DNA of 43,967 nt from a virus. This document shows positions 1-43,967 of the stretch, one piece after another (positions within the stretch are counted from its first letter, which is position 1; the number at the start of each line of letters is the position of its first letter). Made by a program: the position numbers and the translations under genes. The notes under the pieces are model-generated. The model saw only the letters and a program-made list of their open reading frames with translations. It searched no databases and was not told the origin of the DNA. Where the stretch lies: the IMG/VR virus record IMGVR_UViG_3300037473_000101, positions 1-43,967 of that record. One strand, written 5' to 3'.

Positions 1-127
1 AGCGCTGCAAGCGCCCTGGGCACAAGTCCTACGCCGACTATGGCGGCCGGGGGATCACGGTTTGTGAACGCTGGGAGTCGTTTGAGAATTTCCTTCAGGA
101 CATGGGCGAACGCCCGAAGGGGCGCAC
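1..127. repeat. Terminal direct repeat, left copy (identical to 43841-43967)
   Basis: Base-by-base identity of 1-127 with 43841-43967. Confidence 0.97.
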
Positions 128-392
128 GCTCAGCCGCATCAACAATGAAGGGAACTATGAGCCCGGAAATTGCTGCTGGGATACTTACCGCTCCCAGGCC
201 AATAACCGCCGTTCGTCTCGGCTGATCACATTCTCTGGTCGCACAATGACCATTTCCGAGTGGTCGCGAGAGATCGGCTGCGAGCACGACGTTTTATCCC
301 ATCGCCTACGTTCAGGGTGGCCCGTAGAGCGCGCCTTGACCGCGCCTATGCGGGTCACGTCCTACAGCCGATGCTTCAAGAAGGCAGCTTAG
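1..392 (+). CDS. HNH-type endonuclease-like protein, 3' portion (the gene starts at 43552 and crosses the circular junction)
   Basis: Reading frame is continuous with 43552-43967. Motifs ERCKRPGHKSYADYGGRGITVCERWESFENFLQDMGERP, NNEGNYEPGNCCW and QANNRR, plus a C-terminal helix-turn-helix-like ITFSGRTMTISEWSREIG. Stop TAG at 390-392. Confidence 0.75.
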   Translation, partial: RCKRPGHKSYADYGGRGITVCERWESFENFLQDMGERPKGRTLSRINNEGNYEPGNCCWDTYRSQANNRRSSRLITFSGRTMTISEWSREIGCEHDVLSHRLRSGWPVERALTAPMRVTSYSRCFKKAA

Positions 393-970
393 TGGCCGGC
401 GCCTTCAACACCTGGATGCCCCTCTACGTCGCGGACTACCTCCGCAAGACGACCAGGCTGACCACAGAGCAGCATGGGGCCTATTGCCTGCTCATCATGG
501 ATTACTGGGTCAACGGCGCCCCGCCGGACGATGACGTTGCTCTGGCCCAGATTGTCCGGCTCCCCCTCAACCAGTGGCGCAAGCACCGGCCCGTGATCCT
601 TTCTCTCCCCGGAGAGGCCTTCTCAGTCAAAGACGGGAAGTGGGTTCATGGCCGCATCGAGGATGAACGAATGAAAGCATTCGCCATCACCGAAGTGCGC
701 CGCAAGGGAGGGCAAGAGCGACAACGGCTCAGCAAACAGACAGCACATGCTGAAGCTCAAGCTACAGCAGGAAGGCCAGCAGAAAGCCAGCAGGCGGCGA
801 GACCTTCACATAGAACCATACATAAATCCTCTACCGAGCTTGTTGCCGCGCGCGACCCTTTGCCCTCTGTGGAGGCAGGGTCGTCGCGCGACGCTCAGGC
901 AATCGGCAGCTTCACCGGCGGGACTATCTCTCGGCTTTTGGAGCAAGCGGCTGGAGGGAAGAAGTTTTGA
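392..970 (+). CDS. DUF1376 (YdaU-like) family protein
   Basis: Motif WMPLYVADYLRKTTRLTTEQHGAYCLLIMDYW. GTG at 392 overlaps the upstream TAG by 1 nt and is preceded by GAAGG. Alternative ATG at 371. Confidence 0.7.
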   Translation: MAGAFNTWMPLYVADYLRKTTRLTTEQHGAYCLLIMDYWVNGAPPDDDVALAQIVRLPLNQWRKHRPVILSLPGEAFSVKDGKWVHGRIEDERMKAFAITEVRRKGGQERQRLSKQTAHAEAQATAGRPAESQQAARPSHRTIHKSSTELVAARDPLPSVEAGSSRDAQAIGSFTGGTISRLLEQAAGGKKF

Positions 971-1001
971 GGATGACCATGGAGCAATGTGAAAAGGCGG
1001 G

Positions 1002-1205
1002 GTGTGCGGCATGAGCGAGAAGAACGAAGACGGGTTCTATCATCGCCCAACATTTGCTGTGCAGTCATGGCAGATGCAAGCCCCTTATCGGCACATGGAG
1101 TATGTGCTGCGCACCATCCCTCGGAACGGCTGGTATGTGACCCAGAAGTGGGAACGCGGGGCTTGGCGCGACCTGCCGATTACCTGGGATGATCCGGTTT
1201 GCTGA
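1002..1205 (+). CDS. Hypothetical protein (67 aa)
   Basis: ORF in the gene-dense plus-strand block. GTG at 1002 follows AAGGCGGG. Alternative ATG at 1011. Confidence 0.5.
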   Translation: MCGMSEKNEDGFYHRPTFAVQSWQMQAPYRHMEYVLRTIPRNGWYVTQKWERGAWRDLPITWDDPVC

Positions 1206-1237
1206 TAGGGGCGAAGCTATGGAGGAGAGGATGGGCG

Positions 1238-1654
1238 ATGTACAAGAACGCCTTTGAAAACCAGCAGCGCCGCGCGGACTTCATCAAGCTTGCTGACTTG
1301 GCCGGCGGGACAGAGACCCAGACGCCCGAGGAGCGGCGCCGGAACCTCGTCGCCCGGATTAAGCAACTCGACGCTGAGATCCAGGCTTGCGACGACCGCA
1401 CCGAGAAGAAGCGGCTCGGAAAGTTGAAGTGTGACCTCCAGGAAGAAGCCAGGGCGATCCGCCCGAAATACAACGGCCACCGCGACGTGGCGAATTTCAT
1501 CGTGGACGCCATGCGTGAGCGCCTGCCAGCTCCGCAGGTCAAGATCATCATCAACGCGGGGGTCAAGGCCTACGAGGAATACATGGCCTCTCATAGCGAA
1601 GTCATTGAAGCGGAATCAAAATCCGCAATTGTTTCACAGAAACATTCCCAATGA
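1238..1654 (+). CDS. Hypothetical protein, coiled-coil rich
   Basis: ATG at 1238 preceded by GGAGGAGAGG. The ORF runs to a TGA that overlaps the next start. Confidence 0.6.
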   Translation: MYKNAFENQQRRADFIKLADLAGGTETQTPEERRRNLVARIKQLDAEIQACDDRTEKKRLGKLKCDLQEEARAIRPKYNGHRDVANFIVDAMRERLPAPQVKIIINAGVKAYEEYMASHSEVIEAESKSAIVSQKHSQ

Positions 1655-1938
1655 CCCGCCCCTTCCCCAACGACCCCCAATGGCTACAGCTCTCCAGGAA
1701 GCTACCACCGGATGCTGTAGTCCTTGCGTTGCTGAGATTTGGATTCCGCGCCAGCGACATAGCCGAATGTTTCGGGTGCGAGAAGTGCCGCATCACGGCC
1801 ATCACCCGCCGCCATTCCATCCCGCCTCAGAAGAACACATCTGAGCGCTGGCGGACGAATGGGGCGCCCTTCCCAAAAGCGCACCGCTGGGATATCGGCA
1901 TCAAGCGCAACATACAGAACCTAGTAGTTAATCTTTAG
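1651..1938 (+). CDS. Hypothetical small DNA-binding-like protein (weak GcrA-like HTH resemblance)
   Basis: ATGA start/stop overlap with the upstream gene. Segment GFRASDIAECFGCEKCRITAITRRHSIP loosely resembles the GcrA N-terminal HTH. Confidence 0.5.
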   Translation: MTRPFPNDPQWLQLSRKLPPDAVVLALLRFGFRASDIAECFGCEKCRITAITRRHSIPPQKNTSERWRTNGAPFPKAHRWDIGIKRNIQNLVVNL

Positions 1939-1976
1939 CTGGTAACTACATCCTGTCAGATCCCGGCAGGAAGTAG

Positions 1977-2129
1977 ATGACTGCTCTGCGGTTTTACGTC
2001 TACGCGCTGATCGACCCCAGAGATGGGGAAGTCTTTTACGTGGGCAAAGGATGTGGCTCCCGGGCGTCAGACCTGGCTAGTCTGAATCAAATCAGCAACT
2101 TACTCCACACAGCAGATGCGCTTCGCTAA
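1977..2129 (+). pseudogene. Truncated GIY-YIG nuclease N-terminal fragment (50 codons)
   Basis: MTALRFYVYALIDPRDGEVFYVGKGCGSR matches the first GIY-YIG beta-hairpin motif. The ORF stops after 50 aa, too short for a full domain, and overlaps the terS-like start. Confidence 0.5.
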
Positions 2130-2394
2130 GGGAAAATCCGGCAACCCTGGCGGCCGGGCTACTGAGAAGCTTTGGAGGGATTCGATCCTCAAAGCGGTGA
2201 AAGAACGCGGCGACAGGAAGGGCCCGCAGTTTATCGAAATGGCTGCAAAAGCGCTTGTCGCCGCTGCGGTGAGTGGGGATGTCCCAGCAATCAAGGAATT
2301 GGGCGACCGTCTTGATGGGAAATCAGCGCCGTCCCCGGAGGAGCGCGAGGACACCCGTAGCCTCATCGTCCAGCTGGTGAAGTACCGCCAGTGA
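2116..2394 (+). CDS. terS: Small terminase-like protein (DUF5681-type N-terminus)
   Basis: MRFAKGKSGNPGGR motif. Lies immediately upstream of terL and overlaps it. Confidence 0.65.
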   Translation: MRFAKGKSGNPGGRATEKLWRDSILKAVKERGDRKGPQFIEMAAKALVAAAVSGDVPAIKELGDRLDGKSAPSPEEREDTRSLIVQLVKYRQ

Positions 2395-3791
2395 GCCAAA
2401 TCATCCGCATCCCCAACAACTGGAACCCACGTCCGCATCAGCGGAAGCTCTGGGATTACCTGGAAGGCGGAGGGAAGCGAGCCGTCGAGGTGGCCCATCG
2501 TCGGTGGGGAAAGGATGATGTGGCCCTTCATTGGACGTGCAGCCAAGCCCACGAAAAGATTGCCTCATATTGGCATATGTTGCCACTCGCCAACCAGGCA
2601 CGTAAGGCAATTTGGAACGCGGTCAATCCTCACACCGGCATCCGGCGGATTGACGAGGCGTTCCCCCAGGCGCTTCGGGAGTCCACGCAAGATCACGAGA
2701 TGTTCATCCGCTTCAAGTGCGGGTCAACGTGGCAGGTTGTGGGCTCCGACAACTTCGCCGGTCTGGTCGGCTCCCCGCCCTATGGCGTGGTGTTCTCGGA
2801 GTGGTCGCTTGCCGATCCTGAGGCGTGGTCGCAGCTCATGCCGATTCTTAGGGAAAACAAAGGCTGGGCGATCTTCATCTATACGCCGAAAGGCAAGAAC
2901 CACGGCTGGTCCACCCTTAAGCATGCCGAGGCCAACCCGGGCACATGGTTTTGCGAGACGCAGCCGATCAGCGAAACCAAGATGCTGACGGACGAGGAGC
3001 TTGCGGAAGAACTCGGTCAGTACATTTCGCTCTATGGAGAGGACGATGGATGCGCATACTTTGATCAGGAGTATAATTGTTCGTTCAACGCGCCGCTCCT
3101 CGGTAGTTACTACGGATCGTATCTCGGGAAAGCCCGTGCTGAAGGGCGGATCGGTGACGTTCCCTATGAACCCGGCCTACCTGTCTACACTGGGTGGGAT
3201 CTGGGTCGATCTGACGACACAGCCATTTGGTTCGCCCAGCGACTAGGCGTCAACGTCCGGGTGATCGATTACTATCGCTCCTCCGGCCATACCATGGACC
3301 ATTACGCCAAGGTCCTTCAGAGTAAGCCTTACGCCTATGCGCGGCAGGGCCACATCCTGCCGCATGATGGCTCGAACGTGCTCATGCACGCGCCGGACTC
3401 CCTGGCAGCGCAGTTGATGAAGTTCTTCCCCGATGGCGTGACGGTCCTCCCAAACGATGATGTGGAAAAGGGCATCCACGCTGTGCGGCAACTATTGCCA
3501 GTCTGCCACTTCGATGAGGCCAAATGCTCTGACGGGCTTTCCGCTCTCGAATCCTACCATCGGGAATGGGACGACAAGCGCAAGATGTTCAAAGACGTGC
3601 CCTGTCACGACTGGGCATCGCACGCGGCGGATGGGTTCAGGTCTCTAGCTCAGGGCCTCCCAAAGTCCCTTCAGTACGTCCCGCCCAAAGAGCCCGGCCA
3701 CATCATCATCGGGGGCAAGTCCACCATGACCATGGATCAGCTCTGGGCACACCACGATCGCTCGCGTAGGGCCGGGAGAGGGCGTATATGA
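2391..3791 (+). CDS. terL: Terminase large subunit
   Basis: 466 aa. N-terminal ATPase-like segment PRPHQRKLWDYL...HRRWGKDD. Sits between the terS-like gene and the portal. GTG start overlaps the upstream stop. Confidence 0.85.
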   Translation: MSQIIRIPNNWNPRPHQRKLWDYLEGGGKRAVEVAHRRWGKDDVALHWTCSQAHEKIASYWHMLPLANQARKAIWNAVNPHTGIRRIDEAFPQALRESTQDHEMFIRFKCGSTWQVVGSDNFAGLVGSPPYGVVFSEWSLADPEAWSQLMPILRENKGWAIFIYTPKGKNHGWSTLKHAEANPGTWFCETQPISETKMLTDEELAEELGQYISLYGEDDGCAYFDQEYNCSFNAPLLGSYYGSYLGKARAEGRIGDVPYEPGLPVYTGWDLGRSDDTAIWFAQRLGVNVRVIDYYRSSGHTMDHYAKVLQSKPYAYARQGHILPHDGSNVLMHAPDSLAAQLMKFFPDGVTVLPNDDVEKGIHAVRQLLPVCHFDEAKCSDGLSALESYHREWDDKRKMFKDVPCHDWASHAADGFRSLAQGLPKSLQYVPPKEPGHIIIGGKSTMTMDQLWAHHDRSRRAGRGRI

Positions 3792-6241
3792 GCGATAACA
3801 CCAACCCTCCCGTCGTCTCCTCGAAAGACTTCAAAGGCCCGCAAGGTCAGGCCAAGCGATGGAAGGCCGAGGTCGATCTCTTCGAATCCCAACAGGCCAC
3901 GTTCTGGGAGCGCTGTGGGCGTATCGAGAAGCGCTATCGCAATGACACATGGCGGGATGCGGTCGATACCGGGGGTCTCTCGAATGACACCGAGGCAGGA
4001 CGCGGCTTTTCCCTGCTCTGGGCCAACCAACAGACACTCCAACCGATTGTCTATGCCCAGGAGCCGAAGGCCAACGTTCAGAGGCGGTTCAAGGACAGCG
4101 ACCCCGTTGCCCGTGTGGCGGGGATCATCATCGAACGGTGCCTGGACTTCTTTATCGATAAGCCAGATTTCGAGCAGACCACCCGCCAGGGCCGGGACGA
4201 TTACCTGCTCGTTGGCATGGGCGTGCAGTGGCGCCGCTATATCCCGCACATGGCGAACATCGCCAAGCGCGTGGGGGTAAAGCCGACCGAGGCTTTTGTG
4301 GACGACCAGGGCGTACAGATCACCAACGATCCCGCTGGATACAAGGGTGGATATTCCACCGAGGACGGAAGCGCGCTCAGCGACGAGGAGCGCAAGGGCG
4401 TTCAGATCGATGCGGAAGGTCCTTACATCGAACGGGCTGAACAGGCGATCAAGACCGAGGAAGTCTGCCGCGAGCATGTGAATTACCGTGACTTCGGCTG
4501 GTCTCCGGGCGCCAGGACATGGGCTGAAGCTCCGGCAGTATGGCGTAAGGTCTACATGACCAGAGACGCTCTCATAGACCGGTTCGGCAAGGAGAAGGGC
4601 GAGAAGGTCGAATTGGACTTCAAGCCCAAGAATGCCGATGGCAACGGGGTTGAGAAATCGTTCTTCAAGAAAGCGACGATTTACGAGATTTGGGACAAGG
4701 AGACCAAGAAAGTCCATTGGCTCGCCAAGCACTATGACGGCGATCTCCTAGATAGCCGGGACGACCCTCTCGGCATTGATGGGTTTTTCCCCTGCGCCCG
4801 GCCGCTCTTTGCCACGCAGACCACCGATCAAGTCACCCCTGTTCCTGAATATCTCCAGTACCAGGACCAGGCCGAGGAGATGGATAGGCTCACCCAAAAA
4901 GCCTACATCCTCATGGATGCGATCAAGATCCGCGGGCTTTATGCCGGGAATATTCCTGAAGTCCAAAGACTCCTTCAGGACAGCAGCAACCTGGACTTCA
5001 CCCCCGTTGCGGAATCGATTGTCGCCATGTCGTCGGGCGACCTCTCCAAGATGGTGTGGGTGTGGCCGATCAAGGAAGTCGTGGAAGCCCTTGTGGCTGT
5101 GTTGGATGCCAGGGAGCGGGTCAAGCAGGACTCTTACGAAATCACCGGCATTTCGGACATTATCCGGGGGGCAACCGACCCCAACGAAACCCTTGGCGCT
5201 CAGGAACTAAAGGCGCAGACCGGCGCGGTCCGGGTGAAAGATCGTCAGAGGGAAATGCAGCGGTGGATTCGCGACGGTCTCCGGATCGATGCGGATATCA
5301 TCATGAACCACTTCCAGCCCGAGACGATCGCGGACATTGCCGATCTCTCGTCCATCCCCGAGGCGGACTATCGCCAGATCAATGGTGAGTGGAGAGACCC
5401 GGAGACCATGAAGCCGGCCGGCCAGTTGCCGGGCGAGCAACAGCAGATGCCCGCACAGGGCATGCCGCCCGGCGCGCCGACTATGGGCCAGCAGCAGCCC
5501 ATGCCGCCTCTTCCAGGCGTCCCACAGGGGATTCCGATCCAAGGCCCGACCTTGGGCGAAGCAGCCATTATGCTGCTCAAGAACAAATCCCAGCGAAAGT
5601 TCCGCATCGATATCGAGACGGACTCCACGGTCCAGTTGGATCAGGCGCAGGAGAAGCAGGACCGCTCGGAGCTGGTCGCGTCCCTGACGCAGTTCTTTAC
5701 GGCTATTGCGCCGATTGTCGAAGCCCAGCCCGTCACGCTCCCCATGTTCCGGGAGATCCTGCTCTTTGCCGTCCGAGGCTTCAAGGCCGGGGCATCGCTT
5801 GAGGGCATGATCGAATCCACCATGGAGGCGCTGGGTAACCAGCCGCCGAAGCAGCAGGCCCCTGACCCGGCCGTGATCAAAGCTCAGGCTGAGATTGAGA
5901 ACACGAAACTGCAAGGCCAGATCGCCCAGCAACAGGCGCAGACCGAGCAGCGGCGCAGCCAGGTCGAGCTTCAGAACGACCAAGCCCGCATGGCGATGGA
6001 GCAGCAGCAGAGCCGGGAAGAACTTCAGCACGAGCGCGAGAAGAACCGGATGGAGATCATCAAGATTTTCACCGAGCTGATGGCCGAACGCGAGCGGGCA
6101 CAGCTTGACCATGCGGTTGCCCAGGGTAATGCCGCCAACCAGCAGCAGTTGGGCGAGATGAAGCTGGACCACGCCAAGCAGCTAGGCGCGATCAAGCAGA
6201 AGCAGGCAGCGAAACCCAAGCCGAATGGAGCGCAGAAGTGA
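3788..6241 (+). CDS. Portal protein (817 aa) with a P/Q-rich insert and a long Q-rich C-terminal coiled coil
   Basis: ATGA overlap with terL. Size and position fit a portal. Low-complexity stretch GQLPGEQQQMPAQGMPPGAPTMGQQQPMPPLPGVPQG. C-terminal tail rich in Q and E. Confidence 0.8.
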   Translation: MSDNTNPPVVSSKDFKGPQGQAKRWKAEVDLFESQQATFWERCGRIEKRYRNDTWRDAVDTGGLSNDTEAGRGFSLLWANQQTLQPIVYAQEPKANVQRRFKDSDPVARVAGIIIERCLDFFIDKPDFEQTTRQGRDDYLLVGMGVQWRRYIPHMANIAKRVGVKPTEAFVDDQGVQITNDPAGYKGGYSTEDGSALSDEERKGVQIDAEGPYIERAEQAIKTEEVCREHVNYRDFGWSPGARTWAEAPAVWRKVYMTRDALIDRFGKEKGEKVELDFKPKNADGNGVEKSFFKKATIYEIWDKETKKVHWLAKHYDGDLLDSRDDPLGIDGFFPCARPLFATQTTDQVTPVPEYLQYQDQAEEMDRLTQKAYILMDAIKIRGLYAGNIPEVQRLLQDSSNLDFTPVAESIVAMSSGDLSKMVWVWPIKEVVEALVAVLDARERVKQDSYEITGISDIIRGATDPNETLGAQELKAQTGAVRVKDRQREMQRWIRDGLRIDADIIMNHFQPETIADIADLSSIPEADYRQINGEWRDPETMKPAGQLPGEQQQMPAQGMPPGAPTMGQQQPMPPLPGVPQGIPIQGPTLGEAAIMLLKNKSQRKFRIDIETDSTVQLDQAQEKQDRSELVASLTQFFTAIAPIVEAQPVTLPMFREILLFAVRGFKAGASLEGMIESTMEALGNQPPKQQAPDPAVIKAQAEIENTKLQGQIAQQQAQTEQRRSQVELQNDQARMAMEQQQSREELQHEREKNRMEIIKIFTELMAERERAQLDHAVAQGNAANQQQLGEMKLDHAKQLGAIKQKQAAKPKPNGAQK

Positions 6242-6444
6242 GCGAGCCGATTGATATGGCAGAATGGCGCAAGTGGTTTGCATCCTCCCATGAAGAGGAT
6301 GCCGGGATGCTAGAGGCATTCCTATCGCTCTCGGCCGAAGAGCGCATAGAACTCCTATTCTACATGATCGTGAGCCAAGGTGACATTTCGGCGCGCCGTA
6401 TCCGCGCGGCTCAAGACGTTGCCATCGCGGCTTTCAATGCATAA
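6238..6444 (+). CDS. Hypothetical protein (68 aa)
   Basis: GTGA overlap with the portal stop inside the repeated 13-mer AGAAGTGAGCGAG. Confidence 0.55.
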   Translation: MSEPIDMAEWRKWFASSHEEDAGMLEAFLSLSAEERIELLFYMIVSQGDISARRIRAAQDVAIAAFNA

Positions 6445-6489
6445 GCACCGCTACTTCTACACCGTCAACGGCAAGCGGGAGAAAAGGCT

Positions 6490-6642
6490 ATGACATTCCG
6501 CGAATACTACTACCAGCAGCACTCCGAGGTGACGCCCGGTAACTTCGGCATCAATGAGGACGAGCTGCGGGACCTGATCCTGCGGTTTATGGTCACCCTG
6601 GCGGATTACCTTGAACTGCCGCCCGAAGACCCCAATGCGTAA
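6490..6642 (+). CDS. Hypothetical protein (50 aa)
   Basis: ATG preceded by GGGAGAAAAGG. MTFREYYYQQHSEVTPGNFGINEDELRDLILRF... Not in the ORF track because it is under 60 aa. Confidence 0.45.
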   Translation: MTFREYYYQQHSEVTPGNFGINEDELRDLILRFMVTLADYLELPPEDPNA

Positions 6643-6925
6643 GCTGTTCATCTTCCGTAAGGGTGATTGGGTGGAAGTAGACCGCTATGCGCCTCGCCCA
6701 AAGCGGCTGATCGTCATTGGCGACTCATTGCCTGAGACGTGGAACCCCATGAATGGGCGACGCTACACCAGCAAATCCCGGTACTACGCGGACACCAAGG
6801 CCATGGGCGGGGAGATCGTCGGCAACGACGCTGCGGGTCTCCGGGAGCGCACGCCCGTGAAGGCAAACATTGAACCCGCTCAGCGCACCTTGAAGCGGGT
6901 AATCGAACAGGCAGGAGCGAAATGA
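6635..6925 (+). CDS. Hypothetical protein (96 aa)
   Basis: ATG at 6635 (MRKLFIFRKGDW...) within ORF 6611-6925. The stop overlaps the scaffold start. Confidence 0.55.
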   Translation: MRKLFIFRKGDWVEVDRYAPRPKRLIVIGDSLPETWNPMNGRRYTSKSRYYADTKAMGGEIVGNDAAGLRERTPVKANIEPAQRTLKRVIEQAGAK

Positions 6926-8073
6926 TGGCTGAAGCAGCCCCGAGCATGGCGGACAGCATCCGCGCCGCGATGAAGGAAGTCAGCGGTAAGGCAGAGGAGG
7001 AAGCGCCGAATGAGGGTCAAGCAGGCGGTGGTGAGGGATCTCAGCCGGAAGCTGGCGAAGGAGCTGGCGAGAGTGAAGCGCAGGCGAGAGCGCGCGATGA
7101 GCGCGGGCGTTTCGCAGCCGGCGACGACAAGGCTCCAAAAGTTGATGGCGCAGACAAACCGCGCCCGACTCTCACTCTGAAGGAAAAGCCCAATGCCGCG
7201 GCGCAACCGGAACGCCCTGAAGGGCAGACAACGCCGCAAGCGCCGATTCGCCAGCCCGAAGCCAAGCACGTCTCGCCCCCTCCGCACTGGAACGGCTCGG
7301 CCAAAATAGACTGGAACAAGATCCCCGGCTCGCTCCGGGAGTCGATCGCCAAGGACTATGAGGAGGTGGGGAAGGTCCAGGCGCTGAACACCGTTCTTGC
7401 CCCCCATGCCGAAGTATTTGCCCGCGAGTTCGGCGGGACAGATCGGGCCTTGACACAAATTCTGGGGACTTGGGGCTATGCCCGGTCACAACCCCTTGCG
7501 TTTGTCCGCGAGTTCATGCAAAGATACGGTATCGACCCGCAGTCTCTTGGCGGGGTCGCACAGCCAGTTCAGGGCCAGCCCCAAGAACAGCTCGAAAACG
7601 ACCCCTACGCGCCGAGATTCCAGCGCATCGAAACGGCTCTGCAGCAGATAGCACAGCAGCCTGTCCTCCAGCAACAGCACCAGATCAACAGCGACCTTCA
7701 GACCTTCCAGACGGCCCTAAAGCCAGATGGATCGGTTGCTCACCCCTACTACAACGATGTCCGTGGACACATGGCAGCGTTGATGCAGACCCCGGCGATT
7801 ACCGAGGTGTTGCAGTCCAAGGGTGGAGCGGCGGCCTTAAAGGAAGCCTACGACCAGGCGTGTTGGGCGAATCCAAGTGTGCGGGATGCCATTCTCAAAG
7901 AACGGCAGGCGGCACAGGAGACGGAGCGGAGGCAGGCCATAGAGCGGGCACAGAGCGCGGCAGTCAGCGTGAGCGGAGCACCCGGCGTGAATGGGGCTCA
8001 GCCACTAGCAGCGCAATCCGTGTCCGACACTCTCCGGTCTGTCTACAGAGCAGCGAAAGGAGGTCGGGCCTAA
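6922..8073 (+). CDS. Scaffolding protein (putative)
   Basis: 383 aa, acidic and Q-rich low complexity, between the portal and the major capsid gene. Confidence 0.6.
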   Translation: MMAEAAPSMADSIRAAMKEVSGKAEEEAPNEGQAGGGEGSQPEAGEGAGESEAQARARDERGRFAAGDDKAPKVDGADKPRPTLTLKEKPNAAAQPERPEGQTTPQAPIRQPEAKHVSPPPHWNGSAKIDWNKIPGSLRESIAKDYEEVGKVQALNTVLAPHAEVFAREFGGTDRALTQILGTWGYARSQPLAFVREFMQRYGIDPQSLGGVAQPVQGQPQEQLENDPYAPRFQRIETALQQIAQQPVLQQQHQINSDLQTFQTALKPDGSVAHPYYNDVRGHMAALMQTPAITEVLQSKGGAAALKEAYDQACWANPSVRDAILKERQAAQETERRQAIERAQSAAVSVSGAPGVNGAQPLAAQSVSDTLRSVYRAAKGGRA

Positions 8074-8090
8074 ACTGAAAGGGCCATGAG

Positions 8091-9062
8091 ATGGCTTCAC
8101 CCGGACTCTCGGAAATCGTCACCACCACGCTTCGCAACCGCCAGCCCACCATCGCCGACAACGTTCTGAATAACAACGCCCTGCTTCTGAAGATGAAGCG
8201 CGGCGGGAACGTGCGCCCCTTCTCGGGCGGCCGGACCATGGTGGAACCGCTCTATTGGGCGGAAAACAGCACCTACACCCGGTACTCCGGCTATGACGTG
8301 CTGAACATCAACCCATCGGACGTGATCTCTGCGGCGGAATACGACCTGAAGCAGGCCGCCGTCGCCGTCTCGATCTCCGGCCTCGAGGAATACCAGAACC
8401 AGGGCGAAGAGGCGGTTCTCGACCTCCTCGGCTCCCGCATCGAGAACGCCGAGACCACCATGCAGAACGGCATTTCGTCCGATCTCTATTCGGACGGAAC
8501 CGCGGATGGCGGCAAGCAGATCGGCGGCCTTCAGCTCATCGTCGCCGACACTAACACCAACACGGTCGGCGGCATATCGGCCTCGACCTATTCCTTCTGG
8601 CGCAACGTCAGTTTTGACGCGACCACGGACGGCGGCGCGGCCGTTTCGCCGGCCAACATCGGCGATTACATGATGAGGGTCTATCAGCAGCTCAAGCGAG
8701 GTGTTGACGGCCCGAACCTCATCATCGCCGACAACAACTATTACCGCGCCTACTGGGAAAGCCTTACGGCGATCCAGCGCATCACGTCCGACAAGGACCT
8801 TGCGTCCCTGGGCTTCACCAACATCGATTTCATGGGCTCGCCTGTGGTCATGGACGGTGGAATCGGCGGCGCGTGCCCGACCAACCACATGTACTTCCTC
8901 AATACCAAGTACATGAAGTACCGCCCCGCCACGGGTCGGAACATGGACGCGATTGCGCCCGACCGCTTCAGCATCAACCAAGACGCCATGGTCAAACTGA
9001 TCGGCTGGATGGGCAACATGGTTGCCTCCGGCCGGAAGTTCCAGGGCGTCTTGAAGGATTAA
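8091..9062 (+). CDS. Major capsid protein
   Basis: 323 aa. N-terminus SEIVTTTLRNRQPTIADNVLNNNALL is typical of podophage HK97-fold capsid proteins. Position after the scaffold. Stop TAA at 9060-9062. Confidence 0.8.
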   Translation: MASPGLSEIVTTTLRNRQPTIADNVLNNNALLLKMKRGGNVRPFSGGRTMVEPLYWAENSTYTRYSGYDVLNINPSDVISAAEYDLKQAAVAVSISGLEEYQNQGEEAVLDLLGSRIENAETTMQNGISSDLYSDGTADGGKQIGGLQLIVADTNTNTVGGISASTYSFWRNVSFDATTDGGAAVSPANIGDYMMRVYQQLKRGVDGPNLIIADNNYYRAYWESLTAIQRITSDKDLASLGFTNIDFMGSPVVMDGGIGGACPTNHMYFLNTKYMKYRPATGRNMDAIAPDRFSINQDAMVKLIGWMGNMVASGRKFQGVLKD

Positions 9063-9083
9063 GCGCGGGAAAGGAACAGGAAA

Positions 9084-9614
9084 ATGAGCAGCTACTTCTC
9101 AATCGAAAACCGCGCCGGGGTTGGCTATGGCACCGGCTTTGCCGATGTCAGCTCGACGCAGGGTCCCTATGGCTTGGGAACGATTCTTCGAGCCAAGGAC
9201 AGCGCGACCACGGCTCTTGGTGTGGGCGAGTTCATCTATCTGCTCTGCACCTCCGCCACCGTCGTTGGCTCTCTGGTCACCTACGACCAGGCCCAGGGCC
9301 TCGCGGCGCCGGTCTCGACCACCACGGAACGTTCGGGCCGCCCGGTTGCCGTTGCCATGGCGGCGGCTGCTGCTGGTCAATACTTCTGGGGCCAAATCGA
9401 CGGCGTCGCGGTCATGGCAAAGGGCGTCGTGGACTTCCCCACGGCTTCCCCGATCTACCGCTCCGGCGTCACGGCGGGGTACATCACCGTCACGGCGGCC
9501 TCCGGAAACCAGGTCTTGGGAGCGGTGACGGCCAATTCGTCCTCGGTCTCCTCGACCACCTCGCTCATCAACGTGCAGATCAATCGTCCGCACCTCCAGG
9601 GCCAGATCTCTTAA
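9084..9614 (+). CDS. Capsid cement/decoration-like protein (DUF2190-like pattern)
   Basis: 176 aa directly after the capsid gene. G/A/V-rich beta pattern RPVAVAMAAAAAGQYFWGQIDGVAVMAKG. In the same frame as the capsid gene, separated by TAA plus 7 sense codons. Confidence 0.55.
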   Translation: MSSYFSIENRAGVGYGTGFADVSSTQGPYGLGTILRAKDSATTALGVGEFIYLLCTSATVVGSLVTYDQAQGLAAPVSTTTERSGRPVAVAMAAAAAGQYFWGQIDGVAVMAKGVVDFPTASPIYRSGVTAGYITVTAASGNQVLGAVTANSSSVSSTTSLINVQINRPHLQGQIS

Positions 9615-10453
9615 TGGACCTGGACGCCATCCACATCGACTTTGAAGCGGGGGAGGGCGTCGCCTCGGTGGCGCCCTCCCTTACCCCGCTTCAGATCAAT
9701 GTCACCTGCAACACCAGCGGGGACATCACCCGGGAACACGTGAAGGCGAACAGCGCGCGGCCCATCCCTGTCGTTACCGTTCTGGAAGAAAACACCCGCC
9801 ACGCCGTCATTGTCGGGGGTGGCCCGTCGCTCAAAACCAACTGGACTGAAATCCTCGGCTGGATCGCGAGAGGGGCAGATGTGTTCGCGCTCAACGGCGC
9901 GGCGGAGTTCCTGAACGATAGGGGCGTTCTTCCGACCTACCAAGTCGTGGTGGACCCCCGGGAGACCAATGTCTCTTTGGTCGGCTTGGCGAGAAGCTAT
10001 CTCATCGCCTCGCAGTGCCACCCCGCCGTGTTCGAAGTCGCTCCGGCTCATCGGGTTGGGCTTTTCCACATGTACGGCTCGGCCAACGGATTGGTGGACG
10101 GGACCCTGATCGGCGGGGATGTGACCGTGGGTCTCGTCGCCCCCAATCTCGCCTACACCCTCGGTTACCGACAGATCCATCTCTATGGCTACGACTCCTC
10201 GTATGCGGATGGCGAGCACCACGCTTACCCGCAGGACCAGTCCGAGCAGGAAAGCAAGCGGCTGGAAGTGTTCACTATCGTCAACGGGGAAAAGCAGCCG
10301 TTCACGACGAATTTCGCGATGGCGAAGCAAGCAGAATTGTTTCCGAAGACCATGCAAACGCTCTGCGAGGCCGGCGCCGTCATCACTGTGCATGGAACGG
10401 GACTCATCCCGTCCATCGCTCAATCAATGCTGAAAGCCAAAGCGGCGGAATAG
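9614..10453 (+). CDS. DUF115 / Maf (MptE-like) Rossmann-fold protein, putative glycosyltransferase
   Basis: ATG at 9614 overlaps the upstream TAA. Motifs AVIVGGGPSL, ADVFALNGAAEFLNDRGVLPTYQVVVDPRE and IGGDVTVGLVAPNLAYTLGYRQIHLYGYDSSYADGEHHAY. The listed 526-aa ORF from 8873 is an upstream extension through the capsid gene. Confidence 0.6.
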   Translation: MDLDAIHIDFEAGEGVASVAPSLTPLQINVTCNTSGDITREHVKANSARPIPVVTVLEENTRHAVIVGGGPSLKTNWTEILGWIARGADVFALNGAAEFLNDRGVLPTYQVVVDPRETNVSLVGLARSYLIASQCHPAVFEVAPAHRVGLFHMYGSANGLVDGTLIGGDVTVGLVAPNLAYTLGYRQIHLYGYDSSYADGEHHAYPQDQSEQESKRLEVFTIVNGEKQPFTTNFAMAKQAELFPKTMQTLCEAGAVITVHGTGLIPSIAQSMLKAKAAE

Positions 10454-10461
10454 GAGATCCA

Positions 10462-11151
10462 ATGGAGATCGACGGCAAGATTGCGTACTCCCTCGGGGAG
10501 AAGGACGCCAACGGCAAGCCTCTCGGAACCCATGTGGTGTTCTGGTGGGGCGTCGATAAGAACAACTTCGAGACCGAGCACCAGAAGCGCCCGGTCTTCG
10601 ACAAGGTTCTTTACGCGGAAATCCGTACCCCCGCCGCGAAGATGCAGATTCACAAGGTCGTGGTCCGCCGGGTCTTCGCCAACGGCAACATCCGCGAGCC
10701 GCTGTCCGGCCGGAGGATCGAAGACCAGCCGGAACAGACATGGGCGGAAGTCCTCGCCCCGCAGCTCGAAGCCTTCGAAAAGGGCACGCTGGCGCCGGAC
10801 AACGAAACCCCGTTGGAGACGTGGCCGAAGCTGGACGTGGCTCAGGTCGCGAGCCTTCAGGCGTCGGGGATTCACTCCCTCGAGCAGTTGGCGGGCTGCC
10901 CGGATGCGAAGATCCATCTTCTCGGGATCGGCGGCGCCACCCTGAAGAAGCAGGCGCAGAACTTCCTCGACCTCAACAAGGGCAAGGACCACACCGACGA
11001 GCTGATTGCTCAGAATGCCAACCTGCAAGCGCAGATCGACGCGATGCGCGAGCAGATGGCGAAGCTCATCCCCTCGGCAGAGCAGGCGGCGGAAGTCGCC
11101 GCGGCCGATCCGGTGAAACGCGGGCCTGGTCGCCCGCCCAAGGCAGCCTAA
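10462..11151 (+). CDS. Structural-module protein with a helix-hairpin-helix-like segment and a C-terminal AT-hook-like tail
   Basis: ATG at 10462 after GGAGATCC. ASLQASGIHSLEQLAG, a coiled coil, and the terminal KRGPGRPPKAA. Confidence 0.6.
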   Translation: MEIDGKIAYSLGEKDANGKPLGTHVVFWWGVDKNNFETEHQKRPVFDKVLYAEIRTPAAKMQIHKVVVRRVFANGNIREPLSGRRIEDQPEQTWAEVLAPQLEAFEKGTLAPDNETPLETWPKLDVAQVASLQASGIHSLEQLAGCPDAKIHLLGIGGATLKKQAQNFLDLNKGKDHTDELIAQNANLQAQIDAMREQMAKLIPSAEQAAEVAAADPVKRGPGRPPKAA

Positions 11152-11161
11152 GGAGCAGATC

Positions 11162-11527
11162 ATGGCACTTGCGAAAGAACTCATGGGCCTCGGCCTCCCT
11201 AACTTCCAAGCTGTGGCGCTGGGGTTCGGCCCCGGTGCGACGGGCCTCACCGCTGCCGGCACGGGCCAGAGCGATGCTCTTGCCCTGGTGGATGGCGTCA
11301 ACGTCTTCTCGACCGTCGCGTCCGGAGCTGGCGCGCGCCTTCCCGTCGCGGGGGCGAAGGGGCCGGTCGCCGTCTGCAATGGTGGAGCGAATGCCTGTCT
11401 GGTCTACCCGGCCACGGGCCAGAACATCAACGGTGGCTCGGCCAACGGCAGCTTTTCGGTGACCAACGCCAAGACGGCGATCTTCATCCCCTATGAAACC
11501 GGTTGGGTGGCGATCCTGAGCGCGTGA
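11162..11527 (+). CDS. Hypothetical virion-module protein (121 aa)
   Basis: ORF with an ATG start in the co-oriented structural block. Confidence 0.6.
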   Translation: MALAKELMGLGLPNFQAVALGFGPGATGLTAAGTGQSDALALVDGVNVFSTVASGAGARLPVAGAKGPVAVCNGGANACLVYPATGQNINGGSANGSFSVTNAKTAIFIPYETGWVAILSA

Positions 11528-11530
11528 TGC

Positions 11531-12262
11531 ATGTCCCTTCTCACCGTCGTCCAGTCCGCATGCCGTAGGCTTGCGCTTCCCGTGCCGACCGCCGTTGTGT
11601 CGTCCACGGATGCGCAAGTCCTCCAGCTATGGGAACTGGCGAACCAGGAAGGGACGGAGCTTTCCGAACGTTATGACTGGTCGATTCTGGTCCGGCAGAC
11701 CAGCTTCGCCACAGTGGCGGCAGAGGATCAGCCGGCGAGTGTCCCCAGCGATTTCGGACACTACGTCATCGACAGCATGTGGAACCGCACCACCAAGCGG
11801 AAGTGCTTCGGCCCCCTGACCTCGGCTGACTGGCAACAGGTTCTTTCGTATCCGATCTACACATCCATCAATCCCGTTTTCCGGATGATCCAGCCCGGCG
11901 GGACGATTGACGGCTATGTGAAACTGATCCCGACGCCCCCGGCGGGACAGAGCATCTATTACGAATACGCCATCAAGAACTGGGCAGCGACCACCGGCGG
12001 CAGCTCCCCGACGCTCTCCTCCTATGAAGCCGACACCGATTTTTCGGTGGTCGATGAAAAGTTGGTGGCGAAGGGGCTGTTGTGGCGGTTCAAAGCCGCG
12101 AAGGGGTTCGACTACGGCCAGGACTTCGCCAACTACGAGGCGGATGTAGCAAGGGCACAGGCTCAGGACGGTGGAGGAAAGCCCAAGCTCAATCTCGTGG
12201 GTGGCCTTGGCGTGCAGGACATCTGGCCTGCCAACATCCCGATCGGGAATTGGCCGTCATGA
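11531..12262 (+). CDS. Neck/adaptor-like structural protein (putative)
   Basis: 243 aa between the head genes and the large neck protein. ATGA overlap with the next gene. Confidence 0.55.
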   Translation: MSLLTVVQSACRRLALPVPTAVVSSTDAQVLQLWELANQEGTELSERYDWSILVRQTSFATVAAEDQPASVPSDFGHYVIDSMWNRTTKRKCFGPLTSADWQQVLSYPIYTSINPVFRMIQPGGTIDGYVKLIPTPPAGQSIYYEYAIKNWAATTGGSSPTLSSYEADTDFSVVDEKLVAKGLLWRFKAAKGFDYGQDFANYEADVARAQAQDGGGKPKLNLVGGLGVQDIWPANIPIGNWPS

Positions 12263-13830
12263 GCCTCCGCAGTCCCGTCCGCGTCGGCAACACCCTGCAG
12301 AAAGCGCGCATCGCTGACGGCTTCTCCTTGCCTCCGGCCATCGGGGGGTTGAATGCGCGTGACGCCCTCTCAAACATGGACCCGAAGGACGCGCTCATCC
12401 TCAACAACTGGTTTCCGCAGCCGACCTATGTTGAGCTGCGCAAGGGTCATCTGTCCTTCGCCACCATCTCCAACTCCGATCCCGTCGATACCCTCATGCA
12501 GTACGCGGGGGTGACGGAGAACAAGCTCTTTGCCGCTGCGTCCTCGACCATCTTCAACGTTACCGCCGGGGGGTCTGTTGCGTCCGCTGACGTGACCGGC
12601 CTCGCCAATGCGAAATGGCAGTACCTCAACTTCGCAAATGCGGGTGGTCATTTCATCTGGACGTGCAATGGCGCCGATACGCCGCTGGCCTATGACGGAT
12701 CAGTGTGGTCGGTTTTGAGCACGATCAGCGCCGGAGTTGCCTCGGTCGGGTTCTCAGCCTCAAACTTCATCTATGTGACATCCTTCAAGAACCGCATCTG
12801 GACGGTGCAGAAAGACAGCCTGAATGCTTGGTATCTCGGGGTCAATTCGATCACCGGGCTTGCGACGAAATTCCCGCTGTCCTCGATCTTCCAGTTGGGT
12901 GGGCATCTAATTGCGATTGGCACCCTCTCCCAGGACGCGGGGAACGGGCCGGACGATTACATTGCCTTCGTGACCTCCAACGGCGAGGTGGCGATTTACG
13001 GTGGGACCGATCCAGCTTCCGATCTCGTCATTGTCGGGCGCTTCACCATCGGCCGCCCGGTTCCGCTCCGTCCGCTCATTCAGGTGGGTGGGGATCTCTT
13101 CGTCCTGACCGACGACGGCATTATTTCGATGATCAAAGCATTGAATGTCGATAAGGCGGCGATCTCGAAAATCAGCCTCTCCAACAAGATCAACACCCTC
13201 ATCAACCAGGCGGTCCAGCTCTACCGCGGTAACTTCGGTTGGCAGGTCTTCGCTTACCCACGAGGGAATTGGGCCATCGTCAACGTGCCCGTGAGCGAGA
13301 ACGAGACACAGACCCAGTTCATCATGAACACGATTACCGGAGCGTGGTCCACTTTCACCGGACTCAATGCAAACTGCTGGTGCCTCAAAGGCGATGATCT
13401 CTATTTCGGCGGGAATGCAGGGGACATCTATCTCGCCGATACCGGCTACACCGACAACGGGGCCGGTATCTTCGGGCAATACAAGTCGTCGTTCAATTAC
13501 TACGGCAACCGTGGAACGAACAAGCAAGTCACCATGATCCGGCCTGTCTATCGGGCCAACGGTAACCCGACGATCCTGCTCGGCATCGACATGGACTTTG
13601 CCAATCAAGATCCGGGATCGAATCTCGACATTCCCACCGGTGGATCGGGTTGGGATGAAGGTCTCTGGGATGATGCGATGTGGGCCGGCGAGACGCCCTA
13701 CACCTCGCAGTGGAGAACTGTGGGAGGAATTGGGTACTGCGGGGCCATCCGCCTCAACGTGCTCTCTCGCGGTCAGTCCATGCAGGTGAACAGCTTCGAC
13801 CTCCAGGCCATTCCGGGAGGTCCGCTGTGA
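12259..13830 (+). CDS. Large neck/tail-hub structural protein (putative)
   Basis: 523 aa starting MSLRSPVRVGNTLQKARIADGF at ATG 12259. Its position is equivalent to the P22 gp10 or tubular-B class. The call is by synteny only. Confidence 0.55.
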   Translation: MSLRSPVRVGNTLQKARIADGFSLPPAIGGLNARDALSNMDPKDALILNNWFPQPTYVELRKGHLSFATISNSDPVDTLMQYAGVTENKLFAAASSTIFNVTAGGSVASADVTGLANAKWQYLNFANAGGHFIWTCNGADTPLAYDGSVWSVLSTISAGVASVGFSASNFIYVTSFKNRIWTVQKDSLNAWYLGVNSITGLATKFPLSSIFQLGGHLIAIGTLSQDAGNGPDDYIAFVTSNGEVAIYGGTDPASDLVIVGRFTIGRPVPLRPLIQVGGDLFVLTDDGIISMIKALNVDKAAISKISLSNKINTLINQAVQLYRGNFGWQVFAYPRGNWAIVNVPVSENETQTQFIMNTITGAWSTFTGLNANCWCLKGDDLYFGGNAGDIYLADTGYTDNGAGIFGQYKSSFNYYGNRGTNKQVTMIRPVYRANGNPTILLGIDMDFANQDPGSNLDIPTGGSGWDEGLWDDAMWAGETPYTSQWRTVGGIGYCGAIRLNVLSRGQSMQVNSFDLQAIPGGPL

Positions 13831-14270
13831 AGCTCTGCCTCGACCAAAACGGCGTCATCGCACAGTGGGTTCTCCGTCAGATCCCGGAGGCGGGGGATTT
13901 CGGCCCGTGCTCGGCTTTGGGGCTCCTCGGTGCAGATGGTTCGCCGCTCGCGGGCGCGGTCTACCACCAGTACCAACCGGCTTACCGCTCTATCATGATT
14001 TCGCTCGCTGCCTCCACTCCAAGGTGGGCGACCAAGAACACGGTCTCCATGTTCCTGCGTCATCCCTTCGTGACGTGGGATGTCCACAAGCTCCGGGCGG
14101 CGATTCTCCACACCAACACGCGCTCTCTGAAGCTCACCAAGGGGGTGGGGTTCACGCAAGAGGGCATTCTGAAAGATGAGTTCGGAAAAGGAAAACACGC
14201 GGTGATGCTCCGCCTGTTCAACGAGGATTTTGAGAGGCTCTATGGGCAAGGACAGTCCAAAGCAGCCTAG
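13827..14270 (+). CDS. GNAT-family acetyltransferase-like protein
   Basis: GTGA overlap at 13827. C-terminal pattern RSLKLTKGVGFTQEGILKDEFGKGKHAVMLRL resembles GNAT motifs A and B. Confidence 0.5.
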   Translation: MKLCLDQNGVIAQWVLRQIPEAGDFGPCSALGLLGADGSPLAGAVYHQYQPAYRSIMISLAASTPRWATKNTVSMFLRHPFVTWDVHKLRAAILHTNTRSLKLTKGVGFTQEGILKDEFGKGKHAVMLRLFNEDFERLYGQGQSKAA

Positions 14271-15120
14271 CCAGCCGAACCCCGCGCAAGTCGCGGCGGC
14301 GCAGGGCGCTTCCAACGTCGAAACGGCGATTGCCAACGCTTGGCTAAACTCCGGGAACCAGGTCACCCCATACGGGAACGTCACCACCAACCAGGTGGGA
14401 ACGCAGCAGGTCGGATCGAACAAGGTCCCGATCTTCTCGCAAACCATGACGCTCTCACCGGAGCAGCAGAAGCTCTATGAACAGGGAGTACAGGCCGACA
14501 CGAGGCTGAACGACCTGGGTCTCTCGCAGATCGGGCGCATTCAGGACGCGGTTTCACAGCCCTTCAAGCTCGACGCCTTCGGCCAGGCCCCCACGGCTGA
14601 CGCAGCCGCGAGAGACAAGGCGTATCAGAGCATCCTCGACCGTGCGGCGCCTCAACAGCAGCGGGAGCTGGGGTCTCTCGAAGCAAGGCTCGCGTCCCAG
14701 GGTATCGGGATGGGCTCTGAAGCGTATTCCAATGCCATGTCGGACTATGGGCGGAACGTCAACGACTTCCGGCTTGCCGCTGACAGACAGGCCGGAAACG
14801 AGATGGCCCAGCAATACGGGCTCAACTCGCAGGCTTATCAGCAAGCTATTTCTAACGCTCTCCTGGAGAGGCAACAGCCGTTGCAGGAGTTCAGCCAGTT
14901 CACGGGGGCCTCAAACAACTTCGCCTCGCCGCAGATGGTCAGTAATCCCCAATCGATGATCCAGCCCACGGACACGACTTCTCCCGTCTATGCGAACTAC
15001 AACGCGCAGCAACAGAACTACATGAACGGACAGGCGAACAATCAATCGCTTTGGGGCGGTCTTGCTGGGCTAGGCGGCGCTGCCCTCGGCGGCTGGGCTT
15101 CCGGCGGGTTTGGGTGGTGA
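14242..15120 (+). CDS. Internal virion/ejection-like protein with a Gly-rich hydrophobic C-terminus
   Basis: ATG at 14242 after GAGAGG. Q/N-rich. Ends LWGGLAGLGGAALGGWASGGFGW. Confidence 0.6.
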   Translation: MGKDSPKQPSQPNPAQVAAAQGASNVETAIANAWLNSGNQVTPYGNVTTNQVGTQQVGSNKVPIFSQTMTLSPEQQKLYEQGVQADTRLNDLGLSQIGRIQDAVSQPFKLDAFGQAPTADAAARDKAYQSILDRAAPQQQRELGSLEARLASQGIGMGSEAYSNAMSDYGRNVNDFRLAADRQAGNEMAQQYGLNSQAYQQAISNALLERQQPLQEFSQFTGASNNFASPQMVSNPQSMIQPTDTTSPVYANYNAQQQNYMNGQANNQSLWGGLAGLGGAALGGWASGGFGW

Positions 15121-15121
15121 C

Positions 15122-15949
15122 ATGCCGAATGTAAGAGGCGGTAACGGGACAGGCTTTGGGGGCGCGGCGAGTGCCGGGCGGGATGCGTCGAGCAGTTCCC
15201 GGGCGGCGCGCGGGGCTGATGGTCGCAATGCATCAGCCGGCCGTCCGGGGGGCATGGGCACGCAGCGTTCGGTGTTCACCAGCCAGGACGGGCTTTCAAA
15301 GGGCATCTCGGTTGCGGTCGGTCCGGATCTCGCGAACAAGAATGCCCAACGCGCAGCGACCTACAACGCCGCAGCACATGAATGGAATCAGTCGGCGGAA
15401 CGGCCGTCGATCAATAACCTCGTCAACAACATGTCCCCGATGGGCTTCGCGATGGAGCCGCCGGACATCAAGCGGCCTCAGACCTTCTCGGGCTCGACCT
15501 ATCACCTCGGCTGGAATCCAGGTTCTTTGCTCGGGCTCGCCGGCATGGCTGCGCCCATCCCGGGCGCGGGGACCGTGCTCGGGGCCGCGGGGCAGGCGGC
15601 CTATAGCGCGCTTGGCGGGAAGAACCCGATCCTCACCGGCCCTGGCTCCATGGGCATGCCGACATGGGATGCACCAACAAACCAGCCAAATCCCGGCGCG
15701 GTGCCTAACGGTGGCAGCACGGGGACTGGCGGCATGACGGCGTTCCCGCAGCAGCAGGGGATGTCGGCCCCCGGAGGTGCAGCGTTCGGGCCGCAGCCGA
15801 CCAAGCCAACTCCACAACCAGATCCGATGGCGGGCCTCTTCGCTCCGAAGCTGCCCAACCACTCCTTGCCTCAAAACTACCAGAGCATGTTCCCGAACTC
15901 GCTCTCCAAGGATGACTTGTCGTTGCTCTACGCAAAGGCATTGGCATGA
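15122..15949 (+). CDS. Internal virion-like protein, G/P-rich
   Basis: ATG at 15122 (MPNVRGGNGTGFGG...) in ORF 15110-15949. ATGA overlap with the next gene. Confidence 0.55.
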   Translation: MPNVRGGNGTGFGGAASAGRDASSSSRAARGADGRNASAGRPGGMGTQRSVFTSQDGLSKGISVAVGPDLANKNAQRAATYNAAAHEWNQSAERPSINNLVNNMSPMGFAMEPPDIKRPQTFSGSTYHLGWNPGSLLGLAGMAAPIPGAGTVLGAAGQAAYSALGGKNPILTGPGSMGMPTWDAPTNQPNPGAVPNGGSTGTGGMTAFPQQQGMSAPGGAAFGPQPTKPTPQPDPMAGLFAPKLPNHSLPQNYQSMFPNSLSKDDLSLLYAKALA

Positions 15950-17214
15950 ACCCGGCACTGTTCGCAAACCCTCAACTGTTCGGGGCCTATCAGCAAGACC
16001 CCCGGAACGCCTATGCACAGGCCCTTATGCAGCAGGGCATGTCTACGGCTCCTGTTCGCTCACCATTGGAAGGGCTGGCGCGGGCTCTTGCTGGAGGCCT
16101 TGGGGGATTGCAGCAAGGGAACATCCGCAAGGACTACGAGAAGCAGGGGGAACAATACCGCCAGGGTCTCGCAGCAGCCCTGAAGGGCGGCGATGTGATC
16201 GGGGCACTTTCGTCCTCCGGAGATCCGTACCTCAACCAGCTCGGTCTTGATGCGCAGTTGAAAGGCGCGATGGCCAAGCAACAGGCGCAGATCGAAGGCG
16301 ACCAGCGCATTCAGACCGAAACTGCCCTTAACCCGGTGATGGCGCAGCGTGCCGGTCAGACCGCGGGCGCGACGATGCCTTATGAGATCCAGAAAGCCCA
16401 GGCTATCGCCGGGATCGACGTAGGCAAGGCGGTGGAGATCGCCCGCCAGACGTTGCCGATCGACACTCAGAAAGCATTGGGCATTGCAGCCGGTCAAGCG
16501 CAGATCGATCTTGCCAAAGCCGCGCAGATGGCGCCGATCCAGACGGCTCAGGCGGTAGCCCAGGCGCAAGCTCTCCTTCCCATCGAAGTGCAAAAGGCTA
16601 TCGGCATTGCCGAGGGCACGCTGCCTACTGACATCGCCAAGACTCAAGCCGGAAAGACAACCTGGAACACTGTAACCGGACCAGACGGGAAGCCTGTCTA
16701 TCAAGAGAGCAACCTAGGCGAAAAGAAGGCCATGCCGGGTCAGGAAGGCGGCGGCGCGTTCAAACAAGAGAACACCCTGCGGGACGAGTACAACACGCTC
16801 ACCAAGGACTTCCGCACCGTTCAAGACGCCTACAACAAGCTTGTTGGCACCTCGGACACCGGGGCCGGGGACATGTCCTTGCTCTACTCCTACGTGAAGC
16901 TGCTCGACCCCGGTTCCGTTGTCAGGGAGAGCGAGTTCGCCACCGCTGCGGCTTCCGGCTCCTATGGCGAGCGCATCCAAGGCCTCGTGCAGCGCGTCAT
17001 GACCGGCGAGCGCTTGCCGCCGTCTCTCCGCGCCGAGTTCAAGGCCGAAGCAAAGAGCATCTATGAGGGCCAGAAGACTGGGTACGACAATGCGGGCAAG
17101 CAATACTCCGAGCTGGCGCGCAAGGCTGGGATTGATCCCAGCGCGGTTGTGATCCCGTACGACACGCCAGACATCGTTCAGAAATACAATCTCATCCCGA
17201 AAGGGCCGCGGTGA
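15946..17214 (+). CDS. Internal virion-like protein (422 aa) with internal LPI(D/E)xQKAxGIAxG repeats
   Basis: ORF in the co-oriented block with repeated peptide motifs. Confidence 0.6.
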   Translation: MNPALFANPQLFGAYQQDPRNAYAQALMQQGMSTAPVRSPLEGLARALAGGLGGLQQGNIRKDYEKQGEQYRQGLAAALKGGDVIGALSSSGDPYLNQLGLDAQLKGAMAKQQAQIEGDQRIQTETALNPVMAQRAGQTAGATMPYEIQKAQAIAGIDVGKAVEIARQTLPIDTQKALGIAAGQAQIDLAKAAQMAPIQTAQAVAQAQALLPIEVQKAIGIAEGTLPTDIAKTQAGKTTWNTVTGPDGKPVYQESNLGEKKAMPGQEGGGAFKQENTLRDEYNTLTKDFRTVQDAYNKLVGTSDTGAGDMSLLYSYVKLLDPGSVVRESEFATAAASGSYGERIQGLVQRVMTGERLPPSLRAEFKAEAKSIYEGQKTGYDNAGKQYSELARKAGIDPSAVVIPYDTPDIVQKYNLIPKGPR

Positions 17215-19355
17215 TGGAGCCGAAAGAAATCGCTCGCATCAAGGCCAACCTGCAAACCCTGTCCGATCAGGGGGCACCCCAGGCTGATGTTGACGCTTAC
17301 CTGAAAAGTGAAGGCATATCGGCCGAGGATATCGCCAGCTCGCCGGTAGCCGGGCCAAACGACCCCAATGGCGGCGAGGCAACGACGGCGGCGGGGCACG
17401 CATTTTTTGTGGGGACGGCCCGTGGGGCTTCTTTCGACACTGCCGATGAGATCGGCGCGACCATGCGCGGCGCGGCGGCTAAAGCCACAGGGAGAGACTT
17501 CCAACCCACTTACGATGCCGCCTTGCAGACGGCCCGGGAGAATGAAAATATTCTCCAGAAGCAGCACCCCTGGGCGACCGGAGCGGGCCAGGCGGTCGGC
17601 GGTGTGGCAACCGCCCTAGCATTGCGCAATATGCCGGGGATGACCCCGGCGGCGACAATGCCGGGCAAAATCGCCCAAGGCGCATTGATCGGAGGCGCTA
17701 CTGGTGGAGCTTATGGCTTTGGTGGCGGCGAAGGCGGCTTTGTATCTCGCCTACAAAGTGCTATTGCTCCTACTATTACTGGTGGTGCTCTTGGTGCCGC
17801 CTTCCCGCCCATGGCGTATGGTGCGGCTACTGGCATTAATCTCGCTAAAAACCTGCTTCGGATCTCCGGTCCGGAAAGCCGCGCGGTATCGCTCATTGGG
17901 AAAGCCGCAGAAAGAGATGCCGTCCCAAGCAGCGATATCCCTCTCGCCATCCAAAGCGCAGGCGCAAAGGGAGTCCCGCTTGCCCCGGTGGATCTCGGCC
18001 CTAATCTCACGAGACTAGGCCGCACCGTCGAGACAATTCCAGGGAAGGGGTCGGGGCTTGCGACCGACTTCCTGCTTGACCGCCAAGCAGGGCAGGGCGG
18101 ACGGCTCGTCAATCAGGTCAAGAATTTTATCTCCGATCCAGACCAGTTCTGGATGTCGATGGACACGCTGAATCAGACCCGTCGCTTGGCGGCTGCTCCA
18201 CTATACGACAGCGCCTATGCCAAGCCAGCCGTTGATGTCTGGTCACCAGAAATCGCCGGACTTATGAGGCGGCCTTCCATGAAGGCCGCATACCAGCAGG
18301 CGGCCAAGATCGCCGCGGAGGAAGGGCGGGACCCCAAGGAGCTGGGCCTTGTATTCGATGCTGCTGGAGACCCTGTTTTCCTGACCGGCGCGGACAAAGA
18401 TGGCCTGATCCCGTCCACTCAAACAATGGATTACATCAAGCGCGGCCTTGATGATGTGGTGGAGCAGTTTCGAGACAAGACAACCGGCAAACTTGTCTTG
18501 GATGAGGGCGGCCGCGCGATCAACAACACCCGCGCCAAGTTCGTCGAATTGCTCCGAACCGGAAACCCAGACTACGCCAAGGCGCTGGACGCTTGGGCCG
18601 GTCCGTCTCATGCCATGGATGTTCTATCCCGCGCTCGTGACTGGGCTCATGGCGACGTGGAGGTATCCAAGAAAGCCTTTGATGCCCTCAGCCCAGCTGA
18701 TCAGGATCTTATGCGGCTTGGTGCTGCACGCGAACTTAAGAAGCTGATCGATTCCGGCGATGACGGCGTCAACAAAGTACGTCGGATCTTCGGCAGTCAG
18801 GCCAAGCGCGATTTTCTGCAAATGCTTTTCCCGGACGCGACTAGCTGGGAGAAGTTTAGCGCGATCATGGGCGCCGAGAACCAGATCGCGAAGAATGCTC
18901 AGATCATTGGAGGCGGCTCACCCACGGCCCGCATTCAGGCCGAGCAAGCGGACACGGCCAATGTTCTTATGGAGCGCTTTGTTACAGGCGGCAGCCGTGG
19001 TGCTGGTATGGAGCTGGTGCGGCGGGCTTTTCAAGGCGCGCGGGGGATCGATGAAGCGACCGGAGCAGAACTCGCCAAAAGGCTTTTCACGACTGACCCG
19101 GCCGCGGCGAATGCTCTTGCGTCGGAACTCGCGACGCTCGTCGGCAGATCGGCGCGCAGGCTCACGGTAAGGCAACAGACAATCATCAATTTTCTGACGG
19201 GCGCTAATGCGGCTGGCTCTCCGCTGCTGCCTAAACCAGGAGACCAAGGGTCACTTCAACAGCCAAATATTCAAACGATGTTTGCGCAGGCATTGCAAGG
19301 GGGGGCGCCTCAGAAGGCCAACCCCTACGCCGCTGCGCTCATGGGACAAGGGTAA
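17211..19355 (+). CDS. Large internal virion/ejection-like protein (714 aa)
   Basis: Largest ORF of the tail-proximal block, with Gly-rich hydrophobic segments. GTG at 17211 or ATG at 17214. Confidence 0.6.
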   Translation: MMEPKEIARIKANLQTLSDQGAPQADVDAYLKSEGISAEDIASSPVAGPNDPNGGEATTAAGHAFFVGTARGASFDTADEIGATMRGAAAKATGRDFQPTYDAALQTARENENILQKQHPWATGAGQAVGGVATALALRNMPGMTPAATMPGKIAQGALIGGATGGAYGFGGGEGGFVSRLQSAIAPTITGGALGAAFPPMAYGAATGINLAKNLLRISGPESRAVSLIGKAAERDAVPSSDIPLAIQSAGAKGVPLAPVDLGPNLTRLGRTVETIPGKGSGLATDFLLDRQAGQGGRLVNQVKNFISDPDQFWMSMDTLNQTRRLAAAPLYDSAYAKPAVDVWSPEIAGLMRRPSMKAAYQQAAKIAAEEGRDPKELGLVFDAAGDPVFLTGADKDGLIPSTQTMDYIKRGLDDVVEQFRDKTTGKLVLDEGGRAINNTRAKFVELLRTGNPDYAKALDAWAGPSHAMDVLSRARDWAHGDVEVSKKAFDALSPADQDLMRLGAARELKKLIDSGDDGVNKVRRIFGSQAKRDFLQMLFPDATSWEKFSAIMGAENQIAKNAQIIGGGSPTARIQAEQADTANVLMERFVTGGSRGAGMELVRRAFQGARGIDEATGAELAKRLFTTDPAAANALASELATLVGRSARRLTVRQQTIINFLTGANAAGSPLLPKPGDQGSLQQPNIQTMFAQALQGGAPQKANPYAAALMGQG

Positions 19356-19363
19356 GAGAACAA

Positions 19364-20344
19364 ATGCCCCGCAACGGCTCCGGCACCTACACGCTCCCGG
19401 CCTCGTCATGGAATCCCGCGACGACTGCAACCACTATTGAATCCAGCGGCTGGAACACGACGGCGGCAGACCTCGCATCCGCTATGACCCAATCCGTCTC
19501 CAAAGACGGCCAAACCCCCATGACCGGCAACCTGCCCATGGGCGGGAACAAGCTCACCGGCATGGCGGACGGCGCGACGGCTACCGACAGCGCCACCTAC
19601 GGGCAGACCCTCCACACCTCTGGAAACCAGTCTCTCTCCGGCAACCTGGTCCTCTCCGGGGATCTCACCGTTACCGGGTCGGTGATTTTCAGCCAAGGGT
19701 CGCTCAGCCTTGAAAACCTGAGTGTAGCCAGCACTGCGTCAATCACCGCGCTCAGGGCCGGAAGTCTGACGGTCACCGGGGCAACGATTCTCAACACCCT
19801 GGCCGTTGCAAGCACGGGGTCTGTGGCGACCCTCACCGCGAACGTGATGGCGGTCGCAAGCACCACCAGTCTCAAAACCCTGACCACGACGGGCACGGCA
19901 ACGCTCGCAACGGCATCGGTCGGCAGCTCCATTGTCATCGGTGCCGCCACGGGTGGGAGCAAGGGTGCGGGTACTCTCAACGCGACCGGGATCTATGTGA
20001 ACGGTGCTGCTGTGGGGGGTGTCCAGTCGTCGGCCGGGTCCGCGATCTCTCTCAGCGCCGCCAATGCGTGGGCGCATGGCCTGGGGAGCAAGCCGAAGAA
20101 CTTCGGGGCCTACATCGTCATGGGCGCCTCGACGGAGCTTGGTTACACCAACGGCGATTCCGTCAACGTCGCTGACTTTCAGAACGGCGCTTCCAATGCC
20201 CGTGCTGTTTCGGTGAAGGCCGACGCAACGAACGTGACCATAACCTGGTCGTCATCGGCTCCGTTCCTTCTCAACACTTCCACCTTCTCAGCGGCGGCGA
20301 TCGATACCACCAAGTGGACCGTCGTTCTCTGGGCGCAATCTTAA
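19364..20344 (+). CDS. Tail fibre protein
   Basis: N-terminus MPRNGSGTYTLPASSWNPATTATTIESSGWNTTAADLASAMTQSVSKDGQTPMTGNLPMGGNKLTGMADG is the conserved fibre N-terminal motif. The remainder is S/T/G/A-rich repeats. Confidence 0.75.
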   Translation: MPRNGSGTYTLPASSWNPATTATTIESSGWNTTAADLASAMTQSVSKDGQTPMTGNLPMGGNKLTGMADGATATDSATYGQTLHTSGNQSLSGNLVLSGDLTVTGSVIFSQGSLSLENLSVASTASITALRAGSLTVTGATILNTLAVASTGSVATLTANVMAVASTTSLKTLTTTGTATLATASVGSSIVIGAATGGSKGAGTLNATGIYVNGAAVGGVQSSAGSAISLSAANAWAHGLGSKPKNFGAYIVMGASTELGYTNGDSVNVADFQNGASNARAVSVKADATNVTITWSSSAPFLLNTSTFSAAAIDTTKWTVVLWAQS

Positions 20345-20355
20345 AGGAGCAATCT

Positions 20356-20670
20356 ATGAGCACCCTTACCGTTGTCGAATATCAGGGCGTGGGGAAGCAG
20401 CCGAGCAACGATATCCAGGCTCCCATGCTGCCCTACATCACCATCCAGAAAGTGACCTTCACCGGCACGGCCGGGTATAGCGCGCAGTTGAACGCGAACA
20501 CGCAGCTCGTCCAGCTTTTTACCGATGGGCAATGCAACGTTCTGGCAAGCACGACATCCAGCGCATCGGTCGGCAGTGCTACAGCCATCATTCTAGCCAC
20601 CACCGATAAGCCGTTCTACACGGTCAAGCGGTCGTCCGGCCTGTACTTCTCCGTCATCTCGAACAGCTAA
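20356..20670 (+). CDS. Hypothetical tail-module protein (104 aa)
   Basis: ATG at 20356 after AAAGGAG. Confidence 0.6.
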   Translation: MSTLTVVEYQGVGKQPSNDIQAPMLPYITIQKVTFTGTAGYSAQLNANTQLVQLFTDGQCNVLASTTSSASVGSATAIILATTDKPFYTVKRSSGLYFSVISNS

Positions 20671-21581
20671 TGCCGCAGCTTGCTTCAGTTGGGAGGTTGA
20701 TGAGCGGGGGCGCTGGTGGAGCCGCTGTGGTCACCCCCGGCGCCTTCGACGCCATGCAGGCCCTACAGGCCGGATATTGCCTTGTCGGTGTGCAGCGGCT
20801 GATCAGCTCGGCCGTTTATTCCGGATACGCATATCGGGTTAGGCGGTCCTCCGACAACACCGACATGGACTTCCTGCCCGGGGCGCTCTCCGTGGACGTT
20901 GCCGCCTGGATTCAGGCGAATGGAGCTGCGGTCGGATATATGACCAAGCTCTATGACCAATCCGGAAATGCACGGGACAGCGATACCGGAACAACCGGAT
21001 CAACCGGCACGTCTCCGACCCTTGATTGCTCGGTTTCGACTTACCCTGTTGCAGTGTTCAACGGCACGTCGAATCGCATCGCGTGGTCAGGAGCATCTAC
21101 GATGCTTCAGATCAACACGACGGCGCCGGGCATTACCCTCTCCATGGCGATGCAGCCGACGGGCACGAACTCCGGAACCGCTTTCTATCAAGCGATTTGC
21201 ACGAACAGCGGAAACACATCGCGGACTTCTCTGGATTTCTTGGTAACGCCGACTCTGAGCTGCCGAACCAGCCGGGTTGACGGGACCCCAACCTCAGCCA
21301 ATGCACCGACCTTCTGGGATCTCAATCCGCACATTCTAACCGGCGTCTCCGATATCACGGGGGGCACGGAAAAGCGGTACATCGACGGCGTCGCGGGGAC
21401 GACGGCCAATTTTACCCCTGTAGCCTCACCGAACTTTGTCGCCTCTGCTGCTGTTTTTATCGGCGGCCTGAACACTGGAAGCTTCACCAAACTCAATTGG
21501 ACATGCTCCTCATTTTATAACGTGGCCCTCACCGGCGCAAATCTCACCGCGCTTGAATCCGCCATGGAGGCCGCAGCATGA
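20670..21581 (+). CDS. Tail-associated protein, LamG/ConA-like lectin pattern (putative)
   Basis: GYAYRVRRSSDNTDMDF...KLYDQSGNARD pattern. Lies between the fibre and the spike. Confidence 0.45.
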   Translation: MPQLASVGRLMSGGAGGAAVVTPGAFDAMQALQAGYCLVGVQRLISSAVYSGYAYRVRRSSDNTDMDFLPGALSVDVAAWIQANGAAVGYMTKLYDQSGNARDSDTGTTGSTGTSPTLDCSVSTYPVAVFNGTSNRIAWSGASTMLQINTTAPGITLSMAMQPTGTNSGTAFYQAICTNSGNTSRTSLDFLVTPTLSCRTSRVDGTPTSANAPTFWDLNPHILTGVSDITGGTEKRYIDGVAGTTANFTPVASPNFVASAAVFIGGLNTGSFTKLNWTCSSFYNVALTGANLTALESAMEAAA

Positions 21582-23107
21582 CCGTCCCAACCTTCCTTGG
21601 GGGGAACCTCCGCGCCCCGTTGATGATCAACGAGACCAACTGGAACACCGGCAAGCTGTTCCTGAAGTCCGGCATTACAGCGGTCAAGTTCTTTCAGCGC
21701 GTCGGCACGGCTTACACCCTCACTGTCTCAGGATACTACACCGGGACCACGACCAAGGTTCAGGTTCGCATCATCGATGCGGTCTCTTCTGCAACAGTGG
21801 TGGATTGGGCTGATCTTGACGCGGCTCCGGCGAACAATGCTTTCACCGGCACAGTCTCTGTGCCTCAAGGCAACCTCGACGGTTCATGGAAATACAGCGT
21901 CCAGGTCCGGAAAACCGACACTCCGTCCACGGTCTATACGTCCTACACGGTGATTTCGGTCGGCATCGGCGTTCTGATGATCGGGCAGTCCAACACCGAG
22001 AAGCTGTTCGGCCAGTACACCGTGACACCCCTTGCTGCGTCTCCGGGCGTCTTCCGCTACGCCGGGGGTTCCTTCACCGGATGGTATACAAACGACACTC
22101 TCACGCAGCCCGACGAGCCGACCGCGACGAACGGCATCGATGGGTTTGCGGGGTCCGGATCGACGGCTCTTGGCAATACCATTGTCGCCACCACGCGGGT
22201 TCCGGTGTTCCTGCTGGAAATGGCAATCGGCGCAACGACAATTGCGACGTGGCAGACCGGTCAATCTTCCTGGACCAACCTCCTCACACAGGTTGGACGC
22301 GCTGTTGCTACGGGATACGGATTTGAAATCGTCTACTGGCAGCAGGGCGAAACCGATGGTGTGCAGGGTACTGCCAAGGCGACCTATAAGACCAACCTCA
22401 CCAATCTCTATAACCAATGTCTCGCTCTGAGCGGTCGCGCCCATATCGTCTTTATTCTTGGGTTGCTGAGCGACGACGGGTCTGCGACCGACGCCAACGC
22501 GAACAACATCTCTCAAGGCATTCTTGAGTGGTATGACGGGGTGAGAGCGGGGAGCATCGTCCTCAACGACGCAAGCGCCGCAAGCTATCTGGATCTCACG
22601 AGCTACCGTGACCAGCAGGCGACGCTTGACCCGCATTTCACGACGGCCGTCTATATCATCTTCGGATACCGCGGCGGCCAGGCCATCCTGTACCGGATGG
22701 GGCTGGAATCGGTCGGCATGTCGGGTCCGTTCTTCACGGGGGCACTGACCGCTTCCGCTGCCACGCAGACGATCACCTTGCCGATTACCCAGGATGGTGG
22801 ATCGGCTCTCCGGGATTCGGGGGGCGGGTCTGCGGGAACATCGCTGACCGGGTTCCGGGCGTTCAACAACGTCACTCAGAAGACGATCAGCAGCACGGCG
22901 TTTTCCGGAAACAACATCGTCCTGACCTTGGCGGGCGGGTCGTTTGTCAACGGCGACACGATCAACGTTGACTATCTGTACGGAGGCGGGGCCTCGCTGC
23001 CGGTCTACACCAACCTCGTCTACGACAACCTGACTGTGCCGAATACCGGGTTGGGCAGGCCGTTGCAGCCGACGAGAGGGCAGATCAGCGGGACGGCGGG
23101 GGCGTGA
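21578..23107 (+). CDS. Tail spike/fibre protein with a SASA-type (SGNH-like) carbohydrate O-acetylesterase domain
   Basis: Motifs GVLMIGQSNTEKLFG, AIGATTIATW, IVYWQQGETDG and YKTNLTNLY in the order typical of the sialate O-acetylesterase family. Confidence 0.6.
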   Translation: MTVPTFLGGNLRAPLMINETNWNTGKLFLKSGITAVKFFQRVGTAYTLTVSGYYTGTTTKVQVRIIDAVSSATVVDWADLDAAPANNAFTGTVSVPQGNLDGSWKYSVQVRKTDTPSTVYTSYTVISVGIGVLMIGQSNTEKLFGQYTVTPLAASPGVFRYAGGSFTGWYTNDTLTQPDEPTATNGIDGFAGSGSTALGNTIVATTRVPVFLLEMAIGATTIATWQTGQSSWTNLLTQVGRAVATGYGFEIVYWQQGETDGVQGTAKATYKTNLTNLYNQCLALSGRAHIVFILGLLSDDGSATDANANNISQGILEWYDGVRAGSIVLNDASAASYLDLTSYRDQQATLDPHFTTAVYIIFGYRGGQAILYRMGLESVGMSGPFFTGALTASAATQTITLPITQDGGSALRDSGGGSAGTSLTGFRAFNNVTQKTISSTAFSGNNIVLTLAGGSFVNGDTINVDYLYGGGASLPVYTNLVYDNLTVPNTGLGRPLQPTRGQISGTAGA

Positions 23108-23288
23108 GACGATGAAGCGTTTCCGGATCGCCCCACCACCCTTCGATCTCATAATCGGATTCTGGTCCAGGAAGGGTTACCGTATCGCTCTTGCCGTTCG
23201 CGGCGGTCTCGTGCTGGCACTTCACCCAATCGCCCGGCGTGCCGTCGCCGCGGTCTTTCAGACGAGCACGGTAAAGCATCTCACTCAT
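23085..23288 (-). CDS. Hypothetical protein (67 aa), second gene of the reverse-strand cassette
   Basis: ATG preceded by GGAGACTGACCG, which contains the upstream stop. Converges on the spike gene with a 23-nt overlap. Confidence 0.55.
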   Translation of the reverse strand: MSEMLYRARLKDRGDGTPGDWVKCQHETAANGKSDTVTLPGPESDYEIEGWWGDPETLHRLTPPPSR

Positions 23289-23291
23289 CGG

Positions 23292-23600
23292 TCAGTCTCC
23301 GGCAGCAAGAGAATCAATAAGATTGTTCCAAGACGTGCTCGGGCTCCAATGTTCAGGAAGCTGCGAAGCCATCGCCGCAAGCTTCCCCTTGTAGTTCTCG
23401 ACGGTCTCGCCGATCCCGTCCGTTTCCGTCTGGCACCAATACGTGTTCCCGCGACCATCCGTGGTCAGGATCATGCGCCAGTAGTCGGCGGATTCCTGCG
23501 TGTTCGCGAAGCCGCCGAGCAGACCGTAAAACAGGACAATCGGAATCTTGTGGTCAGCGTCCTCGACATTGCTCATCGAAAGGTTTCGGGAATCCGCCAT
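23292..23600 (-). CDS. Hypothetical protein (102 aa), first gene of the reverse-strand cassette
   Basis: ATG at 23600 preceded by TGGAGGCCGTG. MADSRNLSMSNVEDADHKIPIVLFYGLLGGF... Confidence 0.55.
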   Translation of the reverse strand: MADSRNLSMSNVEDADHKIPIVLFYGLLGGFANTQESADYWRMILTTDGRGNTYWCQTETDGIGETVENYKGKLAAMASQLPEHWSPSTSWNNLIDSLAAGD

Positions 23601-23851
23601 CACGGCCTCCAATGGAAAGGTACGCGGGCCGGATCGGAGGGGGGATCGAACACCCGTTTGCGCACGCCATGCAAGACGCAAACCTGCCAGCGCTCCGTCC
23701 CGGCAGTCCTGGCGAAGGTCCACGACCGCGTGCGCCGATTCTACCCCTCTAAACAGACAGTAGCAACAGGATGAAAGACGAGCGGGACGACGGTTGCGCT
23801 AACAACCGCCGCCCCTGGAGTACCCCAACCCCAACCTGAGTAGAGCAGGTC

Positions 23852-24106
23852 ATGGCACCAGAGAGAGTAAGAGCCGAATCTGAACAGCCGGTTAATGGGA
23901 TAGAACGGATTCTCGGGATGCTCCTGGAGCGGACCAAGAACCTTCAGGACGACATGACCGAAGTAAAGGACACGGTGGATTCCCTGAAGACCAAGGCGTC
24001 AATCGGCAAGGGGGCGCTGCTTGGCGCGTCCGCCGTGGCTGGCGTCGCGGGGGGAACGCTCGGCTCCAAGCTTCTCGCGGCTTTCTTCGCGGCGTTGCCG
24101 AAATGA
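23852..24106 (+). CDS. Tail-anchored membrane protein (holin/antiholin candidate)
   Basis: N-terminal coiled coil plus a C-terminal hydrophobic segment GALLGASAVAGVAGGTLGSKLLAAFFAAL. First gene of the lysis block. Confidence 0.5.
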   Translation: MAPERVRAESEQPVNGIERILGMLLERTKNLQDDMTEVKDTVDSLKTKASIGKGALLGASAVAGVAGGTLGSKLLAAFFAALPK

Positions 24107-24109
24107 CCG

Positions 24110-24367
24110 ATGACCACAGAAAAGAACATCACAGAGCGCGTCACCAAGCTGGAGACCAAGGTAGAGGCGCACGACCTCGACTTGATCGGGCTGCACCAGG
24201 CCAAGCACAAGCAGGCCTCCTGGATCACAACGGCGCTCAACAAAATCGGCGTGCTGGAGATCCAGTCAAAGGCCCACGACCGCGTTATCTGGGCCGCGCT
24301 GTTCGGCGTCATCGGGACTCTCGCATCAATCGCAGGGTTCCTGATCGTGAAATACGTTTTGAAATGA
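24110..24367 (+). CDS. Tail-anchored membrane protein (holin/antiholin candidate)
   Basis: Same architecture as the previous ORF. C-terminal VIWAALFGVIGTLASIAGFLIV. Confidence 0.5.
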   Translation: MTTEKNITERVTKLETKVEAHDLDLIGLHQAKHKQASWITTALNKIGVLEIQSKAHDRVIWAALFGVIGTLASIAGFLIVKYVLK

Positions 24368-24374
24368 GGGCGAT

Positions 24375-24764
24375 GTGACACCGCGCGGCATAAGGCTCAA
24401 CAACCCGGGGAACATCCGCCATGGCGACCAGTGGCGCGGGCTCGCTGCTGATCAGCCTGACCCTGCGTTTTGCAAATTCATCGCTCCCGTTTACGGCATC
24501 CGGGCAATGGTCAAGATCCTCCAGAGCTACCGAAAGCGGGGAAGAGACACCGTTGCGGAGATCATTTCCGCCTGGGCTCCCACGGTTGAGAACGACACCG
24601 CCGCTTATATCAGGAGCGTTTGTTCCCGGGTCGGTGTGGGGCCGAACGACCCGGTAGAGCCGGGGAATCCCAACCTCGTCAAAGCAATTATCACCCACGA
24701 GAACGGCATACAGCCGTACTCGGACAATACCATCAACGACGGCATCAAACTAGCAGGAGCCTGA
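24375..24764 (+). CDS. Putative muralytic enzyme (endolysin candidate, NNPGNIR-motif family)
   Basis: IRLNNPGNIRHGDQWRGL motif. Flanked by small membrane proteins and a lipoprotein. Confidence 0.5.
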   Translation: MTPRGIRLNNPGNIRHGDQWRGLAADQPDPAFCKFIAPVYGIRAMVKILQSYRKRGRDTVAEIISAWAPTVENDTAAYIRSVCSRVGVGPNDPVEPGNPNLVKAIITHENGIQPYSDNTINDGIKLAGA

Positions 24765-24765
24765 G

Positions 24766-25005
24766 ATGAATCCTCTTCAGTACAACAAGGCATGGATCGC
24801 GGGACTTGGCCCGATCCTGCTGCAAGTCCTGATGAAGATCGATGCCAAGGTACTGGCGCCGATCGATTGGAGCATGGGCGAAGCGTTCTGGACCGGCGTA
24901 TCGGCCGCAGTCGTCGGCTACATCGTCTTGAAGGTCCCGAACGTCCGCAACCCTGACGCGGCCACCCGCGCCACCGACAAACCCAACACTGACGCAGGAG
25001 CATGA
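24766..25005 (+). CDS. Small membrane protein with two hydrophobic segments (holin or spanin-component candidate)
   Basis: AWIAGLGPILLQVLM and AFWTGVSAAVVGYIVL. Confidence 0.5.
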   Translation: MNPLQYNKAWIAGLGPILLQVLMKIDAKVLAPIDWSMGEAFWTGVSAAVVGYIVLKVPNVRNPDAATRATDKPNTDAGA

Positions 25006-25006
25006 C

Positions 25007-25306
25007 ATGAAGCGCCTTATTATCCTCGCATTCCCGCTCGCCCTCATGGCGTGCCAGGACGGCAAGATCACCCCGGCGGAAACCGCGCTGACCGCATGTC
25101 AGACCTATACCGCCGCCCTCAACACGGCCACGGCTCTGAACACCGCCGGGAAGCTCTCTGCCAAAGCCGTCGTGGCCGTGGACAAGTCGGTTGCCATCGC
25201 AGACCCGCTCTGCGGCGGCCCAGCGCCGAAGTATGACGGTTCCGCCCTCGATGCGGTGAGCGTGCAGAGCGCCATCGCCATGATCAACGCAGCCATCGGA
25301 GAGTGA
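25007..25306 (+). CDS. Lipoprotein (outer-membrane spanin candidate)
   Basis: Signal peptide with lipobox MKRLIILAFPLALMAC. Confidence 0.55.
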   Translation: MKRLIILAFPLALMACQDGKITPAETALTACQTYTAALNTATALNTAGKLSAKAVVAVDKSVAIADPLCGGPAPKYDGSALDAVSVQSAIAMINAAIGE

Positions 25307-25307
25307 C

Positions 25308-25481
25308 ATGCCCATCCCCCTCATCGTCGCCGCGGCCATCGAAGCTATGAAGCTTGGGGCCGATCTTCTCGAAACCTGGAAGAACAACCCGGACGACCAA
25401 GCCGCTCTTGACGCACGTTGGGCCGCCATGCAGGCGAGGTTCAACGATGCAAAGGCCGCTTGGGAAGCGTCGAAGTCATGA
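25308..25481 (+). CDS. Hypothetical protein (57 aa)
   Basis: ATG 1 nt after the upstream stop. MPIPLIVAAAIEAMKLG... followed by helical AAxxA repeats. Under the ORF-track cutoff. Confidence 0.4.
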   Translation: MPIPLIVAAAIEAMKLGADLLETWKNNPDDQAALDARWAAMQARFNDAKAAWEASKS

Positions 25482-25648
25482 ACGACGGGGCCATCCTGGA
25501 CCGCCTCACAGACCTGTTGAGGCGGTTCGGGCCTTCTCAAGAGCTTTTCGATTCCGTGCCCCGGGATCTCTGGGCTACCGCAATCTCACGCCATCGTCGC
25601 AGGCGTAAGGGACCTTCTGCGGCAGGACGTTCAGGGGCTCCTCGGTGA
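25478..25648 (+). CDS. Hypothetical protein (56 aa), uncertain
   Basis: ATGA overlap with the previous ORF. High third-position GC only in the first half. The 3' part overlaps a better-looking minus-strand ORF. Confidence 0.25.
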   Translation: MNDGAILDRLTDLLRRFGPSQELFDSVPRDLWATAISRHRRRRKGPSAAGRSGAPR

Positions 25649-25754
25649 GCCTCCGGCAGTCATGGGCCGCAGCGTCTTCCTGTTCTTTCCAGGCCCAATG
25701 GGCTGCTACGGCGAAGCACAGGAGGCCAAGGGTGATGAGGGCAACGTTCTTCAT
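25575..25754 (-). CDS. Small secreted/membrane protein (59 aa)
   Basis: MKNVALITLGLLCFAVAAHWAW signal-like N-terminus. High third-position GC. No clear Shine-Dalgarno sequence. Confidence 0.4.
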   Translation of the reverse strand: MKNVALITLGLLCFAVAAHWAWKEQEDAAAHDCRRLTEEPLNVLPQKVPYACDDGVRLR

Positions 25755-25771
25755 GCGGGGACTATAGCGCC

Positions 25772-25927
25772 ATGATGCGGCTGGTCAATGGCATCGGATA
25801 CGCCCTTTCCGTCCTGATGATGGTGTACCTAGCCATGCTGCTGGTGATTCTCATGGCCCTAGCGTTCGGAGCGATAGCGGGGCAGGTCTTCGATCTGCTC
25901 ATTGCCTTCATGGAGTGGGCTTCATGA
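25772..25927 (+). CDS. Small membrane protein (51 aa)
   Basis: MMRLVNGIGYALSVLMMVYLAMLLVILMALAFGAIAGQVF is almost entirely hydrophobic. Confidence 0.4.
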   Translation: MMRLVNGIGYALSVLMMVYLAMLLVILMALAFGAIAGQVFDLLIAFMEWAS

Positions 25928-26121
25928 TATGGACCGCAATCCTAGTCGCCTGCCTGGTCTCTGCTCCTGAAGAGTGCAGGACCCATGAGATGATTATCCA
26001 TGGAAACGGCATCCCGACAGCGGCGTTTATAGAAGCACAGTTTAGAGCGGCGGAATGGCTTAGAGACCATCCAGGTATGCAGCAGAGGTCGCTTGTGTTG
26101 AGGGTGGGGAGAGGAGTTTAG
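25924..26121 (+). CDS. Small lipoprotein-like protein (65 aa)
   Basis: ATGA overlap. MIWTAILVACLVSAPEEC carries a lipobox-like LVAC. Confidence 0.45.
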   Translation: MIWTAILVACLVSAPEECRTHEMIIHGNGIPTAAFIEAQFRAAEWLRDHPGMQQRSLVLRVGRGV

Positions 26122-26339
26122 GGCGCTTCGTCCCAAAACACTTCGGACAACGGCGCTCCGGGCACGTCTTTCGGGCCACATAGATGAAGGATGATGCCGC
26201 GCAGATCCATCAGGCTCTTGCGATAAACCGCCTCGCTAATTCCGTAGGGCGCCCGGATAATATCGCCAGCGATTCCAAAGGCCGCCTTTTGGTCGGTCGT
26301 CAGCGCCGCTAAGGCCTCCAATTTCTTTACGTCACTCAT
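26118..26339 (-). CDS. Hypothetical protein (73 aa)
   Basis: ATG at 26339 preceded by AGGAGG and by the CCGGCCCGCAGCATTCTT motif. Confidence 0.55.
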   Translation of the reverse strand: MSDVKKLEALAALTTDQKAAFGIAGDIIRAPYGISEAVYRKSLMDLRGIILHLCGPKDVPGAPLSEVFWDEAP

Positions 26340-26378
26340 CGCTCTCACCCTCCTATCTAAAGAATGCTGCGGGCCGGG

Positions 26379-26585
26379 CTAGTGCTTGGCCGCTCTGGGC
26401 GTGAACGCATCGCCAATGCTGAAAGAGCCATCCTGAGGGATGGGGGAGCAACACGCCCGGCATGGCATCCCGGCTCCTCCGCAGCTGCAGGCATTCGCTG
26501 CGGCGCTCATCGGACCCCACGGCTGGTTAGGATGGTCCTCGCAAACGTGGCCCGTGTCGTCGCAATATCGGCACTGAGCCATCAC
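26379..26585 (-). CDS. Cys-rich zinc-ribbon-like protein (68 aa)
   Basis: MAQCRYCDDTGHVCEDHPNQPW...CSCGGAGMPCRACC. Confidence 0.55.
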   Translation of the reverse strand: MMAQCRYCDDTGHVCEDHPNQPWGPMSAAANACSCGGAGMPCRACCSPIPQDGSFSIGDAFTPRAAKH

Positions 26586-26598
26586 ATCCTCCTATCGG

Positions 26599-26784
26599 CT
26601 AGTCTTTCAGCTCGTAGCCGGATTTTAGCGCCTTCAGCCGGGCGTCAAGGTGCGCAAGGTCTCCGCTGCTGGGGCATTTACCGCCAACCTTTGTGAGGCC
26701 GCAGATGCCGCATGGCGTCACATCCTTGGCAAAGATAACCCGGCCGTCTTCTATGAATGGCTGAACCTGCGTCACTCGCTTCAT
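26599..26784 (-). CDS. Hypothetical protein (61 aa) with a CGICG...C motif
   Basis: ATG at 26784 preceded by GGGAGGG and by the CCGGCCCGCAGCATTCTT motif. Confidence 0.55.
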   Translation of the reverse strand: MKRVTQVQPFIEDGRVIFAKDVTPCGICGLTKVGGKCPSSGDLAHLDARLKALKSGYELKD

Positions 26785-26964
26785 CTTACCCTCCCTTAAG
26801 AATGCTGCGGGCCGGTTGGATTCAAACCAACGTGAGTCCCGATCCCTCGGGTCTCCGGGCGCGTTGCCCGGCGCATTCGTTCGCTCTGCCACAGTCCGCA
26901 GCATTGACCGGCGAACCGATCCCGAGTATTGTACGGACACGCTGACTCAGACGCAAGGGCAATC

Positions 26965-27153
26965 GTGTCGAAAGCATCGAAGAAACCGGCTCCCGATAAC
27001 CGCCTGCAACTCCGCTACACGGAGGACTGGCTGAAGCGGATAAATCTCTGGCGGCGCGCCCAACCCGATCCCATTCCAAACATCTCCGAAGCCATCCGCA
27101 CCCTAGTCACCTCAGCCCTAGACGCAGACATGAAGAAGGGGAGCAAGAAGTGA
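26965..27153 (+). CDS. Ribbon-helix-helix (CopG/Arc-like) regulator candidate
   Basis: LQLRYTEDWLKRINLWRR...NISEAIRTLVTSAL fits a strand-helix-helix pattern. GTG at 26965 follows AAGGG, with an alternative TTG at 26929. Divergent from the 26118-26784 operon. Confidence 0.5.
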   Translation: MSKASKKPAPDNRLQLRYTEDWLKRINLWRRAQPDPIPNISEAIRTLVTSALDADMKKGSKK

Positions 27154-27446
27154 GCGAGTGGAAGACGATCGATTCAGCGCCGAAGGACAAGATGTTTATC
27201 GGCGGGTACTTTAACCAGCCTTGGGCGGAAAGCCACCGCGAGGGCGAGATAGTCAAGTGCTGGTGGCAGCCTGAGTTTGAGTGCTTCATTTCTGGCTGCA
27301 ACGAAATGCGGCTCGCGGCTGGCTATCAATTCGAGGACGGCGCCACCCGCAGGCTGCATTCGCCCCAGCGCGAGGATGTCACGCACTGGATGCCCCTCCC
27401 CGAACCCCCATCATCTACCCCAGCCAGTGAAGGGAGGGAGAAGTGA
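27150..27446 (+). CDS. DUF551 domain protein
   Basis: WKTIDSAPKD...THWMPLPEPP hallmark. GTGA junction inside the repeated 13-mer. Confidence 0.65.
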   Translation: MSEWKTIDSAPKDKMFIGGYFNQPWAESHREGEIVKCWWQPEFECFISGCNEMRLAAGYQFEDGATRRLHSPQREDVTHWMPLPEPPSSTPASEGREK

Positions 27447-27622
27447 GCGAGCACGGCATTGTTCACTTGAAGGGAAGCCCGGAACGCGGATGGCAAGTGT
27501 TCGAGGGCGAATCCCTGGTCGGCTGGTTCGCGGACGAGCAGGCAGCGCGAGAGACCGCGCACGAGCTGCTGCGCACCCGCCAAAACCCCTTCGCCAACCC
27601 CACCCAGAGCGACGACACATAG
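27443..27622 (+). CDS. Hypothetical protein (59 aa)
   Basis: GTGA junction inside the repeated 13-mer. VSEHGIVHLKGSPERGWQVFEGESLVGWFADEQAARETAHELL. Confidence 0.45.
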   Translation: MSEHGIVHLKGSPERGWQVFEGESLVGWFADEQAARETAHELLRTRQNPFANPTQSDDT

Positions 27623-27787
27623 ACCTGAGTCGGGAGAGAATGTAGAATCGGGATGCTGCGGCGGCGTGGATGGACACGCAGGATAACCACAAGTCCTATT
27701 GCTGGCGTTGGTGGCTAGAGCCCAAGGCATACAGCCGGTATAAGCCCGGCCCGCAGCAACCCACCCTACACGCCGAGGAGATGAGCG

Positions 27788-28004
27788 GTGACACAGCAGA
27801 TGAGCGACGCTCTTCAGTTCACCATCAACTTCACCCGCGCCTCAGACGGCCGGATCAAGGCCAAGAGCCCCGATGTGCCGGGGCTATTCCTCCCCCTACG
27901 ATTTCGACGCTCTCTGCCGAGACCTATCGATAAGCGTTCGGGACCTGTTGCGCGAGAACCGCGGAATCGATCTCGCCAACTCCACCAAAGGCAACACCCC
28001 CTAG
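27788..28004 (+). pseudogene. DUF1902 / HicB-fold protein gene with an apparent +1 frameshift in a C5 run
   Basis: Frame A gives MSDALQFTINFTRASDGRIKAKSPDVPGLFL up to CCCCC at 27892-27896. The family-like continuation YDFDALCRDLSISVRDLLRENRGIDL... is in the next frame and ends at TAG 28002-28004. As listed, the uninterrupted ORF runs 27788-28018. Confidence 0.5.
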
Positions 28005-28012
28005 CCCCCATC

Positions 28013-28245
28013 TCATAGAGCTTCATCGAGACGGGTATGGCGCGGGTAGCGGTTCTGCATTAGCAACTGTCGGGCACCGCAAAAGCAGCGCCGCCGATAA
28101 TCCTCCTCAACCCAGTTATGTACATGGCGCGGACTTAAGGCTCGCCGGAATAGGGTAGTGCAATCGGGGTGGATGGCGTAAATAGCTGGTTCGCCTCGAA
28201 GCGCTTCGCTGCGGCATCCTGGGTCGATAGCTGGAACTTAGCCAC
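28013..28245 (-). pseudogene. Small HTH-like gene split between two frames (apparent -1 frameshift)
   Basis: GGAGG plus GTG at 28245 opens MAKFQLSTQDAAAKRFEANQ..., which stops at TAA 28135-28137. A start-less overlapping frame continues AIYAIHPDCTTLFRRALSPRHVHNWVEEDYRRRCFCGARQLLMQNRYPRH to TGA 28013-28015. Confidence 0.35.
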
Positions 28246-28266
28246 GCAGTCCTCCAATTTCAGAGT

Positions 28267-28303
28267 CTACTTGTACAAGTAGCGGCCCTACTTGATCAAG
28301 TAG
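28267..28303. promoter_or_regulatory. Two tandem perfect 16-bp palindromes (operator pair)
   Basis: CTACTTGTACAAGTAG at 28267-28282 and CTACTTGATCAAGTAG at 28288-28303, with centres 21 bp apart, just upstream of the minus-strand gene starting at 28245. Confidence 0.6.
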
Positions 28304-28489
28304 GGGTGTTATTTGATGGGTAAATTGATAAAAATACTTGACGCTAAGCATCAAATGGCGTCACCGGCCATGTGTGGTCGATTAAGGAAATTGTGGCGCT
28401 GGCGGATGCCGCCTATGCCGCGCCGAAGTCGCGCGGACCGTATAAGAAGCGGGCGCAGGGGTAGATTGCTGGATCCCTGTGAAGAAAGT

Positions 28490-28576
28490 TGTGGATAACG
28501 TGTGGGTAACTCCTGTGGATAACTATAGATACGGTATATCCACAGAATTTAGCACCAAATGTTGATTTGTGGATCG
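28490..28576. promoter_or_regulatory. Cluster of five DnaA-box-like 9-mers (putative replication origin or DnaA-controlled region)
   Basis: TGTGGATAA at 28490-28498, TGTGGGTAA at 28501-28509, TGTGGATAA at 28514-28522, ATATCCACA at 28536-28544 (opposite orientation) and TGTGGATCG at 28568-28576. Consensus is TTATCCACA / TGTGGATAA. Confidence 0.6.
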
Positions 28577-28588
28577 CCAGGGATCTTG

Positions 28589-28605
28589 CTTCTCGAATCG
28601 AGAAG
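28589..28605. promoter_or_regulatory. 17-bp perfect palindrome centred on a GANTC (CcrM-type) site
   Basis: CTTCTCGAATCGAGAAG, with GAATC at 28595-28599. Confidence 0.5.
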
Positions 28606-28612
28606 AGGCATG

Positions 28613-28641
28613 AATCAAAACACCCCGCTTTTGGCGGGGTG
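28613..28641 (-). terminator. Rho-independent terminator-like hairpin (functional on the minus strand)
   Basis: CACCCCGC-TTTTG-GCGGGGTG at 28621-28641. On the minus strand it is followed by TTTTGATT. Confidence 0.45.
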
Positions 28642-28647
28642 CTCTGT

Positions 28648-28747
28648 GGAAGTGTGGCAGAGTGGTTTATCGCAGCGGTCTTTAAAACCGTCGGGGGAAC
28701 GCCCGTCAAAGTCAGTACCCCCGTGGGTTCGAATCCCACCACTTCCG
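28648..28747 (+). tRNA. Type II (Ser-like) tRNA with anticodon UUA, a putative ochre suppressor, and an unusually long variable region
   Basis: Acceptor GGAAGTG/CACTTCC and discriminator G. T arm GTGGG-TTCGAAT-CCCAC. Anticodon arm GCGGT-CTTTAAA-ACCGT with U33 and A37, so positions 34-36 are TTA. Variable region is 31 nt. The D stem has one A.C mismatch. CCA is not encoded (CCG follows). Confidence 0.7.
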
Positions 28748-28758
28748 CCGTCTACCAG

Positions 28759-28790
28759 GGGCGGTCCCTTCGGGGGCCGCCCTTTCTCTT
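28759..28790 (+). terminator. Rho-independent terminator downstream of the tRNA
   Basis: GGGCGGTCCC-TTCG-GGGGCCGCCC (10-bp stem with one G.U pair, TTCG tetraloop) followed by TTTCTCTT. Confidence 0.7.
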
Positions 28791-28922
28791 ATCCTAGACT
28801 CACAGCAACCCGTTAACGCAAGGTTAATCCGAGTCGGTCAATGCCGAATCTTGAGCCCTTTCGACTCGCGTTTCAAGGCGGATCTCGTCAGAATTTGACG
28901 AAATCTGACGGATTTCGCCGGA

Positions 28923-29096
28923 ATGCCCGACAAACCAAAAGAAATACGCTTCACCGTTTCTGCGACTCTGCACGCTTATCTAGAGCGGCTTGCCGAGAAG
29001 ACCGTGCTTGGCAAAACGGCGAACGATGTGGCGCAGCAAATCCTTACTCAGCAACTCGCGCTGATGCGGCAGGAAGACTATTCCGAGAAAGTATAA
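28923..29096 (+). CDS. Ribbon-helix-helix-like small protein (57 aa)
   Basis: MPDKPKEIRFTVSATLHAYLERLAEKTVLGKTANDVAQQILTQQL fits a strand-helix-helix pattern. Repeated TGACG/CGTCA elements lie at 28886-28910 just upstream. Under the ORF-track cutoff. Confidence 0.4.
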   Translation: MPDKPKEIRFTVSATLHAYLERLAEKTVLGKTANDVAQQILTQQLALMRQEDYSEKV

Positions 29097-29105
29097 GATC
29101 GCGCG

Positions 29106-29168
29106 GTGCGGGCCGTTGGGGCGGTCGGTTTCATTAGCTGTCCGCAGGTTCGAGCCCTGCTCCGCACG
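29106..29168 (+). other. tRNA-like remnant (acceptor stem and T arm intact, body too short)
   Basis: GTGCGGG...GCAGG-TTCGAGC-CCTGC-TCCGCAC-G. Only 31 nt lie between the acceptor 5' strand and the T arm, so the D arm and/or anticodon arm cannot both form. Confidence 0.4.
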
Positions 29169-29299
29169 TCACTGCGGGCGCGCATACCCCGTCATTCAAT
29201 CCCATGCCAACCGGCATACCCCCTCAATTCAAACTAAGACACTACCCGGAATAGGGAGACTATATTTTCCATAACGAGTGCGTCCTTCCGAATCGCTGT

Positions 29300-29656
29300 C
29301 TAGTGGCCGATGATTTCCGCTATCCGCCGCAGCAGCTCCGGGGCAGGCTCGAACCACTCGCCACGGAGCCGGTAGCGGGTAAATTCCCGGTGCAGGGCGG
29401 CTTCCCGCAGCCTGCCGCCATGGACGGCCCCGAGGAGCGTCAGGGCCTCATGGTGGACGCCCTGGATCAGCCGCATCCGGTCGCGGGGATCGATGGCGAT
29501 GCCGATCTTGATCGGCCCGCTGGCGCTCTGGATGAAATAGACTAGCTTGGCGCGGCGCACCTTGCGCCCGGCCGCCAAGTCCTCGCGCTCAAGGCCCTTA
29601 TAGGCTCGCTCGTACTCTCGGGTGAGCAGGGCCTCCGGGTGCTTCCTTCTTTCCAT
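29300..29656 (-). CDS. T5orf172 / MUG113 (GIY-YIG-like) domain protein
   Basis: KLVYFIQSASGPIKIGIAIDPRDRMRLIQ...GGRLREAALHREFTRYRLRGEWF. ATG at 29656 chosen within ORF 29300-29737. Confidence 0.65.
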   Translation of the reverse strand: MERRKHPEALLTREYERAYKGLEREDLAAGRKVRRAKLVYFIQSASGPIKIGIAIDPRDRMRLIQGVHHEALTLLGAVHGGRLREAALHREFTRYRLRGEWFEPAPELLRRIAEIIGH

Positions 29657-29804
29657 AATCACCACACACTTGGTTTCTGGTCGGTGTGAGCCGTTTCGTC
29701 TACCTGTAGGAGCGAACTGCACAGGAACGATAATCACAGGGTAAATTGACTAAGCAGCTTAGAATCTTGCGACTCTTACAATGTTGCGGGTGCGGTCAAA
29801 AACG

Positions 29805-29843
29805 CGTTCGCATAATGTATATTAGTTGAAGATTATGGAAAAT
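29805..29843. other. dif-like XerC/XerD recombination site
   Basis: CGTTCGCATAA-TGTATA-TTAGTTGAAGA followed by TTATGGAAAAT. Positions 29809-29824 (CGCATAATGTATATTA) are identical to the core of E. coli dif, GGTGCGCATAATGTATATTATGTTAAAT. Confidence 0.6.
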
Positions 29844-29893
29844 ATCAACATCTAGTAGGTCTTTAACATTGTTTCCTATTTACAGGTGAGGGG

Positions 29894-30223
29894 TTAGCCC
29901 TCGTCCTTGATCCTCGGGTACATGCCGTTCTTGTAGGCCCCTCCGTGCATCTGGCGGATCTGGTTGTTCACTGCGGCGATCTCGTGCTTGATCGCCATGA
30001 GCTGAGTATACTCGTCCAGGTCGGTGCGGCGAGCGGTGAAAGCGAGTTGTTCGGCTAGGCCGGCGAGGAGGGGAGCGATCTTCCGAATCAGATGCACGTC
30101 ATTGAACGGAATCTGAAGCCGCCCCGATGCCCCGATAAGCTCGCGCTTCCAGGCGGGCATCTCATCGAACTGCGAGGCCCTGCGGCGTTTGTCCATCACT
30201 TCCTCAGGCGTAATCTGGACCAT
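29894..30223 (-). CDS. Hypothetical protein (109 aa), last gene of the long minus-strand operon
   Basis: ORF with an ATG start, co-oriented with the early block. Confidence 0.6.
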   Translation of the reverse strand: MVQITPEEVMDKRRRASQFDEMPAWKRELIGASGRLQIPFNDVHLIRKIAPLLAGLAEQLAFTARRTDLDEYTQLMAIKHEIAAVNNQIRQMHGGAYKNGMYPRIKDEG

Positions 30224-30302
30224 TCTAAACTCCTTTCTTGAACCTGATCGGTCTCTCCGTCACCTCTGGATCTCCACCCACCTAGCCCCTGTTCCCGAGC
30301 AA

Positions 30303-30620
30303 TCACCACAAGGGCGCATCATTCATCTCCTGTGGAGATGTTGACTTGATGGGCTTGCCGTCCAATCCACAGCCCAGTGTTTCGGTGATGACATGCGCCG
30401 TCATGACGCGGAAATCTTCGTGGCTCATGTCCTGATTGCCGTACTGTGCTAGAATCGTGCGCAAGGCGCCGTCCGCCTGGAGTGCTGCGGCTATCTCTGC
30501 CCTGTGGTTGAGCGCCCAGCTCCCGAGCAACGCACAGGCGGCATGCTGAATGTCCATGCGCTCCGGGAACGATACGGACGCTCTATCAGCCAGGGAGGAG
30601 AACTCGGTTGAGAGGGTCAT
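30303..30620 (-). CDS. Hypothetical protein (105 aa)
   Basis: ORF with an ATG start in the early block. Confidence 0.6.
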   Translation of the reverse strand: MTLSTEFSSLADRASVSFPERMDIQHAACALLGSWALNHRAEIAAALQADGALRTILAQYGNQDMSHEDFRVMTAHVITETLGCGLDGKPIKSTSPQEMNDAPLW

Positions 30621-30663
30621 GCGGGCTTTCCCTTCAGTGCGCGGATGGCGGTCTGGGCGCCAG

Positions 30664-30948
30664 TCACAGGAACAACTCCGTTCCTTCTGGGAGCTTCATC
30701 AGCACGTCGTAGAGCTTGCCAGGGAGCATGTTGCCGTTCGCGTCGAAGCACTCCGGGGCGACCTTCCGGAACAACGCGGCTTGTTCAGCTTTTCGGCGCT
30801 GAAGGCTGCACTCCGCCACGCTCTTGATCGTGATCGGGCCGCCGTCGTGCCAAGAAGTGTCCACGGCACAGCCAGCGGGGGCAGGGTCGCCCACCCATAG
30901 CGGGTAGGCGTTCGTGTCTCCGCAGATCGGGCATTTATGCCTTGGCAT
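30664..30948 (-). CDS. Hypothetical Cys-containing protein (94 aa)
   Basis: MPRHKCPICGDTNAYPLW... ATG at 30948 inside ORF 30664-30981. Confidence 0.55.
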   Translation of the reverse strand: MPRHKCPICGDTNAYPLWVGDPAPAGCAVDTSWHDGGPITIKSVAECSLQRRKAEQAALFRKVAPECFDANGNMLPGKLYDVLMKLPEGTELFL

Positions 30949-31405
30949 TGTTGCTCTTCCTCGCTCTGATGGCGGCGGCAAGGGCCTTGGTCAGGCTGAC
31001 CTCATCGCTTTCGTTAGTGCGGGTTCCAGTCCCCCATTCAGGCCATGTCCGATAGCGCCCATTGTAGAGAGCGCCCTTGTAGGGACAGCCCTCGACTATC
31101 CCGGCCGCCCTCTCATAAGCCGCATCAACAGCCTCCTGAGTGCTGAGGCGCGTTAGCATGTCCCCAGCTTCTCGACACAGCTCCATCAGGGCTTTCGTGC
31201 TGTCGCTTACAGATACACCGGAGAGACGGGTGGAGAGGGTCCGGACTTCTTCAGCGGAAGGGGAAGCGGAATGGGAGCGGATGAAGTTCGAAGCGGCGAT
31301 GAGGTCTTTGGTTTGAAGCACCCACGACATGCCGCCGGTTACTGTCTCTGGCGGTTGAAGGCGCGGGTCTATAGCATCGGCTAAGTCGGTGAGGGAGAGG
31401 GTCAT
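30935..31405 (-). CDS. Hypothetical protein (156 aa)
   Basis: MTLSLTDLADAIDP... ATG at 31405, with an ATGA overlap to the upstream mini-ORF. Confidence 0.55.
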   Translation of the reverse strand: MTLSLTDLADAIDPRLQPPETVTGGMSWVLQTKDLIAASNFIRSHSASPSAEEVRTLSTRLSGVSVSDSTKALMELCREAGDMLTRLSTQEAVDAAYERAAGIVEGCPYKGALYNGRYRTWPEWGTGTRTNESDEVSLTKALAAAIRARKSNNAKA

Positions 31406-31506
31406 GGTTGACTCCCGGCGATGCTGTAGAGCAGAACGCAAATAGGTATCCAAACCAGAAAAAAGAACGTCCAGAAACCGGCGTCATTCTCGGGCTTATA
31501 TCTCAC
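31402..31506 (-). CDS. Small membrane peptide (34 aa)
   Basis: GGAGG plus GTG at 31506. MRYKPENDAGFWTFFFLVWIPICVLLYSIAGSQP. The stop overlaps the next ATG. Confidence 0.35.
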   Translation of the reverse strand: MRYKPENDAGFWTFFFLVWIPICVLLYSIAGSQP

Positions 31507-31543
31507 CGCACACCTCCTGCGCTGCTATCCTTCCCATCCTGGG

Positions 31544-32653
31544 TCATGGGTGATGATCCGGGCCTTCTCGGCACGTCTCCGTTCGGTTAGGGGAACCGCA
31601 GACTTCGCAGGCGCCGCCTCCGAGAACAGCGTAGTGTGGCTTCCCGTCCTGGGGTGCTAGGCGGTCGATGATGGCGAGGAAAGCCGCAATCTCCGGACCA
31701 ACTATTGCGCCGCCGTTTCCCATTTCCGCTCGCATCCAATCGAGCAGCTTGCACTCCGCCTCGCTCAACCTCTGCGGCGGGTTGTGGCGCTGGAGGATCT
31801 CCAGGATATCGGCTCGGACTTCGCACCATGTCACATCGTCCGCCGAGAACTTCCGCTGAGACCAGTCCTTAAAGCGGCGGTAAATCCGCGTCATGATCTC
31901 ATCGATCTCTGCCGCTTTCTTCTCCCACCCGTCTGCCGGGGCGGGGAAGGGGAAATGCGCCGCCGGATAATCGCAATTCGGGCACTTATTAAACCACCCA
32001 TCCGGTGCGGAAGGTGGGGCGGGTTGAGGGGCTGAGGAGAGCCGGGTGAGGAGCGCGGCGGCTTCACGTTTAAGCGCGACTTCCTTCGCAAGCAGCTCGT
32101 CTCCATGCTGATACAGCGCGATGCCAAGGTCGCAGCATTCCACAGCGACACGCTCCATCCCAACACCGTTGTCAACGTAGTGGTATGGGTCACGCCCGCA
32201 GAATGAACAGACCGGCCCGTGGCTTTCGTCCGGGCACAGCCGCGTCACCATCTCCCGTACTTCTGCATCGAACTCAGCCGCCAGTCCATCCAGGGCGGGT
32301 TGAGGGGCGCTCTGGGTGGCGCGGGCTTTGCGCACCATGTCAAGGACATCACAGCGAACCTCGTAAGATGAGATCGGTGGATTGTCGCGGTGAAGCTGCG
32401 TAAAATACTCAACGATCTCGTCAACCGTTGCCGCCTCCCGCTCCCCTTCCACGGCTGCCTGGGATGCTGCGTTGAGACGGTTCCACACGGCGATGGCTTC
32501 GGCTGGCGTCTCGTAGAATGCCGTCGAGGCAAGGCAGGCGGTGCACGCGGCCCTCGCCAGGTTGGCGAAATGCTCTGACCCGCAGTCCTTCAAGATGATC
32601 GCGCGACCTTCGCACTCGCACGGCTCCAGTTCGTTGCTATGGTCGCTCGGCAT
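31544..32653 (-). CDS. Multi-domain Cys-rich protein with an N-terminal Lar-family (restriction-alleviation) domain
   Basis: LEPCECEGRAIILKDCG...ACTACLASTAFYETPAEAIAVWNR matches the Lar hallmark (Cys pairs plus EAIxxWNxR). Internal repeats DEIVEYFTQLHRDNPP / DEIMTRIYRRFKDW. ATG at 32653 after AAGGAGCCCCCA. Confidence 0.55.
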   Translation of the reverse strand: MPSDHSNELEPCECEGRAIILKDCGSEHFANLARAACTACLASTAFYETPAEAIAVWNRLNAASQAAVEGEREAATVDEIVEYFTQLHRDNPPISSYEVRCDVLDMVRKARATQSAPQPALDGLAAEFDAEVREMVTRLCPDESHGPVCSFCGRDPYHYVDNGVGMERVAVECCDLGIALYQHGDELLAKEVALKREAAALLTRLSSAPQPAPPSAPDGWFNKCPNCDYPAAHFPFPAPADGWEKKAAEIDEIMTRIYRRFKDWSQRKFSADDVTWCEVRADILEILQRHNPPQRLSEAECKLLDWMRAEMGNGGAIVGPEIAAFLAIIDRLAPQDGKPHYAVLGGGACEVCGSPNRTETCREGPDHHP

Positions 32654-33191
32654 TGGGGGCTCCTTGGGAGAGGGCTTCGCGTGCGCGCACGTTGATGCGC
32701 AGTAAGTCGTGATCAAGAACAACGACCAGCAACCGCTTATCTTCAGGAACTTGATCGCGTGTCTCCCGCGTGATTGCGACGATCTCCTCCAGCGCCTTGC
32801 GGGCTTCGGATAGGGCTTGCTCGGCTGCTTCCTGGCAGGCTCGGGCTTCGTTCCGTTCCGTCTGCCAACTTTCCATTTCGCGTTGAAGCGCCCTGCAATC
32901 GGCTTCGTGGACGCGTTGAAGTGCTTTCACGCCCGCATCATGGCGCGCTACGTCCAGGCCCAGGGCTTCGAGGCGGTCAGTCTGTTCGTCAGCCTGCTCT
33001 GAAAGAGCGCACGAGCGACCGAGAGCCCCCGCGTATTTGTCCCTCAGGTCCGTCAACTCCTTCTCAAGGGCTTCGATGCGGTCGGCGCCCCCATAAAGCG
33101 CAACCGCCATCTTGGAAGTCGGCACGTAATCGTCCGCGATCCCTCGCAGTCTCGCCACAAGATCCTGGCGCGGGTCGGCCTTATCGGTCAT
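32637..33191 (-). CDS. Coiled-coil protein (184 aa)
   Basis: ORF with an ATG start and heptad-rich sequence. Confidence 0.6.
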   Translation of the reverse strand: MTDKADPRQDLVARLRGIADDYVPTSKMAVALYGGADRIEALEKELTDLRDKYAGALGRSCALSEQADEQTDRLEALGLDVARHDAGVKALQRVHEADCRALQREMESWQTERNEARACQEAAEQALSEARKALEEIVAITRETRDQVPEDKRLLVVVLDHDLLRINVRAREALSQGAPNAERP

Positions 33192-33406
33192 GGCTGGACC
33201 TCTCCGAAGGTCAGTGGAAGCTTAAAGCGCTTGTTCACCGCTCGTCGCGCCAGGGCAGCGGACTTCCATTCCCCGGGGAAATCCGCCCACCATTGGCCCT
33301 TGGCGATCGGATAGATGCCGCAGACATAGGCCCCATTTGCCAGCAGCTTCCGCCCCTTCCACTGCATGGTGGCCTTGACCGTCTTCATCTTCCCAGCCTT
33401 ATTCAT
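33188..33406 (-). CDS. Hypothetical protein (72 aa)
   Basis: ATGA-type overlap on both sides. Confidence 0.55.
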   Translation of the reverse strand: MNKAGKMKTVKATMQWKGRKLLANGAYVCGIYPIAKGQWWADFPGEWKSAALARRAVNKRFKLPLTFGEVQP

Positions 33407-33726
33407 GCTGATTTCCTCTCATGCTTCAATCGGTCCTTCACGGGTGCGACTAGTCCCATCTCCACCATCGCAGTCAGGGTCAGGACAATCGCTTCATCCA
33501 TGCGCGCTCTGCGCTGGTCTCTCGTCATGTCGGGGCCGTTGTCGATGTCGTGATGGCATTCGAGACACAGGGCGGCAGTCTGGCAGTCATCGGTTTTGAT
33601 CCCCATGCCCTTGCCCTTGTTTCGATGCGCCACCTGTGCAGGCTTGCCGCAGAACACACAGGGGATCTGCGCAACGGCAGCAAGCCATTCCGAGCAGCGA
33701 TAGACTGTGCGCTTGAAATTGCTCAC
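33403..33726 (-). CDS. DUF1364 / YbcO-like Cys/His-rich putative nuclease
   Basis: CVFCGKPAQVAHRNKGKGMGIKTDDCQTAALCLECHHDID. Confidence 0.5.
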   Translation of the reverse strand: MSNFKRTVYRCSEWLAAVAQIPCVFCGKPAQVAHRNKGKGMGIKTDDCQTAALCLECHHDIDNGPDMTRDQRRARMDEAIVLTLTAMVEMGLVAPVKDRLKHERKSA

Positions 33727-34208
33727 CGGACTTCCGCCATCCTTCCTGTTGCCTCATAGAAGTTCGTCACGAGCTGATCCCACTTCTTCCCTGCAACCCT
33801 GTCTTCGCTGAGTTCGGATCGGGAGGTGACGCCGCAGAGACGGCGCACGGCTTCGGCGGCCTCCGTCACGTCCGGGAGCGGATGAGCGACGCTCAGCCAT
33901 AGACAAAAGCCGTCGTCATTGCAGAGGATGCCTGCCTGTTGTGCTCTCGAAATCTGGTGGAAAGGAGTTCGCGGCTTCCCGGGCTCGCCGCGCTGTTGAC
34001 CAGTAGGCAAGGCGGGCGATGCACCGCTCCCGGGACTGGCTTTCCCTGTCTCTGCATCGTAGGGGACCATCGCCACGCCGAACGCTTGACCGAGAGGAGC
34101 GGCGGCAAGGTCGGCCCAATCGCTATCCGGACCGATCTCAAGGGTGATGTAAAATCCCTTCGATGAGCGGCGGAAGGCGTTCAGCTTGGCGTCGAGTTGG
34201 ATGGGCAT
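33723..34208 (-). CDS. Hypothetical protein (161 aa)
   Basis: ORF with an ATG start, adjacent to ssb. Confidence 0.6.
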   Translation of the reverse strand: MPIQLDAKLNAFRRSSKGFYITLEIGPDSDWADLAAAPLGQAFGVAMVPYDAETGKASPGSGASPALPTGQQRGEPGKPRTPFHQISRAQQAGILCNDDGFCLWLSVAHPLPDVTEAAEAVRRLCGVTSRSELSEDRVAGKKWDQLVTNFYEATGRMAEVR

Positions 34209-34582
34209 TACCAGGGCTGCTCCTCTTGCTTCTCGCCCTTGCCGTCGAGCATGACCAGCTCACCGCGGAACTGCTGCAATACGACCTCCGTCGTGTATTG
34301 GTCGTGCCCGTCCTTCTCCCACTTGCGAGTTTGCAGGGAGCCCTCCAGGTAGACCTTGGAACCCTTCTTCAGGTATTTCTCGGCGACTTCGCTGAGCCGG
34401 TCATTGAAGATTACGACGCGGTGCCACTCCGTCTTTTCCTTTCGGTCGCCGGAGTTTTTGTCCTTCCAGCTTTCAGATGTCGCGATGGAAAGGTTGGCGA
34501 TCTTCTTGCCGTCCTGCGTCGTGCGGATCTCCGGGTCACGGCCCAGATTGCCCACGAGGGTCACTTTGTTCACGCTGCTCAT
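34208..34582 (-). CDS. ssb: Single-stranded DNA-binding protein
   Basis: [42 protein letters not shown]...EWHRVVIF...[17 protein letters not shown], with an acidic C-terminal tail ending EEQPW. Confidence 0.9.
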
Positions 34583-35286
34583 GCGATCTCCGCGAAAAGG
34601 TTGTCGATGTTGTCCGCGGCCTTCGGACTGACGAGACGAAGCTCTTTGATCGCCGCTTCGTTGAGCCGGTAATGCTCCTGTCGGACTTCCTTGGAAAGTT
34701 GGCGCGCTCGGTTGATGAAGACGTTGGTGAACACCTTGGCCGTGTCCGGTAGCCATTCCTGCGGCTTCGGGACGACAACAGGCGCCGGGCCATCTTGCTT
34801 CGGCGGCGCCTCCTCTGCCTTCTTCTCGGGGGACAGAGGCTCACCGGAGAGCAGCCGGCGCAAGCGGCGGTATTCGTGTTCCTTGATCTTGTAGGACTTG
34901 CCCATGGGCTCGATTTCAACCCAAGGCGGGTCCACGTCGTACAGGTATCGCCCCACGCCCCACTTGACGGCCGCGCGTTTGAAGGCGTCAGAGAGCGCAC
35001 CTTTCTCCGCCTCAACGTCGGTATCCCCGGCTCCATCGGACTTCCATATCCACTCGCCCCCGAGCCGGAGGCCGATTTCGCAGACCGTCTTGCCGTTGGC
35101 ATGGGGGAAGCGGTTCTGCCAGTTCTCCGCACCCATCACATCGTCAAGGCGGTCCTGCACGTCGCGGCTATCGATGTAGGCGAGCGCGAGGCCCTTGGTG
35201 TTCTCCTTGTTCTTGGAGCCGATGCGCCACGACACACGATCAGCGGGGAAGGGGGCGCGGAGTTGCGTCAACCGGTTATCCATCAT
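34579..35286 (-). CDS. Rad52/22-family single-strand annealing protein
   Basis: [24 protein letters not shown]...[25 protein letters not shown]. Confidence 0.8.
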
Positions 35287-35786
35287 CGCACCGTGATCGT
35301 CACTGATTTGCCCCCATTGGGGAGCTGAGCGCCTTCGATCTTCTCGCCGGACTCCAGCGCATCGCGGAGGCGGCGCTTGTCCAACTTCGGATCGGCATCG
35401 TTGAAGTATTGCTTCGGGATCTTTGTGGGATCGGCTACAATGACGCCGCGTCCCCCGTCGCGCAGACCAAGCGTCATGTTCGGTCCTTCGACCTTCTCAA
35501 GCTGGAGGTTCTGCATGGTGGCGGTGACGACGCGGCGCTTCTTCTCGGCCCGCTCTCCAAGCCGGGAAGCGCGCTCCTGAAGCTCTTTGACGCGGAGCCT
35601 GATTGCGTCCACGAAATACTCGTCTTGAAGGGCGCTCTCGGCGATCTCCAGCAAGCATTCCTCAACATCGGTCTCGGACTGCATCACCTCGACCAGCTTG
35701 ACCGCATCGAAGCTCTCAGCCTCTAAACTTCTCTTGAGCCAAGCCCATTTCTCCAGCTCGGCGGACAGTCTGACTTGCTGGTTCAT
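35283..35786 (-). CDS. Gp157-like (siphovirus Gp157 family) protein
   Basis: Coiled-coil N-terminus and TKIPKQYF...D...KLDKRRLRDAL pattern. Adjacent to the annealase, as is usual for this family. Confidence 0.5.
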   Translation of the reverse strand: MNQQVRLSAELEKWAWLKRSLEAESFDAVKLVEVMQSETDVEECLLEIAESALQDEYFVDAIRLRVKELQERASRLGERAEKKRRVVTATMQNLQLEKVEGPNMTLGLRDGGRGVIVADPTKIPKQYFNDADPKLDKRRLRDALESGEKIEGAQLPNGGKSVTITVR

Positions 35787-36004
35787 GACCGCACCGCGTC
35801 CACGAGCTGCTGCCTGTGTTCTTCGGCCGCCTGTGCCTGGCGTTCGCAGATGGCGAAGTGCTCTAGGTTCTTCCTGCACCATTCCAACTGCTTCGGCCCC
35901 AAGCTTCCGGTCCTGATCTTCATCGTCTCCCCATTCCCAGGAGCAGAGAGGACAGGGACCTTGAGTACCTGGGCCATGCGTGAGGAGGGGATTACGTCGG
36001 TCAT
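35783..36004 (-). CDS. Hypothetical protein (73 aa)
   Basis: ATG at 36004 (MTDVIPSS...). Overlapping stop/start on both sides. Confidence 0.5.
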   Translation of the reverse strand: MTDVIPSSRMAQVLKVPVLSAPGNGETMKIRTGSLGPKQLEWCRKNLEHFAICERQAQAAEEHRQQLVDAVRS

Positions 36005-36159
36005 GGGTTGAATCCTTCCGTGTCTGCCAAGGTGGCGCGGATCGACCGCAGTTCCTGCTCTCGCAGCGGAATCTTCTCCGTGCGATGCCAGATCAGAATG
36101 TCCTTCAGCTCTTGGCGCAGCAGCTCGATTGCCTTGTTCTTCGTCATCTTTGGCTTCAT
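36001..36159 (-). CDS. Hypothetical protein (52 aa)
   Basis: MKPKMTKNKAIELLRQELKDILIW... ATGA coupling. Confidence 0.45.
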   Translation of the reverse strand: MKPKMTKNKAIELLRQELKDILIWHRTEKIPLREQELRSIRATLADTEGFNP

Positions 36160-36293
36160 GACGCTCCCCAAGCAGCAACGAAGACCACGACAAAGTCGGT
36201 AAACAGGAGCCCCGCTAGAACGAGATGAAACAGGTCGCTCTCGGTGAGGGCTCCGAACGCCACGGCGGCGGGGATGAGGCTGTCGGGGGTCAT
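36156..36293 (-). CDS. Small membrane protein (45 aa)
   Basis: MTPDSLIPAAVAFGALTESDLFHLVLAGLLFTDFVVVFVAAWGAS. ATGA coupling on both sides. Confidence 0.4.
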   Translation of the reverse strand: MTPDSLIPAAVAFGALTESDLFHLVLAGLLFTDFVVVFVAAWGAS

Positions 36294-36841
36294 GCCACGG
36301 CTCCTTCGCCATCTTCTTCGATGACTTCCTGGTACGGCGCGCTCCGGACGGGCATCAGCAGACCGTCTCCCTCGTCAAAGGCGAAGAACATCGGCTCATG
36401 CTGGTTGCTTGAGTTGGCGCAGCGGAGTCCTGGAAGAGCGAGAAGTTGCCGGATATACTTCTCCTGGAACAGGTTGCCGCGCATCGACACAACGCGGTAG
36501 CGGTCGTCTGCAACCTTCATTGTGCCGTTGCAGGTCGGGCAGACACAGTGGCAAGTGGGGCACGAGTGAACCTGCCCGCCGTCGCAATCATCGCATTCCT
36601 TTTCTGCCGGTGCAGGAAGGGAAATCCTGACCGGCGAAAGATCGGTGACAGCGTGGGCCTCGAACAACTTCGGCGCGTTGGGCGCGGCGTCACTCTCAGG
36701 AATATCAGCGCGAGACCGCACGCGAACGATGATGTGGCCGTTCGACGCATAAGCCTTATCGCCAACCGCCCATGGCCGCAGAAGCGCAGGGCGCCCGGGG
36801 TCAGTGCTGCAAAACTGCTGGAGGTCAATCATCTGTCTCAT
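36290..36841 (-). CDS. Hypothetical protein with a CxxC-cluster zinc-finger segment (183 aa)
   Basis: CDDCDGGQVHSCPTCHCVCPTCNGT. Confidence 0.6.
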   Translation of the reverse strand: MRQMIDLQQFCSTDPGRPALLRPWAVGDKAYASNGHIIVRVRSRADIPESDAAPNAPKLFEAHAVTDLSPVRISLPAPAEKECDDCDGGQVHSCPTCHCVCPTCNGTMKVADDRYRVVSMRGNLFQEKYIRQLLALPGLRCANSSNQHEPMFFAFDEGDGLLMPVRSAPYQEVIEEDGEGAVA

Positions 36842-36862
36842 CCTCTCAGGTGCTTATGGCGG

Positions 36863-37096
36863 TTAGGTGTTCTGGGGTTGGGGTGAGGGGGTGGGCTGCT
36901 CATCCTTGAACCAGCAGAAACGCTCGCGCGGCCAGTGGATGTAGTGGTGCTCGCCGCCGGTCGGCTTGTCGTATTGGCTGATCACCAGCACCGTGTTCCC
37001 CGCCGTCCAGAAGAACGTTTTTACGCGCTCATAGACAACCTGAACCGTGCTGTCGTCGCGGTAGAGCGTGAGCTTGCGTTCCTTGCGATCGGTCAT
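36863..37096 (-). CDS. Hypothetical protein (77 aa)
   Basis: ORF with an ATG start in the early block. Confidence 0.6.
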   Translation of the reverse strand: MTDRKERKLTLYRDDSTVQVVYERVKTFFWTAGNTVLVISQYDKPTGGEHHYIHWPRERFCWFKDEQPTPSPQPQNT

Positions 37097-37143
37097 CGTT
37101 CATCCTTCTCTCTCCCACCCCCGATACGGGAGGCGGGGTTGGG

Positions 37144-37572
37144 TTACGCGGTGTGATCAGCGACGAACTTGCGAATCCGCTTGGCGACTTGCTTGGGGGT
37201 GGGGTTGCGCTTCTCGTCCGGGTACTGCCAATCCGCGAACAGATATTCGGCATCGTTGGCGTGAATGGAAAAGAACGCCGTGGCTGCGCCGAAATCAGAG
37301 TGGCCCTTGTACGAGACCTGCTCGAACTCAACGTCGGTTTTGAGTCCGCGCTTCCGAAACCACGGGTGAAACCCCGCGAACCCCATGGCGCACGCCACGG
37401 TGCCGCAGCCCGCTTGGATACCCACATAGCCCATGGATTTGTAGACCTTGGCCTCGCTCCCCCAGGTGCCCATGCAAAAGCTGATTTTGCCGTCCTGCGG
37501 GACCTTGAGCGAGCGACCGTCAGAGCATCGCTCCAACTCACTCGCCAACTTCAAAAGCCTTTCCTTATTCAT
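37144..37572 (-). CDS. Hypothetical protein (142 aa)
   Basis: ORF with an ATG start in the early block. Confidence 0.6.
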   Translation of the reverse strand: MNKERLLKLASELERCSDGRSLKVPQDGKISFCMGTWGSEAKVYKSMGYVGIQAGCGTVACAMGFAGFHPWFRKRGLKTDVEFEQVSYKGHSDFGAATAFFSIHANDAEYLFADWQYPDEKRNPTPKQVAKRIRKFVADHTA

Positions 37573-37593
37573 TCTCTCATCTCCGATCCTGGG

Positions 37594-37833
37594 TTACGCG
37601 GTGGGGTCTGCCTTGGCGAGGGCGGCGCGCTGCTTGTGGCTCGTGGTATTCCATTCGAGCGAACAGCCGCACGGGCATGAGGTGATGTAGACCCCGCACT
37701 TCCGGCAGTGGTCCTCGCTCCAGCCGGAACAGCCTTCCGCGCCGCCGCAATACCCCGATGCCGAATAGTCGGTGAAATCGTGCGGGCACGCTTCGACGCG
37801 GCGCCAAAATTCTTCATCGAACTGTTTTGACAT
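37594..37833 (-). CDS. Cys-rich hypothetical protein (79 aa)
   Basis: CPHDF...YCGGAEGCSGW...HCRKCGVYITSCPCGCS. Confidence 0.55.
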   Translation of the reverse strand: MSKQFDEEFWRRVEACPHDFTDYSASGYCGGAEGCSGWSEDHCRKCGVYITSCPCGCSLEWNTTSHKQRAALAKADPTA

Positions 37834-37871
37834 CTTCTTTCTCTCCTCCCTTTCAGGGGGTACGGTGATGT

Positions 37872-38504
37872 TCAGGCGGACTGCACATTGGTGGCGATGA
37901 ACTCGGCGTAGGCCGGCGGGATTGCCTGCGAGAGTTCCCGCCGGTTCATCCAGTCGATCCCCATTACTTCCTGCGCGTGCTTTAAATTCAGCGGCTTCCT
38001 TGAAATGCCGCCCCGGGTAGATTTGCGCACCCCCTTAAAGGGGCCGCCCGTCCCCGTCACGTCGATCGGCTTAGGACATAGCGAGTGGTTGCATTGAGGG
38101 CTCAACAACAACGGCTCGCTGGTCTCGAAGCGACGATGCCGCCAAACGCCAAGCCCGAACATTGAGCCGCAGAGGGTCACCGGATTGCGGAGATCCGAGC
38201 CCACGACGTTCTCGATCGCCCACGGGCGCCCGCTCTCGCGGAGCATCTCCCGGACCGGATCTATCAGCTTGCCGCGCTTTCCCTTCGCTAAGCTCTTGAG
38301 GGCGGAATAGTCTTGGCATGGCGGGCTTGCCCAGATGAAGTCGAAGCGCGAGAGATCGAATGGCGGCTTCAGCGCGTCAGCCTGGACAAAGGCATCACCG
38401 CAATAGTTCGGCTGCGGCTCGATATCGACTCCGACCACAAAGAACCCTGCACGTTGCAGCCCCCTGGTGGCCCCGCCGGCTTTGCAGAAAAGATCAAGAG
38501 CCAT
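37872..38504 (-). CDS. DNA (cytosine-5)-methyltransferase, short phage type
   Basis: Motif I DLFCKAGGATRG, motif IV SPPCQDYS, motif VI ENV, and C-terminal QAIPP. ATG at 38504, with an alternative GTG at 38522. Confidence 0.8.
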   Translation of the reverse strand: MALDLFCKAGGATRGLQRAGFFVVGVDIEPQPNYCGDAFVQADALKPPFDLSRFDFIWASPPCQDYSALKSLAKGKRGKLIDPVREMLRESGRPWAIENVVGSDLRNPVTLCGSMFGLGVWRHRRFETSEPLLLSPQCNHSLCPKPIDVTGTGGPFKGVRKSTRGGISRKPLNLKHAQEVMGIDWMNRRELSQAIPPAYAEFIATNVQSA

Positions 38505-38509
38505 CGGCT

Positions 38510-38641
38510 TCACTCTACGCACTCCAACTCAACGTCTTCGCCGTCCTGGCCGGTGCCTTCGCAGTCCGGGCAGACATCAAGATGATCGTCGGGGTCAATT
38601 CCGGAGCCGCCGCACCGCTCACAAGGGCCAACCATCATCAT
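38510..38641 (-). CDS. DnaJ-type zinc-finger mini-protein (43 aa)
   Basis: MMMVGPCERCGGSGIDPDDHLDVCPDCEGTG (CxxCxGxG twice). Under the ORF-track cutoff. Confidence 0.4.
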   Translation of the reverse strand: MMMVGPCERCGGSGIDPDDHLDVCPDCEGTGQDGEDVELECVE

Positions 38642-38644
38642 TGC

Positions 38645-38866
38645 TCACTCGTTCTTGAGCTTCATTGCGCCTGCGATGCCCTTCAAATTCTCAAGGGCCG
38701 CGAGGATGTCGAAAGCCTCGTTGCTGTCCTCGTCCTTCAGAAGCAGAGCACAAGCCTCCTCGCAGTCCCGGAGGAGGTCGCGAACGTCCCCCCAGGTGAT
38801 CGCCGCCTCGCTCATCTGCTGGCGCTCTCTGTGAAGGCTGTTGAGGATGTGGGTCTGGGAGGTCAT
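38645..38866 (-). CDS. Hypothetical protein (73 aa)
   Basis: ATG at 38866 preceded by GAGGAGACCCCC. Confidence 0.55.
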   Translation of the reverse strand: MTSQTHILNSLHRERQQMSEAAITWGDVRDLLRDCEEACALLLKDEDSNEAFDILAALENLKGIAGAMKLKNE

Positions 38867-38876
38867 GGGGGTCTCC

Positions 38877-39224
38877 TCAGGCGGACTCTGCCGCGATTGC
38901 AACAAGGCGGTCGTATTGGGCGATGACCTGCTTGTCGCCAGCGAAGTAGCGGCGGGTCCACTCTTTGTCGCCGCGCAGGGTCGAAAGCGCCCTCGCAGCC
39001 TCAGTGGCGGACATGGGCGCGGATGGCGCAGCGTTCCACCGCTCAGCGATCTCTCGCGCAATCTCGCCGCTTTTGCCGAAGTTCACCGACACAGCACCGA
39101 TTGTCAGGATCGCATCGCCGCCCCACGAGTAGCCGTTGCCGTCATGGCATGGAGTGAATGAAACGGTTGCTTTCGTGTCGCTCATATCCATCACGGCTTC
39201 AGAGAGAGGGGCGGGGAGAGTCAT
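38877..39224 (-). CDS. Hypothetical protein (115 aa)
   Basis: ATG at 39224 preceded by AGGAGATCCCCC. Confidence 0.55.
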   Translation of the reverse strand: MTLPAPLSEAVMDMSDTKATVSFTPCHDGNGYSWGGDAILTIGAVSVNFGKSGEIAREIAERWNAAPSAPMSATEAARALSTLRGDKEWTRRYFAGDKQVIAQYDRLVAIAAESA

Positions 39225-39234
39225 GGGGGATCTC

Positions 39235-39495
39235 CTACACATATGCTCCGACGAGCCAGAACCGCCGGATGACGCGATACCCGTGGTCGCCACGGCGCTC
39301 GTCCTTTGGGTTGTTGATCGGGACCACGCCTCGGACTGTTGCGAACTTGGAAAGCAGAGACGACCACCGCTCGGCGGATGACCAGCTCGGCGCCTTCACA
39401 ACGATCTGCGAGCCGTAGACCTCGATGCTAAGCGCTGGAATGCCGACGCGGGCGAGCTTCTCTTGCATCTTCTGCTGCGGGGTCTTGTCGCTCAT
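39235..39495 (-). CDS. Hypothetical protein (86 aa)
   Basis: ORF with an ATG start near the 5' end of the early-left operon. Confidence 0.55.
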   Translation of the reverse strand: MSDKTPQQKMQEKLARVGIPALSIEVYGSQIVVKAPSWSSAERWSSLLSKFATVRGVVPINNPKDERRGDHGYRVIRRFWLVGAYV

Positions 39496-39622
39496 CGGGT
39501 CTCTCCCATCGGGTGGCGGTGTTGATGAGAGAGAATGTAGCGATCATCGCACCGAAAGTCAATGCGGAAAACGCAACAATCAAAAATAAGCTCGGTGCGA
39601 TGCGATCTGGATCAATTACCAA
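39428..39622 (-). CDS. Possible small membrane protein (TTG start), uncertain
   Basis: Hydrophobic APSLFLIVAFSALTFGAMIATFSLI. Overlaps the next gene by 68 nt. Non-ATG start. Confidence 0.25.
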   Translation of the reverse strand: MVIDPDRIAPSLFLIVAFSALTFGAMIATFSLINTATRWERPDERQDPAAEDAREARPRRHSSA

Positions 39623-39721
39623 ATCGCTAATAGCCGCTGTGGATTGCGTGAAGAGTTAACCTCGATTAACCCGAATCTCCGCTGGCCCCATCAATCGGAT
39701 GGAACTGGCACCATAGGCAAT

Positions 39722-39753
39722 GGCAGAAACGTCCCATGCCCGACAAGGGACGT
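39722..39753 (-). terminator. Weak terminator-like hairpin downstream of the repressor-like gene
   Basis: ACGTCCC-N11-GGGACGT. On the minus strand it is followed by TTCTGCC. Confidence 0.3.
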
Positions 39754-39822
39754 AGTTCCCAAGTACAAAATGACAGTGCTATGATATGCGAAACTAGGAA
39801 CGGGGAGAGAACATGGACCGCG

Positions 39823-40230
39823 TTAGGTCAGTTCCGGCAGCACCGCTTCCATCTGATCGAGCGCAGAACGGAGATCGGCCAGGCCCTGCCGATCCATCTG
39901 AAAAACAAAGTATCCGCCATTACTTAGGAGAAATACCAGCTCCGGGCGGGGGCCCCTCCCGTGTGTATTGGCGACTACCTTCCGGACCACGGCGGTCCCT
40001 TCGGGTGCCGCGAGGGGCGTAGCGTCGTCCATGGCTATAGGTTCCTGCTGAAGAGCAGCGACTGCCTGCCTAAGGGCTTCGGCCTCGTCGTGCTTAAGTG
40101 CCCGCACGCCGTTAAGAACCTTGCTGATTTTGTCTTTCGCAATACCGGACTGGCGGGCGAGAGAGGCTTGAAATCCCCGCGGCCCTGTTTCGATGGCTTC
40201 CTTTAGCCATTGAGGCGGTCGGTACTGCAT
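39823..40230 (-). CDS. CI-like HTH repressor candidate (no peptidase domain)
   Basis: FQASLARQSGIAKDKISKVLNGVRAL helix-turn-helix. Divergent from the Cro-like gene. ATG at 40230, with alternatives at 40260 and 40263. Confidence 0.6.
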   Translation of the reverse strand: MQYRPPQWLKEAIETGPRGFQASLARQSGIAKDKISKVLNGVRALKHDEAEALRQAVAALQQEPIAMDDATPLAAPEGTAVVRKVVANTHGRGPRPELVFLLSNGGYFVFQMDRQGLADLRSALDQMEAVLPELT

Positions 40231-40284
40231 GCCCCATTGTGGCGCGATTCTGACGTGCATCATATCGCTAAGACCGCACCGATG

Positions 40285-40334
40285 TCGCGCCAAACCCTCT
40301 TGACACTTGGTGCGAAGATCGCAATATTGGCGAC
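40285..40334 (+). promoter_or_regulatory. Sigma70-like promoter and overlapping operator for the Cro-like gene, predicting a leaderless mRNA
   Basis: TTGACA at 40300-40305, a 17-nt spacer, and AATATT at 40323-40328. ATG at 40335 lies 7 nt after the -10 element. Inverted repeat TCGCGCCAA (40285-40293) / TTGGTGCGA (40307-40315) brackets the -35 element. Confidence 0.5.
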
Positions 40335-40562
40335 ATGGATGTTGCGAGCCGTGTCATTGAGAAGTTTGGTGGCGCCTACGCACTGGCCGAAAAGCTGAAG
40401 TGCAGGCCGTCCACCATTTACCGCTGGACCCTCCCCAAAAAGCGCGGAGGGACCGGCGGTCACGTTCCCCAGCGGCAGCATGAAAAGCTCCTGAAGCTCG
40501 CGCGCAAGCACAACATCGCCTTGAGCTACGCAGACTTCATTCCGAAGGACGAAGCCGCATGA
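40335..40562 (+). CDS. Cro / YdaS-like small HTH regulator
   Basis: VIEKFGGAYALAEKLKCRPSTIYRW pattern. Divergent from the repressor-like gene. Confidence 0.6.
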   Translation: MDVASRVIEKFGGAYALAEKLKCRPSTIYRWTLPKKRGGTGGHVPQRQHEKLLKLARKHNIALSYADFIPKDEAA

Positions 40563-40786
40563 GTGACAAGACATGGTCGCCGATGGTCTGCGCCGTTTGC
40601 GATGTGACGAGCACCCTCATGGCAGCATTTTTGATCGGTGGCACGGCCTACGCTGTCTTTTGGCATGGGGCCTCTGGCTGGTGGTTCCTGCTGACCGGGT
40701 TCTTTTTGTCGTGCATCACCTGCAAGCACTTCCGCAGCCCCGAGCAAATTGCGGCCGACAAAGGCGAAACGGTGAAGCGGCAATGA
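40559..40786 (+). CDS. Membrane protein (75 aa, two hydrophobic segments)
   Basis: ATGA overlap. TSTLMAAFLIGGTAYAVFW and WWFLLTGFFLSCI. Confidence 0.55.
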   Translation: MSDKTWSPMVCAVCDVTSTLMAAFLIGGTAYAVFWHGASGWWFLLTGFFLSCITCKHFRSPEQIAADKGETVKRQ

Positions 40787-41406
40787 CCTACGTCTCTCCC
40801 GCACTGGAGCGCATGGCGCAGAGGGCGGCTTTGCCTGTATCGGCACAGTATTACCCGCCGATCTTGCCGCCGTATGTCGAGCCGGACGCATGGCCGGAGC
40901 AATGGGTTGTGCGCATTAACGGTGTCCTGGCAGATTTTGCATACACTTCCACCGAAGCCACAGCGGCTTACTTGCGCCTCTGCGATTCCCTCGCTGGCGG
41001 GGTTAGCCAGCATCAGCAAGGAGACCCCCATGCAGGGCAACGCATCAACCATCCAGACGACGAAACAGCTGCTCGAAACGAGCCGGATCGGCGACCGCTT
41101 CGACGCGCAGATCCAGCAGGCAGCGAGCCTCGCGGAGAGGCTGACGACCATCGCGAGCCGGATCATGGGCAGTGCGCCGGAGCCACTGACGGGCGCCAAG
41201 GACAGCGGTCCCACTCCGATCCCGTCGTTCATTCGTGCGACCGACCAGCGCTTCGACACGATGAGTGCGGAGCTGGAGCGGATTTCGGCTGCGGTGAACC
41301 GTCTGGAGCAGTTCGCATAACTTCCGATCCCGCCGATCGACTCCCCTCGGCGGGTACTGCGGCCGATCGCTCCGCACCTTCGACATCCCCCGAAGGGGTG
41401 CGTTGA
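40783..41406 (+). CDS. Hypothetical protein. Only the first 80 or so codons look protein-like, and the rest overlaps the next gene
   Basis: ATGA overlap at 40783. MTYVSPALERMAQRAALPVSAQYYPPILPPYVEPDAWPEQWVVRINGVLADFAYTSTEATAAYLRLCDSLAGG is followed by R/P/D-rich sequence with no stop until 41406. Confidence 0.35.
   Translation: MTYVSPALERMAQRAALPVSAQYYPPILPPYVEPDAWPEQWVVRINGVLADFAYTSTEATAAYLRLCDSLAGGVSQHQQGDPHAGQRINHPDDETAARNEPDRRPLRRADPAGSEPRGEADDHREPDHGQCAGATDGRQGQRSHSDPVVHSCDRPALRHDECGAGADFGCGEPSGAVRITSDPADRLPSAGTAADRSAPSTSPEGVR
41030..41320 (+). CDS. Hypothetical protein (96 aa)
   Basis: ATG at 41030 preceded by AAGGAGACCCCC. MQGNASTIQTTKQLLETSRIGDRFDAQIQQAASLAERL... Confidence 0.55.
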   Translation: MQGNASTIQTTKQLLETSRIGDRFDAQIQQAASLAERLTTIASRIMGSAPEPLTGAKDSGPTPIPSFIRATDQRFDTMSAELERISAAVNRLEQFA

Positions 41407-41561
41407 TGCGGTCGGCCGTTCTTCTTTCTGAGCCTTGCGACGTGCGCCAACACCCGCATGGCTGCGTTCCCGACGTGAAGAGTTCTCTCGGTTCGGTCTT
41501 GCCACTTCATCAACTAACTCCGTCGTCGTCACGCATGGAAACTTATGCGGAGACGCCGGTA

Positions 41562-41885
41562 ATGCCATCGGAGACAAACCGTAGGAATGCAAGGGCTTCC
41601 CTGAACGAAATCAGAAAGTCCTTGCATACCCGACTGTTAACGTCGGTTCCCCTGAGAGAAGTCCCATCGAAGGAAGTTGCGAGGAAAGTAGACGCATCGA
41701 TCGACACGGTTGAGTCCCATCGGGCGGGAAATATTCCGCAGAGCTGGGCCTCCCTTGTTGCGTACTGCCGAGCTTATCCGGCCTTCGGGATGGAAGTCCT
41801 CGAATTGATGGGGATCGACATAGACGCGGATGCGAGAGCGTTTGCTGCGTTCCTCAGTCTCCAGCGACAGGTGAGAGGAGAATGA
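41562..41885 (+). CDS. HTH-like regulator candidate (107 aa)
   Basis: ATG at 41562 preceded by GGAGACGCCGGTA. SKEVARKVDASIDTVESHRAGNIPQSW. Listed ORF is 41403-41885. Confidence 0.5.
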   Translation: MPSETNRRNARASLNEIRKSLHTRLLTSVPLREVPSKEVARKVDASIDTVESHRAGNIPQSWASLVAYCRAYPAFGMEVLELMGIDIDADARAFAAFLSLQRQVRGE

Positions 41886-42205
41886 AATACCCGTGGCTCT
41901 ATGTCGGGGCGAAGGTGGTTTGCGTGGATGCGGAGAGCAGGCCAGCCCCTGGCTGCGGCGACTTCTGGAATCCGCTGGCGCTCAACGCGGTCTATGTGGT
42001 TACCGCCATCATCCCCGATCCTCGCCAAGGCCATGGGATTGTCGTTTGCTTATCCGGCCATCCCAATCCCAATCTGGAGACTGGCGAAGATTACGGGTAC
42101 TCCGCTGGCCGCTTCCGCCCCGTTCTCCCCGACACCTCCAAACAGGTCGAGGCCATGAAGCATCTCATGCTGGACGCGAAGACGCGGGGCAACGTGAACG
42201 CATGA
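41882..42205 (+). CDS. Hypothetical protein (107 aa)
   Basis: ATGA overlap with the upstream gene. Confidence 0.6.
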   Translation: MKYPWLYVGAKVVCVDAESRPAPGCGDFWNPLALNAVYVVTAIIPDPRQGHGIVVCLSGHPNPNLETGEDYGYSAGRFRPVLPDTSKQVEAMKHLMLDAKTRGNVNA

Positions 42206-42336
42206 CCCTGCTCGCCGCCATTCTGCTCCTCCAGATCCCTCTCGGCATCTTCTTCGGTCGGTGCATACGGGTGGGTTCCAACCGCTCAACCTCTTCTCAT
42301 GTCCTCCAGTTCCGCAGGGGAAGGAGATTCGGATGA
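42202..42336 (+). CDS. Small hydrophobic-N-terminus ORF (44 aa), uncertain
   Basis: ATGA overlaps at both ends. MTLLAAILLLQIPLGIFFG... Confidence 0.3.
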   Translation: MTLLAAILLLQIPLGIFFGRCIRVGSNRSTSSHVLQFRRGRRFG

Positions 42337-42614
42337 ACTCAGATTTCTGGACTGACCGCCGTGTTCGCATTCTCACCAGCATGTGGGAAGCAGAGAAGAG
42401 CGCCAGCGTTATCGCCGGAGCGCTCAACTGCACTCGGGATATGGTAATCGGGAAGGCGCATCGGCTGGGCCTTAAGGCTCGCCTGTCGCCGATCAAAGCT
42501 GACGCCGTGCTGACCGAGCAGCGGCGCGCCGCAACAAGGAAAAAGCGCCGTTACTATCTCGTCAACCAGCGTCGCGAATCCATGGGCCTCCCTCCACTCC
42601 CGAGGGAAGCATGA
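42333..42614 (+). CDS. GcrA-like cell-cycle regulator homologue (short, 93 aa)
   Basis: WTDRRVRILTSMWEAEKSASVIAGALNCTRDMVIGKAHRLGLKAR matches the GcrA N-terminal DNA-binding domain. ATG at 42333 follows GGAGATTCGG. Confidence 0.75.
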   Translation: MNSDFWTDRRVRILTSMWEAEKSASVIAGALNCTRDMVIGKAHRLGLKARLSPIKADAVLTEQRRAATRKKRRYYLVNQRRESMGLPPLPREA

Positions 42615-42787
42615 CCGACCAACAGAAAGCCTCCCAACGCCTGCACTACGCCATCAACAGAGCAGCTGATGAATACGGGCGCCCGTTACCAGCAGGGCAA
42701 GCGATGTTCATAGCACAGAAGCTTATGCAGGACTTGCCCACGATAGTGGAGGCCATTGCCAACTCAGCGCAGGGGAAGGCGACATGA
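42611..42787 (+). CDS. Hypothetical protein (58 aa)
   Basis: ATGA coupling at both ends. Under the ORF-track cutoff. Confidence 0.45.
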   Translation: MTDQQKASQRLHYAINRAADEYGRPLPAGQAMFIAQKLMQDLPTIVEAIANSAQGKAT

Positions 42788-42960
42788 AGGCTGCACTGGA
42801 AATTGCACTCGGCGTGCTGGTCGCCTTCGTCGTTATCCCGCCGCTGACATGGGTCTTTTCTGCTGAGACCCCGTTGGTCCTCAAGATGGCGCTGGGCGGC
42901 TGCATAATCGCCTTCGGGTGGAATGTTGTCTGCTTTCTGGATCGGAAGCTAAACCGATGA
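42784..42960 (+). CDS. Small membrane protein (58 aa)
   Basis: ALEIALGVLVAFVVIPPLTWVF and MALGGCIIAFGWNVVCFL. ATGA coupling. Confidence 0.45.
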   Translation: MKAALEIALGVLVAFVVIPPLTWVFSAETPLVLKMALGGCIIAFGWNVVCFLDRKLNR

Positions 42961-43319
42961 CCCTCGCCGACATCCTCGCCAAGCACGGCATCAAGCAAGA
43001 GAAGCCCCCTAAGTATCGAAACGAACGAGTAGGGGAATATGACTCCAAGCTGGAGATGCGAGGCTTTGGGGAATTGCAGATCCGTGAGAAGGCCGGGGAA
43101 ATCTCCGAACTGAAGCTCCACCCTAAGTTCCCGATCGTGTGGCCTGGCGCAGAGTTCCCGCTGACCACGGTCGAAATGGACGCCTCATTCATCGAGAACG
43201 GCGAGCTTCGCGTGATCGACTGGAAGGGCGCTGACACGGCCCTGAGCCGTCTGAAGCGCAACCTCCTCCTCGCAGCATACGGCATCGAAACACAGGTCAT
43301 CAAGAAGGTGAGACGATGA
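42957..43319 (+). CDS. DUF1064-family protein (PD-(D/E)XK-like putative nuclease/resolvase)
   Basis: KYRNERVGEYDSKLEMRGFGELQ...EISELKLHPKF...VEMDASFIENGELRVIDWKG...SRLKRNLL pattern. Confidence 0.55.
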   Translation: MTLADILAKHGIKQEKPPKYRNERVGEYDSKLEMRGFGELQIREKAGEISELKLHPKFPIVWPGAEFPLTTVEMDASFIENGELRVIDWKGADTALSRLKRNLLLAAYGIETQVIKKVRR

Positions 43320-43555
43320 GCACAAAGAACACGGCCACGTTTGCCTATTTCCCCGGCTCTGGCCCTGCTGGGAAGGTCTGCGGTCAGTGCCGCCACTTGA
43401 GGCAGAAACACTCCGACAAAGGCACGGAGATGAAGGGGAAGTTCTTCTGCGACAAGGCGCGAGCCTTCATCAACGTAACCTACGAGACCAAGGCCATTCC
43501 GCGCGACGCGGCTGCCTGCAAGTACTTCGAGGAGAAAGCGACGGTGGCAGCATGA
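43316..43555 (+). CDS. Hypothetical Cys-containing protein (79 aa)
   Basis: ATGA overlaps on both sides. CGQCRHL...FFCDK...AACKYF. Confidence 0.55.
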   Translation: MSTKNTATFAYFPGSGPAGKVCGQCRHLRQKHSDKGTEMKGKFFCDKARAFINVTYETKAIPRDAAACKYFEEKATVAA

Positions 43556-43967
43556 GCCAACGAGACCAGATTGTCCGAGCCCTGAAGCGGGGTGATTCAC
43601 TCGGCCCCTACATCATTATAGGCGACGCGCCGCGGTCCCCGGCTGGACATCGCAGGCTCCGAGTTCAATGCACGGTATGTGGTGGGGAGAAAGTCACCCA
43701 GGTCCACAACGCAGCAAGATCGAAATCTTGCGGGTGTCTGACGAAGCAGATCCTGCGGCAGGCAAGGACCGTTCACGGGCATTCGAAGGGGAGGGGAGGC
43801 AATGGGAGCCCTACCTATAGTTCATGGCATTCGATGCACGAGCGCTGCAAGCGCCCTGGGCACAAGTCCTACGCCGACTATGGCGGCCGGGGGATCACGG
43901 TTTGTGAACGCTGGGAGTCGTTTGAGAATTTCCTTCAGGACATGGGCGAACGCCCGAAGGGGCGCAC
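43552..43967 (+). CDS. HNH-type endonuclease-like protein, 5' portion (continues at position 1 of the circle, ending at 392)
   Basis: ATG at 43552 in an ATGA overlap. No stop to the window end. RVQCTVCGGEKVTQVHNAARSKSCGC...TYSSWHSMHERCKRPGHKSYADYGGRGI. Confidence 0.75.
   Translation, partial: MSQRDQIVRALKRGDSLGPYIIIGDAPRSPAGHRRLRVQCTVCGGEKVTQVHNAARSKSCGCLTKQILRQARTVHGHSKGRGGNGSPTYSSWHSMHERCKRPGHKSYADYGGRGITVCERWESFENFLQDMGERPKGR
43841..43967. repeat. Terminal direct repeat, right copy (identical to 1-127)
   Basis: Base-by-base identity with 1-127. Confidence 0.97.

Follow-up and report, generated by a model that had tools for sequence, protein, structure and literature searches.

At the distal end of its leftward early operon, a tailed phage carries a compact module made of a small gene and a dif-like site, and no recombinase of any kind was found in its genome. 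We tentatively read this arrangement as an Xer-dependent, TLCφ-like integration module that replaces int/attP, and we give this reading somewhat less than an even chance. Entry into the host chromosome via XerC/XerD is known for filamentous and tailless phages. The DNA analyzed here, referred to as the window, is a stretch of 43,967 nucleotides; it assembles as a circle whose ends overlap by 127 bp, which gives a genome of 43,840 bp. This tailed dsDNA phage probably belongs to a podovirus-like lineage of temperate type with Rhizobiales-like hosts. The features considered below are listed in Table 1.

Table 1. Positions, strands and supporting evidence of the features in the window.
Feature	Coordinates	Strand	Evidence or remark
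DUF1376 (YdaU-family) protein	371..970	+	PF07120 at 1e-16; phrog_3992, phrog_9327, phrog_6451
Two perfect 16-bp palindromes CTACTTGnnCAAGTAG, operator-like	28267..28303		sequence; 21 bp apart
Cluster of four DnaA boxes	28490..28544		each with at most 1 mismatch, within 55 bp; 11- and 13-nt spacing
Ser-type tRNA, anticodon UUA (ochre-suppressor-like), long variable arm	28648..28747	+	Rfam RF00005, 52.4 bits
Third XerD-arm copy ATATTTTCCATAA	29262..29274	-	13-nt perfect inverted repeat with 29833-29845
MUG113/T5orf172 (GIY-YIG-like) cargo gene, between XerD-arm copies	29300..29656	-	PF13455 at 2e-6
Second XerD-arm copy, inverted	29650..29660	-	11-nt perfect inverted repeat with 29831-29841
Putative XerC-binding arm CGTTCGCATAA	29805..29815	+	sequence; TCGCATAA and TGTATA invariant in 10/10 module variants
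Central region TGTATA, canonical dif crossover hexamer	29816..29821	+	same in every variant
Sigma-70-like promoter TTGATA-18-TAATAT, overlapping the dif-like site and directed at MUG113	29819..29848	-	sequence
11-base degenerate XerD-arm position or insert TTAGTTGAAGA	29822..29832	+	variable among variants
Putative XerD-binding arm TTATGGAAAAT, Rhizobiales/Rickettsiales-type, shifted one helical turn	29833..29843	+	sequence match
Conserved block ATCAACATCTAGT (other strand ACTAnATGTTG)	29844..29856	+	fixed 24-nt distance from centre in several variants
Gene of 109-aa protein, undescribed family	29894..30223	-	last gene of leftward operon
SSB	34208-34582	-	PF00436, 1e-34
Rad52/22-type annealing protein	34579-35286	-	Pfam/PHROGs
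Gp157	35283-35786	-	Pfam/PHROGs
HTH protein in cI position (weak assignment)	39823..40263	-	HTH_31, E=0.038
Cro/YdaS-like protein	40335..40562	+	YdaS/P22_Cro matches below Pfam's thresholds

Results

Gene content

The Pfam and PHROGs scans covered about 100 ORFs, consisting of about 70 ORFs of the early region (alternative and antisense ones included), all the late genes, and 12 long antisense ORFs. Among these, no tyrosine or serine recombinase, transposase, ParA/ParB, helicase, primase, DNA polymerase or named replication initiator was found, and neither a Rep protein nor a toxin-antitoxin system was returned by the same profile collections. The gene classes listed as missing in the first-pass annotation, from recombinase and transposase through ParA/ParB to helicase, primase and polymerase, are thus missing also according to the HMM scans. 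The lack of a self-encoded integrase or recombinase, which is one criterion for an IMEX (integrative mobile element exploiting Xer), extends over essentially all ORFs, including antisense ones. The integrase and attP of a lambdoid phage are not present in this genome, and neither an initiator of its own nor a ParAB-type partition system, as expected for a P1/N15/SSU5-like phage-plasmid, was detected.

The accompanying statement that the genome has no recognisable replication proteins was too strong, because the genome encodes SSB, a recombination module and a DUF1376 protein that PHROGs families describe as 'primosomal protein'. Within the leftward early operon, the SSB, the Rad52-type annealing protein and Gp157 form the core for recombination (34208..35786, minus strand). 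Helicase, primase and polymerase are apparently lacking also in the integrase-bearing relatives, of which 20-kb stretches were read, and their lack does not appear to be peculiar to this genome. Since no phage initiator, helicase, primase or polymerase was detected, replication presumably depends largely on host enzymes.

A divergent CI-like/Cro-like pair had also been proposed. The divergent layout was borne out, and a near-consensus promoter, TTGACA(40300)-17-AATATT(40328), ends 6 nt ahead of the ATG of the cro-like gene. The call of the 'CI' protein is weak, as its HTH_31 match is marginal, it has no S24 peptidase domain and no PDB relative was found for it; the matches of the Cro-like protein remain below threshold. 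Because the 'CI' protein is weakly supported, the window phage itself is not proven to be temperate.

Structure of the dif-like site

The XerCD site proposed earlier was located at exactly 29805-29843 and is more structured than first described, with CGTTCGCATAA, TGTATA, TTAGTTGAAGA and TTATGGAAAAT following one another in this order. The putative XerC arm resembles the XerC arms of Rhizobiales, which include GATTCGCATAA and TAATCGCATAA (PMC2731167), and the 19-nt stretch GTTCGCATAATGTATATTA corresponds to the bona fide dif of Neisseria and Proteus. The last 11 bases of the site match the Rhizobiales/Rickettsiales XerD arm, which is TTATGGAATAT in B. japonicum and TTATGGAAAAT in Ehrlichia (PMC2731167), and TTTCCATAA was found in eight of the nine scored module variants. 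Both the XerC arm and the centre agree with the canonical dif, and the XerD arm belongs to the Rhizobiales type. The two good arms are spaced in a non-canonical way, with 17 bp between them instead of the canonical 6, and the host's own dif may differ. A distance of 17 bp, or of about 200 bp, between the XerC arm and a good XerD arm is unprecedented. A 'repaired' 28-mer of the site matches sites in alphaproteobacterial replicons.

The 11-base segment between the centre and the good XerD arm is degenerate and reads TTCATTGAAGA, TTCAATGAAGA, ACTCGACAAAT, TTAGGACCAAG and more in other variants. Every variant retains a T at position 1, a G at position 5 or both, and these two positions are reported as crucial for the XafT-driven integration of TLCφ (PMC9226527).

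The surroundings of the site contain further copies of its elements. All three TTATGGAA cores of the genome fall within 29264-29843. The start codon of the MUG113 gene lies inside the second XerD-arm copy, which is kept at +163 nt in L014 and L017; there, other cargo genes stand in place of MUG113, and the similarity between the phages stops just past the arm. An inverted copy of the block ATCAACATCTAGT is located at 28554-28566, adjoining the DnaA boxes. The promoter overlapping the site is not kept in the more distant variants.

The 109-aa protein and the conserved module

The family of the 109-aa protein comprises 32 clusters. The protein has no PHROGs match and no match to a Pfam family at or near its threshold, its AF2 model is helical with a pLDDT of 79.5, and no PDB match was obtained by fold from this model or by sequence. 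Membership in the XafT family was considered and rejected, as no XafT-like match was found either. We regard the protein as a candidate Xer accessory or activation factor, and at best as a functional analogue of XafT.

In the module variants, the half-dif always follows the gene of this family: TCGCATAATGTATA is invariant 51-83 nt past it in 10 module variants on 36 contigs. The TCGCATAA–TGTATA stretch stays constant while the small proteins are just 24-28% identical between subfamilies, and the flanking DNA and neighbour genes differ among the 10 variants. The module, made of the small gene, the XerC arm with the centre and an XerD arm, often with DnaA boxes, thus occurs in 10 otherwise different phage lineages. 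Among the nine scored variants, a nearby XerD arm is present in eight, and DnaA boxes are present as well in three. In L032, the module is accompanied by an HTH gene and an S24 repressor, and no integrase was seen in the 10 kb read, which indicates a temperate lifestyle for this phage. In L026, the small gene and half-dif lie inside a co-directional array with DNA-modification-like genes.

DnaA boxes and tRNA

The DnaA-box cluster with AT-rich DNA described in the first-pass annotation was recovered as the four boxes of Table 1, which include the only two perfect boxes TTATCCACA of the genome, with stretches of 40-47% GC at 28250-28400 and 28450-28600. Together they make a candidate oriC-type origin, in which no unwinding element is defined. 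The boxes and the dif-like site had been treated as two separate elements; in L030, L032 and L035 they are physically linked, the boxes lying 9-10 nt before the XerD arm. No such cluster was seen in the integrase-bearing L010, L012 and L003. The Ser-type tRNA nearby is about 75% identical to Rhizobiales tRNA-Ser and was missed by ARAGORN.

Relatives and integrated copies

The operon end occupied by the dif-like site carries a tyrosine integrase in relatives with the same Gp157-Rad52-SSB operon, namely L003 (Rad52 59% identical), L010 (66%) and L012. The closest portal relative is the Bradyrhizobium prophage ppBjS10J-1, which ends in a wHTH gene and a 425-aa gene adjoining a tRNA-Asp fragment.

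The search for prophage copies with their flanks found none. All 36 site-bearing contigs show the phage-phage (attP-type) arrangement without a host junction, and neither the DNA pattern nor the protein profile of the module was found in 185,579 representative (GTDB) genomes. IMG/VR, from which the module is absent, and the JGI metagenomes likewise yielded no integrated copy, host junction or lysogen. The module family is very rare in the databases that were searched for integrated copies, and the negative outcome amounts to absence of evidence.

Discussion

Proposed integration mechanism

According to the Xer-dependent reading, a compact module that moves horizontally would have taken the place of the xis-int-attP cassette with which the leftward operon usually ends. 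The module would consist of the 109-aa gene, a half-dif with a degenerate XerD arm and at least one true XerD arm, frequently joined by DnaA boxes. Once the phage has infected a cell, host XerC and XerD would meet the site on the circular genome. The small protein, produced from the same early transcript that yields Int and Xis in lambda-like phages, may activate or direct the Xer enzymes independently of FtsK, and the phage would recombine with the chromosomal dif. One junction would then restore a working dif from the phage XerC arm and the host XerD arm; the other would retain the degenerate arm, so that the prophage would be shielded from FtsK-driven excision, as in TLCφ. If the prophage is induced, the small protein would be made again and bring about excision. 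The DnaA-box cluster may serve as the origin, or else play an architectural or regulatory role within the module.

This reading is based on the lack of any recombinase in the whole genome, the tyrosine integrase at the same operon end in the three relatives, and the invariance of TCGCATAA–TGTATA despite diverged proteins and flanks. It is also based on the arms, which are those of real Rhizobiales dif sites and whose 'repaired' 28-mer has alphaproteobacterial matches, and on the S24 repressor of the module-bearing L032. The central hexamer stays identical to the canonical dif, an identity that is needed for recombination with dif and not for self-resolution. The retention of T1 and/or G5 in the degenerate arm, the positions reported as crucial in TLCφ, points in the same direction (PMC9226527). 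Against it we count that no integrated copy was found in the collections searched, with the module lacking in representative genomes and IMG/VR, that the small protein is unlike XafT or any known fold, that the arm geometry has no precedent, and that the site-linked DnaA boxes are at least as compatible with a replicon-type module; the weakly supported 'CI' and a host dif that may differ from the canonical one compared here also count against it. The earlier suggestion that lysogeny is outsourced to host Xer therefore gains from the synteny with the int slot and from the recurrence of the module in 10 lineages, and it does not gain from the search for integrated copies or lysogens.

Comparison with known systems

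A close parallel is TLCφ, a Vibrio cholerae IMEX with an XerD-arm-deficient attP and the activator XafT. Like the window phage, it has no integrase, its attP matches dif in the XerC arm and centre and has a degenerate XerD arm, and it carries a small gene immediately next to the site; the degenerate arms of both also retain T1 and/or G5 (PMC9226527). However, TLCφ is a small filamentous-phage satellite of a gamma-proteobacterium, whereas the window phage has a tail and a dsDNA genome of 44 kb and probably infects Rhizobiales. Its small protein shows no detectable XafT, Pfam or PDB similarity, and it has DnaA boxes and additional bona fide XerD arms at distances of 11 bp or about 200 bp; integration here is a proposal from sequence. 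A second group of dsDNA or ssDNA phages, which comprises the dif-type double jelly-roll (tailless dsDNA) prophages and the CTX-type Vibrio inoviruses, also lacks an integrase. These phages have a repressor and a small activator (P16/P15, RstR/XafT) as terminal genes, and possess a lysogeny module that moves horizontally between unrelated phages (PMC12715192). They are non-tailed and smaller than 16 kb, differ in protein family and host class, and were defined from copies integrated at dif, which were not found for the window phage.

The lambda-type int-xis-attP cassette occupies the same place as the module, in the distal leftward early (PL-like) operon after the recombination genes; in the window phage, Int and Xis are lacking and host Xer arms stand in place of the Int core and arm sites. 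The sites cer, psi and Acinetobacter pdif use host XerC/XerD and have conserved accessory DNA on the XerC side, as in the module, and pdif modules bracket cargo by inverted Xer sites, like MUG113 between inverted XerD arms. However, their arms are 6-8 bp apart, their central regions are free to depart from dif, and they are carried by replicons with Rep and Par functions. A cer/psi-type site was considered here and rejected, as the arm at the 6-bp position is degenerate and the good arm lies 17 bp or 163-212 nt off. P1 (Cre-lox) and other phage-plasmids are tailed temperate phages that may persist without chromosomal integration and resolve dimers site-specifically; P1 has a recombinase, an initiator of replication and a partition system of its own, and none of these was detected in the window phage.

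Alternative explanations

The phage might be effectively lytic and use its Xer module for pdif-like cassette swapping, for tethering or timing through XerD/FtsK, or for transcription control of cargo genes, which we consider fairly unlikely. Such uses would suit the varied cargo genes (MUG113, DUF6847 and others) that start at an ATG within the same XerD arm, the end of inter-phage similarity just past that arm, the inverted arms flanking MUG113, the promoter-like sequence overlapping the site, the gene array of L026, and the lack of known lysogens among the representative genomes. They leave unexplained the position of the module in the int/attP slot, the invariance of the central hexamer and the co-variation of a dedicated small protein with the site; moreover, L032 carries an S24-type repressor, and distant variants keep the half-dif and not the promoter.

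It is doubtful that the phage is an episomal, plasmid-like prophage in which the module serves as a minimal maintenance unit, combining an origin dependent on host DnaA with cer/psi-like multimer resolution, about 200 bp on the XerC side acting as accessory sequence and the small protein as regulator or accessory factor. The conserved DNA on that side, the DnaA boxes linked to Xer arms in three variants, clustered in the window and not seen in the integrase-bearing relatives, and the circular or attP arrangement of 36/36 contigs with a host junction in 0/36 agree with it. Yet Rep, ParA/ParB and toxin-antitoxin genes are lacking, the canonically placed XerD arm is degenerate where resolution sites keep both arms, a dif-identical hexamer would be superfluous, the module sits in the int/attP slot, and no extrachromosomal contigs of about 44 kb were found in isolate genomes. 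That an unrecognisable recombinase of new fold integrates the phage, with the dif-like site as its attP or irrelevant, is very improbable, even though many early ORFs are family-less (for example the 369-aa Lar-like and the 183-, 184-, 161- and 156-aa proteins): no ORF matched a recombinase family, although E values up to 1 were admitted for candidate ORFs, the family-less ORFs never travel with the module in other phages as the 109-aa gene always does, and the arms correspond specifically to host XerC and XerD.

We found no report of tailed phages entering the chromosome by borrowing XerC/XerD. If the Xer-dependent reading is true, the window phage would be a tailed phage without an integrase that borrows the chromosome-resolving enzymes XerC and XerD of its host to enter the chromosome.

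Genome organization and putative temperate status

The first 127 bases of the window are identical to the last 127 bases, which indicates a circular assembly of 43,840 bp with a GC content of approximately 60%. The source is a JGI metagenome contig, and the genes called using a self-trained codon model match the calls stored for this contig.

Coordinates of the features of the phage genome
Feature	Position	Strand	Remarks
HNH endonuclease gene	43552-43967 then 1-392	+	crosses the assembly junction, directly upstream of the DUF1376 and terminase genes
DUF1376 protein gene	371-970
Late block	to 23.1 kb		in order: DUF5681 small-terminase-like, large terminase, 817-aa portal, major capsid protein, podovirus-like virion genes
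Major capsid gene and next head gene together	8091-9614	+
Next head gene	9084-9614
Last large virion protein gene	21578-23107	+	SASA-type carbohydrate esterase domain
Lysis cassette	23.9-25.5 kb
Small genes	to 27.6 kb
tRNA-Arg(ACG) call	26806-26899	-	94 nt
Gene-poor stretch	27.6-29.9 kb
Palindrome pair	28267-28303
Ser-type tRNA	28648-28747	+
57-aa ORF	28923-29096	+
Inverted XerD arms	29262-29274, 29650-29660
dif-like site	29805-29843	+
109-aa protein gene	29894-30223	-
Long leftward operon	29894-39495
369-aa protein gene	31544-32653	-	Lar-like restriction-alleviation N-terminus
Divergent small-regulator pair	39823-40562
Near-consensus promoter	40300-40337 region		TTGACA-17-AATATT
Rightward operon	from the divergent pair back round to the HNH gene
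GcrA-like cell-cycle regulator gene	42333-42614	+	in the rightward operon

The nearest sequenced phages, namely Bradyrhizobium prophage ppBjS10J-1 (portal 38% identical), the Brucella Tb-type podoviruses and Myxococcus Mx8, are all distant. With the whole window as the query, no nucleotide-level relative was found among the GenBank phages, and a nucleotide search with the gene-poor stretch matched plasmids and phages through the tRNA only. The GcrA-like gene, the Rhizobiales-like tRNA-Ser and the dif arms point to a putative host in the Rhizobiales or near them. The last large virion protein carries an esterase domain and is thus probably a tail spike that modifies the receptor.

The first-pass annotation described a divergent CI/Cro-like pair. 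The divergent arrangement and its promoter are real, but the family assignments have little support: the cro-like protein has YdaS/P22_Cro matches beneath the Pfam thresholds, and the "CI" protein has a weak HTH_31 match, with no S24 domain in Pfam and no PDB relative. Neither protein is homologous to its counterpart in the integrase-bearing relative L010. The promoter ends 6 nt 5' of the cro-like ATG, and a nearly leaderless mRNA is therefore predicted. Because of the thin family evidence for the switch proteins, it is from the genome architecture and the relatives that we infer a temperate phage.

Several small elements were observed in and near the gene-poor stretch. The Ser-type tRNA scores 52.4 bits with Rfam and is missed by ARAGORN; its anticodon loop, CUUUAAA, gives the anticodon UUA, expected to decode the stop codon UAA. 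TAA is the stop in 18 of the 65 predicted genes. The stop of the major capsid gene is a single TAA, and the next head gene follows in frame only 7 codons further on; suppression could thus yield a capsid-decoration fusion. The tRNA-Arg(ACG) called by ARAGORN, where the Rfam tRNA model stays below threshold, probably reflects a spurious prediction or a degraded gene. The two perfect 16-bp palindromes, CTACTTGTACAAGTAG and CTACTTGATCAAGTAG, 21 bp apart, immediately precede a promoter-like, AT-rich tract, the DnaA boxes and the Ser-type tRNA. They have no other copy in the genome and look like an operator pair for a dimeric regulator. The 57-aa ORF has a good coding signal, a terminator-like hairpin after it and no family match; judged by eye, its product looks like a ribbon-helix-helix DNA-binding protein.

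The dif-like site and its XerD arms

The dif-like site was confirmed at exactly the coordinates at which it was first proposed, and reads, on the plus strand, CGTTCGCATAA (XerC arm), TGTATA (centre), TTAGTTGAAGA (11-base insert or degenerate arm) and TTATGGAAAAT (displaced XerD arm). Its first 19 informative bases are those of the chromosomal dif of Neisseria and Proteus. Among the published Rhizobiales dif sites, those of Agrobacterium (TAATCGCATAA-GATATA-TTATGGAACTT) and Bradyrhizobium (GATTCGCATAA-GGTATA-TTATGGAATAT) are similar to those of Brucella and Mesorhizobium, and the XerD arm of Ehrlichia and Rickettsia is TTATGGAAAAT (PMC2731167). The window site can be read as a proper XerC arm, the canonical centre and a proper alpha-type XerD arm, where 11 extra bases, corresponding to one helical turn, separate the centre from the XerD arm. 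The two further XerD arms are inverted, pair with the first arm as perfect inverted repeats of 13 and 11 nt, and bracket a MUG113/T5orf172 gene.

Chance was dismissed as the origin of the site because 19 nt are shared with real dif sites and all three TTATGGAA cores, the only ones in the genome, fall inside 580 bp. The dif likeness was also rejected as a by-product of an overlapping promoter, because the promoter hexamers are lost in distant variants and the half-dif (XerC arm plus centre) is invariant.

A full 28-bp dif-like site with the canonical 6-bp spacing was also observed in a second, unrelated group of tailed-phage contigs from IMG/VR with 45-51% GC (L051 and L054-L063, e.g., IMGVR_UViG_3300017913_000956), between the small and large terminase genes (L051:10639). 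Of 13 relatives, 11 carry the site, which has phage sequence on either flank. The XerC arm TTGTCGCATAA is conserved, and the centre and XerD arm co-vary by subgroup (TGTATA with TTATGGAAGGG, TGTGTA with TTATGGACGCG and TGTCCA with TTATGTAATTG). No integrase was seen by eye among the ORFs of at least 170 aa in approximately 20 kb each of L051 and L059.

A conserved module at the integrase position

The 109-aa protein is encoded directly upstream of the site. A search of 5.8 billion proteins gave homologues in six clusters at 58-91% identity, and a profile search enlarged the family to 32 clusters, all metagenomic, in two subfamilies approximately 27% identical to each other. The predicted structure of the protein is helical (pLDDT 79.5). 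A likeness to XafT, the activator of the integrase-less Vibrio cholerae element TLCφ, or to a known fold was set aside, since the protein has no match in Pfam or in the PDB by fold or sequence; PHROGs gave no match either.

As the comparison of 36 contigs representing 10 distinct variants shows, an invariant TCGCATAATGTATA lies 51-83 nt downstream of the small gene in every readable contig. The 10 variants differ in the genes beside the module and in most of their intergenic DNA, and the canonical XerD-arm position varies freely. Eight of the nine variants scored have a true XerD arm (TTTCCATAA). In the 109-aa subfamily, it lies 11 bp away and an inverted copy is found at +163; in the 115-aa subfamily, the distance is 176-212 nt, on the XerC side. 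L026 encodes the 109-aa subfamily member that diverges most (134 aa, 58% identical), which was observed with the half-dif in a co-directional gene array (L026:1339-9193); no XerD arm lies within 460 nt there, and the genes after the half-dif (GGACT, peptidase C26, glutamine amidotransferase and COOH-NH2 ligase) are reminiscent of a cluster for DNA hypermodification.

The DnaA-box cluster was likewise found as previously described, with four boxes in 55 bp that include the only two perfect ones in the genome. It lies 1.3 kb from the site, and the MUG113 gene, the 57-aa ORF and the tRNA form the cargo between them. In three contigs (L030, L032 and L035), DnaA boxes stand 9-10 nt before the XerD arm, and the two elements listed separately in the first-pass annotation therefore belong together there. 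The integrase-bearing relatives showed no such cluster of DnaA boxes.

Three unlike cargo genes, MUG113 in the window, DUF6847 in L014 (a 43.8-kb contig of an NCBI metagenome-assembled genome) and another in L017, begin at an ATG within the XerD arm TTATGGAAA, which is the arm at 29650-29660 in the window and lies at +163 nt from the half-dif in L014 and L017. The similarity between these phages ends directly past this arm, as if cassettes were exchanged at it.

Closely related Rad52 proteins were found in three integrase-bearing contigs, L003 (59% identical), L010 (66%, 43.3 kb) and L012 (45 kb, NCBI), which have the same Gp157-Rad52-SSB leftward operon with a tyrosine integrase at its end, followed by convergent late genes. 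At the position of this integrase, the window carries the small gene and the Xer sites. L014, which has the module, encodes no integrase within 10 kb on either side, and none was found in the 10 kb upstream of the small gene in L032, which encodes a repressor with HTH and S24 domains and ends approximately 330 nt downstream. The simplest reading of this gene order is a cassette swap, in which the small gene and Xer sites would have replaced int/xis/attP.

Recombination and replication functions

The Pfam and PHROGs scans covered approximately 70 ORFs of the early region, with overlapping and antisense alternatives among them, every late protein and 12 long antisense ORFs. No match to a tyrosine or serine recombinase, transposase, ParA/ParB, helicase, primase, DNA polymerase or named initiator was found in this set, which bears out the earlier claim that recombinase, partition, helicase, primase and polymerase genes are absent. 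The accompanying claim of no recognisable replication proteins holds for the helicase, primase, polymerase and named initiator; however, the leftward operon contains genes for an SSB (PF00436, 1e-34), an annealing protein of the Rad52/22 type and a Gp157 protein, and a DUF1376/YdaU-family protein, labelled "primosomal protein" in PHROGs, is encoded at the rightward end. A literature search on the function of DUF1376 yielded nothing.

A helicase, primase or polymerase is not found in the integrase-bearing relatives either (ppBjS10J-1 as annotated; L010 and L012 over approximately 20 kb each), and their absence seems not to be special to the window genome. A 163-aa protein corresponding to the DnaA C-terminal (DNA-binding) domain was observed in L012 beside a GapR-like protein (L012:5136-5929), which may point to an interaction of this phage group with DnaA boxes or the host replication machinery.

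Possible roles of the module

It is quite possible, if short of probable, that the window phage integrates via the host Xer recombinases. The wider proposal, which we hold more tentatively, is a new class of tailed phages (Caudoviricetes) in which lysogeny would proceed without a phage recombinase, through host XerC/XerD. In this mechanism, which we infer as a whole, the attachment site would be split into the XerC arm with the dif centre and an XerD arm displaced by one helical turn or approximately 200 bp, a new family of approximately 110-aa helical proteins would direct Xer, DnaA would be a possible accessory factor, and the module would take the place of int/attP cassettes by horizontal exchange. 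The displaced XerD arms and DnaA boxes are without precedent in this context, and DnaA could be an origin-binding factor or an architectural cofactor.

The closest mechanistic model for the module is TLCφ, where attP consists of an XerC arm and a dif-matching centre without a proper XerD arm, and the adjacent xafT activates XerD without FtsK (PMC9226527). Integration fits better than self-resolution because the central hexamer is identical to that of canonical dif in all variants, because the XerD arm at the canonical position is degenerate yet keeps T1 and/or G5, and because the module fills the int/attP slot and would share a transcript with the early-left genes. Judged from sequence, the module would represent a form of Xer exploitation found in tailed phages and involving a new accessory protein and split arms.

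The earlier interpretation, in which the phage outsources its maintenance to the host and to Xer, is plausible and now has comparative evidence behind it; however, no integrated copy was found in any collection searched (the 36 contigs, representative genomes, IMG/VR and a metagenome scan). Both flanks of the site are the same in every contig within each of the 10 variants, with no host junctions, and the module was absent from 185,579 representative genomes by both DNA pattern and protein profile. In IMG/VR, neither the 109-aa protein nor the profiles of both subfamilies gave a match, and a single metagenome scan added just two contigs, both of the attP type. The ends of L016 and L018 near the site, considered as assembly-graph branch points, are uninformative because they fall at different positions. 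The attP-only contigs favour a free, replicating or episomal state if the samples are bulk metagenomes, and are uninformative if they are viromes.

The reading of an episome that replicates from a DnaA-box origin and is resolved by Xer gains from the linkage of DnaA boxes to Xer arms; the absence of a Rep or Par function and the non-canonical arm spacing count against it, and we consider it unlikely. The ATG starts of unlike cargo genes inside the same XerD arm, and the loss of inter-phage similarity directly past it, speak for a lytic phage in which the module serves Xer-mediated cassette exchange or another Xer-linked role, a reading that we consider unlikely overall. P1-style Xer cyclisation of terminally redundant DNA was set aside because the site is approximately 27 kb from the terminase genes, and the HNH gene beside these genes, an arrangement typical of HNH-assisted cos packaging, suggests cos-type ends.

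Integration that exploits Xer is already an established strategy of filamentous phages and genomic islands, and since 2025 also of tailless dsDNA phages. The searchable literature treats tailed phages as integrase-encoding, and no report of a tailed phage using host Xer via a dif-like site was found in it. If the module works as proposed, in integration through host XerC/XerD, the prediction of a temperate lifestyle from integrase genes would miss such phages, a new family of XerCD-redirecting proteins in Alphaproteobacteria would become available for study and as a tool, and the split-arm geometry would widen the known range of Xer recombination substrates. Even if its function is episome resolution or cassette exchange, the small gene with its XerC and XerD arms, sometimes accompanied by DnaA boxes, is a defined, testable element in 10 phage lineages.

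Follow-up and report, generated by a model that had tools for sequence, protein, structure and literature searches.

What does a cluster of DnaA boxes do in the largest non-coding gap of a phage genome: does it start replication by recruiting the host initiator, does it control the promoter of a neighbouring tRNA gene, or does it draw DnaA away from the host? The window in which this question arises, the whole stretch of 43,967 nucleotides analysed here, is a circular assembly whose first 127 bp are identical to its last 127 bp, giving a unit genome of 43,840 bp. It is a 44-kb phage of an alphaproteobacterium. Its structural module is P22/Tb-like (TerL at 2391-3791, portal at 3788-6241); Bradyrhizobium phage ppBjS10J-1 matches its major capsid protein (53% identity) and TerL (46%), and its portal is ~32% identical to the portals of Brucella Tb-like podoviruses.

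According to gene calls made for the window's own contig and for the identical Logan contig L163, the genome has two arms. The plus-strand arm runs from 40335 through the junction of the circle to 28018 and carries a GcrA-like gene, a DUF1064 gene and then, just before the terminase genes, a gene for a DUF1376/YdaU-like protein. The minus-strand early arm runs from 40263 to 29300 and encodes SSB (34208-34582), a Rad52-type annealase, Gp157, DUF968, a C5 methylase and a T5orf172/MUG113 protein. The arms diverge at a cI/cro-like switch (40264-40334), recognized by weak P22_Cro/YdaS and HTH_31 matches and a promoter of the form TTGACA-17-AATATT; on these weak matches, the switch suggests a temperate ancestry. 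The arms converge at 28019-28922, the largest non-coding gap of the genome (904 bp), and the GC content of the gap region is 0.53-0.55 compared with ~0.60 overall. It is in this gap that the original prediction had placed an oriC-like phage origin.

The DnaA-box cluster and its duplex stability

Direct reading of the sequence bore out the five DnaA boxes, the AT-rich tract and the GANTC palindrome on which the original prediction had been built. Judged against the consensus TTATCCACA, two of the boxes are exact, two have one mismatch and one has two mismatches, and together they span 87 bp. The two boxes that had been called perfect, both TGTGGATAA on the plus strand (28490-28498 and 28514-28522), were confirmed and are the only exact matches in the window, where ~0.15 would be expected from base composition. 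Between them lies TGTGGGTAA, with one mismatch (28501-28509, plus strand); the resulting head-to-tail series of perfect, variant and perfect box (28490-28522, plus strand) has start-to-start distances of 11 and 13 bp and spacers of 2 and 4 bp. The fourth box, ATATCCACA (28536-28544), is inverted, reads TGTGGATAT on the minus strand with one mismatch, and makes with the box at 28514 an inverted repeat with 15-nt arms. The fifth is a weak plus-strand box, TGTGGATCG (28568-28576), which has two mismatches to the consensus and presumably resembles the 'G-box' form. A stretch of 55 bp contains four of the boxes, none with more than one mismatch; three or more such boxes within 60 bp occurred in 0 of 3000 first-order Markov sequences, and no comparable cluster was found in ~630 kb of other phage loci. 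The feature is a real DnaA-box cluster on a mobile replicon, far beyond chance, and, to judge from its boxes, it is almost certainly a target of the host DnaA. The earlier claim that no convincing ORF covers the region was also upheld, as 28019-28922 is empty in the gene calls on the identical Logan contig and Rfam finds only a tRNA there.

An origin, a DnaA-controlled promoter and a DnaA sink are not separable from sequence alone, and the possible roles (origin, promoter, sink, passenger or other) are not mutually exclusive. The reading that we prefer, at a probability of about 35%, is that the boxes form a DnaA-dependent replication start or helicase-loading site. DnaA-ATP would occupy the two perfect boxes and spread cooperatively onto the phased middle box and the inverted and weak boxes; either the DNA of the box region (28511-28570) or the AT-rich tract (28306-28345) would open, aided by transcription from the promoter of the neighbouring tRNA gene, and the host helicase would then be loaded.

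Several properties of the locus argue for such a start. The cluster exceeds chance and clusters of its kind are rare in the phage loci fetched; the 11- and 13-bp box spacing resembles that of oriC arrays; and the cluster lies in the largest non-coding gap, as do the second and third least stable duplex stretches in the genome. The second is the AT-rich tract (28306-28345; 73% AT over 40 bp), which by AT content and nearest-neighbour stability ranking is both the second most AT-rich and the second least stable 40 bp of the genome, the richest lying at 29812 (80%). The third, in stability as in AT-richness, is the box region at 28511-28570. That the tract is located 5' of the TGTGGATAA repeats also favours an origin, but its distance from them, 145 bp across 64%-GC DNA without a credible ORF, counts against one. 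The tract overlaps an operator/promoter-like region, and immediately before it stand two operator-like 16-bp perfect palindromes, CTACTTGTACAAGTAG and CTACTTGATCAAGTAG (of the form CTACTTGNNCAAGTAG; 28267-28303, 21 bp apart), which are the sole two matches to that form in the window; the pair had 0 matches in the viral and genome collections. No DnaA-trios were visible by reading next to the first box, and the single match in the window to the IHF consensus WATCAANNNNTTR is at 2289, with none at the boxes. The cumulative GC skew is lowest at 42,658 and highest at 7,148 and does not turn at 28.5 kb, which is a weak criterion for small phage genomes. The location of the site at a convergence of transcription is a further point against an origin.

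The tRNA(UUA) gene and the cell-cycle sites of the gap

Downstream of the boxes lies a tRNA gene (28648-28747, plus strand) with a cloverleaf fold, a long variable arm and a G discriminator (Rfam RF00005, 52.4 bits). Its anticodon loop, CUUUAAA, gives the anticodon UUA, which reads the UAA stop codon. By its long variable arm, its G discriminator and its nearest annotated relatives, which are phage tRNA-Ser genes, it is classed as a Ser-type tRNA. ARAGORN does not detect it, and the tRNA-Arg that this program calls at 26806-26899 was set aside, as it has no Rfam support. A pattern scan for class-II tRNAs with this anticodon loop recovered 97 metagenome contigs, the long-arm Ser-type members being up to ~85% identical to the tRNA of the window; a search of IMG/VR with the tRNA pattern gave 0 matches. 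Every homologous long-arm tRNA(UUA) locus has upstream a GC hairpin of different sequence, equivalent to the GC-rich hairpin with an 8-bp stem that stands just 5' of the tRNA in the window (28621-28641, plus strand). One of these loci, L184, keeps its homology into the tRNA leader, where CTTGAC-N18-CCATAAGA is followed by the hairpin and then the tRNA; CTTGCT-N18-CATGAATC of the window aligns with it at the same columns. From this leader homology we infer a tRNA promoter at 28585-28615 on the plus strand, with -35 CTTGCT (28585-28590) and -10 CATGAAT (28609-28615), where a scan with the sigma-70 consensus made no call.

This placement of the promoter has two consequences. First, the 17-bp perfect palindrome CTTCTCGAATCGAGAAG (28589-28605; centre GAATC at 28595-28599) overlaps the -35 and fills the spacer, so that it would belong to the tRNA promoter rather than to an origin; it is probably an operator or a methylation-sensitive element, and its position weakens the origin reading. 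Second, the five boxes would occupy about -132 to -46 relative to the transcription start, with the weak box at 28568 at about -54 to -46.

The boxes could therefore serve the tRNA promoter. DnaA bound at -46 to -132 would activate it or, as an oligomer, silence it, and the supply of the ochre suppressor tRNA would then track the replication or growth state of the host, with the palindrome in the spacer adding an input from methylation, GcrA or a repressor. We regard DnaA control of the tRNA as possible, and about as likely as an origin. With the start placed by the alignment with L184, none of the five boxes is more than 135 bp upstream of it; both promoter hexamers, -35 and -10, deviate from the consensus, like those of activator-dependent promoters; and an intrinsic terminator directly 3' of the tRNA (28757-28784, plus strand) marks a short independent transcription unit. 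In addition, the DnaA-box arrays of other viral contigs often adjoin promoter-like sequences, with the greater AT excess on their 3' side. On the other side, the promoter was placed by alignment while the consensus scan was silent, and five boxes are more than are used by any DnaA-regulated promoter known to us. Moreover, 0 of the 97 metagenomic tRNA(UUA) loci had a DnaA cluster within 400 bp upstream, which excludes the boxes as a conserved part of the tRNA unit and makes them an addition specific to this phage; no link between tRNAs and box arrays was found in IMG/VR. If the boxes gate the tRNA, this would be the first example known to us of a phage suppressor tRNA under DnaA control. DnaA acts as a transcription factor (review PMC8203912), and this too speaks for control of the promoter.

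The surroundings of the tRNA hold further sites that bear on both readings. Past the tRNA, 240 bp from the DnaA boxes, there is a CtrA-type box, TTAACGCAAGGTTAA (TTAA-N7-TTAA; 28813-28827), the sole perfect one in the genome, where ~0.11 would be expected. Eight GANTC sites are clustered at 28595-28968 (28595, 28612, 28731, 28797, 28831, 28846, 28863 and 28964), and eight in 400 bp is matched by 0.5% of random placements (genome-wide p ~0.005). The GcrA-like factor that the original prediction had attributed to the phage is indeed encoded, as a 93-aa protein with the N-terminal DNA-binding domain only (42333-42614, plus strand; PF07750, E=6.6e-12, 46.5 bits); the ORF at 260-970, a candidate for this gene by analogy of position with Brucella phages, was rejected. 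With the CtrA box, the GANTC cluster and the DnaA boxes located there, the gap brings together predicted targets of DnaA, CtrA and CcrM/GcrA, three cell-cycle factors of alphaproteobacteria. The links to the alphaproteobacterial cell cycle thus proved stronger than had been claimed, with a perfect CtrA box, a GANTC cluster and a GcrA-like gene. If the boxes are an origin, either its firing or the neighbouring promoters would be coupled to the host cell cycle through the CtrA box and the GANTC sites. Several CtrA sites overlapping DnaA sites, as in the Caulobacter origin, were not found, the one CtrA box being 240 bp off.

These elements can be combined in a bolder picture, in which an integrase-less temperate phage would persist as a small 'mini-chromosome' with a DnaA-fired mimic of oriC that takes the place of integrase/attP, wired to the cell cycle and gating an ochre-suppressor tRNA-Ser(UUA); we consider this a long shot. 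The wiring would consist of the CtrA box, the GANTC cluster read by CcrM/GcrA and the phage GcrA-like protein. In the same picture, tRNA-Ser(UUA) could extend the TAA-terminated capsid protein (8091-9062) into an in-frame downstream ORF (9084-9614).

The gap ends at a 57-aa gene (28923-29096, plus strand; gene call in L163), whose product is ribbon-helix-helix-like by eye and had no match in Pfam, PHROG or PDB sequences. A homologue of this gene adjoins the tRNA in the unrelated contig L262, next to an IS1595 transposase, which raises the alternative that the DNA at 28.26-29.1 kb was acquired with the tRNA and the small gene from a host or mobile element, and that its DnaA, CtrA and GANTC sites are leftovers of host regulation that do nothing for the phage. 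The lower GC content of the region and the T5orf172/MUG113 (GIY-YIG-related) gene that borders the box/tRNA region, which is homing-endonuclease-like, agree with such passenger DNA. Nevertheless, L262 lacks the boxes, the alphaproteobacterial representative genomes contain neither the operator pair nor a box array spaced in this way, and a perfect phased cluster would be unlikely to persist without selection. We therefore consider leftover passenger DNA quite improbable.

Replication genes, relatives and the arrays of other phages

The original prediction had argued that the phage encodes no recognizable initiator or helicase. This holds for the replisome: Pfam and PHROG scans found no helicase, loader, primase or polymerase, an absence that favours recruitment of host DnaA. 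It does not hold for a possible initiator, since the DUF1376/YdaU-like protein (371-970, plus strand; PF07120, E=6e-17) is a candidate phage replication organizer, and its PHROG families carry the label 'primosomal protein'. A winged-helix core is seen in the AlphaFold (AF2) model of the protein (pLDDT 77); comparison with the PDB was weak (best E ~0.1, with the DnaD-N domain among the top matches) and was rejected as a fold assignment because it is not significant. The presence of this candidate, along with SSB and the Rad52-type annealase, stands against an origin at the boxes, from which its gene is ~16 kb away. Of the predicted phage origin that recruits host DnaA, then, the real cluster, its place in the largest gap and the lack of replisome genes remain, whereas the DUF1376 candidate, the distant AT-rich tract and the lack of DnaA-trios, an IHF site and a skew turn weaken it. 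Brucella Tb-like phages, whose genomes are likewise laid out in two arms, possess genes for a primase/polymerase and a helicase and lack a DnaA cluster, and this comparison supports an origin in the present phage.

Conservation in relatives, which had been suggested as a check on the origin, told against it. In this region the phage stands alone: homologues of the box region were found neither in IMG/VR nor in the representative genomes or the protein collection, and the box array with this spacing had 12 genome matches, of which 0 were alphaproteobacterial and 0 homologous. A 392-aa early protein had no close homologue among 5.8 billion proteins, the sole other contig carrying it being identical to the window, and IMG/VR queries with the T5orf172 protein, a 109-aa protein and DUF551 returned distant or non-syntenic loci only. 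The nearest relatives by DUF1376 (75% identical) are three 41-kb metagenome contigs, which have in common with the window the genes of the early plus-strand operon and nothing else. No DnaA cluster was found in the 30 of 40.6 kb seen of them, so that a close DUF1376 module works without one, which again argues against an origin here.

The same relatives, however, offer an argument in its favour. Their convergent junction holds a GIY-YIG gene, a tyrosine integrase and a ~190-bp gap, and because the junction is the same, the box/tRNA region appears to occupy the slot of their integration module (integrase/attP). No integrase was found in the window, and with the cI/cro-like switch this points to an origin, possibly one that replaces integration; the element may be a plasmid-type maintenance origin rather than a lytic origin, since the relatives have integrase/attP in the slot and this phage has no integrase. 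Against plasmid maintenance, no partition genes were found, rep, parA and parB being undetected in the window by any scan. The same slot can be read in favour of passenger DNA, as aberrant excision could have swapped in flanking host DNA; lambda bio phages provide the analogy.

Among DUF1376 loci in general, no DnaA cluster was found in 694 kb around 80 genes, and 0 of the 80 loci had one within 5 kb. This is evidence against the origin and, along with the clusterless 75%-identical relatives, disposes of the idea that DUF1376 modules generally carry DnaA boxes. The exceptions are two contigs, L178 and L268, in which three TGTGGATAAC-TTATCCACA pairs lie inside the DUF1376 gene, just after the domain, so that DnaA boxes can be coupled to a DUF1376 replication module. 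These pairs recall the lambda origin inside gene O and lend some support to an origin in the window. In a further relative, L278, a protein consisting of the DnaA C-terminal domain alone is encoded two genes after DUF1376, which indicates that phage proteins can target such boxes. The boxes of the window could accordingly be iterons for a phage protein that merely resemble DnaA boxes; another possibility is a single-strand 'A-site'-type primosome-assembly hairpin for lagging-strand priming, in which the inverted boxes at 28514 and 28536 would pair. We hold both to be very improbable: scans of the window detected no Bac_DnaA_C protein, the single-stranded hairpin is only modestly stable (z = -1.8), and two exact 9-bp matches to the host consensus are most simply host DnaA sites.

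A wider survey brought in a further alternative. Three closely spaced boxes occur in at least 120 IMG/VR viral contigs with GC contents of 25-66%; among the matches listed, there are 3-5 or more perfect boxes with an 11-12 bp period, nearly all intergenic. The flanking genes include small and large terminase, RusA, YqaJ, helicases, methylases, and microvirus capsid and Rep. Contamination by host oriC was ruled out, as the flanks are phage genes, with no dnaA or dnaN beside the arrays among the matches listed. Similar arrays are present in 256 GenBank phage records, from T5-like, T7-like Berlinvirus (between TerL and the early genes), KP34-like and Arthrobacter phages and Microviridae, those of the KP34-like and Arthrobacter phages lying near genome ends. 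A canonical 5' DUE was looked for beside the arrays and not seen, the AT excess being modest and larger on the 3' side. As many of the carriers replicate without DnaA, the arrays cannot in general be origins, and their frequency in phages that do not need DnaA (T5-like, T7-like Berlinvirus, Microviridae) counts against an origin in the present case.

The boxes might instead act as a DnaA sink or modulator, like datA, DARS and the Bacillus subtilis clusters. The multiplying phage genome, with hundreds of high-affinity sites, would draw DnaA off the host origin, or the nucleotide state of DnaA may change, and host initiation and DnaA-controlled genes would be reprogrammed without any phage start at this site. 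The abundance of head-to-tail arrays, nearly all intergenic, in at least 120 IMG/VR contigs and 256 GenBank records, and their presence in phages with their own replisome and in rolling-circle microviruses, argue for a general non-origin role. Compared with those arrays, however, the cluster of the window is short and imperfect; it has no datA-type IHF site; and the arrays of other phages are mostly close to the ends of genomes or contigs, the present assembly being circular. We know of no titration experiment in any phage that supports such a sink, and consider it unlikely here. In T5, DnaA-box pairs lie in the injection-stop region and are not the origin (Davison, bioRxiv 10.1101/866236), which agrees with a role other than initiation.

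According to our survey, phased DnaA-box arrays are common among phages of many kinds, and we found almost no literature on them beyond the T5 preprint and Ori-Finder-style predictions. It raises the general question of why phages without need of DnaA collect DnaA binding sites. If, as we prefer, the boxes of the present phage fire replication, they would define a host-initiator-dependent phage replicon without an adjacent rep gene, situated in the integration slot of its relatives, and would illustrate a simple route from integrative to plasmid-like lysogeny coupled to the alphaproteobacterial cell cycle.

Comparison with known DnaA-box systems

In the oriC of E. coli the boxes have a tight head-to-tail spacing and the DUE lies on the 5' side of box R1; Cori of Caulobacter has GANTC sites, a CtrA box and an active promoter nearby, and several of its CtrA sites overlap DnaA sites. 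The window is like these origins, and like that of Sinorhizobium, in its cluster of consensus boxes, their tight head-to-tail arrangement and the AT-rich stretch 5' of TGTGGATAA, and it is like Cori in particular in having GANTC sites, a CtrA box and a putative promoter near the boxes. It differs from the oriC type in having five boxes, an AT-rich tract 145 bp off, no 13-mer or DnaA-trio repeats and no skew switch. It differs from Cori in that a single CtrA box lies 240 bp off, in place of several overlapping ones, and in that the phage site lies at a convergence of transcription.

The plasmid-type origins P1 oriR, RK2 oriV, pSC101 and F show that a few DnaA boxes beside AT-rich DNA can recruit DnaA and DnaB, but they also have iterons and an adjacent rep gene. 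The boxes of the window adjoin neither, the DUF1376 gene being ~16 kb away. The arrays of T5-like, T7-like, KP34-like and Microviridae phages and of the at least 120 IMG/VR contigs have consensus boxes 2-3 bp apart in non-coding DNA; the non-coding boxes of the window are similarly close, with spacers of 2 and 4 bp and a variant middle box. Those arrays, in contrast, are longer or more regular, with 3-5 or more perfect copies or eight boxes in fixed pairs; they are frequently located in terminal repeats or at leading ends, and their carriers have replication machinery of their own.

DnaA-regulated promoters (dnaA, nrdAB and Caulobacter gcrA; review PMC8203912) resemble the window in that its boxes would lie within ~130 bp upstream of a putative weak promoter, whereas the window has more boxes, its target is a tRNA and homologous tRNA loci lack the boxes. 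The datA, DARS and Bacillus DnaA-box clusters (PMC5835720) are a precedent for non-origin groups of 3-5 high-affinity boxes, which could modulate DnaA in the same way; unlike datA, the window has no IHF site, and, unlike all of them, its cluster is phage-borne and its dosage would rise with replication.

A last comparison bears on the plasmid-type form of the preferred origin reading. The origins of extrachromosomal prophages in mycobacteriophages occupy the slot where relatives have the integrase. [quoted passage not shown]

Genome form and non-coding elements

Positions 1-127 of the window are identical to 43841-43967. The assembly is therefore circular, with a unit length of 43,840 bp, and does not fix where the physical ends of the genome lie. 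Within its non-coding stretches, a pair of perfect 16-bp palindromes (CTACTTGNNCAAGTAG) with a spacing of 21 bp occupies 28267-28303, beside a possible 36-codon ORF on the minus strand (28135-28245) with the ribosome-binding site GGAGGA; the pair had zero matches in the viral and genome collections. The stretch richest in AT in the whole genome is found at 29657-29893, reaching 80% AT at 29812-29851. This is probably the promoter region belonging to the T5orf172/MUG113 gene itself (29300-29656 on the minus strand), upstream of which it is situated.

The UUA tRNA and the genes around it

A class-II tRNA of the Ser type with the anticodon UUA and a 30-nt variable arm is encoded at 28648-28747 on the plus strand; it is detected by Rfam (52 bits), although ARAGORN did not call it in the window. 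Judged by its anticodon, this tRNA is a predicted ochre suppressor. ARAGORN did call a 94-nt tRNA-Arg at 26806-26899 (minus strand), which is probably a false positive, as Rfam is silent there and the call overlaps called protein genes. Members of the same UUA tRNA family occur in 97 metagenome contigs (L178-L274), among them a phage contig whose TerL is 50% identical (L269). In another of these contigs, L262 (7614-8016), the tRNA is paired with a small gene of 57/58 aa, in the same order and orientation as in the window (28648-29096). As the L262 pair adjoins an IS1595-type transposase and non-phage genes, the tRNA and the small gene look like a mobile two-gene module.

The major capsid gene (8091-9062, plus strand) ends in TAA, and a 176-codon ORF (9084-9614, plus strand) starts seven codons past this stop in the same reading frame, a match that, taken alone, has a chance of 1 in 3. 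Therefore, the UUA tRNA could allow a read-through fusion of the capsid protein to be made.

Possible links to host cell-cycle regulators

The sole perfect copy in the genome of the CtrA-type box TTAA-N7-TTAA is placed at 28813-28827, after the tRNA terminator and before the 57-aa gene, with GANTC sites on its flanks; a CtrA-dependent promoter of the 57-aa gene may be located here. The GcrA-like protein (42333-42614, plus strand) comprises the N-terminal DNA-binding half only (profile positions 3-80 of 155), and it may act not as an activator but as a competitor of host GcrA for GANTC sites that are methylated. GANTC is depleted across the window (108 sites observed versus 158 expected), with one site only between 30452 and 35350, and GATC occurs 288 times versus 158 expected from composition.

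DnaA boxes in other phages and in DUF1376 genes

Head-to-tail arrays of three to five or more perfect DnaA boxes, with a period of 11-12 bp, were found in at least 120 IMG/VR contigs (L006-L125) and in GenBank phage hits (H32-H91). Among the matches listed, such arrays are common in phages across all GC contents, the carriers including T5-like, T7-like and KP34-like phages, Arthrobacter phages and Microviridae. In 12 of the 53 fully fetched contigs (hand count), the array lies within the outer 5% at either end.

Three phages whose DUF1376 protein is 75% identical to that of the window (L359, 13424-14640; L360; L361) carry, at the junction where genes converge, a GIY-YIG gene, a tyrosine integrase gene and a short gap resembling attP; no integrase was found at this junction in the window. 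In L278, where the DUF1376 protein is 49% identical to that of the window, a 158-aa phage protein (11148-11624) made up solely of the C-terminal DNA-binding domain of DnaA (PF08299) is encoded two genes past the DUF1376 gene.

In L178 (9660-9759), and likewise in L268, the DUF1376 gene holds, directly past its domain, three palindromic pairs TGTGGATAAC-TTATCCACA that code for repeated 'VDNLS' peptides, and it is followed by a gene of the TerS-like kind. At the equivalent position of the window, the DUF1376 gene has in its low-complexity linker a short 11-12-bp tandem repeat (CAGCAGGAAAGC, 2.6 copies, 765-794), which is a possible alternative origin site because L178 has DnaA boxes there. The L178 layout, with boxes inside the DUF1376 gene, resembles that of lambda O, in which the origin lies inside the initiator gene.

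Follow-up and report, generated by a model that had tools for sequence, protein, structure and literature searches.

The analysed window is the whole 43,967-nucleotide stretch of IMG/VR virus record IMGVR_UViG_3300037473_000101. Within it, a predicted serine-type tRNA gene with an ochre anticodon lies 184 nt downstream of the relic of an insertion sequence (IS) transposase gene and just upstream of a small gene encoding a 57-amino-acid protein. The tRNA and this partner gene occupy the zone in which late and early transcription of the podovirus-like phage converge, and the G+C content of positions 28001-30000 is 0.552, compared with 0.59-0.63 elsewhere in the genome. The features of the locus are the following:

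28337-28464, plus strand: IS1-family transposase gene, preserved as a relic (matches to the IS1-like cluster C2 by hmmsearch and tblastn; promoter motif shared with intact loci)
28490-28575, no strand assigned: DnaA-box-like 9-mers, TGTGGATAA twice, TGTGGGTAA, inverted TATCCACA, and TGTGGATCG (direct repeat family D2, inverted repeat I3)
28616-28646, no strand assigned: GC-rich hairpin CACCCCGC-TTTTG-GCGGGGTG, preceded by an A-run and abutting the 5′ end of the tRNA (inverted repeat I7)
28648-28747, plus strand: Ser-type tRNA gene with anticodon UUA (RF00005, minimum-free-energy cloverleaf, family covariation, BLAST neighbours)
28680-28686, plus strand: anticodon loop CTTTAAA with U33, anticodon TTA (28682-28684), A37 and A38 (read from the sequence; placed in the loop by the Rfam alignment)
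28692-28722, plus strand: variable region of 31 nt, with a base helix GGGG(G)/(C)CCCC round an apical segment of ~22 nt that carries an AAAGTC motif (minimum-free-energy fold, family comparison)
28757-28794, plus strand: intrinsic terminator of the tRNA gene, a 12-pair stem (stem region 28757-28784) followed by a T-rich tail
28923-29096, plus strand: gene for a 57-aa protein of strand-helix-helix topology (homologues directly downstream of tRNA(UUA) at loci L302, L143, L138, L146 and L256/L272)

The Rfam tRNA model RF00005 matches 28648-28747 of the plus strand end to end (52.4 bits, E 1.5e-8 for the whole window), covering model positions 1-71 of 71 and scoring far above the gathering threshold of 29. 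This covariance-model check, proposed in an earlier sequence-only reading of the window, also places the anticodon UUA in the loop. The minimum-free-energy fold is a cloverleaf with canonical 7/5 acceptor and T stems. The acceptor stem pairs GGAAGTG with CACTTCC and is followed by G73 at 28747, the anticodon arm reads GCGGT-CTTTAAA-ACCGT and the T arm GTGGG-TTCGAAT-CCCAC, and all universal tRNA positions are present and undamaged. The D arm (GCAG/TCGC) contains an A12.C23 mismatch and a G13.U22 pair. The 3′ flank is CCG, and CCA is therefore not encoded. All elements listed in the sequence-only reading were recovered where it had placed them, including the 31-nt length of the variable region; however, the short hairpin with a 17-nt tail that it had drawn there is better replaced by a GGGG/CCCC base helix enclosing ~22 nt. 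The tRNA sequence is identical in an independent Logan assembly, and the other assemblies of this phage that were found are all 100% identical.

The identity set of E. coli tRNA-Ser comprises G73, G2:C71, A3:U70 and C11:G24, all of which are present in the phage tRNA along with the long variable arm. Together with the 7-bp acceptor, the 5-bp T stem and the single unpaired nucleotide between the long variable arm and the T stem, these features place it on the bacterial type-II tRNA-Ser scaffold. Its phage BLAST neighbours are all annotated as tRNA-Ser. Colinearity of the 5′ half with E. coli tRNA-Ser(UGA), stated in the sequence-only reading, was verified against an annotated E. coli gene, as was the single anticodon-loop difference, G35 to U (CTTGAAA in E. 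coli and CTTTAAA in the phage). The anticodon is UUA and not NGA or GCU, as serine isoacceptors would have; the tRNA is therefore Ser-type by scaffold and not a reader of serine codons. UUA occupies a 7-nt loop (CUUUAAA) with U33 and a purine at position 37, the arrangement characteristic of an ochre suppressor. The Ser and Leu scaffolds are the two whose synthetases ignore the anticodon, and the proposed combination of a Ser-type scaffold with UUA is supported. Judged by its sequence, the phage gene is intact and specifies a serine-type tRNA with an ochre anticodon, a predicted suppressor.

The terminator assigned to the tRNA in the sequence-only reading (28759-28790) is real and begins at 28757. 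On the other side of the gene, the hairpin at 28616-28646 resembles a terminator when read on the minus strand, and a plus-strand transcript would carry it as a leader hairpin. Most family members have an equivalent hairpin ahead of the tRNA, with a median minimum free energy of -25.4 kcal/mol versus -15.4 and -17.3 kcal/mol in control regions. A sigma-70 consensus scan found no promoter for the tRNA. The stable 5′ hairpin and the flanking terminators suggest restrained expression. The 9-mer cluster between the IS relic and the tRNA, putative DnaA boxes by comparison with the known consensus TTATCCACA, may mark a regulatory or origin region.

ARAGORN, run with default settings, missed the phage tRNA, so this proposed check returned no call for the gene itself; relatives with shorter variable regions were nevertheless called 'tRNA-Stop (tta)'. 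The program fails at variable regions of ~30 nt or more, and its failure on the phage tRNA is attributable to the length of this region. When introns were allowed, ARAGORN proposed Ser(tga) with a 13-nt intron; we rejected this model, in which the anticodon stem is poorer than in the canonical fold. Another ARAGORN call, 'tRNA-Arg(acg)' at 26806-26899 of the minus strand, was also rejected, as it has an 8-bp acceptor with a mismatch, lacks U33 and has no Rfam match at E <= 1.

Pattern scans of metagenomes, species genomes and viral contigs retrieved more than 180 type-II tRNA(UUA) genes, including genes in 64 of ~185,000 species genomes, mostly Alphaproteobacteria. The hosts are Alphaproteobacteria and other bacteria, mostly of soil, sediment and freshwater, and occasionally phages. 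The family spans Ser-like (G73) and Leu-like (A73) scaffolds and appears to be previously undescribed and widely scattered; the literature searched gave no account of an IS-linked tRNA(UUA) family. The long-arm Ser-like set contains 34 distinct sequences with variable regions of 24-34 nt and the same GGGG/CCCC base helix. Across 36 long-variable-arm sequences, 95% of positions assigned to pairs are paired, the 7/5 stems reach 99.6% and 99.4%, and RNAalifold recovers the cloverleaf unaided from the family alignment. Compensatory changes occur at 10 cloverleaf pairs, a level reached by 0 of 500 shuffles, and five of the seven acceptor pairs covary. The base helix of the variable arm is present in all 36 members around an apex of variable length with a conserved purine-rich motif. 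G1:C72 and G2:C71 never vary, 29 of 36 members have A3:U70 and 33 of 36 have C11:G24, and CCA is encoded in roughly half of the long-arm members listed. These comparisons indicate that the long-arm tRNA(UUA) family is under selection. Conservation of the anticodon is partly circular, as the retrieval pattern fixes UUA and part of the anticodon stem. The sole anticodon-free scan, confined to IMG/VR, returned a long-arm relative with anticodon CCU, and the long-arm scaffold is therefore not restricted to UUA.

IS1-like or IS1595-like genes were found within 4 kb of tRNA(UUA) at 68 of 118 informative loci, and conserved cassette blocks at other loci have one edge at the tRNA and the other at the transposase stop codon. 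Ser-like and Leu-like tRNA(UUA) genes have the same neighbour families, and the UUA anticodon is their common denominator. In the phage, the internally deleted IS gene retains the promoter-region motif acTTGACGCTAAGCAT, which runs straight into the gene's last ~35 codons; the frame is open from 28348 and ends ...GVTGHVWSIKEIVALADAAYAAPKSRGPYKKRAQG*. The tblastn match to cluster C2 covers 28357-28455 (67% identity over 33 aa, E 1e-5), and C2 itself matches Pfam DDE_Tnp_IS1 and NCBIfam IS1. This IS1-like relic just upstream, and the link to a mobile family with IS1/IS1595-type transposase genes, had been missed by the sequence-only reading. No terminal inverted repeats or target-site duplications were identified; within the window the evidence consists of the IS relic, while adjacency and block edges come from other loci. 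The location of the tRNA beside the deleted relic points to acquisition by the phage with such a mobile cassette. P0002, a protein 79% identical to the 57-aa partner, is encoded downstream of an IS1595 transposase gene. In the phage, repeats occur at 28880-28915. AlphaFold models the 57-aa protein as two helices after an extended N-terminal segment (pLDDT 75), and the model has no significant PDB neighbour. Neither this protein nor the neighbour clusters C4, C1 and C10 gave a significant match in Pfam, NCBIfam or PADLOC; PHROGs gave weak or unknown-function matches only for C4 and C1. A search of the cassette genes for read-through signals, at stop codons and at the C4-C2 junction, gave nothing convincing, and an apparent excess of in-frame TAA upstream of C2 stems from the conserved promoter motif TTGACGCTAAGCAT.

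The exact anticodon-arm sequence had no match in IMG/VR, a looser UUA pattern retrieved three viral contigs from that database, none of them long-armed, and a long-arm motif scan of it found nothing. PLSDB plasmids contained no close relative of the tRNA, a megablast search of 50,697 phage records for relatives of the phage yielded nothing useful, and IMG/VR scans with two flanking proteins gave domain-level matches or none. ARAGORN found no such tRNA in the cultured relative ppBjS10J-1. The suggested survey for the same anticodon came out negative for the nearest cultured relatives examined and positive for bacteria and the three viral contigs.

The 77 phage genes end in TGA (50), TAA (about 19) or TAG (8). 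As claimed before, TAA is an ordinary stop, terminating capsid, scaffold and other genes, and there is no genome-wide recoding: no gene contains an in-frame TAA, and TAA remains a regular terminator. Moreover, the standard code gives clean translations for the 52 external gene calls, and none of the genes was found to be split. A search for signs of adaptation to suppression, such as tandem stops and short extensions, was negative: there are no back-up stops after genes ending in TAA, and extensions after TAA are neither shorter nor longer than after other stops. The earlier suggestion that the capsid gene is read through into the gene downstream (8091-9614; downstream part 9084-9614) was not borne out, as the second gene is equipped with a ribosome-binding site and an ATG of its own. 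An in-frame passage from capsid to next gene without an intervening stop occurs in three of seven relatives, about as expected by chance, and no read-through target was identified in the phage. An efficient suppressor would extend 19 phage proteins, the major capsid protein among them, with no back-up stops to compensate.

Several known systems resemble the phage tRNA in part. Laboratory serine suppressors derived from tRNA-Ser include the E. coli supD/serU amber suppressor and phage T4 psu1+, and ochre suppressors are known more generally. As in these, one anticodon base is changed to read a stop, and since SerRS ignores the anticodon, charging should not be impaired. However, they are laboratory-selected single mutants of sense tRNAs, whereas the phage tRNA belongs to a family that is natural, diverged and covarying, has an enlarged variable arm and sits in a gene neighbourhood of its own. 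Bacterial tRNA-Sec likewise has a long variable arm, is charged by SerRS and decodes a stop codon, but its 8/5 geometry, 6-bp D stem, anticodon UCA and need for SelA, SelB and SECIS do not apply here, where the geometry is 7/5, the D stem has four positions and the anticodon is UUA. To our knowledge, TAA has not been reassigned in bacteria or phages. The T4 UAG suppressor (cited in PMC8386662) shares with the present tRNA that it is phage-borne. Allo-tRNAs (Mukai et al. 2017, PMC5389517) are Ser-type long-arm tRNAs of soil bacteria and phages with unorthodox anticodons, including UUA and those for the Arg codons AGA/AGG; they often adjoin transposon-related or toxin-antitoxin genes, and some are active suppressors in E. 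coli. They are, however, defined by 8/4 or 9/3 acceptor/T stems, in contrast to the canonical 7/5 of the phage tRNA and its family, and the phage tRNA cannot form an eighth or ninth acceptor pair (T8.C65, G9.A64). Neither the enlarged variable-arm apex nor the IS1/IS1595 linkage is described for allo-tRNAs in PMC5389517. The suppressors of recoded phages (crAss-like, Lak and others; bioRxiv 10.1101/2021.08.26.457843; PMC9523058) are also phage-encoded stop readers, but they read TAG or TGA present in many in-frame copies, whereas TAA is used here only as a stop; the phage recoding survey reported only TAG and TGA recoding (bioRxiv 10.1101/2021.08.26.457843). Finally, tRNA-Sup-TTA has been predicted in cultured phages such as Klebsiella phage phiKp24 (PMC8386662). 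It too is a computationally predicted UUA tRNA of no known function in a phage with the standard code, but it is described as having arginine identity, belongs to a large tRNA-rich phage, and comes with no reported family, covariation or mobile-element link.

The phage tRNA is probably a SerRS-charged, low-level suppressor of UAA (and UAG) that was acquired with a mobile cassette, the family as a whole probably being horizontally mobile. In such cassettes, tRNA(UUA) would be accompanied by IS1-family or IS1595-family transposase genes and by genes for small DNA-binding-like proteins. The transcript would be processed by RNase P and completed by CCA addition, after which seryl-tRNA synthetase, recognising the acceptor stem, G73 and the long variable arm, would charge it regardless of the anticodon. 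A37 would presumably be isopentenylated in its A36-A37-A38 context. RF1 and RF2 would then face competition from Ser-tRNA(UUA) at UAA and, through wobble, also at UAG, resulting in partial read-through with serine insertion and not in recoding. Because the capsid, scaffold and tail genes of the phage end in TAA, the suppressor would need to be weak, which restrained expression would fit.

It is very improbable that the gene is instead a decaying pseudogene of a phage tRNA-Ser(UGA) with an anticodon mutation and a variable-arm insertion. The anticodon loop one base away from Ser(UGA), the D-stem mismatch and the missing ARAGORN call could all be read in this way, and the sequence-only reading had suspected decay. 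The same features are nevertheless found in 35 other distinct covarying sequences, with A12.C23 itself in 12 of the 36 long-arm members, and the phage copy shows compensatory changes of its own in the acceptor stem (GGAAGTG/CACTTCC versus GGAGGCG/CGCCTCC). With the universal positions undamaged, the Rfam score far above threshold and the ARAGORN failure accounted for by variable-region length, the comparative data already contradict this view; the phage tRNA looks like a selected mobile stop-codon reader and not a decaying gene. Still less credible, to the point of being nearly negligible, is that the phage reassigns TAA to serine or that the tRNA gene is an integration site (attP). Although tRNA genes are the integration sites of many temperate phages, no integrase was found in the regions examined. 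Other phages that recode TAG or TGA do carry suppressor tRNAs (bioRxiv 10.1101/2021.08.26.457843). Recoding of this kind would place the cognate stop in frame inside many genes and deplete it as a terminator; here, 19 well-supported genes end in TAA, none is interrupted by it, and three in-frame neighbouring genes each start from their own ribosome-binding site.

A tRNA-shaped RNA acting outside decoding is rather unlikely, yet deserves more weight. It could serve as a decoy or replacement substrate for tRNA-targeting toxins, for example nucleotidyltransferases that attack tRNA-Ser via its long arm, or anticodon nucleases; alternatively, it could be a regulatory or structural RNA of the cassette itself. 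In both versions, to which the estimate applies jointly, the stop anticodon would simply prevent interference with sense decoding. The tight, repeated linkage to transposase genes and small DNA-binding-like proteins, the position exactly at the conserved cassette end, the purine-rich apex and the relative with anticodon CCU are consistent with such a role, for which the many transposon- or toxin-antitoxin-associated allo-tRNAs that are inactive in translation offer a precedent (PMC5389517). However, the 7/5 geometry, the full Ser or Leu identity sets, U33, A36-A37-A38 and the CCA encoded in about half of the long-arm members listed suit a decoding tRNA and exceed what a decoy needs, and PADLOC, Pfam and NCBIfam recognised no toxin or defence gene beside the tRNA. 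Somewhat less probable is a suppressor that works but merely hitch-hikes, having entered a non-essential intergenic zone by an IS-type insertion at no benefit or at slight cost. The adjacent deleted relic, the lower regional G+C, the absence of such a tRNA from ppBjS10J-1 by ARAGORN, the IMG/VR results and the lack of a read-through target would all fit. Against this, only a relic is left of the transposase, but the tRNA is intact, as are its terminator and the partner gene, and the lineage-specific compensatory pairs argue for retention under selection after arrival. The phage copy may also be a recent passenger with no role in infection.

A further proposal, more tentative and on balance unlikely, is that type-II ochre tRNAs are deliberate, selected cargo of IS1-/IS1595-linked cassettes and occasionally of phages, tuning UAA termination for the benefit of the element. 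A scaffold recognisable by SerRS or LeuRS in any host would suit such cargo, with the leader hairpin throttling expression and the enlarged, purine-bearing apex of the variable arm serving as a handle for a dedicated partner protein. One benefit might be that element or host genes are read through conditionally, another that defences acting at stop codons or on tRNA-Ser are evaded.

Natural ochre suppressors are rare, and a mobile family of Ser- and Leu-type tRNA(UUA) genes would show that the capacity for stop-codon read-through is traded between genomes. It would provide a system for asking why mobile elements carry suppressors, how high-G+C hosts tolerate them and what the extra-long arm does, and genetic-code engineering might draw on its members as natural UAA-reading scaffolds. 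The family is probably under-annotated, being largely invisible to ARAGORN beyond an arm of ~30 nt. For this phage, suppression could result in C-terminally extended virion proteins.

The gene at 28648-28747 (plus strand) reads GGAAGTG-TG-GCAG-AGTGGTTTA-TCGC-A-GCGGT-CTTTAAA-ACCGT-[31 nt]-GTGGG-TTCGAAT-CCCAC-CACTTCC-G and is the sole Rfam match within the 44-kb window, matching the tRNA covariance model over its full length at 52.4 bits (E 1.5e-8; gathering score 29). The cloverleaf is the minimum-free-energy fold of the 100-nt tRNA (-36.4 kcal/mol, z = -2.35), and the sequence has U8, A14, G15, G18G19, the T54-loop TTCGAAT and a C with which G15 can form the G15:C48 pair. An annotated E. coli tRNA-Ser is colinear with it over the 5' half, and the anticodon loops differ only in CTTGAAA (E. 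coli) versus CTTTAAA (window). A previous reading of this DNA from sequence alone (the sequence-only reading) had described a Ser-type tRNA with anticodon UUA, its 5' half nearly colinear with E. coli tRNA-Ser and its anticodon one base different, followed by its own terminator, all of which proved correct:

28682-28684, plus strand: anticodon UUA, in a loop with U33, A37 and A38
28757-28784, plus strand: terminator of 12 pairs, 3' of the tRNA

The tRNA sequence is identical in an independent Logan assembly from another run. ARAGORN did not call the gene at default settings and forced a poorer model on it with introns allowed. Among the relatives, the program reports 'tRNA-Stop (tta)' for shorter variable regions and drops those of ~30 nt or more; therefore, the miss reflects a length limit of the program and not a defect of the gene. 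ARAGORN also proposed a 94-nt 'tRNA-Arg(acg)' at 26806-26899 (minus strand), in a gap between divergent genes. This candidate is probably a false positive: its 8-bp acceptor contains a mismatch, its D stem has 3 bp, U33 is absent, the variable arm is long, and Rfam gave no match at E <= 1.

The unexpected result is a mobile tRNA(UUA) family to which this gene belongs. A pattern of GGTCTTTAAAACC, 15-45 nt and GGTTCRAATCC (UUA anticodon arm, long variable region and T loop) matched 3 viral contigs, at least 120 metagenomic stretches and 64 GTDB one-genome-per-species records. The GTDB matches were mostly from Alphaproteobacteria (Hyphomicrobiales, Rhodospirillales, Parvibaculum and the isolate Methyloligella solikamskensis), and the remainder from some Acidobacteria, Gammaproteobacteria and others. 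Once acceptor stems were defined, three classes could be distinguished among the matches listed: (i) Leu-like genes with A73 (85 genes); (ii) Ser-like genes with G73 and ordinary variable arms (46 genes); and (iii) Ser-like genes with variable regions of 24-34 nt (37 genes, 34 distinct sequences), the long-arm class, which includes the window tRNA. Its best match is 84% identical, and the relative at locus L150 has the same acceptor stem. The retrieval pattern fixes UUA and cannot itself demonstrate conservation of that anticodon; what is independent of the pattern is the gene neighbourhood. An anticodon-free scan of IMG/VR returned one long-arm relative, with the anticodon CCU, besides two Ser(UGA) genes of the ordinary kind; the scaffold is therefore not exclusively ochre.

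Covariation was analysed in an alignment of 36 long-arm sequences, across which the canonical cloverleaf is 95% paired. Double-sided pair changes numbered 10, versus 3.3 +/- 1.2 after shuffling (0 of 500 shuffles reached 10); five of the seven acceptor pairs covary, and the signal was lost when the 3' partners were slid. RNAalifold, unaided, recovered the same cloverleaf. G1:C72 and G2:C71 are invariant and A3:U70 and C11:G24 nearly so, while G73 is fixed by the definition of the class. Every long-arm variable region has a GGGG/CCCC base helix, with a single C between it and the T stem, and an apex that ranges from a 6-7-nt loop (L266, L269 and L323, the last a phage Ser(UGA) gene) up to 26 nt and usually carries a purine-rich RAAAGYC-like motif. 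In 32 sampled phage Ser(UGA) genes that share this anticodon stem, the variable region never exceeds 23 nt. The suggestion that the window gene is decaying, made from its D-stem mismatch and oversized variable region, is not upheld: A12.C23 occurs in 12 of the 36 members and the large variable arm is a trait of the covarying family. The alternative folding proposed for that region, a CGGG/CCCG hairpin with a 17-nt tail, is not conserved; the proximal CCC is absent from several members.

Open reading frames within 4 kb of each tRNA(UUA) gene were clustered into families, four of which recur at 40-43 loci each among the matches listed:

C1, ~79 aa: sole match a PHROG of unknown function
C2, ~290 aa: Pfam DDE_Tnp_IS1 and NCBIfam IS1 family
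C3, ~300-380 aa: Zn_ribbon_IS1595 and DDE_Tnp_IS1595 (E 2e-34)
C4, ~265 aa: winged-helix-like N terminus; no significant match in Pfam, NCBIfam or PADLOC

A C2 or C3 transposase gene lies within 4 kb of the tRNA at 68 of the 118 loci having at least 2 kb of flank, among the matches listed, and this linkage is present in all three tRNA classes. The Ser-like classes show the order C2(-), C4(-), tRNA(+), C1(-), and the conserved DNA extends between the C2 stop codon and the 3' end of the tRNA, or as far as C1. The Leu-like class shows tRNA(+), C2(+); here conservation begins with the first tRNA base and ends with the C2 stop codon, at ~65% identity between loci with unrelated flanks. The order C3(+), tRNA(+) was also seen (L302 and L318). 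Near-identical tRNA(UUA) genes occur in different genera, which, together with these stereotyped blocks, implies mobile cassettes with the tRNA at one end. Inverted repeats and target duplications of the cassettes were not found, so the tRNA may lie inside the element or just beside it. A two-gene block from -1074 to +169 relative to the tRNA, in which C4 is transcribed divergently from it, is conserved in unrelated flanks at L257, L292, L296 and ~40 other loci, and the C4 stop codon is often directly followed by an IS1-like gene that has a TTGACG...CATATA promoter of its own.

In most loci a stable hairpin abuts the tRNA 5' end. The median minimum free energy of positions -70 to -1 is -25.4 kcal/mol, versus -15.4 and -17.3 in control regions, and values of -20 kcal/mol or below occur in 92% of the long-arm class versus 35% of controls; compensatory changes were seen in the stem in one subgroup. 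An A-run usually precedes the hairpin, making it terminator-like on the minus strand. As the hairpin leaves no space for a promoter adjoining the tRNA, the gene must be transcribed through it.

C1, C3 and C4 are absent from the window. A relic of C2 is present at 28337-28464 as an internally deleted IS1-family transposase gene, in which the promoter-region motif runs straight into the final ~35 codons; the frame is open from 28348 and lacks a start codon. The segment 28357-28455 matches C2 in tblastn with 67% identity over 33 aa (E 1e-5), and the relic points to an earlier IS insertion in this phage. Beyond the relic, 184 nt separate it from the start of the tRNA, which comes after a cluster of 9-mers and the 5' hairpin (28616-28646):

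28337-28353: conserved C2 promoter-region motif acTTGACGCTAAGCAT, 5' end of the relic
28462-28464: TAG stop of the relic, whose peptide ends in GVTGHVWSIKEIVALADAAYAAPKSRGPYKKRAQG
28490 and 28514: DnaA-box-like 9-mer TGTGGATAAC
28501: DnaA-box-like 9-mer TGTGGGTAAC
28537: inverted DnaA-box-like 9-mer TATCCACAG
28567: DnaA-box-like 9-mer TGTGGATCG
28923-29096, plus strand: 57-aa gene, downstream of the tRNA

At six other loci, both Ser-like and Leu-like, a homologue of the 57-aa gene immediately follows tRNA(UUA) (phmmer E 1e-8, 1e-5 and 3e-3; jackhmmer E 1e-22 to 1e-26). The only close homologue in a database of 5.8 billion proteins, P0002 (79% identical), is encoded 447 nt downstream of an IS1595-family transposase gene, a gap into which a tRNA would fit. 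The protein is modelled as an extended N-terminal segment and two helices (pLDDT 75), a predicted topology compatible with a ribbon-helix-helix fold, and the model has no significant PDB neighbour. Short inverted and direct repeats (GTCAGAATTTGAC, GAAATCTGACGGATTTC) at 28880-28915, just upstream of the gene, are possibly operator sites for it. The tRNA could be a pure passenger with no role. The transposase gene has decayed, whereas the tRNA, terminator and 57-aa gene are intact and the tRNA shows its own compensatory acceptor pairs; in our reading, the intact parts came in with a cassette and were then kept by selection. A selected, functional tRNA(UUA) gene is very probable.

The window is a tailed-phage genome (terminase, 817-aa portal and major head protein by PHROGs). 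No near relative was found in the phage collection; among cultured phages the nearest, although distant, are Bradyrhizobium phage ppBjS10J-1 (portal 38% identical), Brucella Tb-like phages and Mx8. These relatives and a GcrA-family gene on the source contig suggest an alphaproteobacterial host. No integrase was found in the regions examined. Around the tRNA, ~900 nt are poor in genes, and of all 2-kb windows of the genome the one that includes it has the lowest G+C (0.552); the region is bounded by plus-strand genes ending at 28018 and minus-strand early genes ending at 29300. The 9-mer cluster (28490-28575) could be an origin of the phage, a site that titrates DnaA, or a promoter under DnaA control. 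Two operator-like 16-nt palindromes, CTACTTGTACAAGTAG and CTACTTGATCAAGTAG, stand in tandem 21 nt apart at 28267-28303, and CTACTTGATCAAGTAG is also scored as a terminator-like hairpin.

In the ~77 genes of the window (built with 52 external gene calls as the training set), the stop codons are TGA (50), TAA (19) and TAG (8). Scaffold, capsid and several virion genes terminate in TAA, the extension past it (median 36 codons) is no shorter than past TGA or TAG, and no gene in the set is split by an in-frame TAA. The phage is thus not recoded, as the sequence-only reading had held, and shows no sign of adaptation to suppression. Three genes ending in TAA share the frame of the gene that follows, which in each case has its own ribosome-binding site:

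8091-9614: capsid, then 176-aa virion protein
6238-6642: 68 aa, then 50 aa
37144-37833, minus strand: 79 aa, then 142 aa

Such arrangements are as frequent after TGA and TAG as after TAA. Read-through of the capsid stop had been suggested, the capsid gene (8091-9062) being in frame with 9084-9614 (PHROG virion structural protein match). The downstream gene also has its own ATG. The capsid stop is TAA in six of seven related phages, and TAA is the usual stop for highly expressed genes; the following gene is in frame without an intervening stop in three of the seven only (the window phage, ppBjS10J-1 and Brucella Tb), close to chance expectation. Capsid read-through may still occur but has no comparative support.

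The window thus holds an intact canonical UUA tRNA with serine-type identity elements, from a covarying mobile family, in a phage that is not recoded. SerRS and LeuRS ignore the anticodon, and exactly those two scaffolds are found among the tRNA(UUA) genes. A36-A37-A38 is the isopentenylation context for A37 in tRNAs reading U-starting codons, and a U34-U35-A36 tRNA reads UAA, and UAG by wobble. The tRNA would be charged with serine and would let some ribosomes read through UAA and UAG. Because UAA is recognised by both release factors, ochre suppressors are weak; expression of the tRNA may be held low by the leader hairpin and flanking terminators. At the sequence level, the proposal of a candidate ochre suppressor on a Ser chassis is supported, and suppression in infected cells is somewhat favoured. 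Read-through might provide extended isoforms of phage proteins or disturb termination in the host; alternatively, the tRNA may act outside decoding, as a decoy for toxins targeting tRNA-Ser or within the cassette itself.

Judged from its sequence, the tRNA would be a variant form of natural nonsense-suppressor tRNA. In the literature covered, which is incomplete, we found no description of a tRNA(UUA) family with canonical geometry, an enlarged variable arm and IS1/IS1595-type linkage. The nearest concept is that of allo-tRNAs, Ser-type long-arm tRNAs of soil bacteria and phages with anticodons including UUA and those for Arg AGA/AGG, often near transposon or toxin-antitoxin genes (PMC5389517). 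However, allo-tRNAs are defined by an 8/4 or 9/3 geometry that the present family lacks. In recoded phages, the suppressor tRNAs read TAG or TGA, and in-frame stops abound in the genomes, unlike in the window phage. For Klebsiella phage phiKp24, a 'tRNA-Sup-TTA' was predicted without further analysis. The CCU relative (L322, IMGVR_UViG_3300037143_000028, 3775-3871, minus strand) reads the Arg codon AGG and is possibly a natural missense tRNA putting Ser at AGG, paralleling the allo-tRNA anticodon repertoire. A 110-kb viral contig (IMGVR_UViG_3300021400_000154) carries, near 2428-2444 on the minus strand, a Ser-like type-II tRNA with the amber anticodon CUA and a D arm almost identical to that of the window tRNA.

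Two further genes of the phage were observed. The last gene of the minus-strand early block, facing the tRNA module (29300-29656, minus strand), encodes a T5orf172/MUG113 (GIY-YIG-like) domain protein; such domains are often tied to mobile or homing elements. The other gene (9614-10453) has a Pfam MptE-like domain, annotated on the source contig, and a weak PHROGs match to a sialyltransferase-like family; it immediately follows the gene for the capsid-associated protein within the head genes, an unusual place for an enzyme of this kind.

Follow-up and report, generated by a model that had tools for sequence, protein, structure and literature searches.

The locus described here lies in the genome of a tailed soil phage in which no integrase gene could be found, and it raises the question of whether a sequence resembling the chromosomal dif site could be the attachment site of that phage. 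Hijacking of the Xer system is a known strategy of phages, whether filamentous or tailless (DJR), as well as of genomic islands, plasmids and the phage-like element LME-1, and tailed temperate phages are generally assumed either to encode an integrase or to live as plasmids. If the site were used for integration, classical tailed phages that rely on XerCD would be added to the elements with IMEX-type lysogeny, which would explain how tailed phages that have no integrase can be temperate, and prophage finders, which now rely on integrases and are blind to elements flanked by dif, would gain a new signature.

The phage genome and its probable host

The window, by which we mean the whole stretch of 43,967 nt analysed, has ends that are identical over 127 bp (positions 1–127 and 43841–43967), as is typical of a circular assembly path with k=127, so that the genome is complete, either circular or circularly permuted, with a length of approximately 43.84 kb (~60 % G+C). 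Structural genes occupy the plus strand over ~1–25.5 kb and are syntenic with those of the Bradyrhizobium phage ppBjS10J-1. A minus-strand early operon includes genes for a C5-methylase, a Gp157/Gam-like protein, Erf and SSB, among others, and ends with ORF109, beyond which lie the gap that contains the site and a MUG113 gene.

An earlier reading made from the sequence only reported a CI/Cro-type switch and no recombinase gene, and both observations stand. A CI-like HTH protein (39823–40293, minus strand) faces a Cro-like protein (40335–40562, plus strand), and in one relative, L023, the early-left operon begins at an HTH plus Peptidase_S24 repressor and includes RecT and Lar. Integrase, resolvase and partition domains were not found in the approximately 60 ORFs of the complete circular genome (Phage_integrase, Resolvase and Recombinase being among those looked for), and in the relatives no gene lying up to 10 kb from the site carries a recombinase Pfam annotation. 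Absence of an integrase of its own, one of the criteria for an IMEX, is thus seen in the complete genome as well as in the gene tables of the relatives. A 392 aa ORF at 31544–32722 (minus strand), the largest early gene that has no assignment, was considered as a hidden recombinase and rejected, having only a Lar-like (restriction alleviation) N-terminus, a remainder that resembles nothing known and no recombinase domain.

Genes for a GcrA-like cell-cycle regulator (42261–42611), a C5 cytosine methyltransferase (37875–38522) and a DUF1376 protein (260–967) make up a set typical of alphaproteobacterial phages. Because of the GcrA-like and DUF1376 genes, and of the structural module held in common with the Bradyrhizobium phage, the host is probably to be sought among the Alphaproteobacteria. 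No related phage was recovered from INPHARED by nucleotide searches in near and distant mode.

Some further features were recorded. A tRNA-like gene at 28648–28747 (plus strand; Rfam RF00005, 52.4 bits) has the anticodon loop CUUUAAA, giving the anticodon UUA that would read the UAA stop codon, and an unusually long variable arm of 29 nt; ARAGORN misses it at default settings and in relaxed mode reports Ser(tga) interrupted by an intron of 13 nt. The gene may encode an ochre suppressor, and TAA terminates 12 of the 57 predicted genes. The 94-nt tRNA-Arg(acg) that ARAGORN predicts at 26806–26899 (minus strand) is below the Rfam gathering threshold; probably it is either spurious or a very aberrant tRNA. 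A late protein of 509 aa (21578–23104, plus strand) contains a SASA (sialate O-acetylesterase-like) domain, and a function as a tailspike or receptor-modifying enzyme is probable.

A dif-like site with an invariant core

The site is located in an AT-rich gap between two minus-strand ORFs, as originally described, and reads CGTTCGCATAA-TGTATA-TTAGTTGAAGA-TTATGGAAAAT (29805–29843). Within it, the 16-mer CGCATAATGTATATTA (29809–29824, plus strand) corresponds to positions 5–20 of the E. coli dif site, GGTGCGCATAATGTATATTATGTTAAAT (Carnoy & Roten 2009, Table 1, PMC2731167), confirming the match of 16 out of 16 reported previously. It is present as a single copy in the window, and dinucleotide shuffles predict only 0.01 matches even when 2 mismatches are allowed. 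When the dif sites of Erwinia and Neisseria in the same table (PMC2731167) are used for comparison, the match lengthens to 19 nt, GTTCGCATAATGTATATTA.

The part of the site identical to canonical dif that proved invariant, TCGCATAA-TGTATA (29808–29821, plus strand; hereafter the core), is made up of the inner 8 nt of the XerC-binding arm and the 6-nt central region. The outer 3 nt of the XerC arm, CGT (29805–29807, plus strand), vary among the relatives. At the position of the XerD arm, TTAGTTGAAGA (29822–29832, plus strand) agrees with the consensus at 6 of 11 positions, the figure given before, and the full 28-bp dif finds no match at the site with three or fewer mismatches, so that the XerD arm is degenerate. 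Lacking such a match and lying in a phage genome, the site does not have the features of a canonical chromosomal dif. It does have those of the dif-like site by which an IMEX is recognized, namely an XerC arm, a central region and an XerD arm that may be degenerate.

Immediately beyond is TTATGGAAAAT (29833–29843, plus strand), an XerD-arm motif displaced by 11 bp, which had been scored as matching the E. coli arm at 9 of 11 positions. It is of the alphaproteobacterial type, for which the form is TTATGGAA, and is identical to the XerD arm of the Ehrlichia and Rickettsia dif sites (Carnoy & Roten 2009, PMC2731167), a better match than the earlier score implied. Among the relatives, TTATGGAAAAT is conserved at this position in the close clade alone, and the claim of a displaced XerD arm is restricted to that clade. 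Another option is to take TTATGGAAAAT with the TGAAGA that precedes it as a second, overlapping site in which the D arm is strong and the C arm weak.

In order to examine the conservation of the site, 50 metagenomic loci around ORF109 homologues were used; they represent 13 sequence variants, and the ORF109 proteins share 24–100 % identity. Though the search for the core tolerated up to three mismatches, none was seen in any of the 13 variants, and the exact 14-mer TCGCATAATGTATA is found in all 50 loci, 60–90 nt downstream of the ORF109 homologue with the XerD side toward the gene. Mean pairwise identity among 12 representatives is 100 % for the core (inner XerC arm 8 nt plus central 6 nt) compared to 45 % for the three outer bases of the XerC arm and 34 % for the 40-nt flank on the XerC side. 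On the other side it is 44 % for the 11-nt XerD-arm position, which retains 5–6 of the 11 consensus bases and a single invariant base (A at arm position 9), and 31 % for the next 13 nt, before rising to 77 % in a second block, CAACATNTAGTA (block A), which starts 24 nt beyond the central region. The limits of the conserved block coincide exactly with those of the inner XerC arm plus central region. The outer XerC-arm bases occur as CGT, CAT, GGA, TAA, CAA, TGA, GGT and TAT, and natural dif sites vary likewise in the outer XerC arm (Carnoy & Roten 2009, PMC2731167).

Lack of conservation in relatives had been named beforehand as one of the findings that would refute the proposal, and the full retention of the core in these variants upholds the proposed anatomy of an Xer substrate in which the XerC side is conserved and the XerD side has degenerated. 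That the resemblance to dif arose by chance could be suspected, as the spacer is AT-rich and was originally picked for its dif resemblance, and this can for practical purposes be dismissed, given the value obtained from the shuffles and a core that is perfect in 13 diverged lineages with randomized flanks; the conservation refutes it. The core is, we consider, probably a substrate for Xer recombinases.

According to the supplement of Kono et al. 2011, the same 14-mer is contained in the dif sites of Magnetospirillum and Rhodospirillum rubrum (TTGTCGCATAA-TGTATA-TTATGGATAGA), and it is also present in those of most beta- and gammaproteobacteria. The Bradyrhizobium dif departs from it at position 1 of the central region (GGTATA).

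ORF109, block A and the surrounding elements

ORF109 (29894–30223, minus strand) is the last gene of the early-left operon, lies immediately upstream of the site and encodes a small helical protein of 109 aa that represents a new family. Six homologues were found at first in metagenomes, then 30 using a profile (P0001–P0030), and an exhaustive HMMER scan of metagenomes gave 251 clusters at 50 % identity. ORF109 has no Pfam or PHROG match, and a Pfam scan of seven homologues (E ≤ 10) produced only noise and no DUF3653, the domain of the Xer activator XafT. A structural model built from seven sequences was unusable (pLDDT 60). An AF2 model from 31 sequences (pLDDT 80) predicts four helices and a basic tail, and a Foldseek comparison of the model with the PDB returned nothing below E = 1. 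In one 427 aa protein with an ORF109-like region at the C-terminus, the remainder gives only a weak DEAD-box match, and the fusion partner is uninformative.

This ORF was among those that the sequence-only reading had proposed for testing, and it proved to be tightly linked to the site throughout the family. The gene and the site stay paired in gene neighbourhoods that are otherwise unrelated, the neighbours being almost wholly different between lineages, and they constitute a mobile module. Its position is nonetheless constant: ORF109 ends the early-left operon and the site lies between ORF109 and convergent lysis/late genes. Lambdoid phages carry int-xis-attP at that position, at the end of the early-left operon and facing the late genes. 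By its linkage to the site, ORF109 is a candidate Xer accessory or directionality factor. If this is correct, there would be a second, unrelated class of Xer activation factor, and the family (~250 clusters at 50 % identity) would provide candidate Xer regulators for studying FtsK-independent activation of XerC/XerD. The module is short and defined, with a site of ~50 bp and a gene of 330 bp, which makes the hypothesis directly testable.

In the window, block A is CAACATCTAGTA (29846–29857, plus strand), exactly 24 nt beyond the central region, and its CAA is invariant at fixed spacing in the relatives. It is a candidate site for an accessory protein. On the XerC side, a non-coding flank of ~150 nt (29657–29804) ends at an inverted GATTATGGAAA that overlaps the start codon of the MUG113 gene. 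This flank is kept in close relatives only, and it could be an accessory sequence or a 5′UTR. The MUG113/T5orf172 (GIY-YIG-like) gene downstream of the site (29300–29656, minus strand; Pfam PF13455, E = 9e-8) is present in the window and in the L005 and L043 groups and is absent or replaced in L002, L014, L026 and L030; it is an optional passenger of some lineages.

A third copy of the XerD-arm-like motif, TTATGGAAAATAT (29262–29274, minus strand), forms a perfect 13-nt inverted repeat with 29833–29845. Two exact copies of TTATGGAAAATAT are observed in the window, and ~0.24 would be expected by chance. The inverted repeat (ATATTTTCCATAA at 29262–29274 and TTATGGAAAATAT at 29833–29845) brackets the MUG113/T5orf172 gene and the dif-like core, an arrangement reminiscent of a pdif-type module or of the boundary of a homing-endonuclease cassette. 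The reading as a pdif module was dropped, as the distal copy is a lone arm that has no XerC partner.

The conserved segment also has the geometry of a promoter. On the minus strand at 29848–29819, TTGATA and TAATAT are separated by 18 nt; the TTG of block A forms the −35-like element and the −10-like hexamer terminates in the first three bases of the core. All 12 representatives keep the arrangement TTG-N3-N18-nAnTAT on the ORF109-sense strand. An explanation that dispenses with Xer would take the conserved block as a promoter with an operator, as the 5′ end of a transcript or as the site of a phage protein such as ORF109, with the identity to dif being coincidental or convergent. Such an explanation would account for block A, a second conserved element for which Xer biology offers no reason, and would fit with the lack of a canonical XerD arm at the right place and of integrated forms (see below). 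However, the invariant 14-mer reproduces the inner XerC arm and centre base for base and stops exactly where the central region gives way to the XerD arm, which is very unlikely to have arisen independently of Xer, and alphaproteobacterial-type XerD-arm motifs lie near the core in 9 of 11 lineages. A promoter scan found 1 site in the region when 1.5 were expected from shuffles, the gene downstream is not the same from lineage to lineage (in L026, L030 and L035 those that follow are convergent), and the site occurs once, unlike a repeated operator. We therefore regard a function unconnected with Xer as rather improbable. A search with Rfam detected no RNA family in the gap.

In none of the lineages is the XerD-arm motif TTATGGAA found at the canonical position. 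In the clade that includes the window, it lies 11 bp too far out, with an inverted copy at −157, and in the other clade it occurs as a direct copy on the XerC side, at a distance of 170–206 nt; there, 6 nt and a weak XerC-like arm come before it and DnaA boxes come after it. This produces a second Xer-like site on the XerC side of the core, at a distance of ~206 nt in L030 (GCGCCCCATAA-TCTGCA-TTATGGAAAAC), ~217 nt in L035 and ~193 nt in L023, where it is cer-like (ACTGTGCGTAA-TTAAGA-TTATGGAAAGC). DnaA boxes lie within 80–190 nt of the core in L023, L026, L030 and L035. In the window, the cluster of DnaA boxes that had been noted 1.3 kb from the site was verified, with three copies of TGTGGATAAC and one inverted box at 28488–28545, and it is a putative element of a replication origin. 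Close by, two adjacent 16-bp palindromes, CTACTTGTACAAGTAG and CTACTTGATCAAGTAG (28267–28303), are followed by an AT-rich stretch, the four DnaA boxes and the tRNA-like gene, and the palindromes and boxes together (28267–28545) look like an origin or operator region.

Possible integration at dif and known Xer systems

The sequence-only reading had suggested looking for prophages integrated at dif and flanked by hybrid sites, and in this respect the outcome was negative. Among 185,579 species genomes, neither a scan with the ORF109 profile nor one with the pattern core-N24-block A detected an integrated copy or a match. The ORF109 family was not found in IMG/VR (a protein search and three DNA patterns) or by tblastn in INPHARED and PLSDB (72,556 plasmids), and no attL/attR hybrids or integrated copies were seen in any of these collections or in the approximately 40 metagenome contigs that span the site, all of which have phage DNA on both flanks (the attP form). 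For 20 sampled clusters of the ORF109 family the sources were exclusively metagenomes, with longest contigs of 41–59 kb. At least one of the sources is bulk soil (Centralia coal-fire series) and not a virome, and lysogens might therefore have been expected, so that the absence is not only an effect of sampling viromes. It may stem from hosts that are uncultured. One contig, L018 (JGI 3300068443, Ga0613824_092980), stops exactly at ...TATACATTATGCGAA, where the conserved inner XerC arm has its outer edge, which resembles a branch between attP and attL in an assembly graph; it is a single case to which we give no weight. Contig breaks as a general sign of attP/attL branching were rejected, since L004 and L006 continue past the core in phage sequence.

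These results bear on a reading in which the core is an Xer substrate acting in cis, with no integration, for the cer- or psi-like multimer resolution or the cyclisation of a circular episome that replicates from the origin marked by DnaA boxes. The circular assembly, the missing integrase, the exclusively unintegrated contigs and the lack of a prophage in any genome collection searched all agree with it, as do the DnaA boxes, whether 80–190 nt from the core in the four relatives or 1.3 kb away in the window, and the clade with a second site ~190 bp off, its XerD arm strong and its XerC arm weak, of which the cer-like site of L023 is an example. On the other hand, the ~60 ORFs yielded no ParA/ParB, toxin–antitoxin or plasmid Rep domains, and none of the 72,556 plasmids carries a gene of the ORF109 family. 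Known plasmid Xer sites keep the XerD arm while the XerC arm and centre drift, the opposite of what is seen here, and a site that recombines with itself needs no dif-identical centre across lineages whose proteins are as little as 24 % identical. We consider resolution in cis rather unlikely, though less so than a function unconnected with Xer. Nevertheless, because of the DnaA boxes and second XerD-arm sites on one hand and the promoter-like geometry on the other, both an episomal origin with resolution and a promoter or operator stay alive as explanations.

The reading that leads is integration, in which the core and its flanks mimic dif for the XerC and XerD of the host and form the attachment site of temperate tailed phages of soil Alphaproteobacteria that have no integrase. 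We hold it tentatively, as a serious possibility that falls a little short of being probable. XerC would bind the invariant arm, nnnTCGCATAA, and the central region TGTATA would supply the homology for strand exchange with the chromosomal dif of the host. The XerD side, degenerate as in the attP of TLCphi and in difGGI, would allow the integrated phage to escape excision driven by FtsK. ORF109 would have an accessory or activating role like that of XafT in TLCphi, and block A, 24 bp away from the crossover region, may be where it binds.

Several lines of evidence favour integration at dif. The identity to dif is exact over 16–19 nt, unique in the genome and far beyond chance, and conservation of the core is 100 % when it is 31–45 % in the adjoining segments across the 13 variants. 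An invariant central region would be expected if the partner site is external, in the host dif, and two copies of the phage's own site would not require it. The module occupies the position of int-attP in lambdoid phages in a genome that has no integrase, and the hallmarks of a temperate phage are present (the CI- and Cro-like proteins and, in L023, the repressor). Finally, there are alphaproteobacterial dif sites with the identical 14-mer, and TLCphi and LME-1 offer precedents for the mechanism. Against integration at dif are the failure to find an integrated copy, with phage DNA on both sides in all of the ~40 contigs, and the GGTATA centre of dif in Bradyrhizobium, the host of the phage that shares the structural module. 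ORF109 lacks DUF3653 and a recognisable fold, the conserved sigma70-like geometry overlaps the core, and part of the conservation could be transcriptional, and the DnaA boxes that several relatives have near the site would suit the origin of an episome.

A more elaborate version is that a widespread family of temperate tailed phages (Caudoviricetes) living on soil Alphaproteobacteria has swapped int-xis-attP for a half-mimic of dif, with a strong XerC arm, an exact central region and no XerD arm, plus a new 109 aa recruiter or activator of the host enzymes that binds close by, and that some lineages have added, ~190 bp off, a complementary site whose XerD arm is strong and whose XerC arm is weak. 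This is conceivable, and we put it forward with reserve.

Among known Xer-dependent plasmid sites, ColE1 cer, pSC101 psi and Acinetobacter pdif likewise place an Xer core close to an origin-like region of a circular replicon, with ~150–190 bp of adjacent sequence on the XerC side. However, the plasmid sites have a strong XerD arm with a variable XerC arm and centre, the reverse of the pattern at the core, and no accessory sites of the PepA/ArgR/ArcA type could be recognised here. The inverted XerD-arm-like motifs that bracket a small gene cassette in the window recall pdif modules, but they are lone arms and not full sites.

The gonococcal genetic island (difGGI) shares with our site the combination of a conserved XerC arm, a dif-identical centre and a degenerate XerD arm. 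Of the elements that integrate at dif, difGGI, VGJphi/CTXphi-type phages and the DJR IMEXs exploit XerCD, with one of the flanking sites having a degenerate XerD arm that blocks FtsK-dependent excision, and in them, as here, the dif-like motif is found at the junction of a lysogeny module. They are, however, islands, inoviruses or tailless phages, and all were defined from integrated copies, unlike the phage examined here. Among tailed phages, ppBjS10J-1 (OP596615) shares a syntenic structural module (TerL 49 %, portal 37 % and major capsid 53 %), has an Erf-type recombination module, as does our phage, and is likewise temperate. It differs in having neither ORF109 nor the dif-like core, and a tRNA-Asp fragment at its end, where the terminal ORF is 425 aa, suggests a conventional attachment site.

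The sequence-only reading had not known Xer hijacking as an accepted strategy of tailed phages, and the novelty implied must be tempered. The tailless DJR phages are known IMEXs (PMC12715192), and the Legionella element LME-1, which is phage-like and includes TerL, has been shown experimentally to be an IMEX of the XerL/dif system (PMC9765430) and is a partial precedent. The TerL of LME-1 shares 30 % identity (E = 2e-47) with that of our phage, and neither element has an integrase. LME-1 differs in that it was found integrated at dif and validated by experiment, in a host that relies on one recombinase, XerL, and whose dif is unrelated in sequence. Its dif mimic is partial (22 of 29 bp), the truncation stabilising the integrated form, and it has no ORF109 homologue, TerL alone being in common.

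The site itself most resembles the attP of TLCphi, a satellite phage of Vibrio cholerae and an XerD-first IMEX, which also has a conserved XerC arm, a centre identical to that of dif and a degenerate XerD arm, has a small gene adjoining the site and has no integrase. In TLCphi, the XerD arm of attP is non-binding, the poor arm limits the reactions driven by FtsK, and the product of the adjacent activator gene xafT (DUF3653) activates XerD (PMC6744903, PMC9226527). ORF109 is not a DUF3653 protein, though it may be a functional analogue of XafT. The two systems differ further in that TLCphi, a small satellite of the filamentous type, belongs to a gammaproteobacterium and needs no flanking DNA, and our phage is a 43.8-kb tailed phage, probably of Alphaproteobacteria, with a second conserved block 24 bp away. 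The closest precedents are TLCphi with XafT for the mechanism and LME-1 for the type of element. The anatomy of the site was already known, and what appears to be new is that classical temperate tailed phages, in hosts with XerCD, carry it as part of a conserved and mobile module together with a small protein of a new kind.
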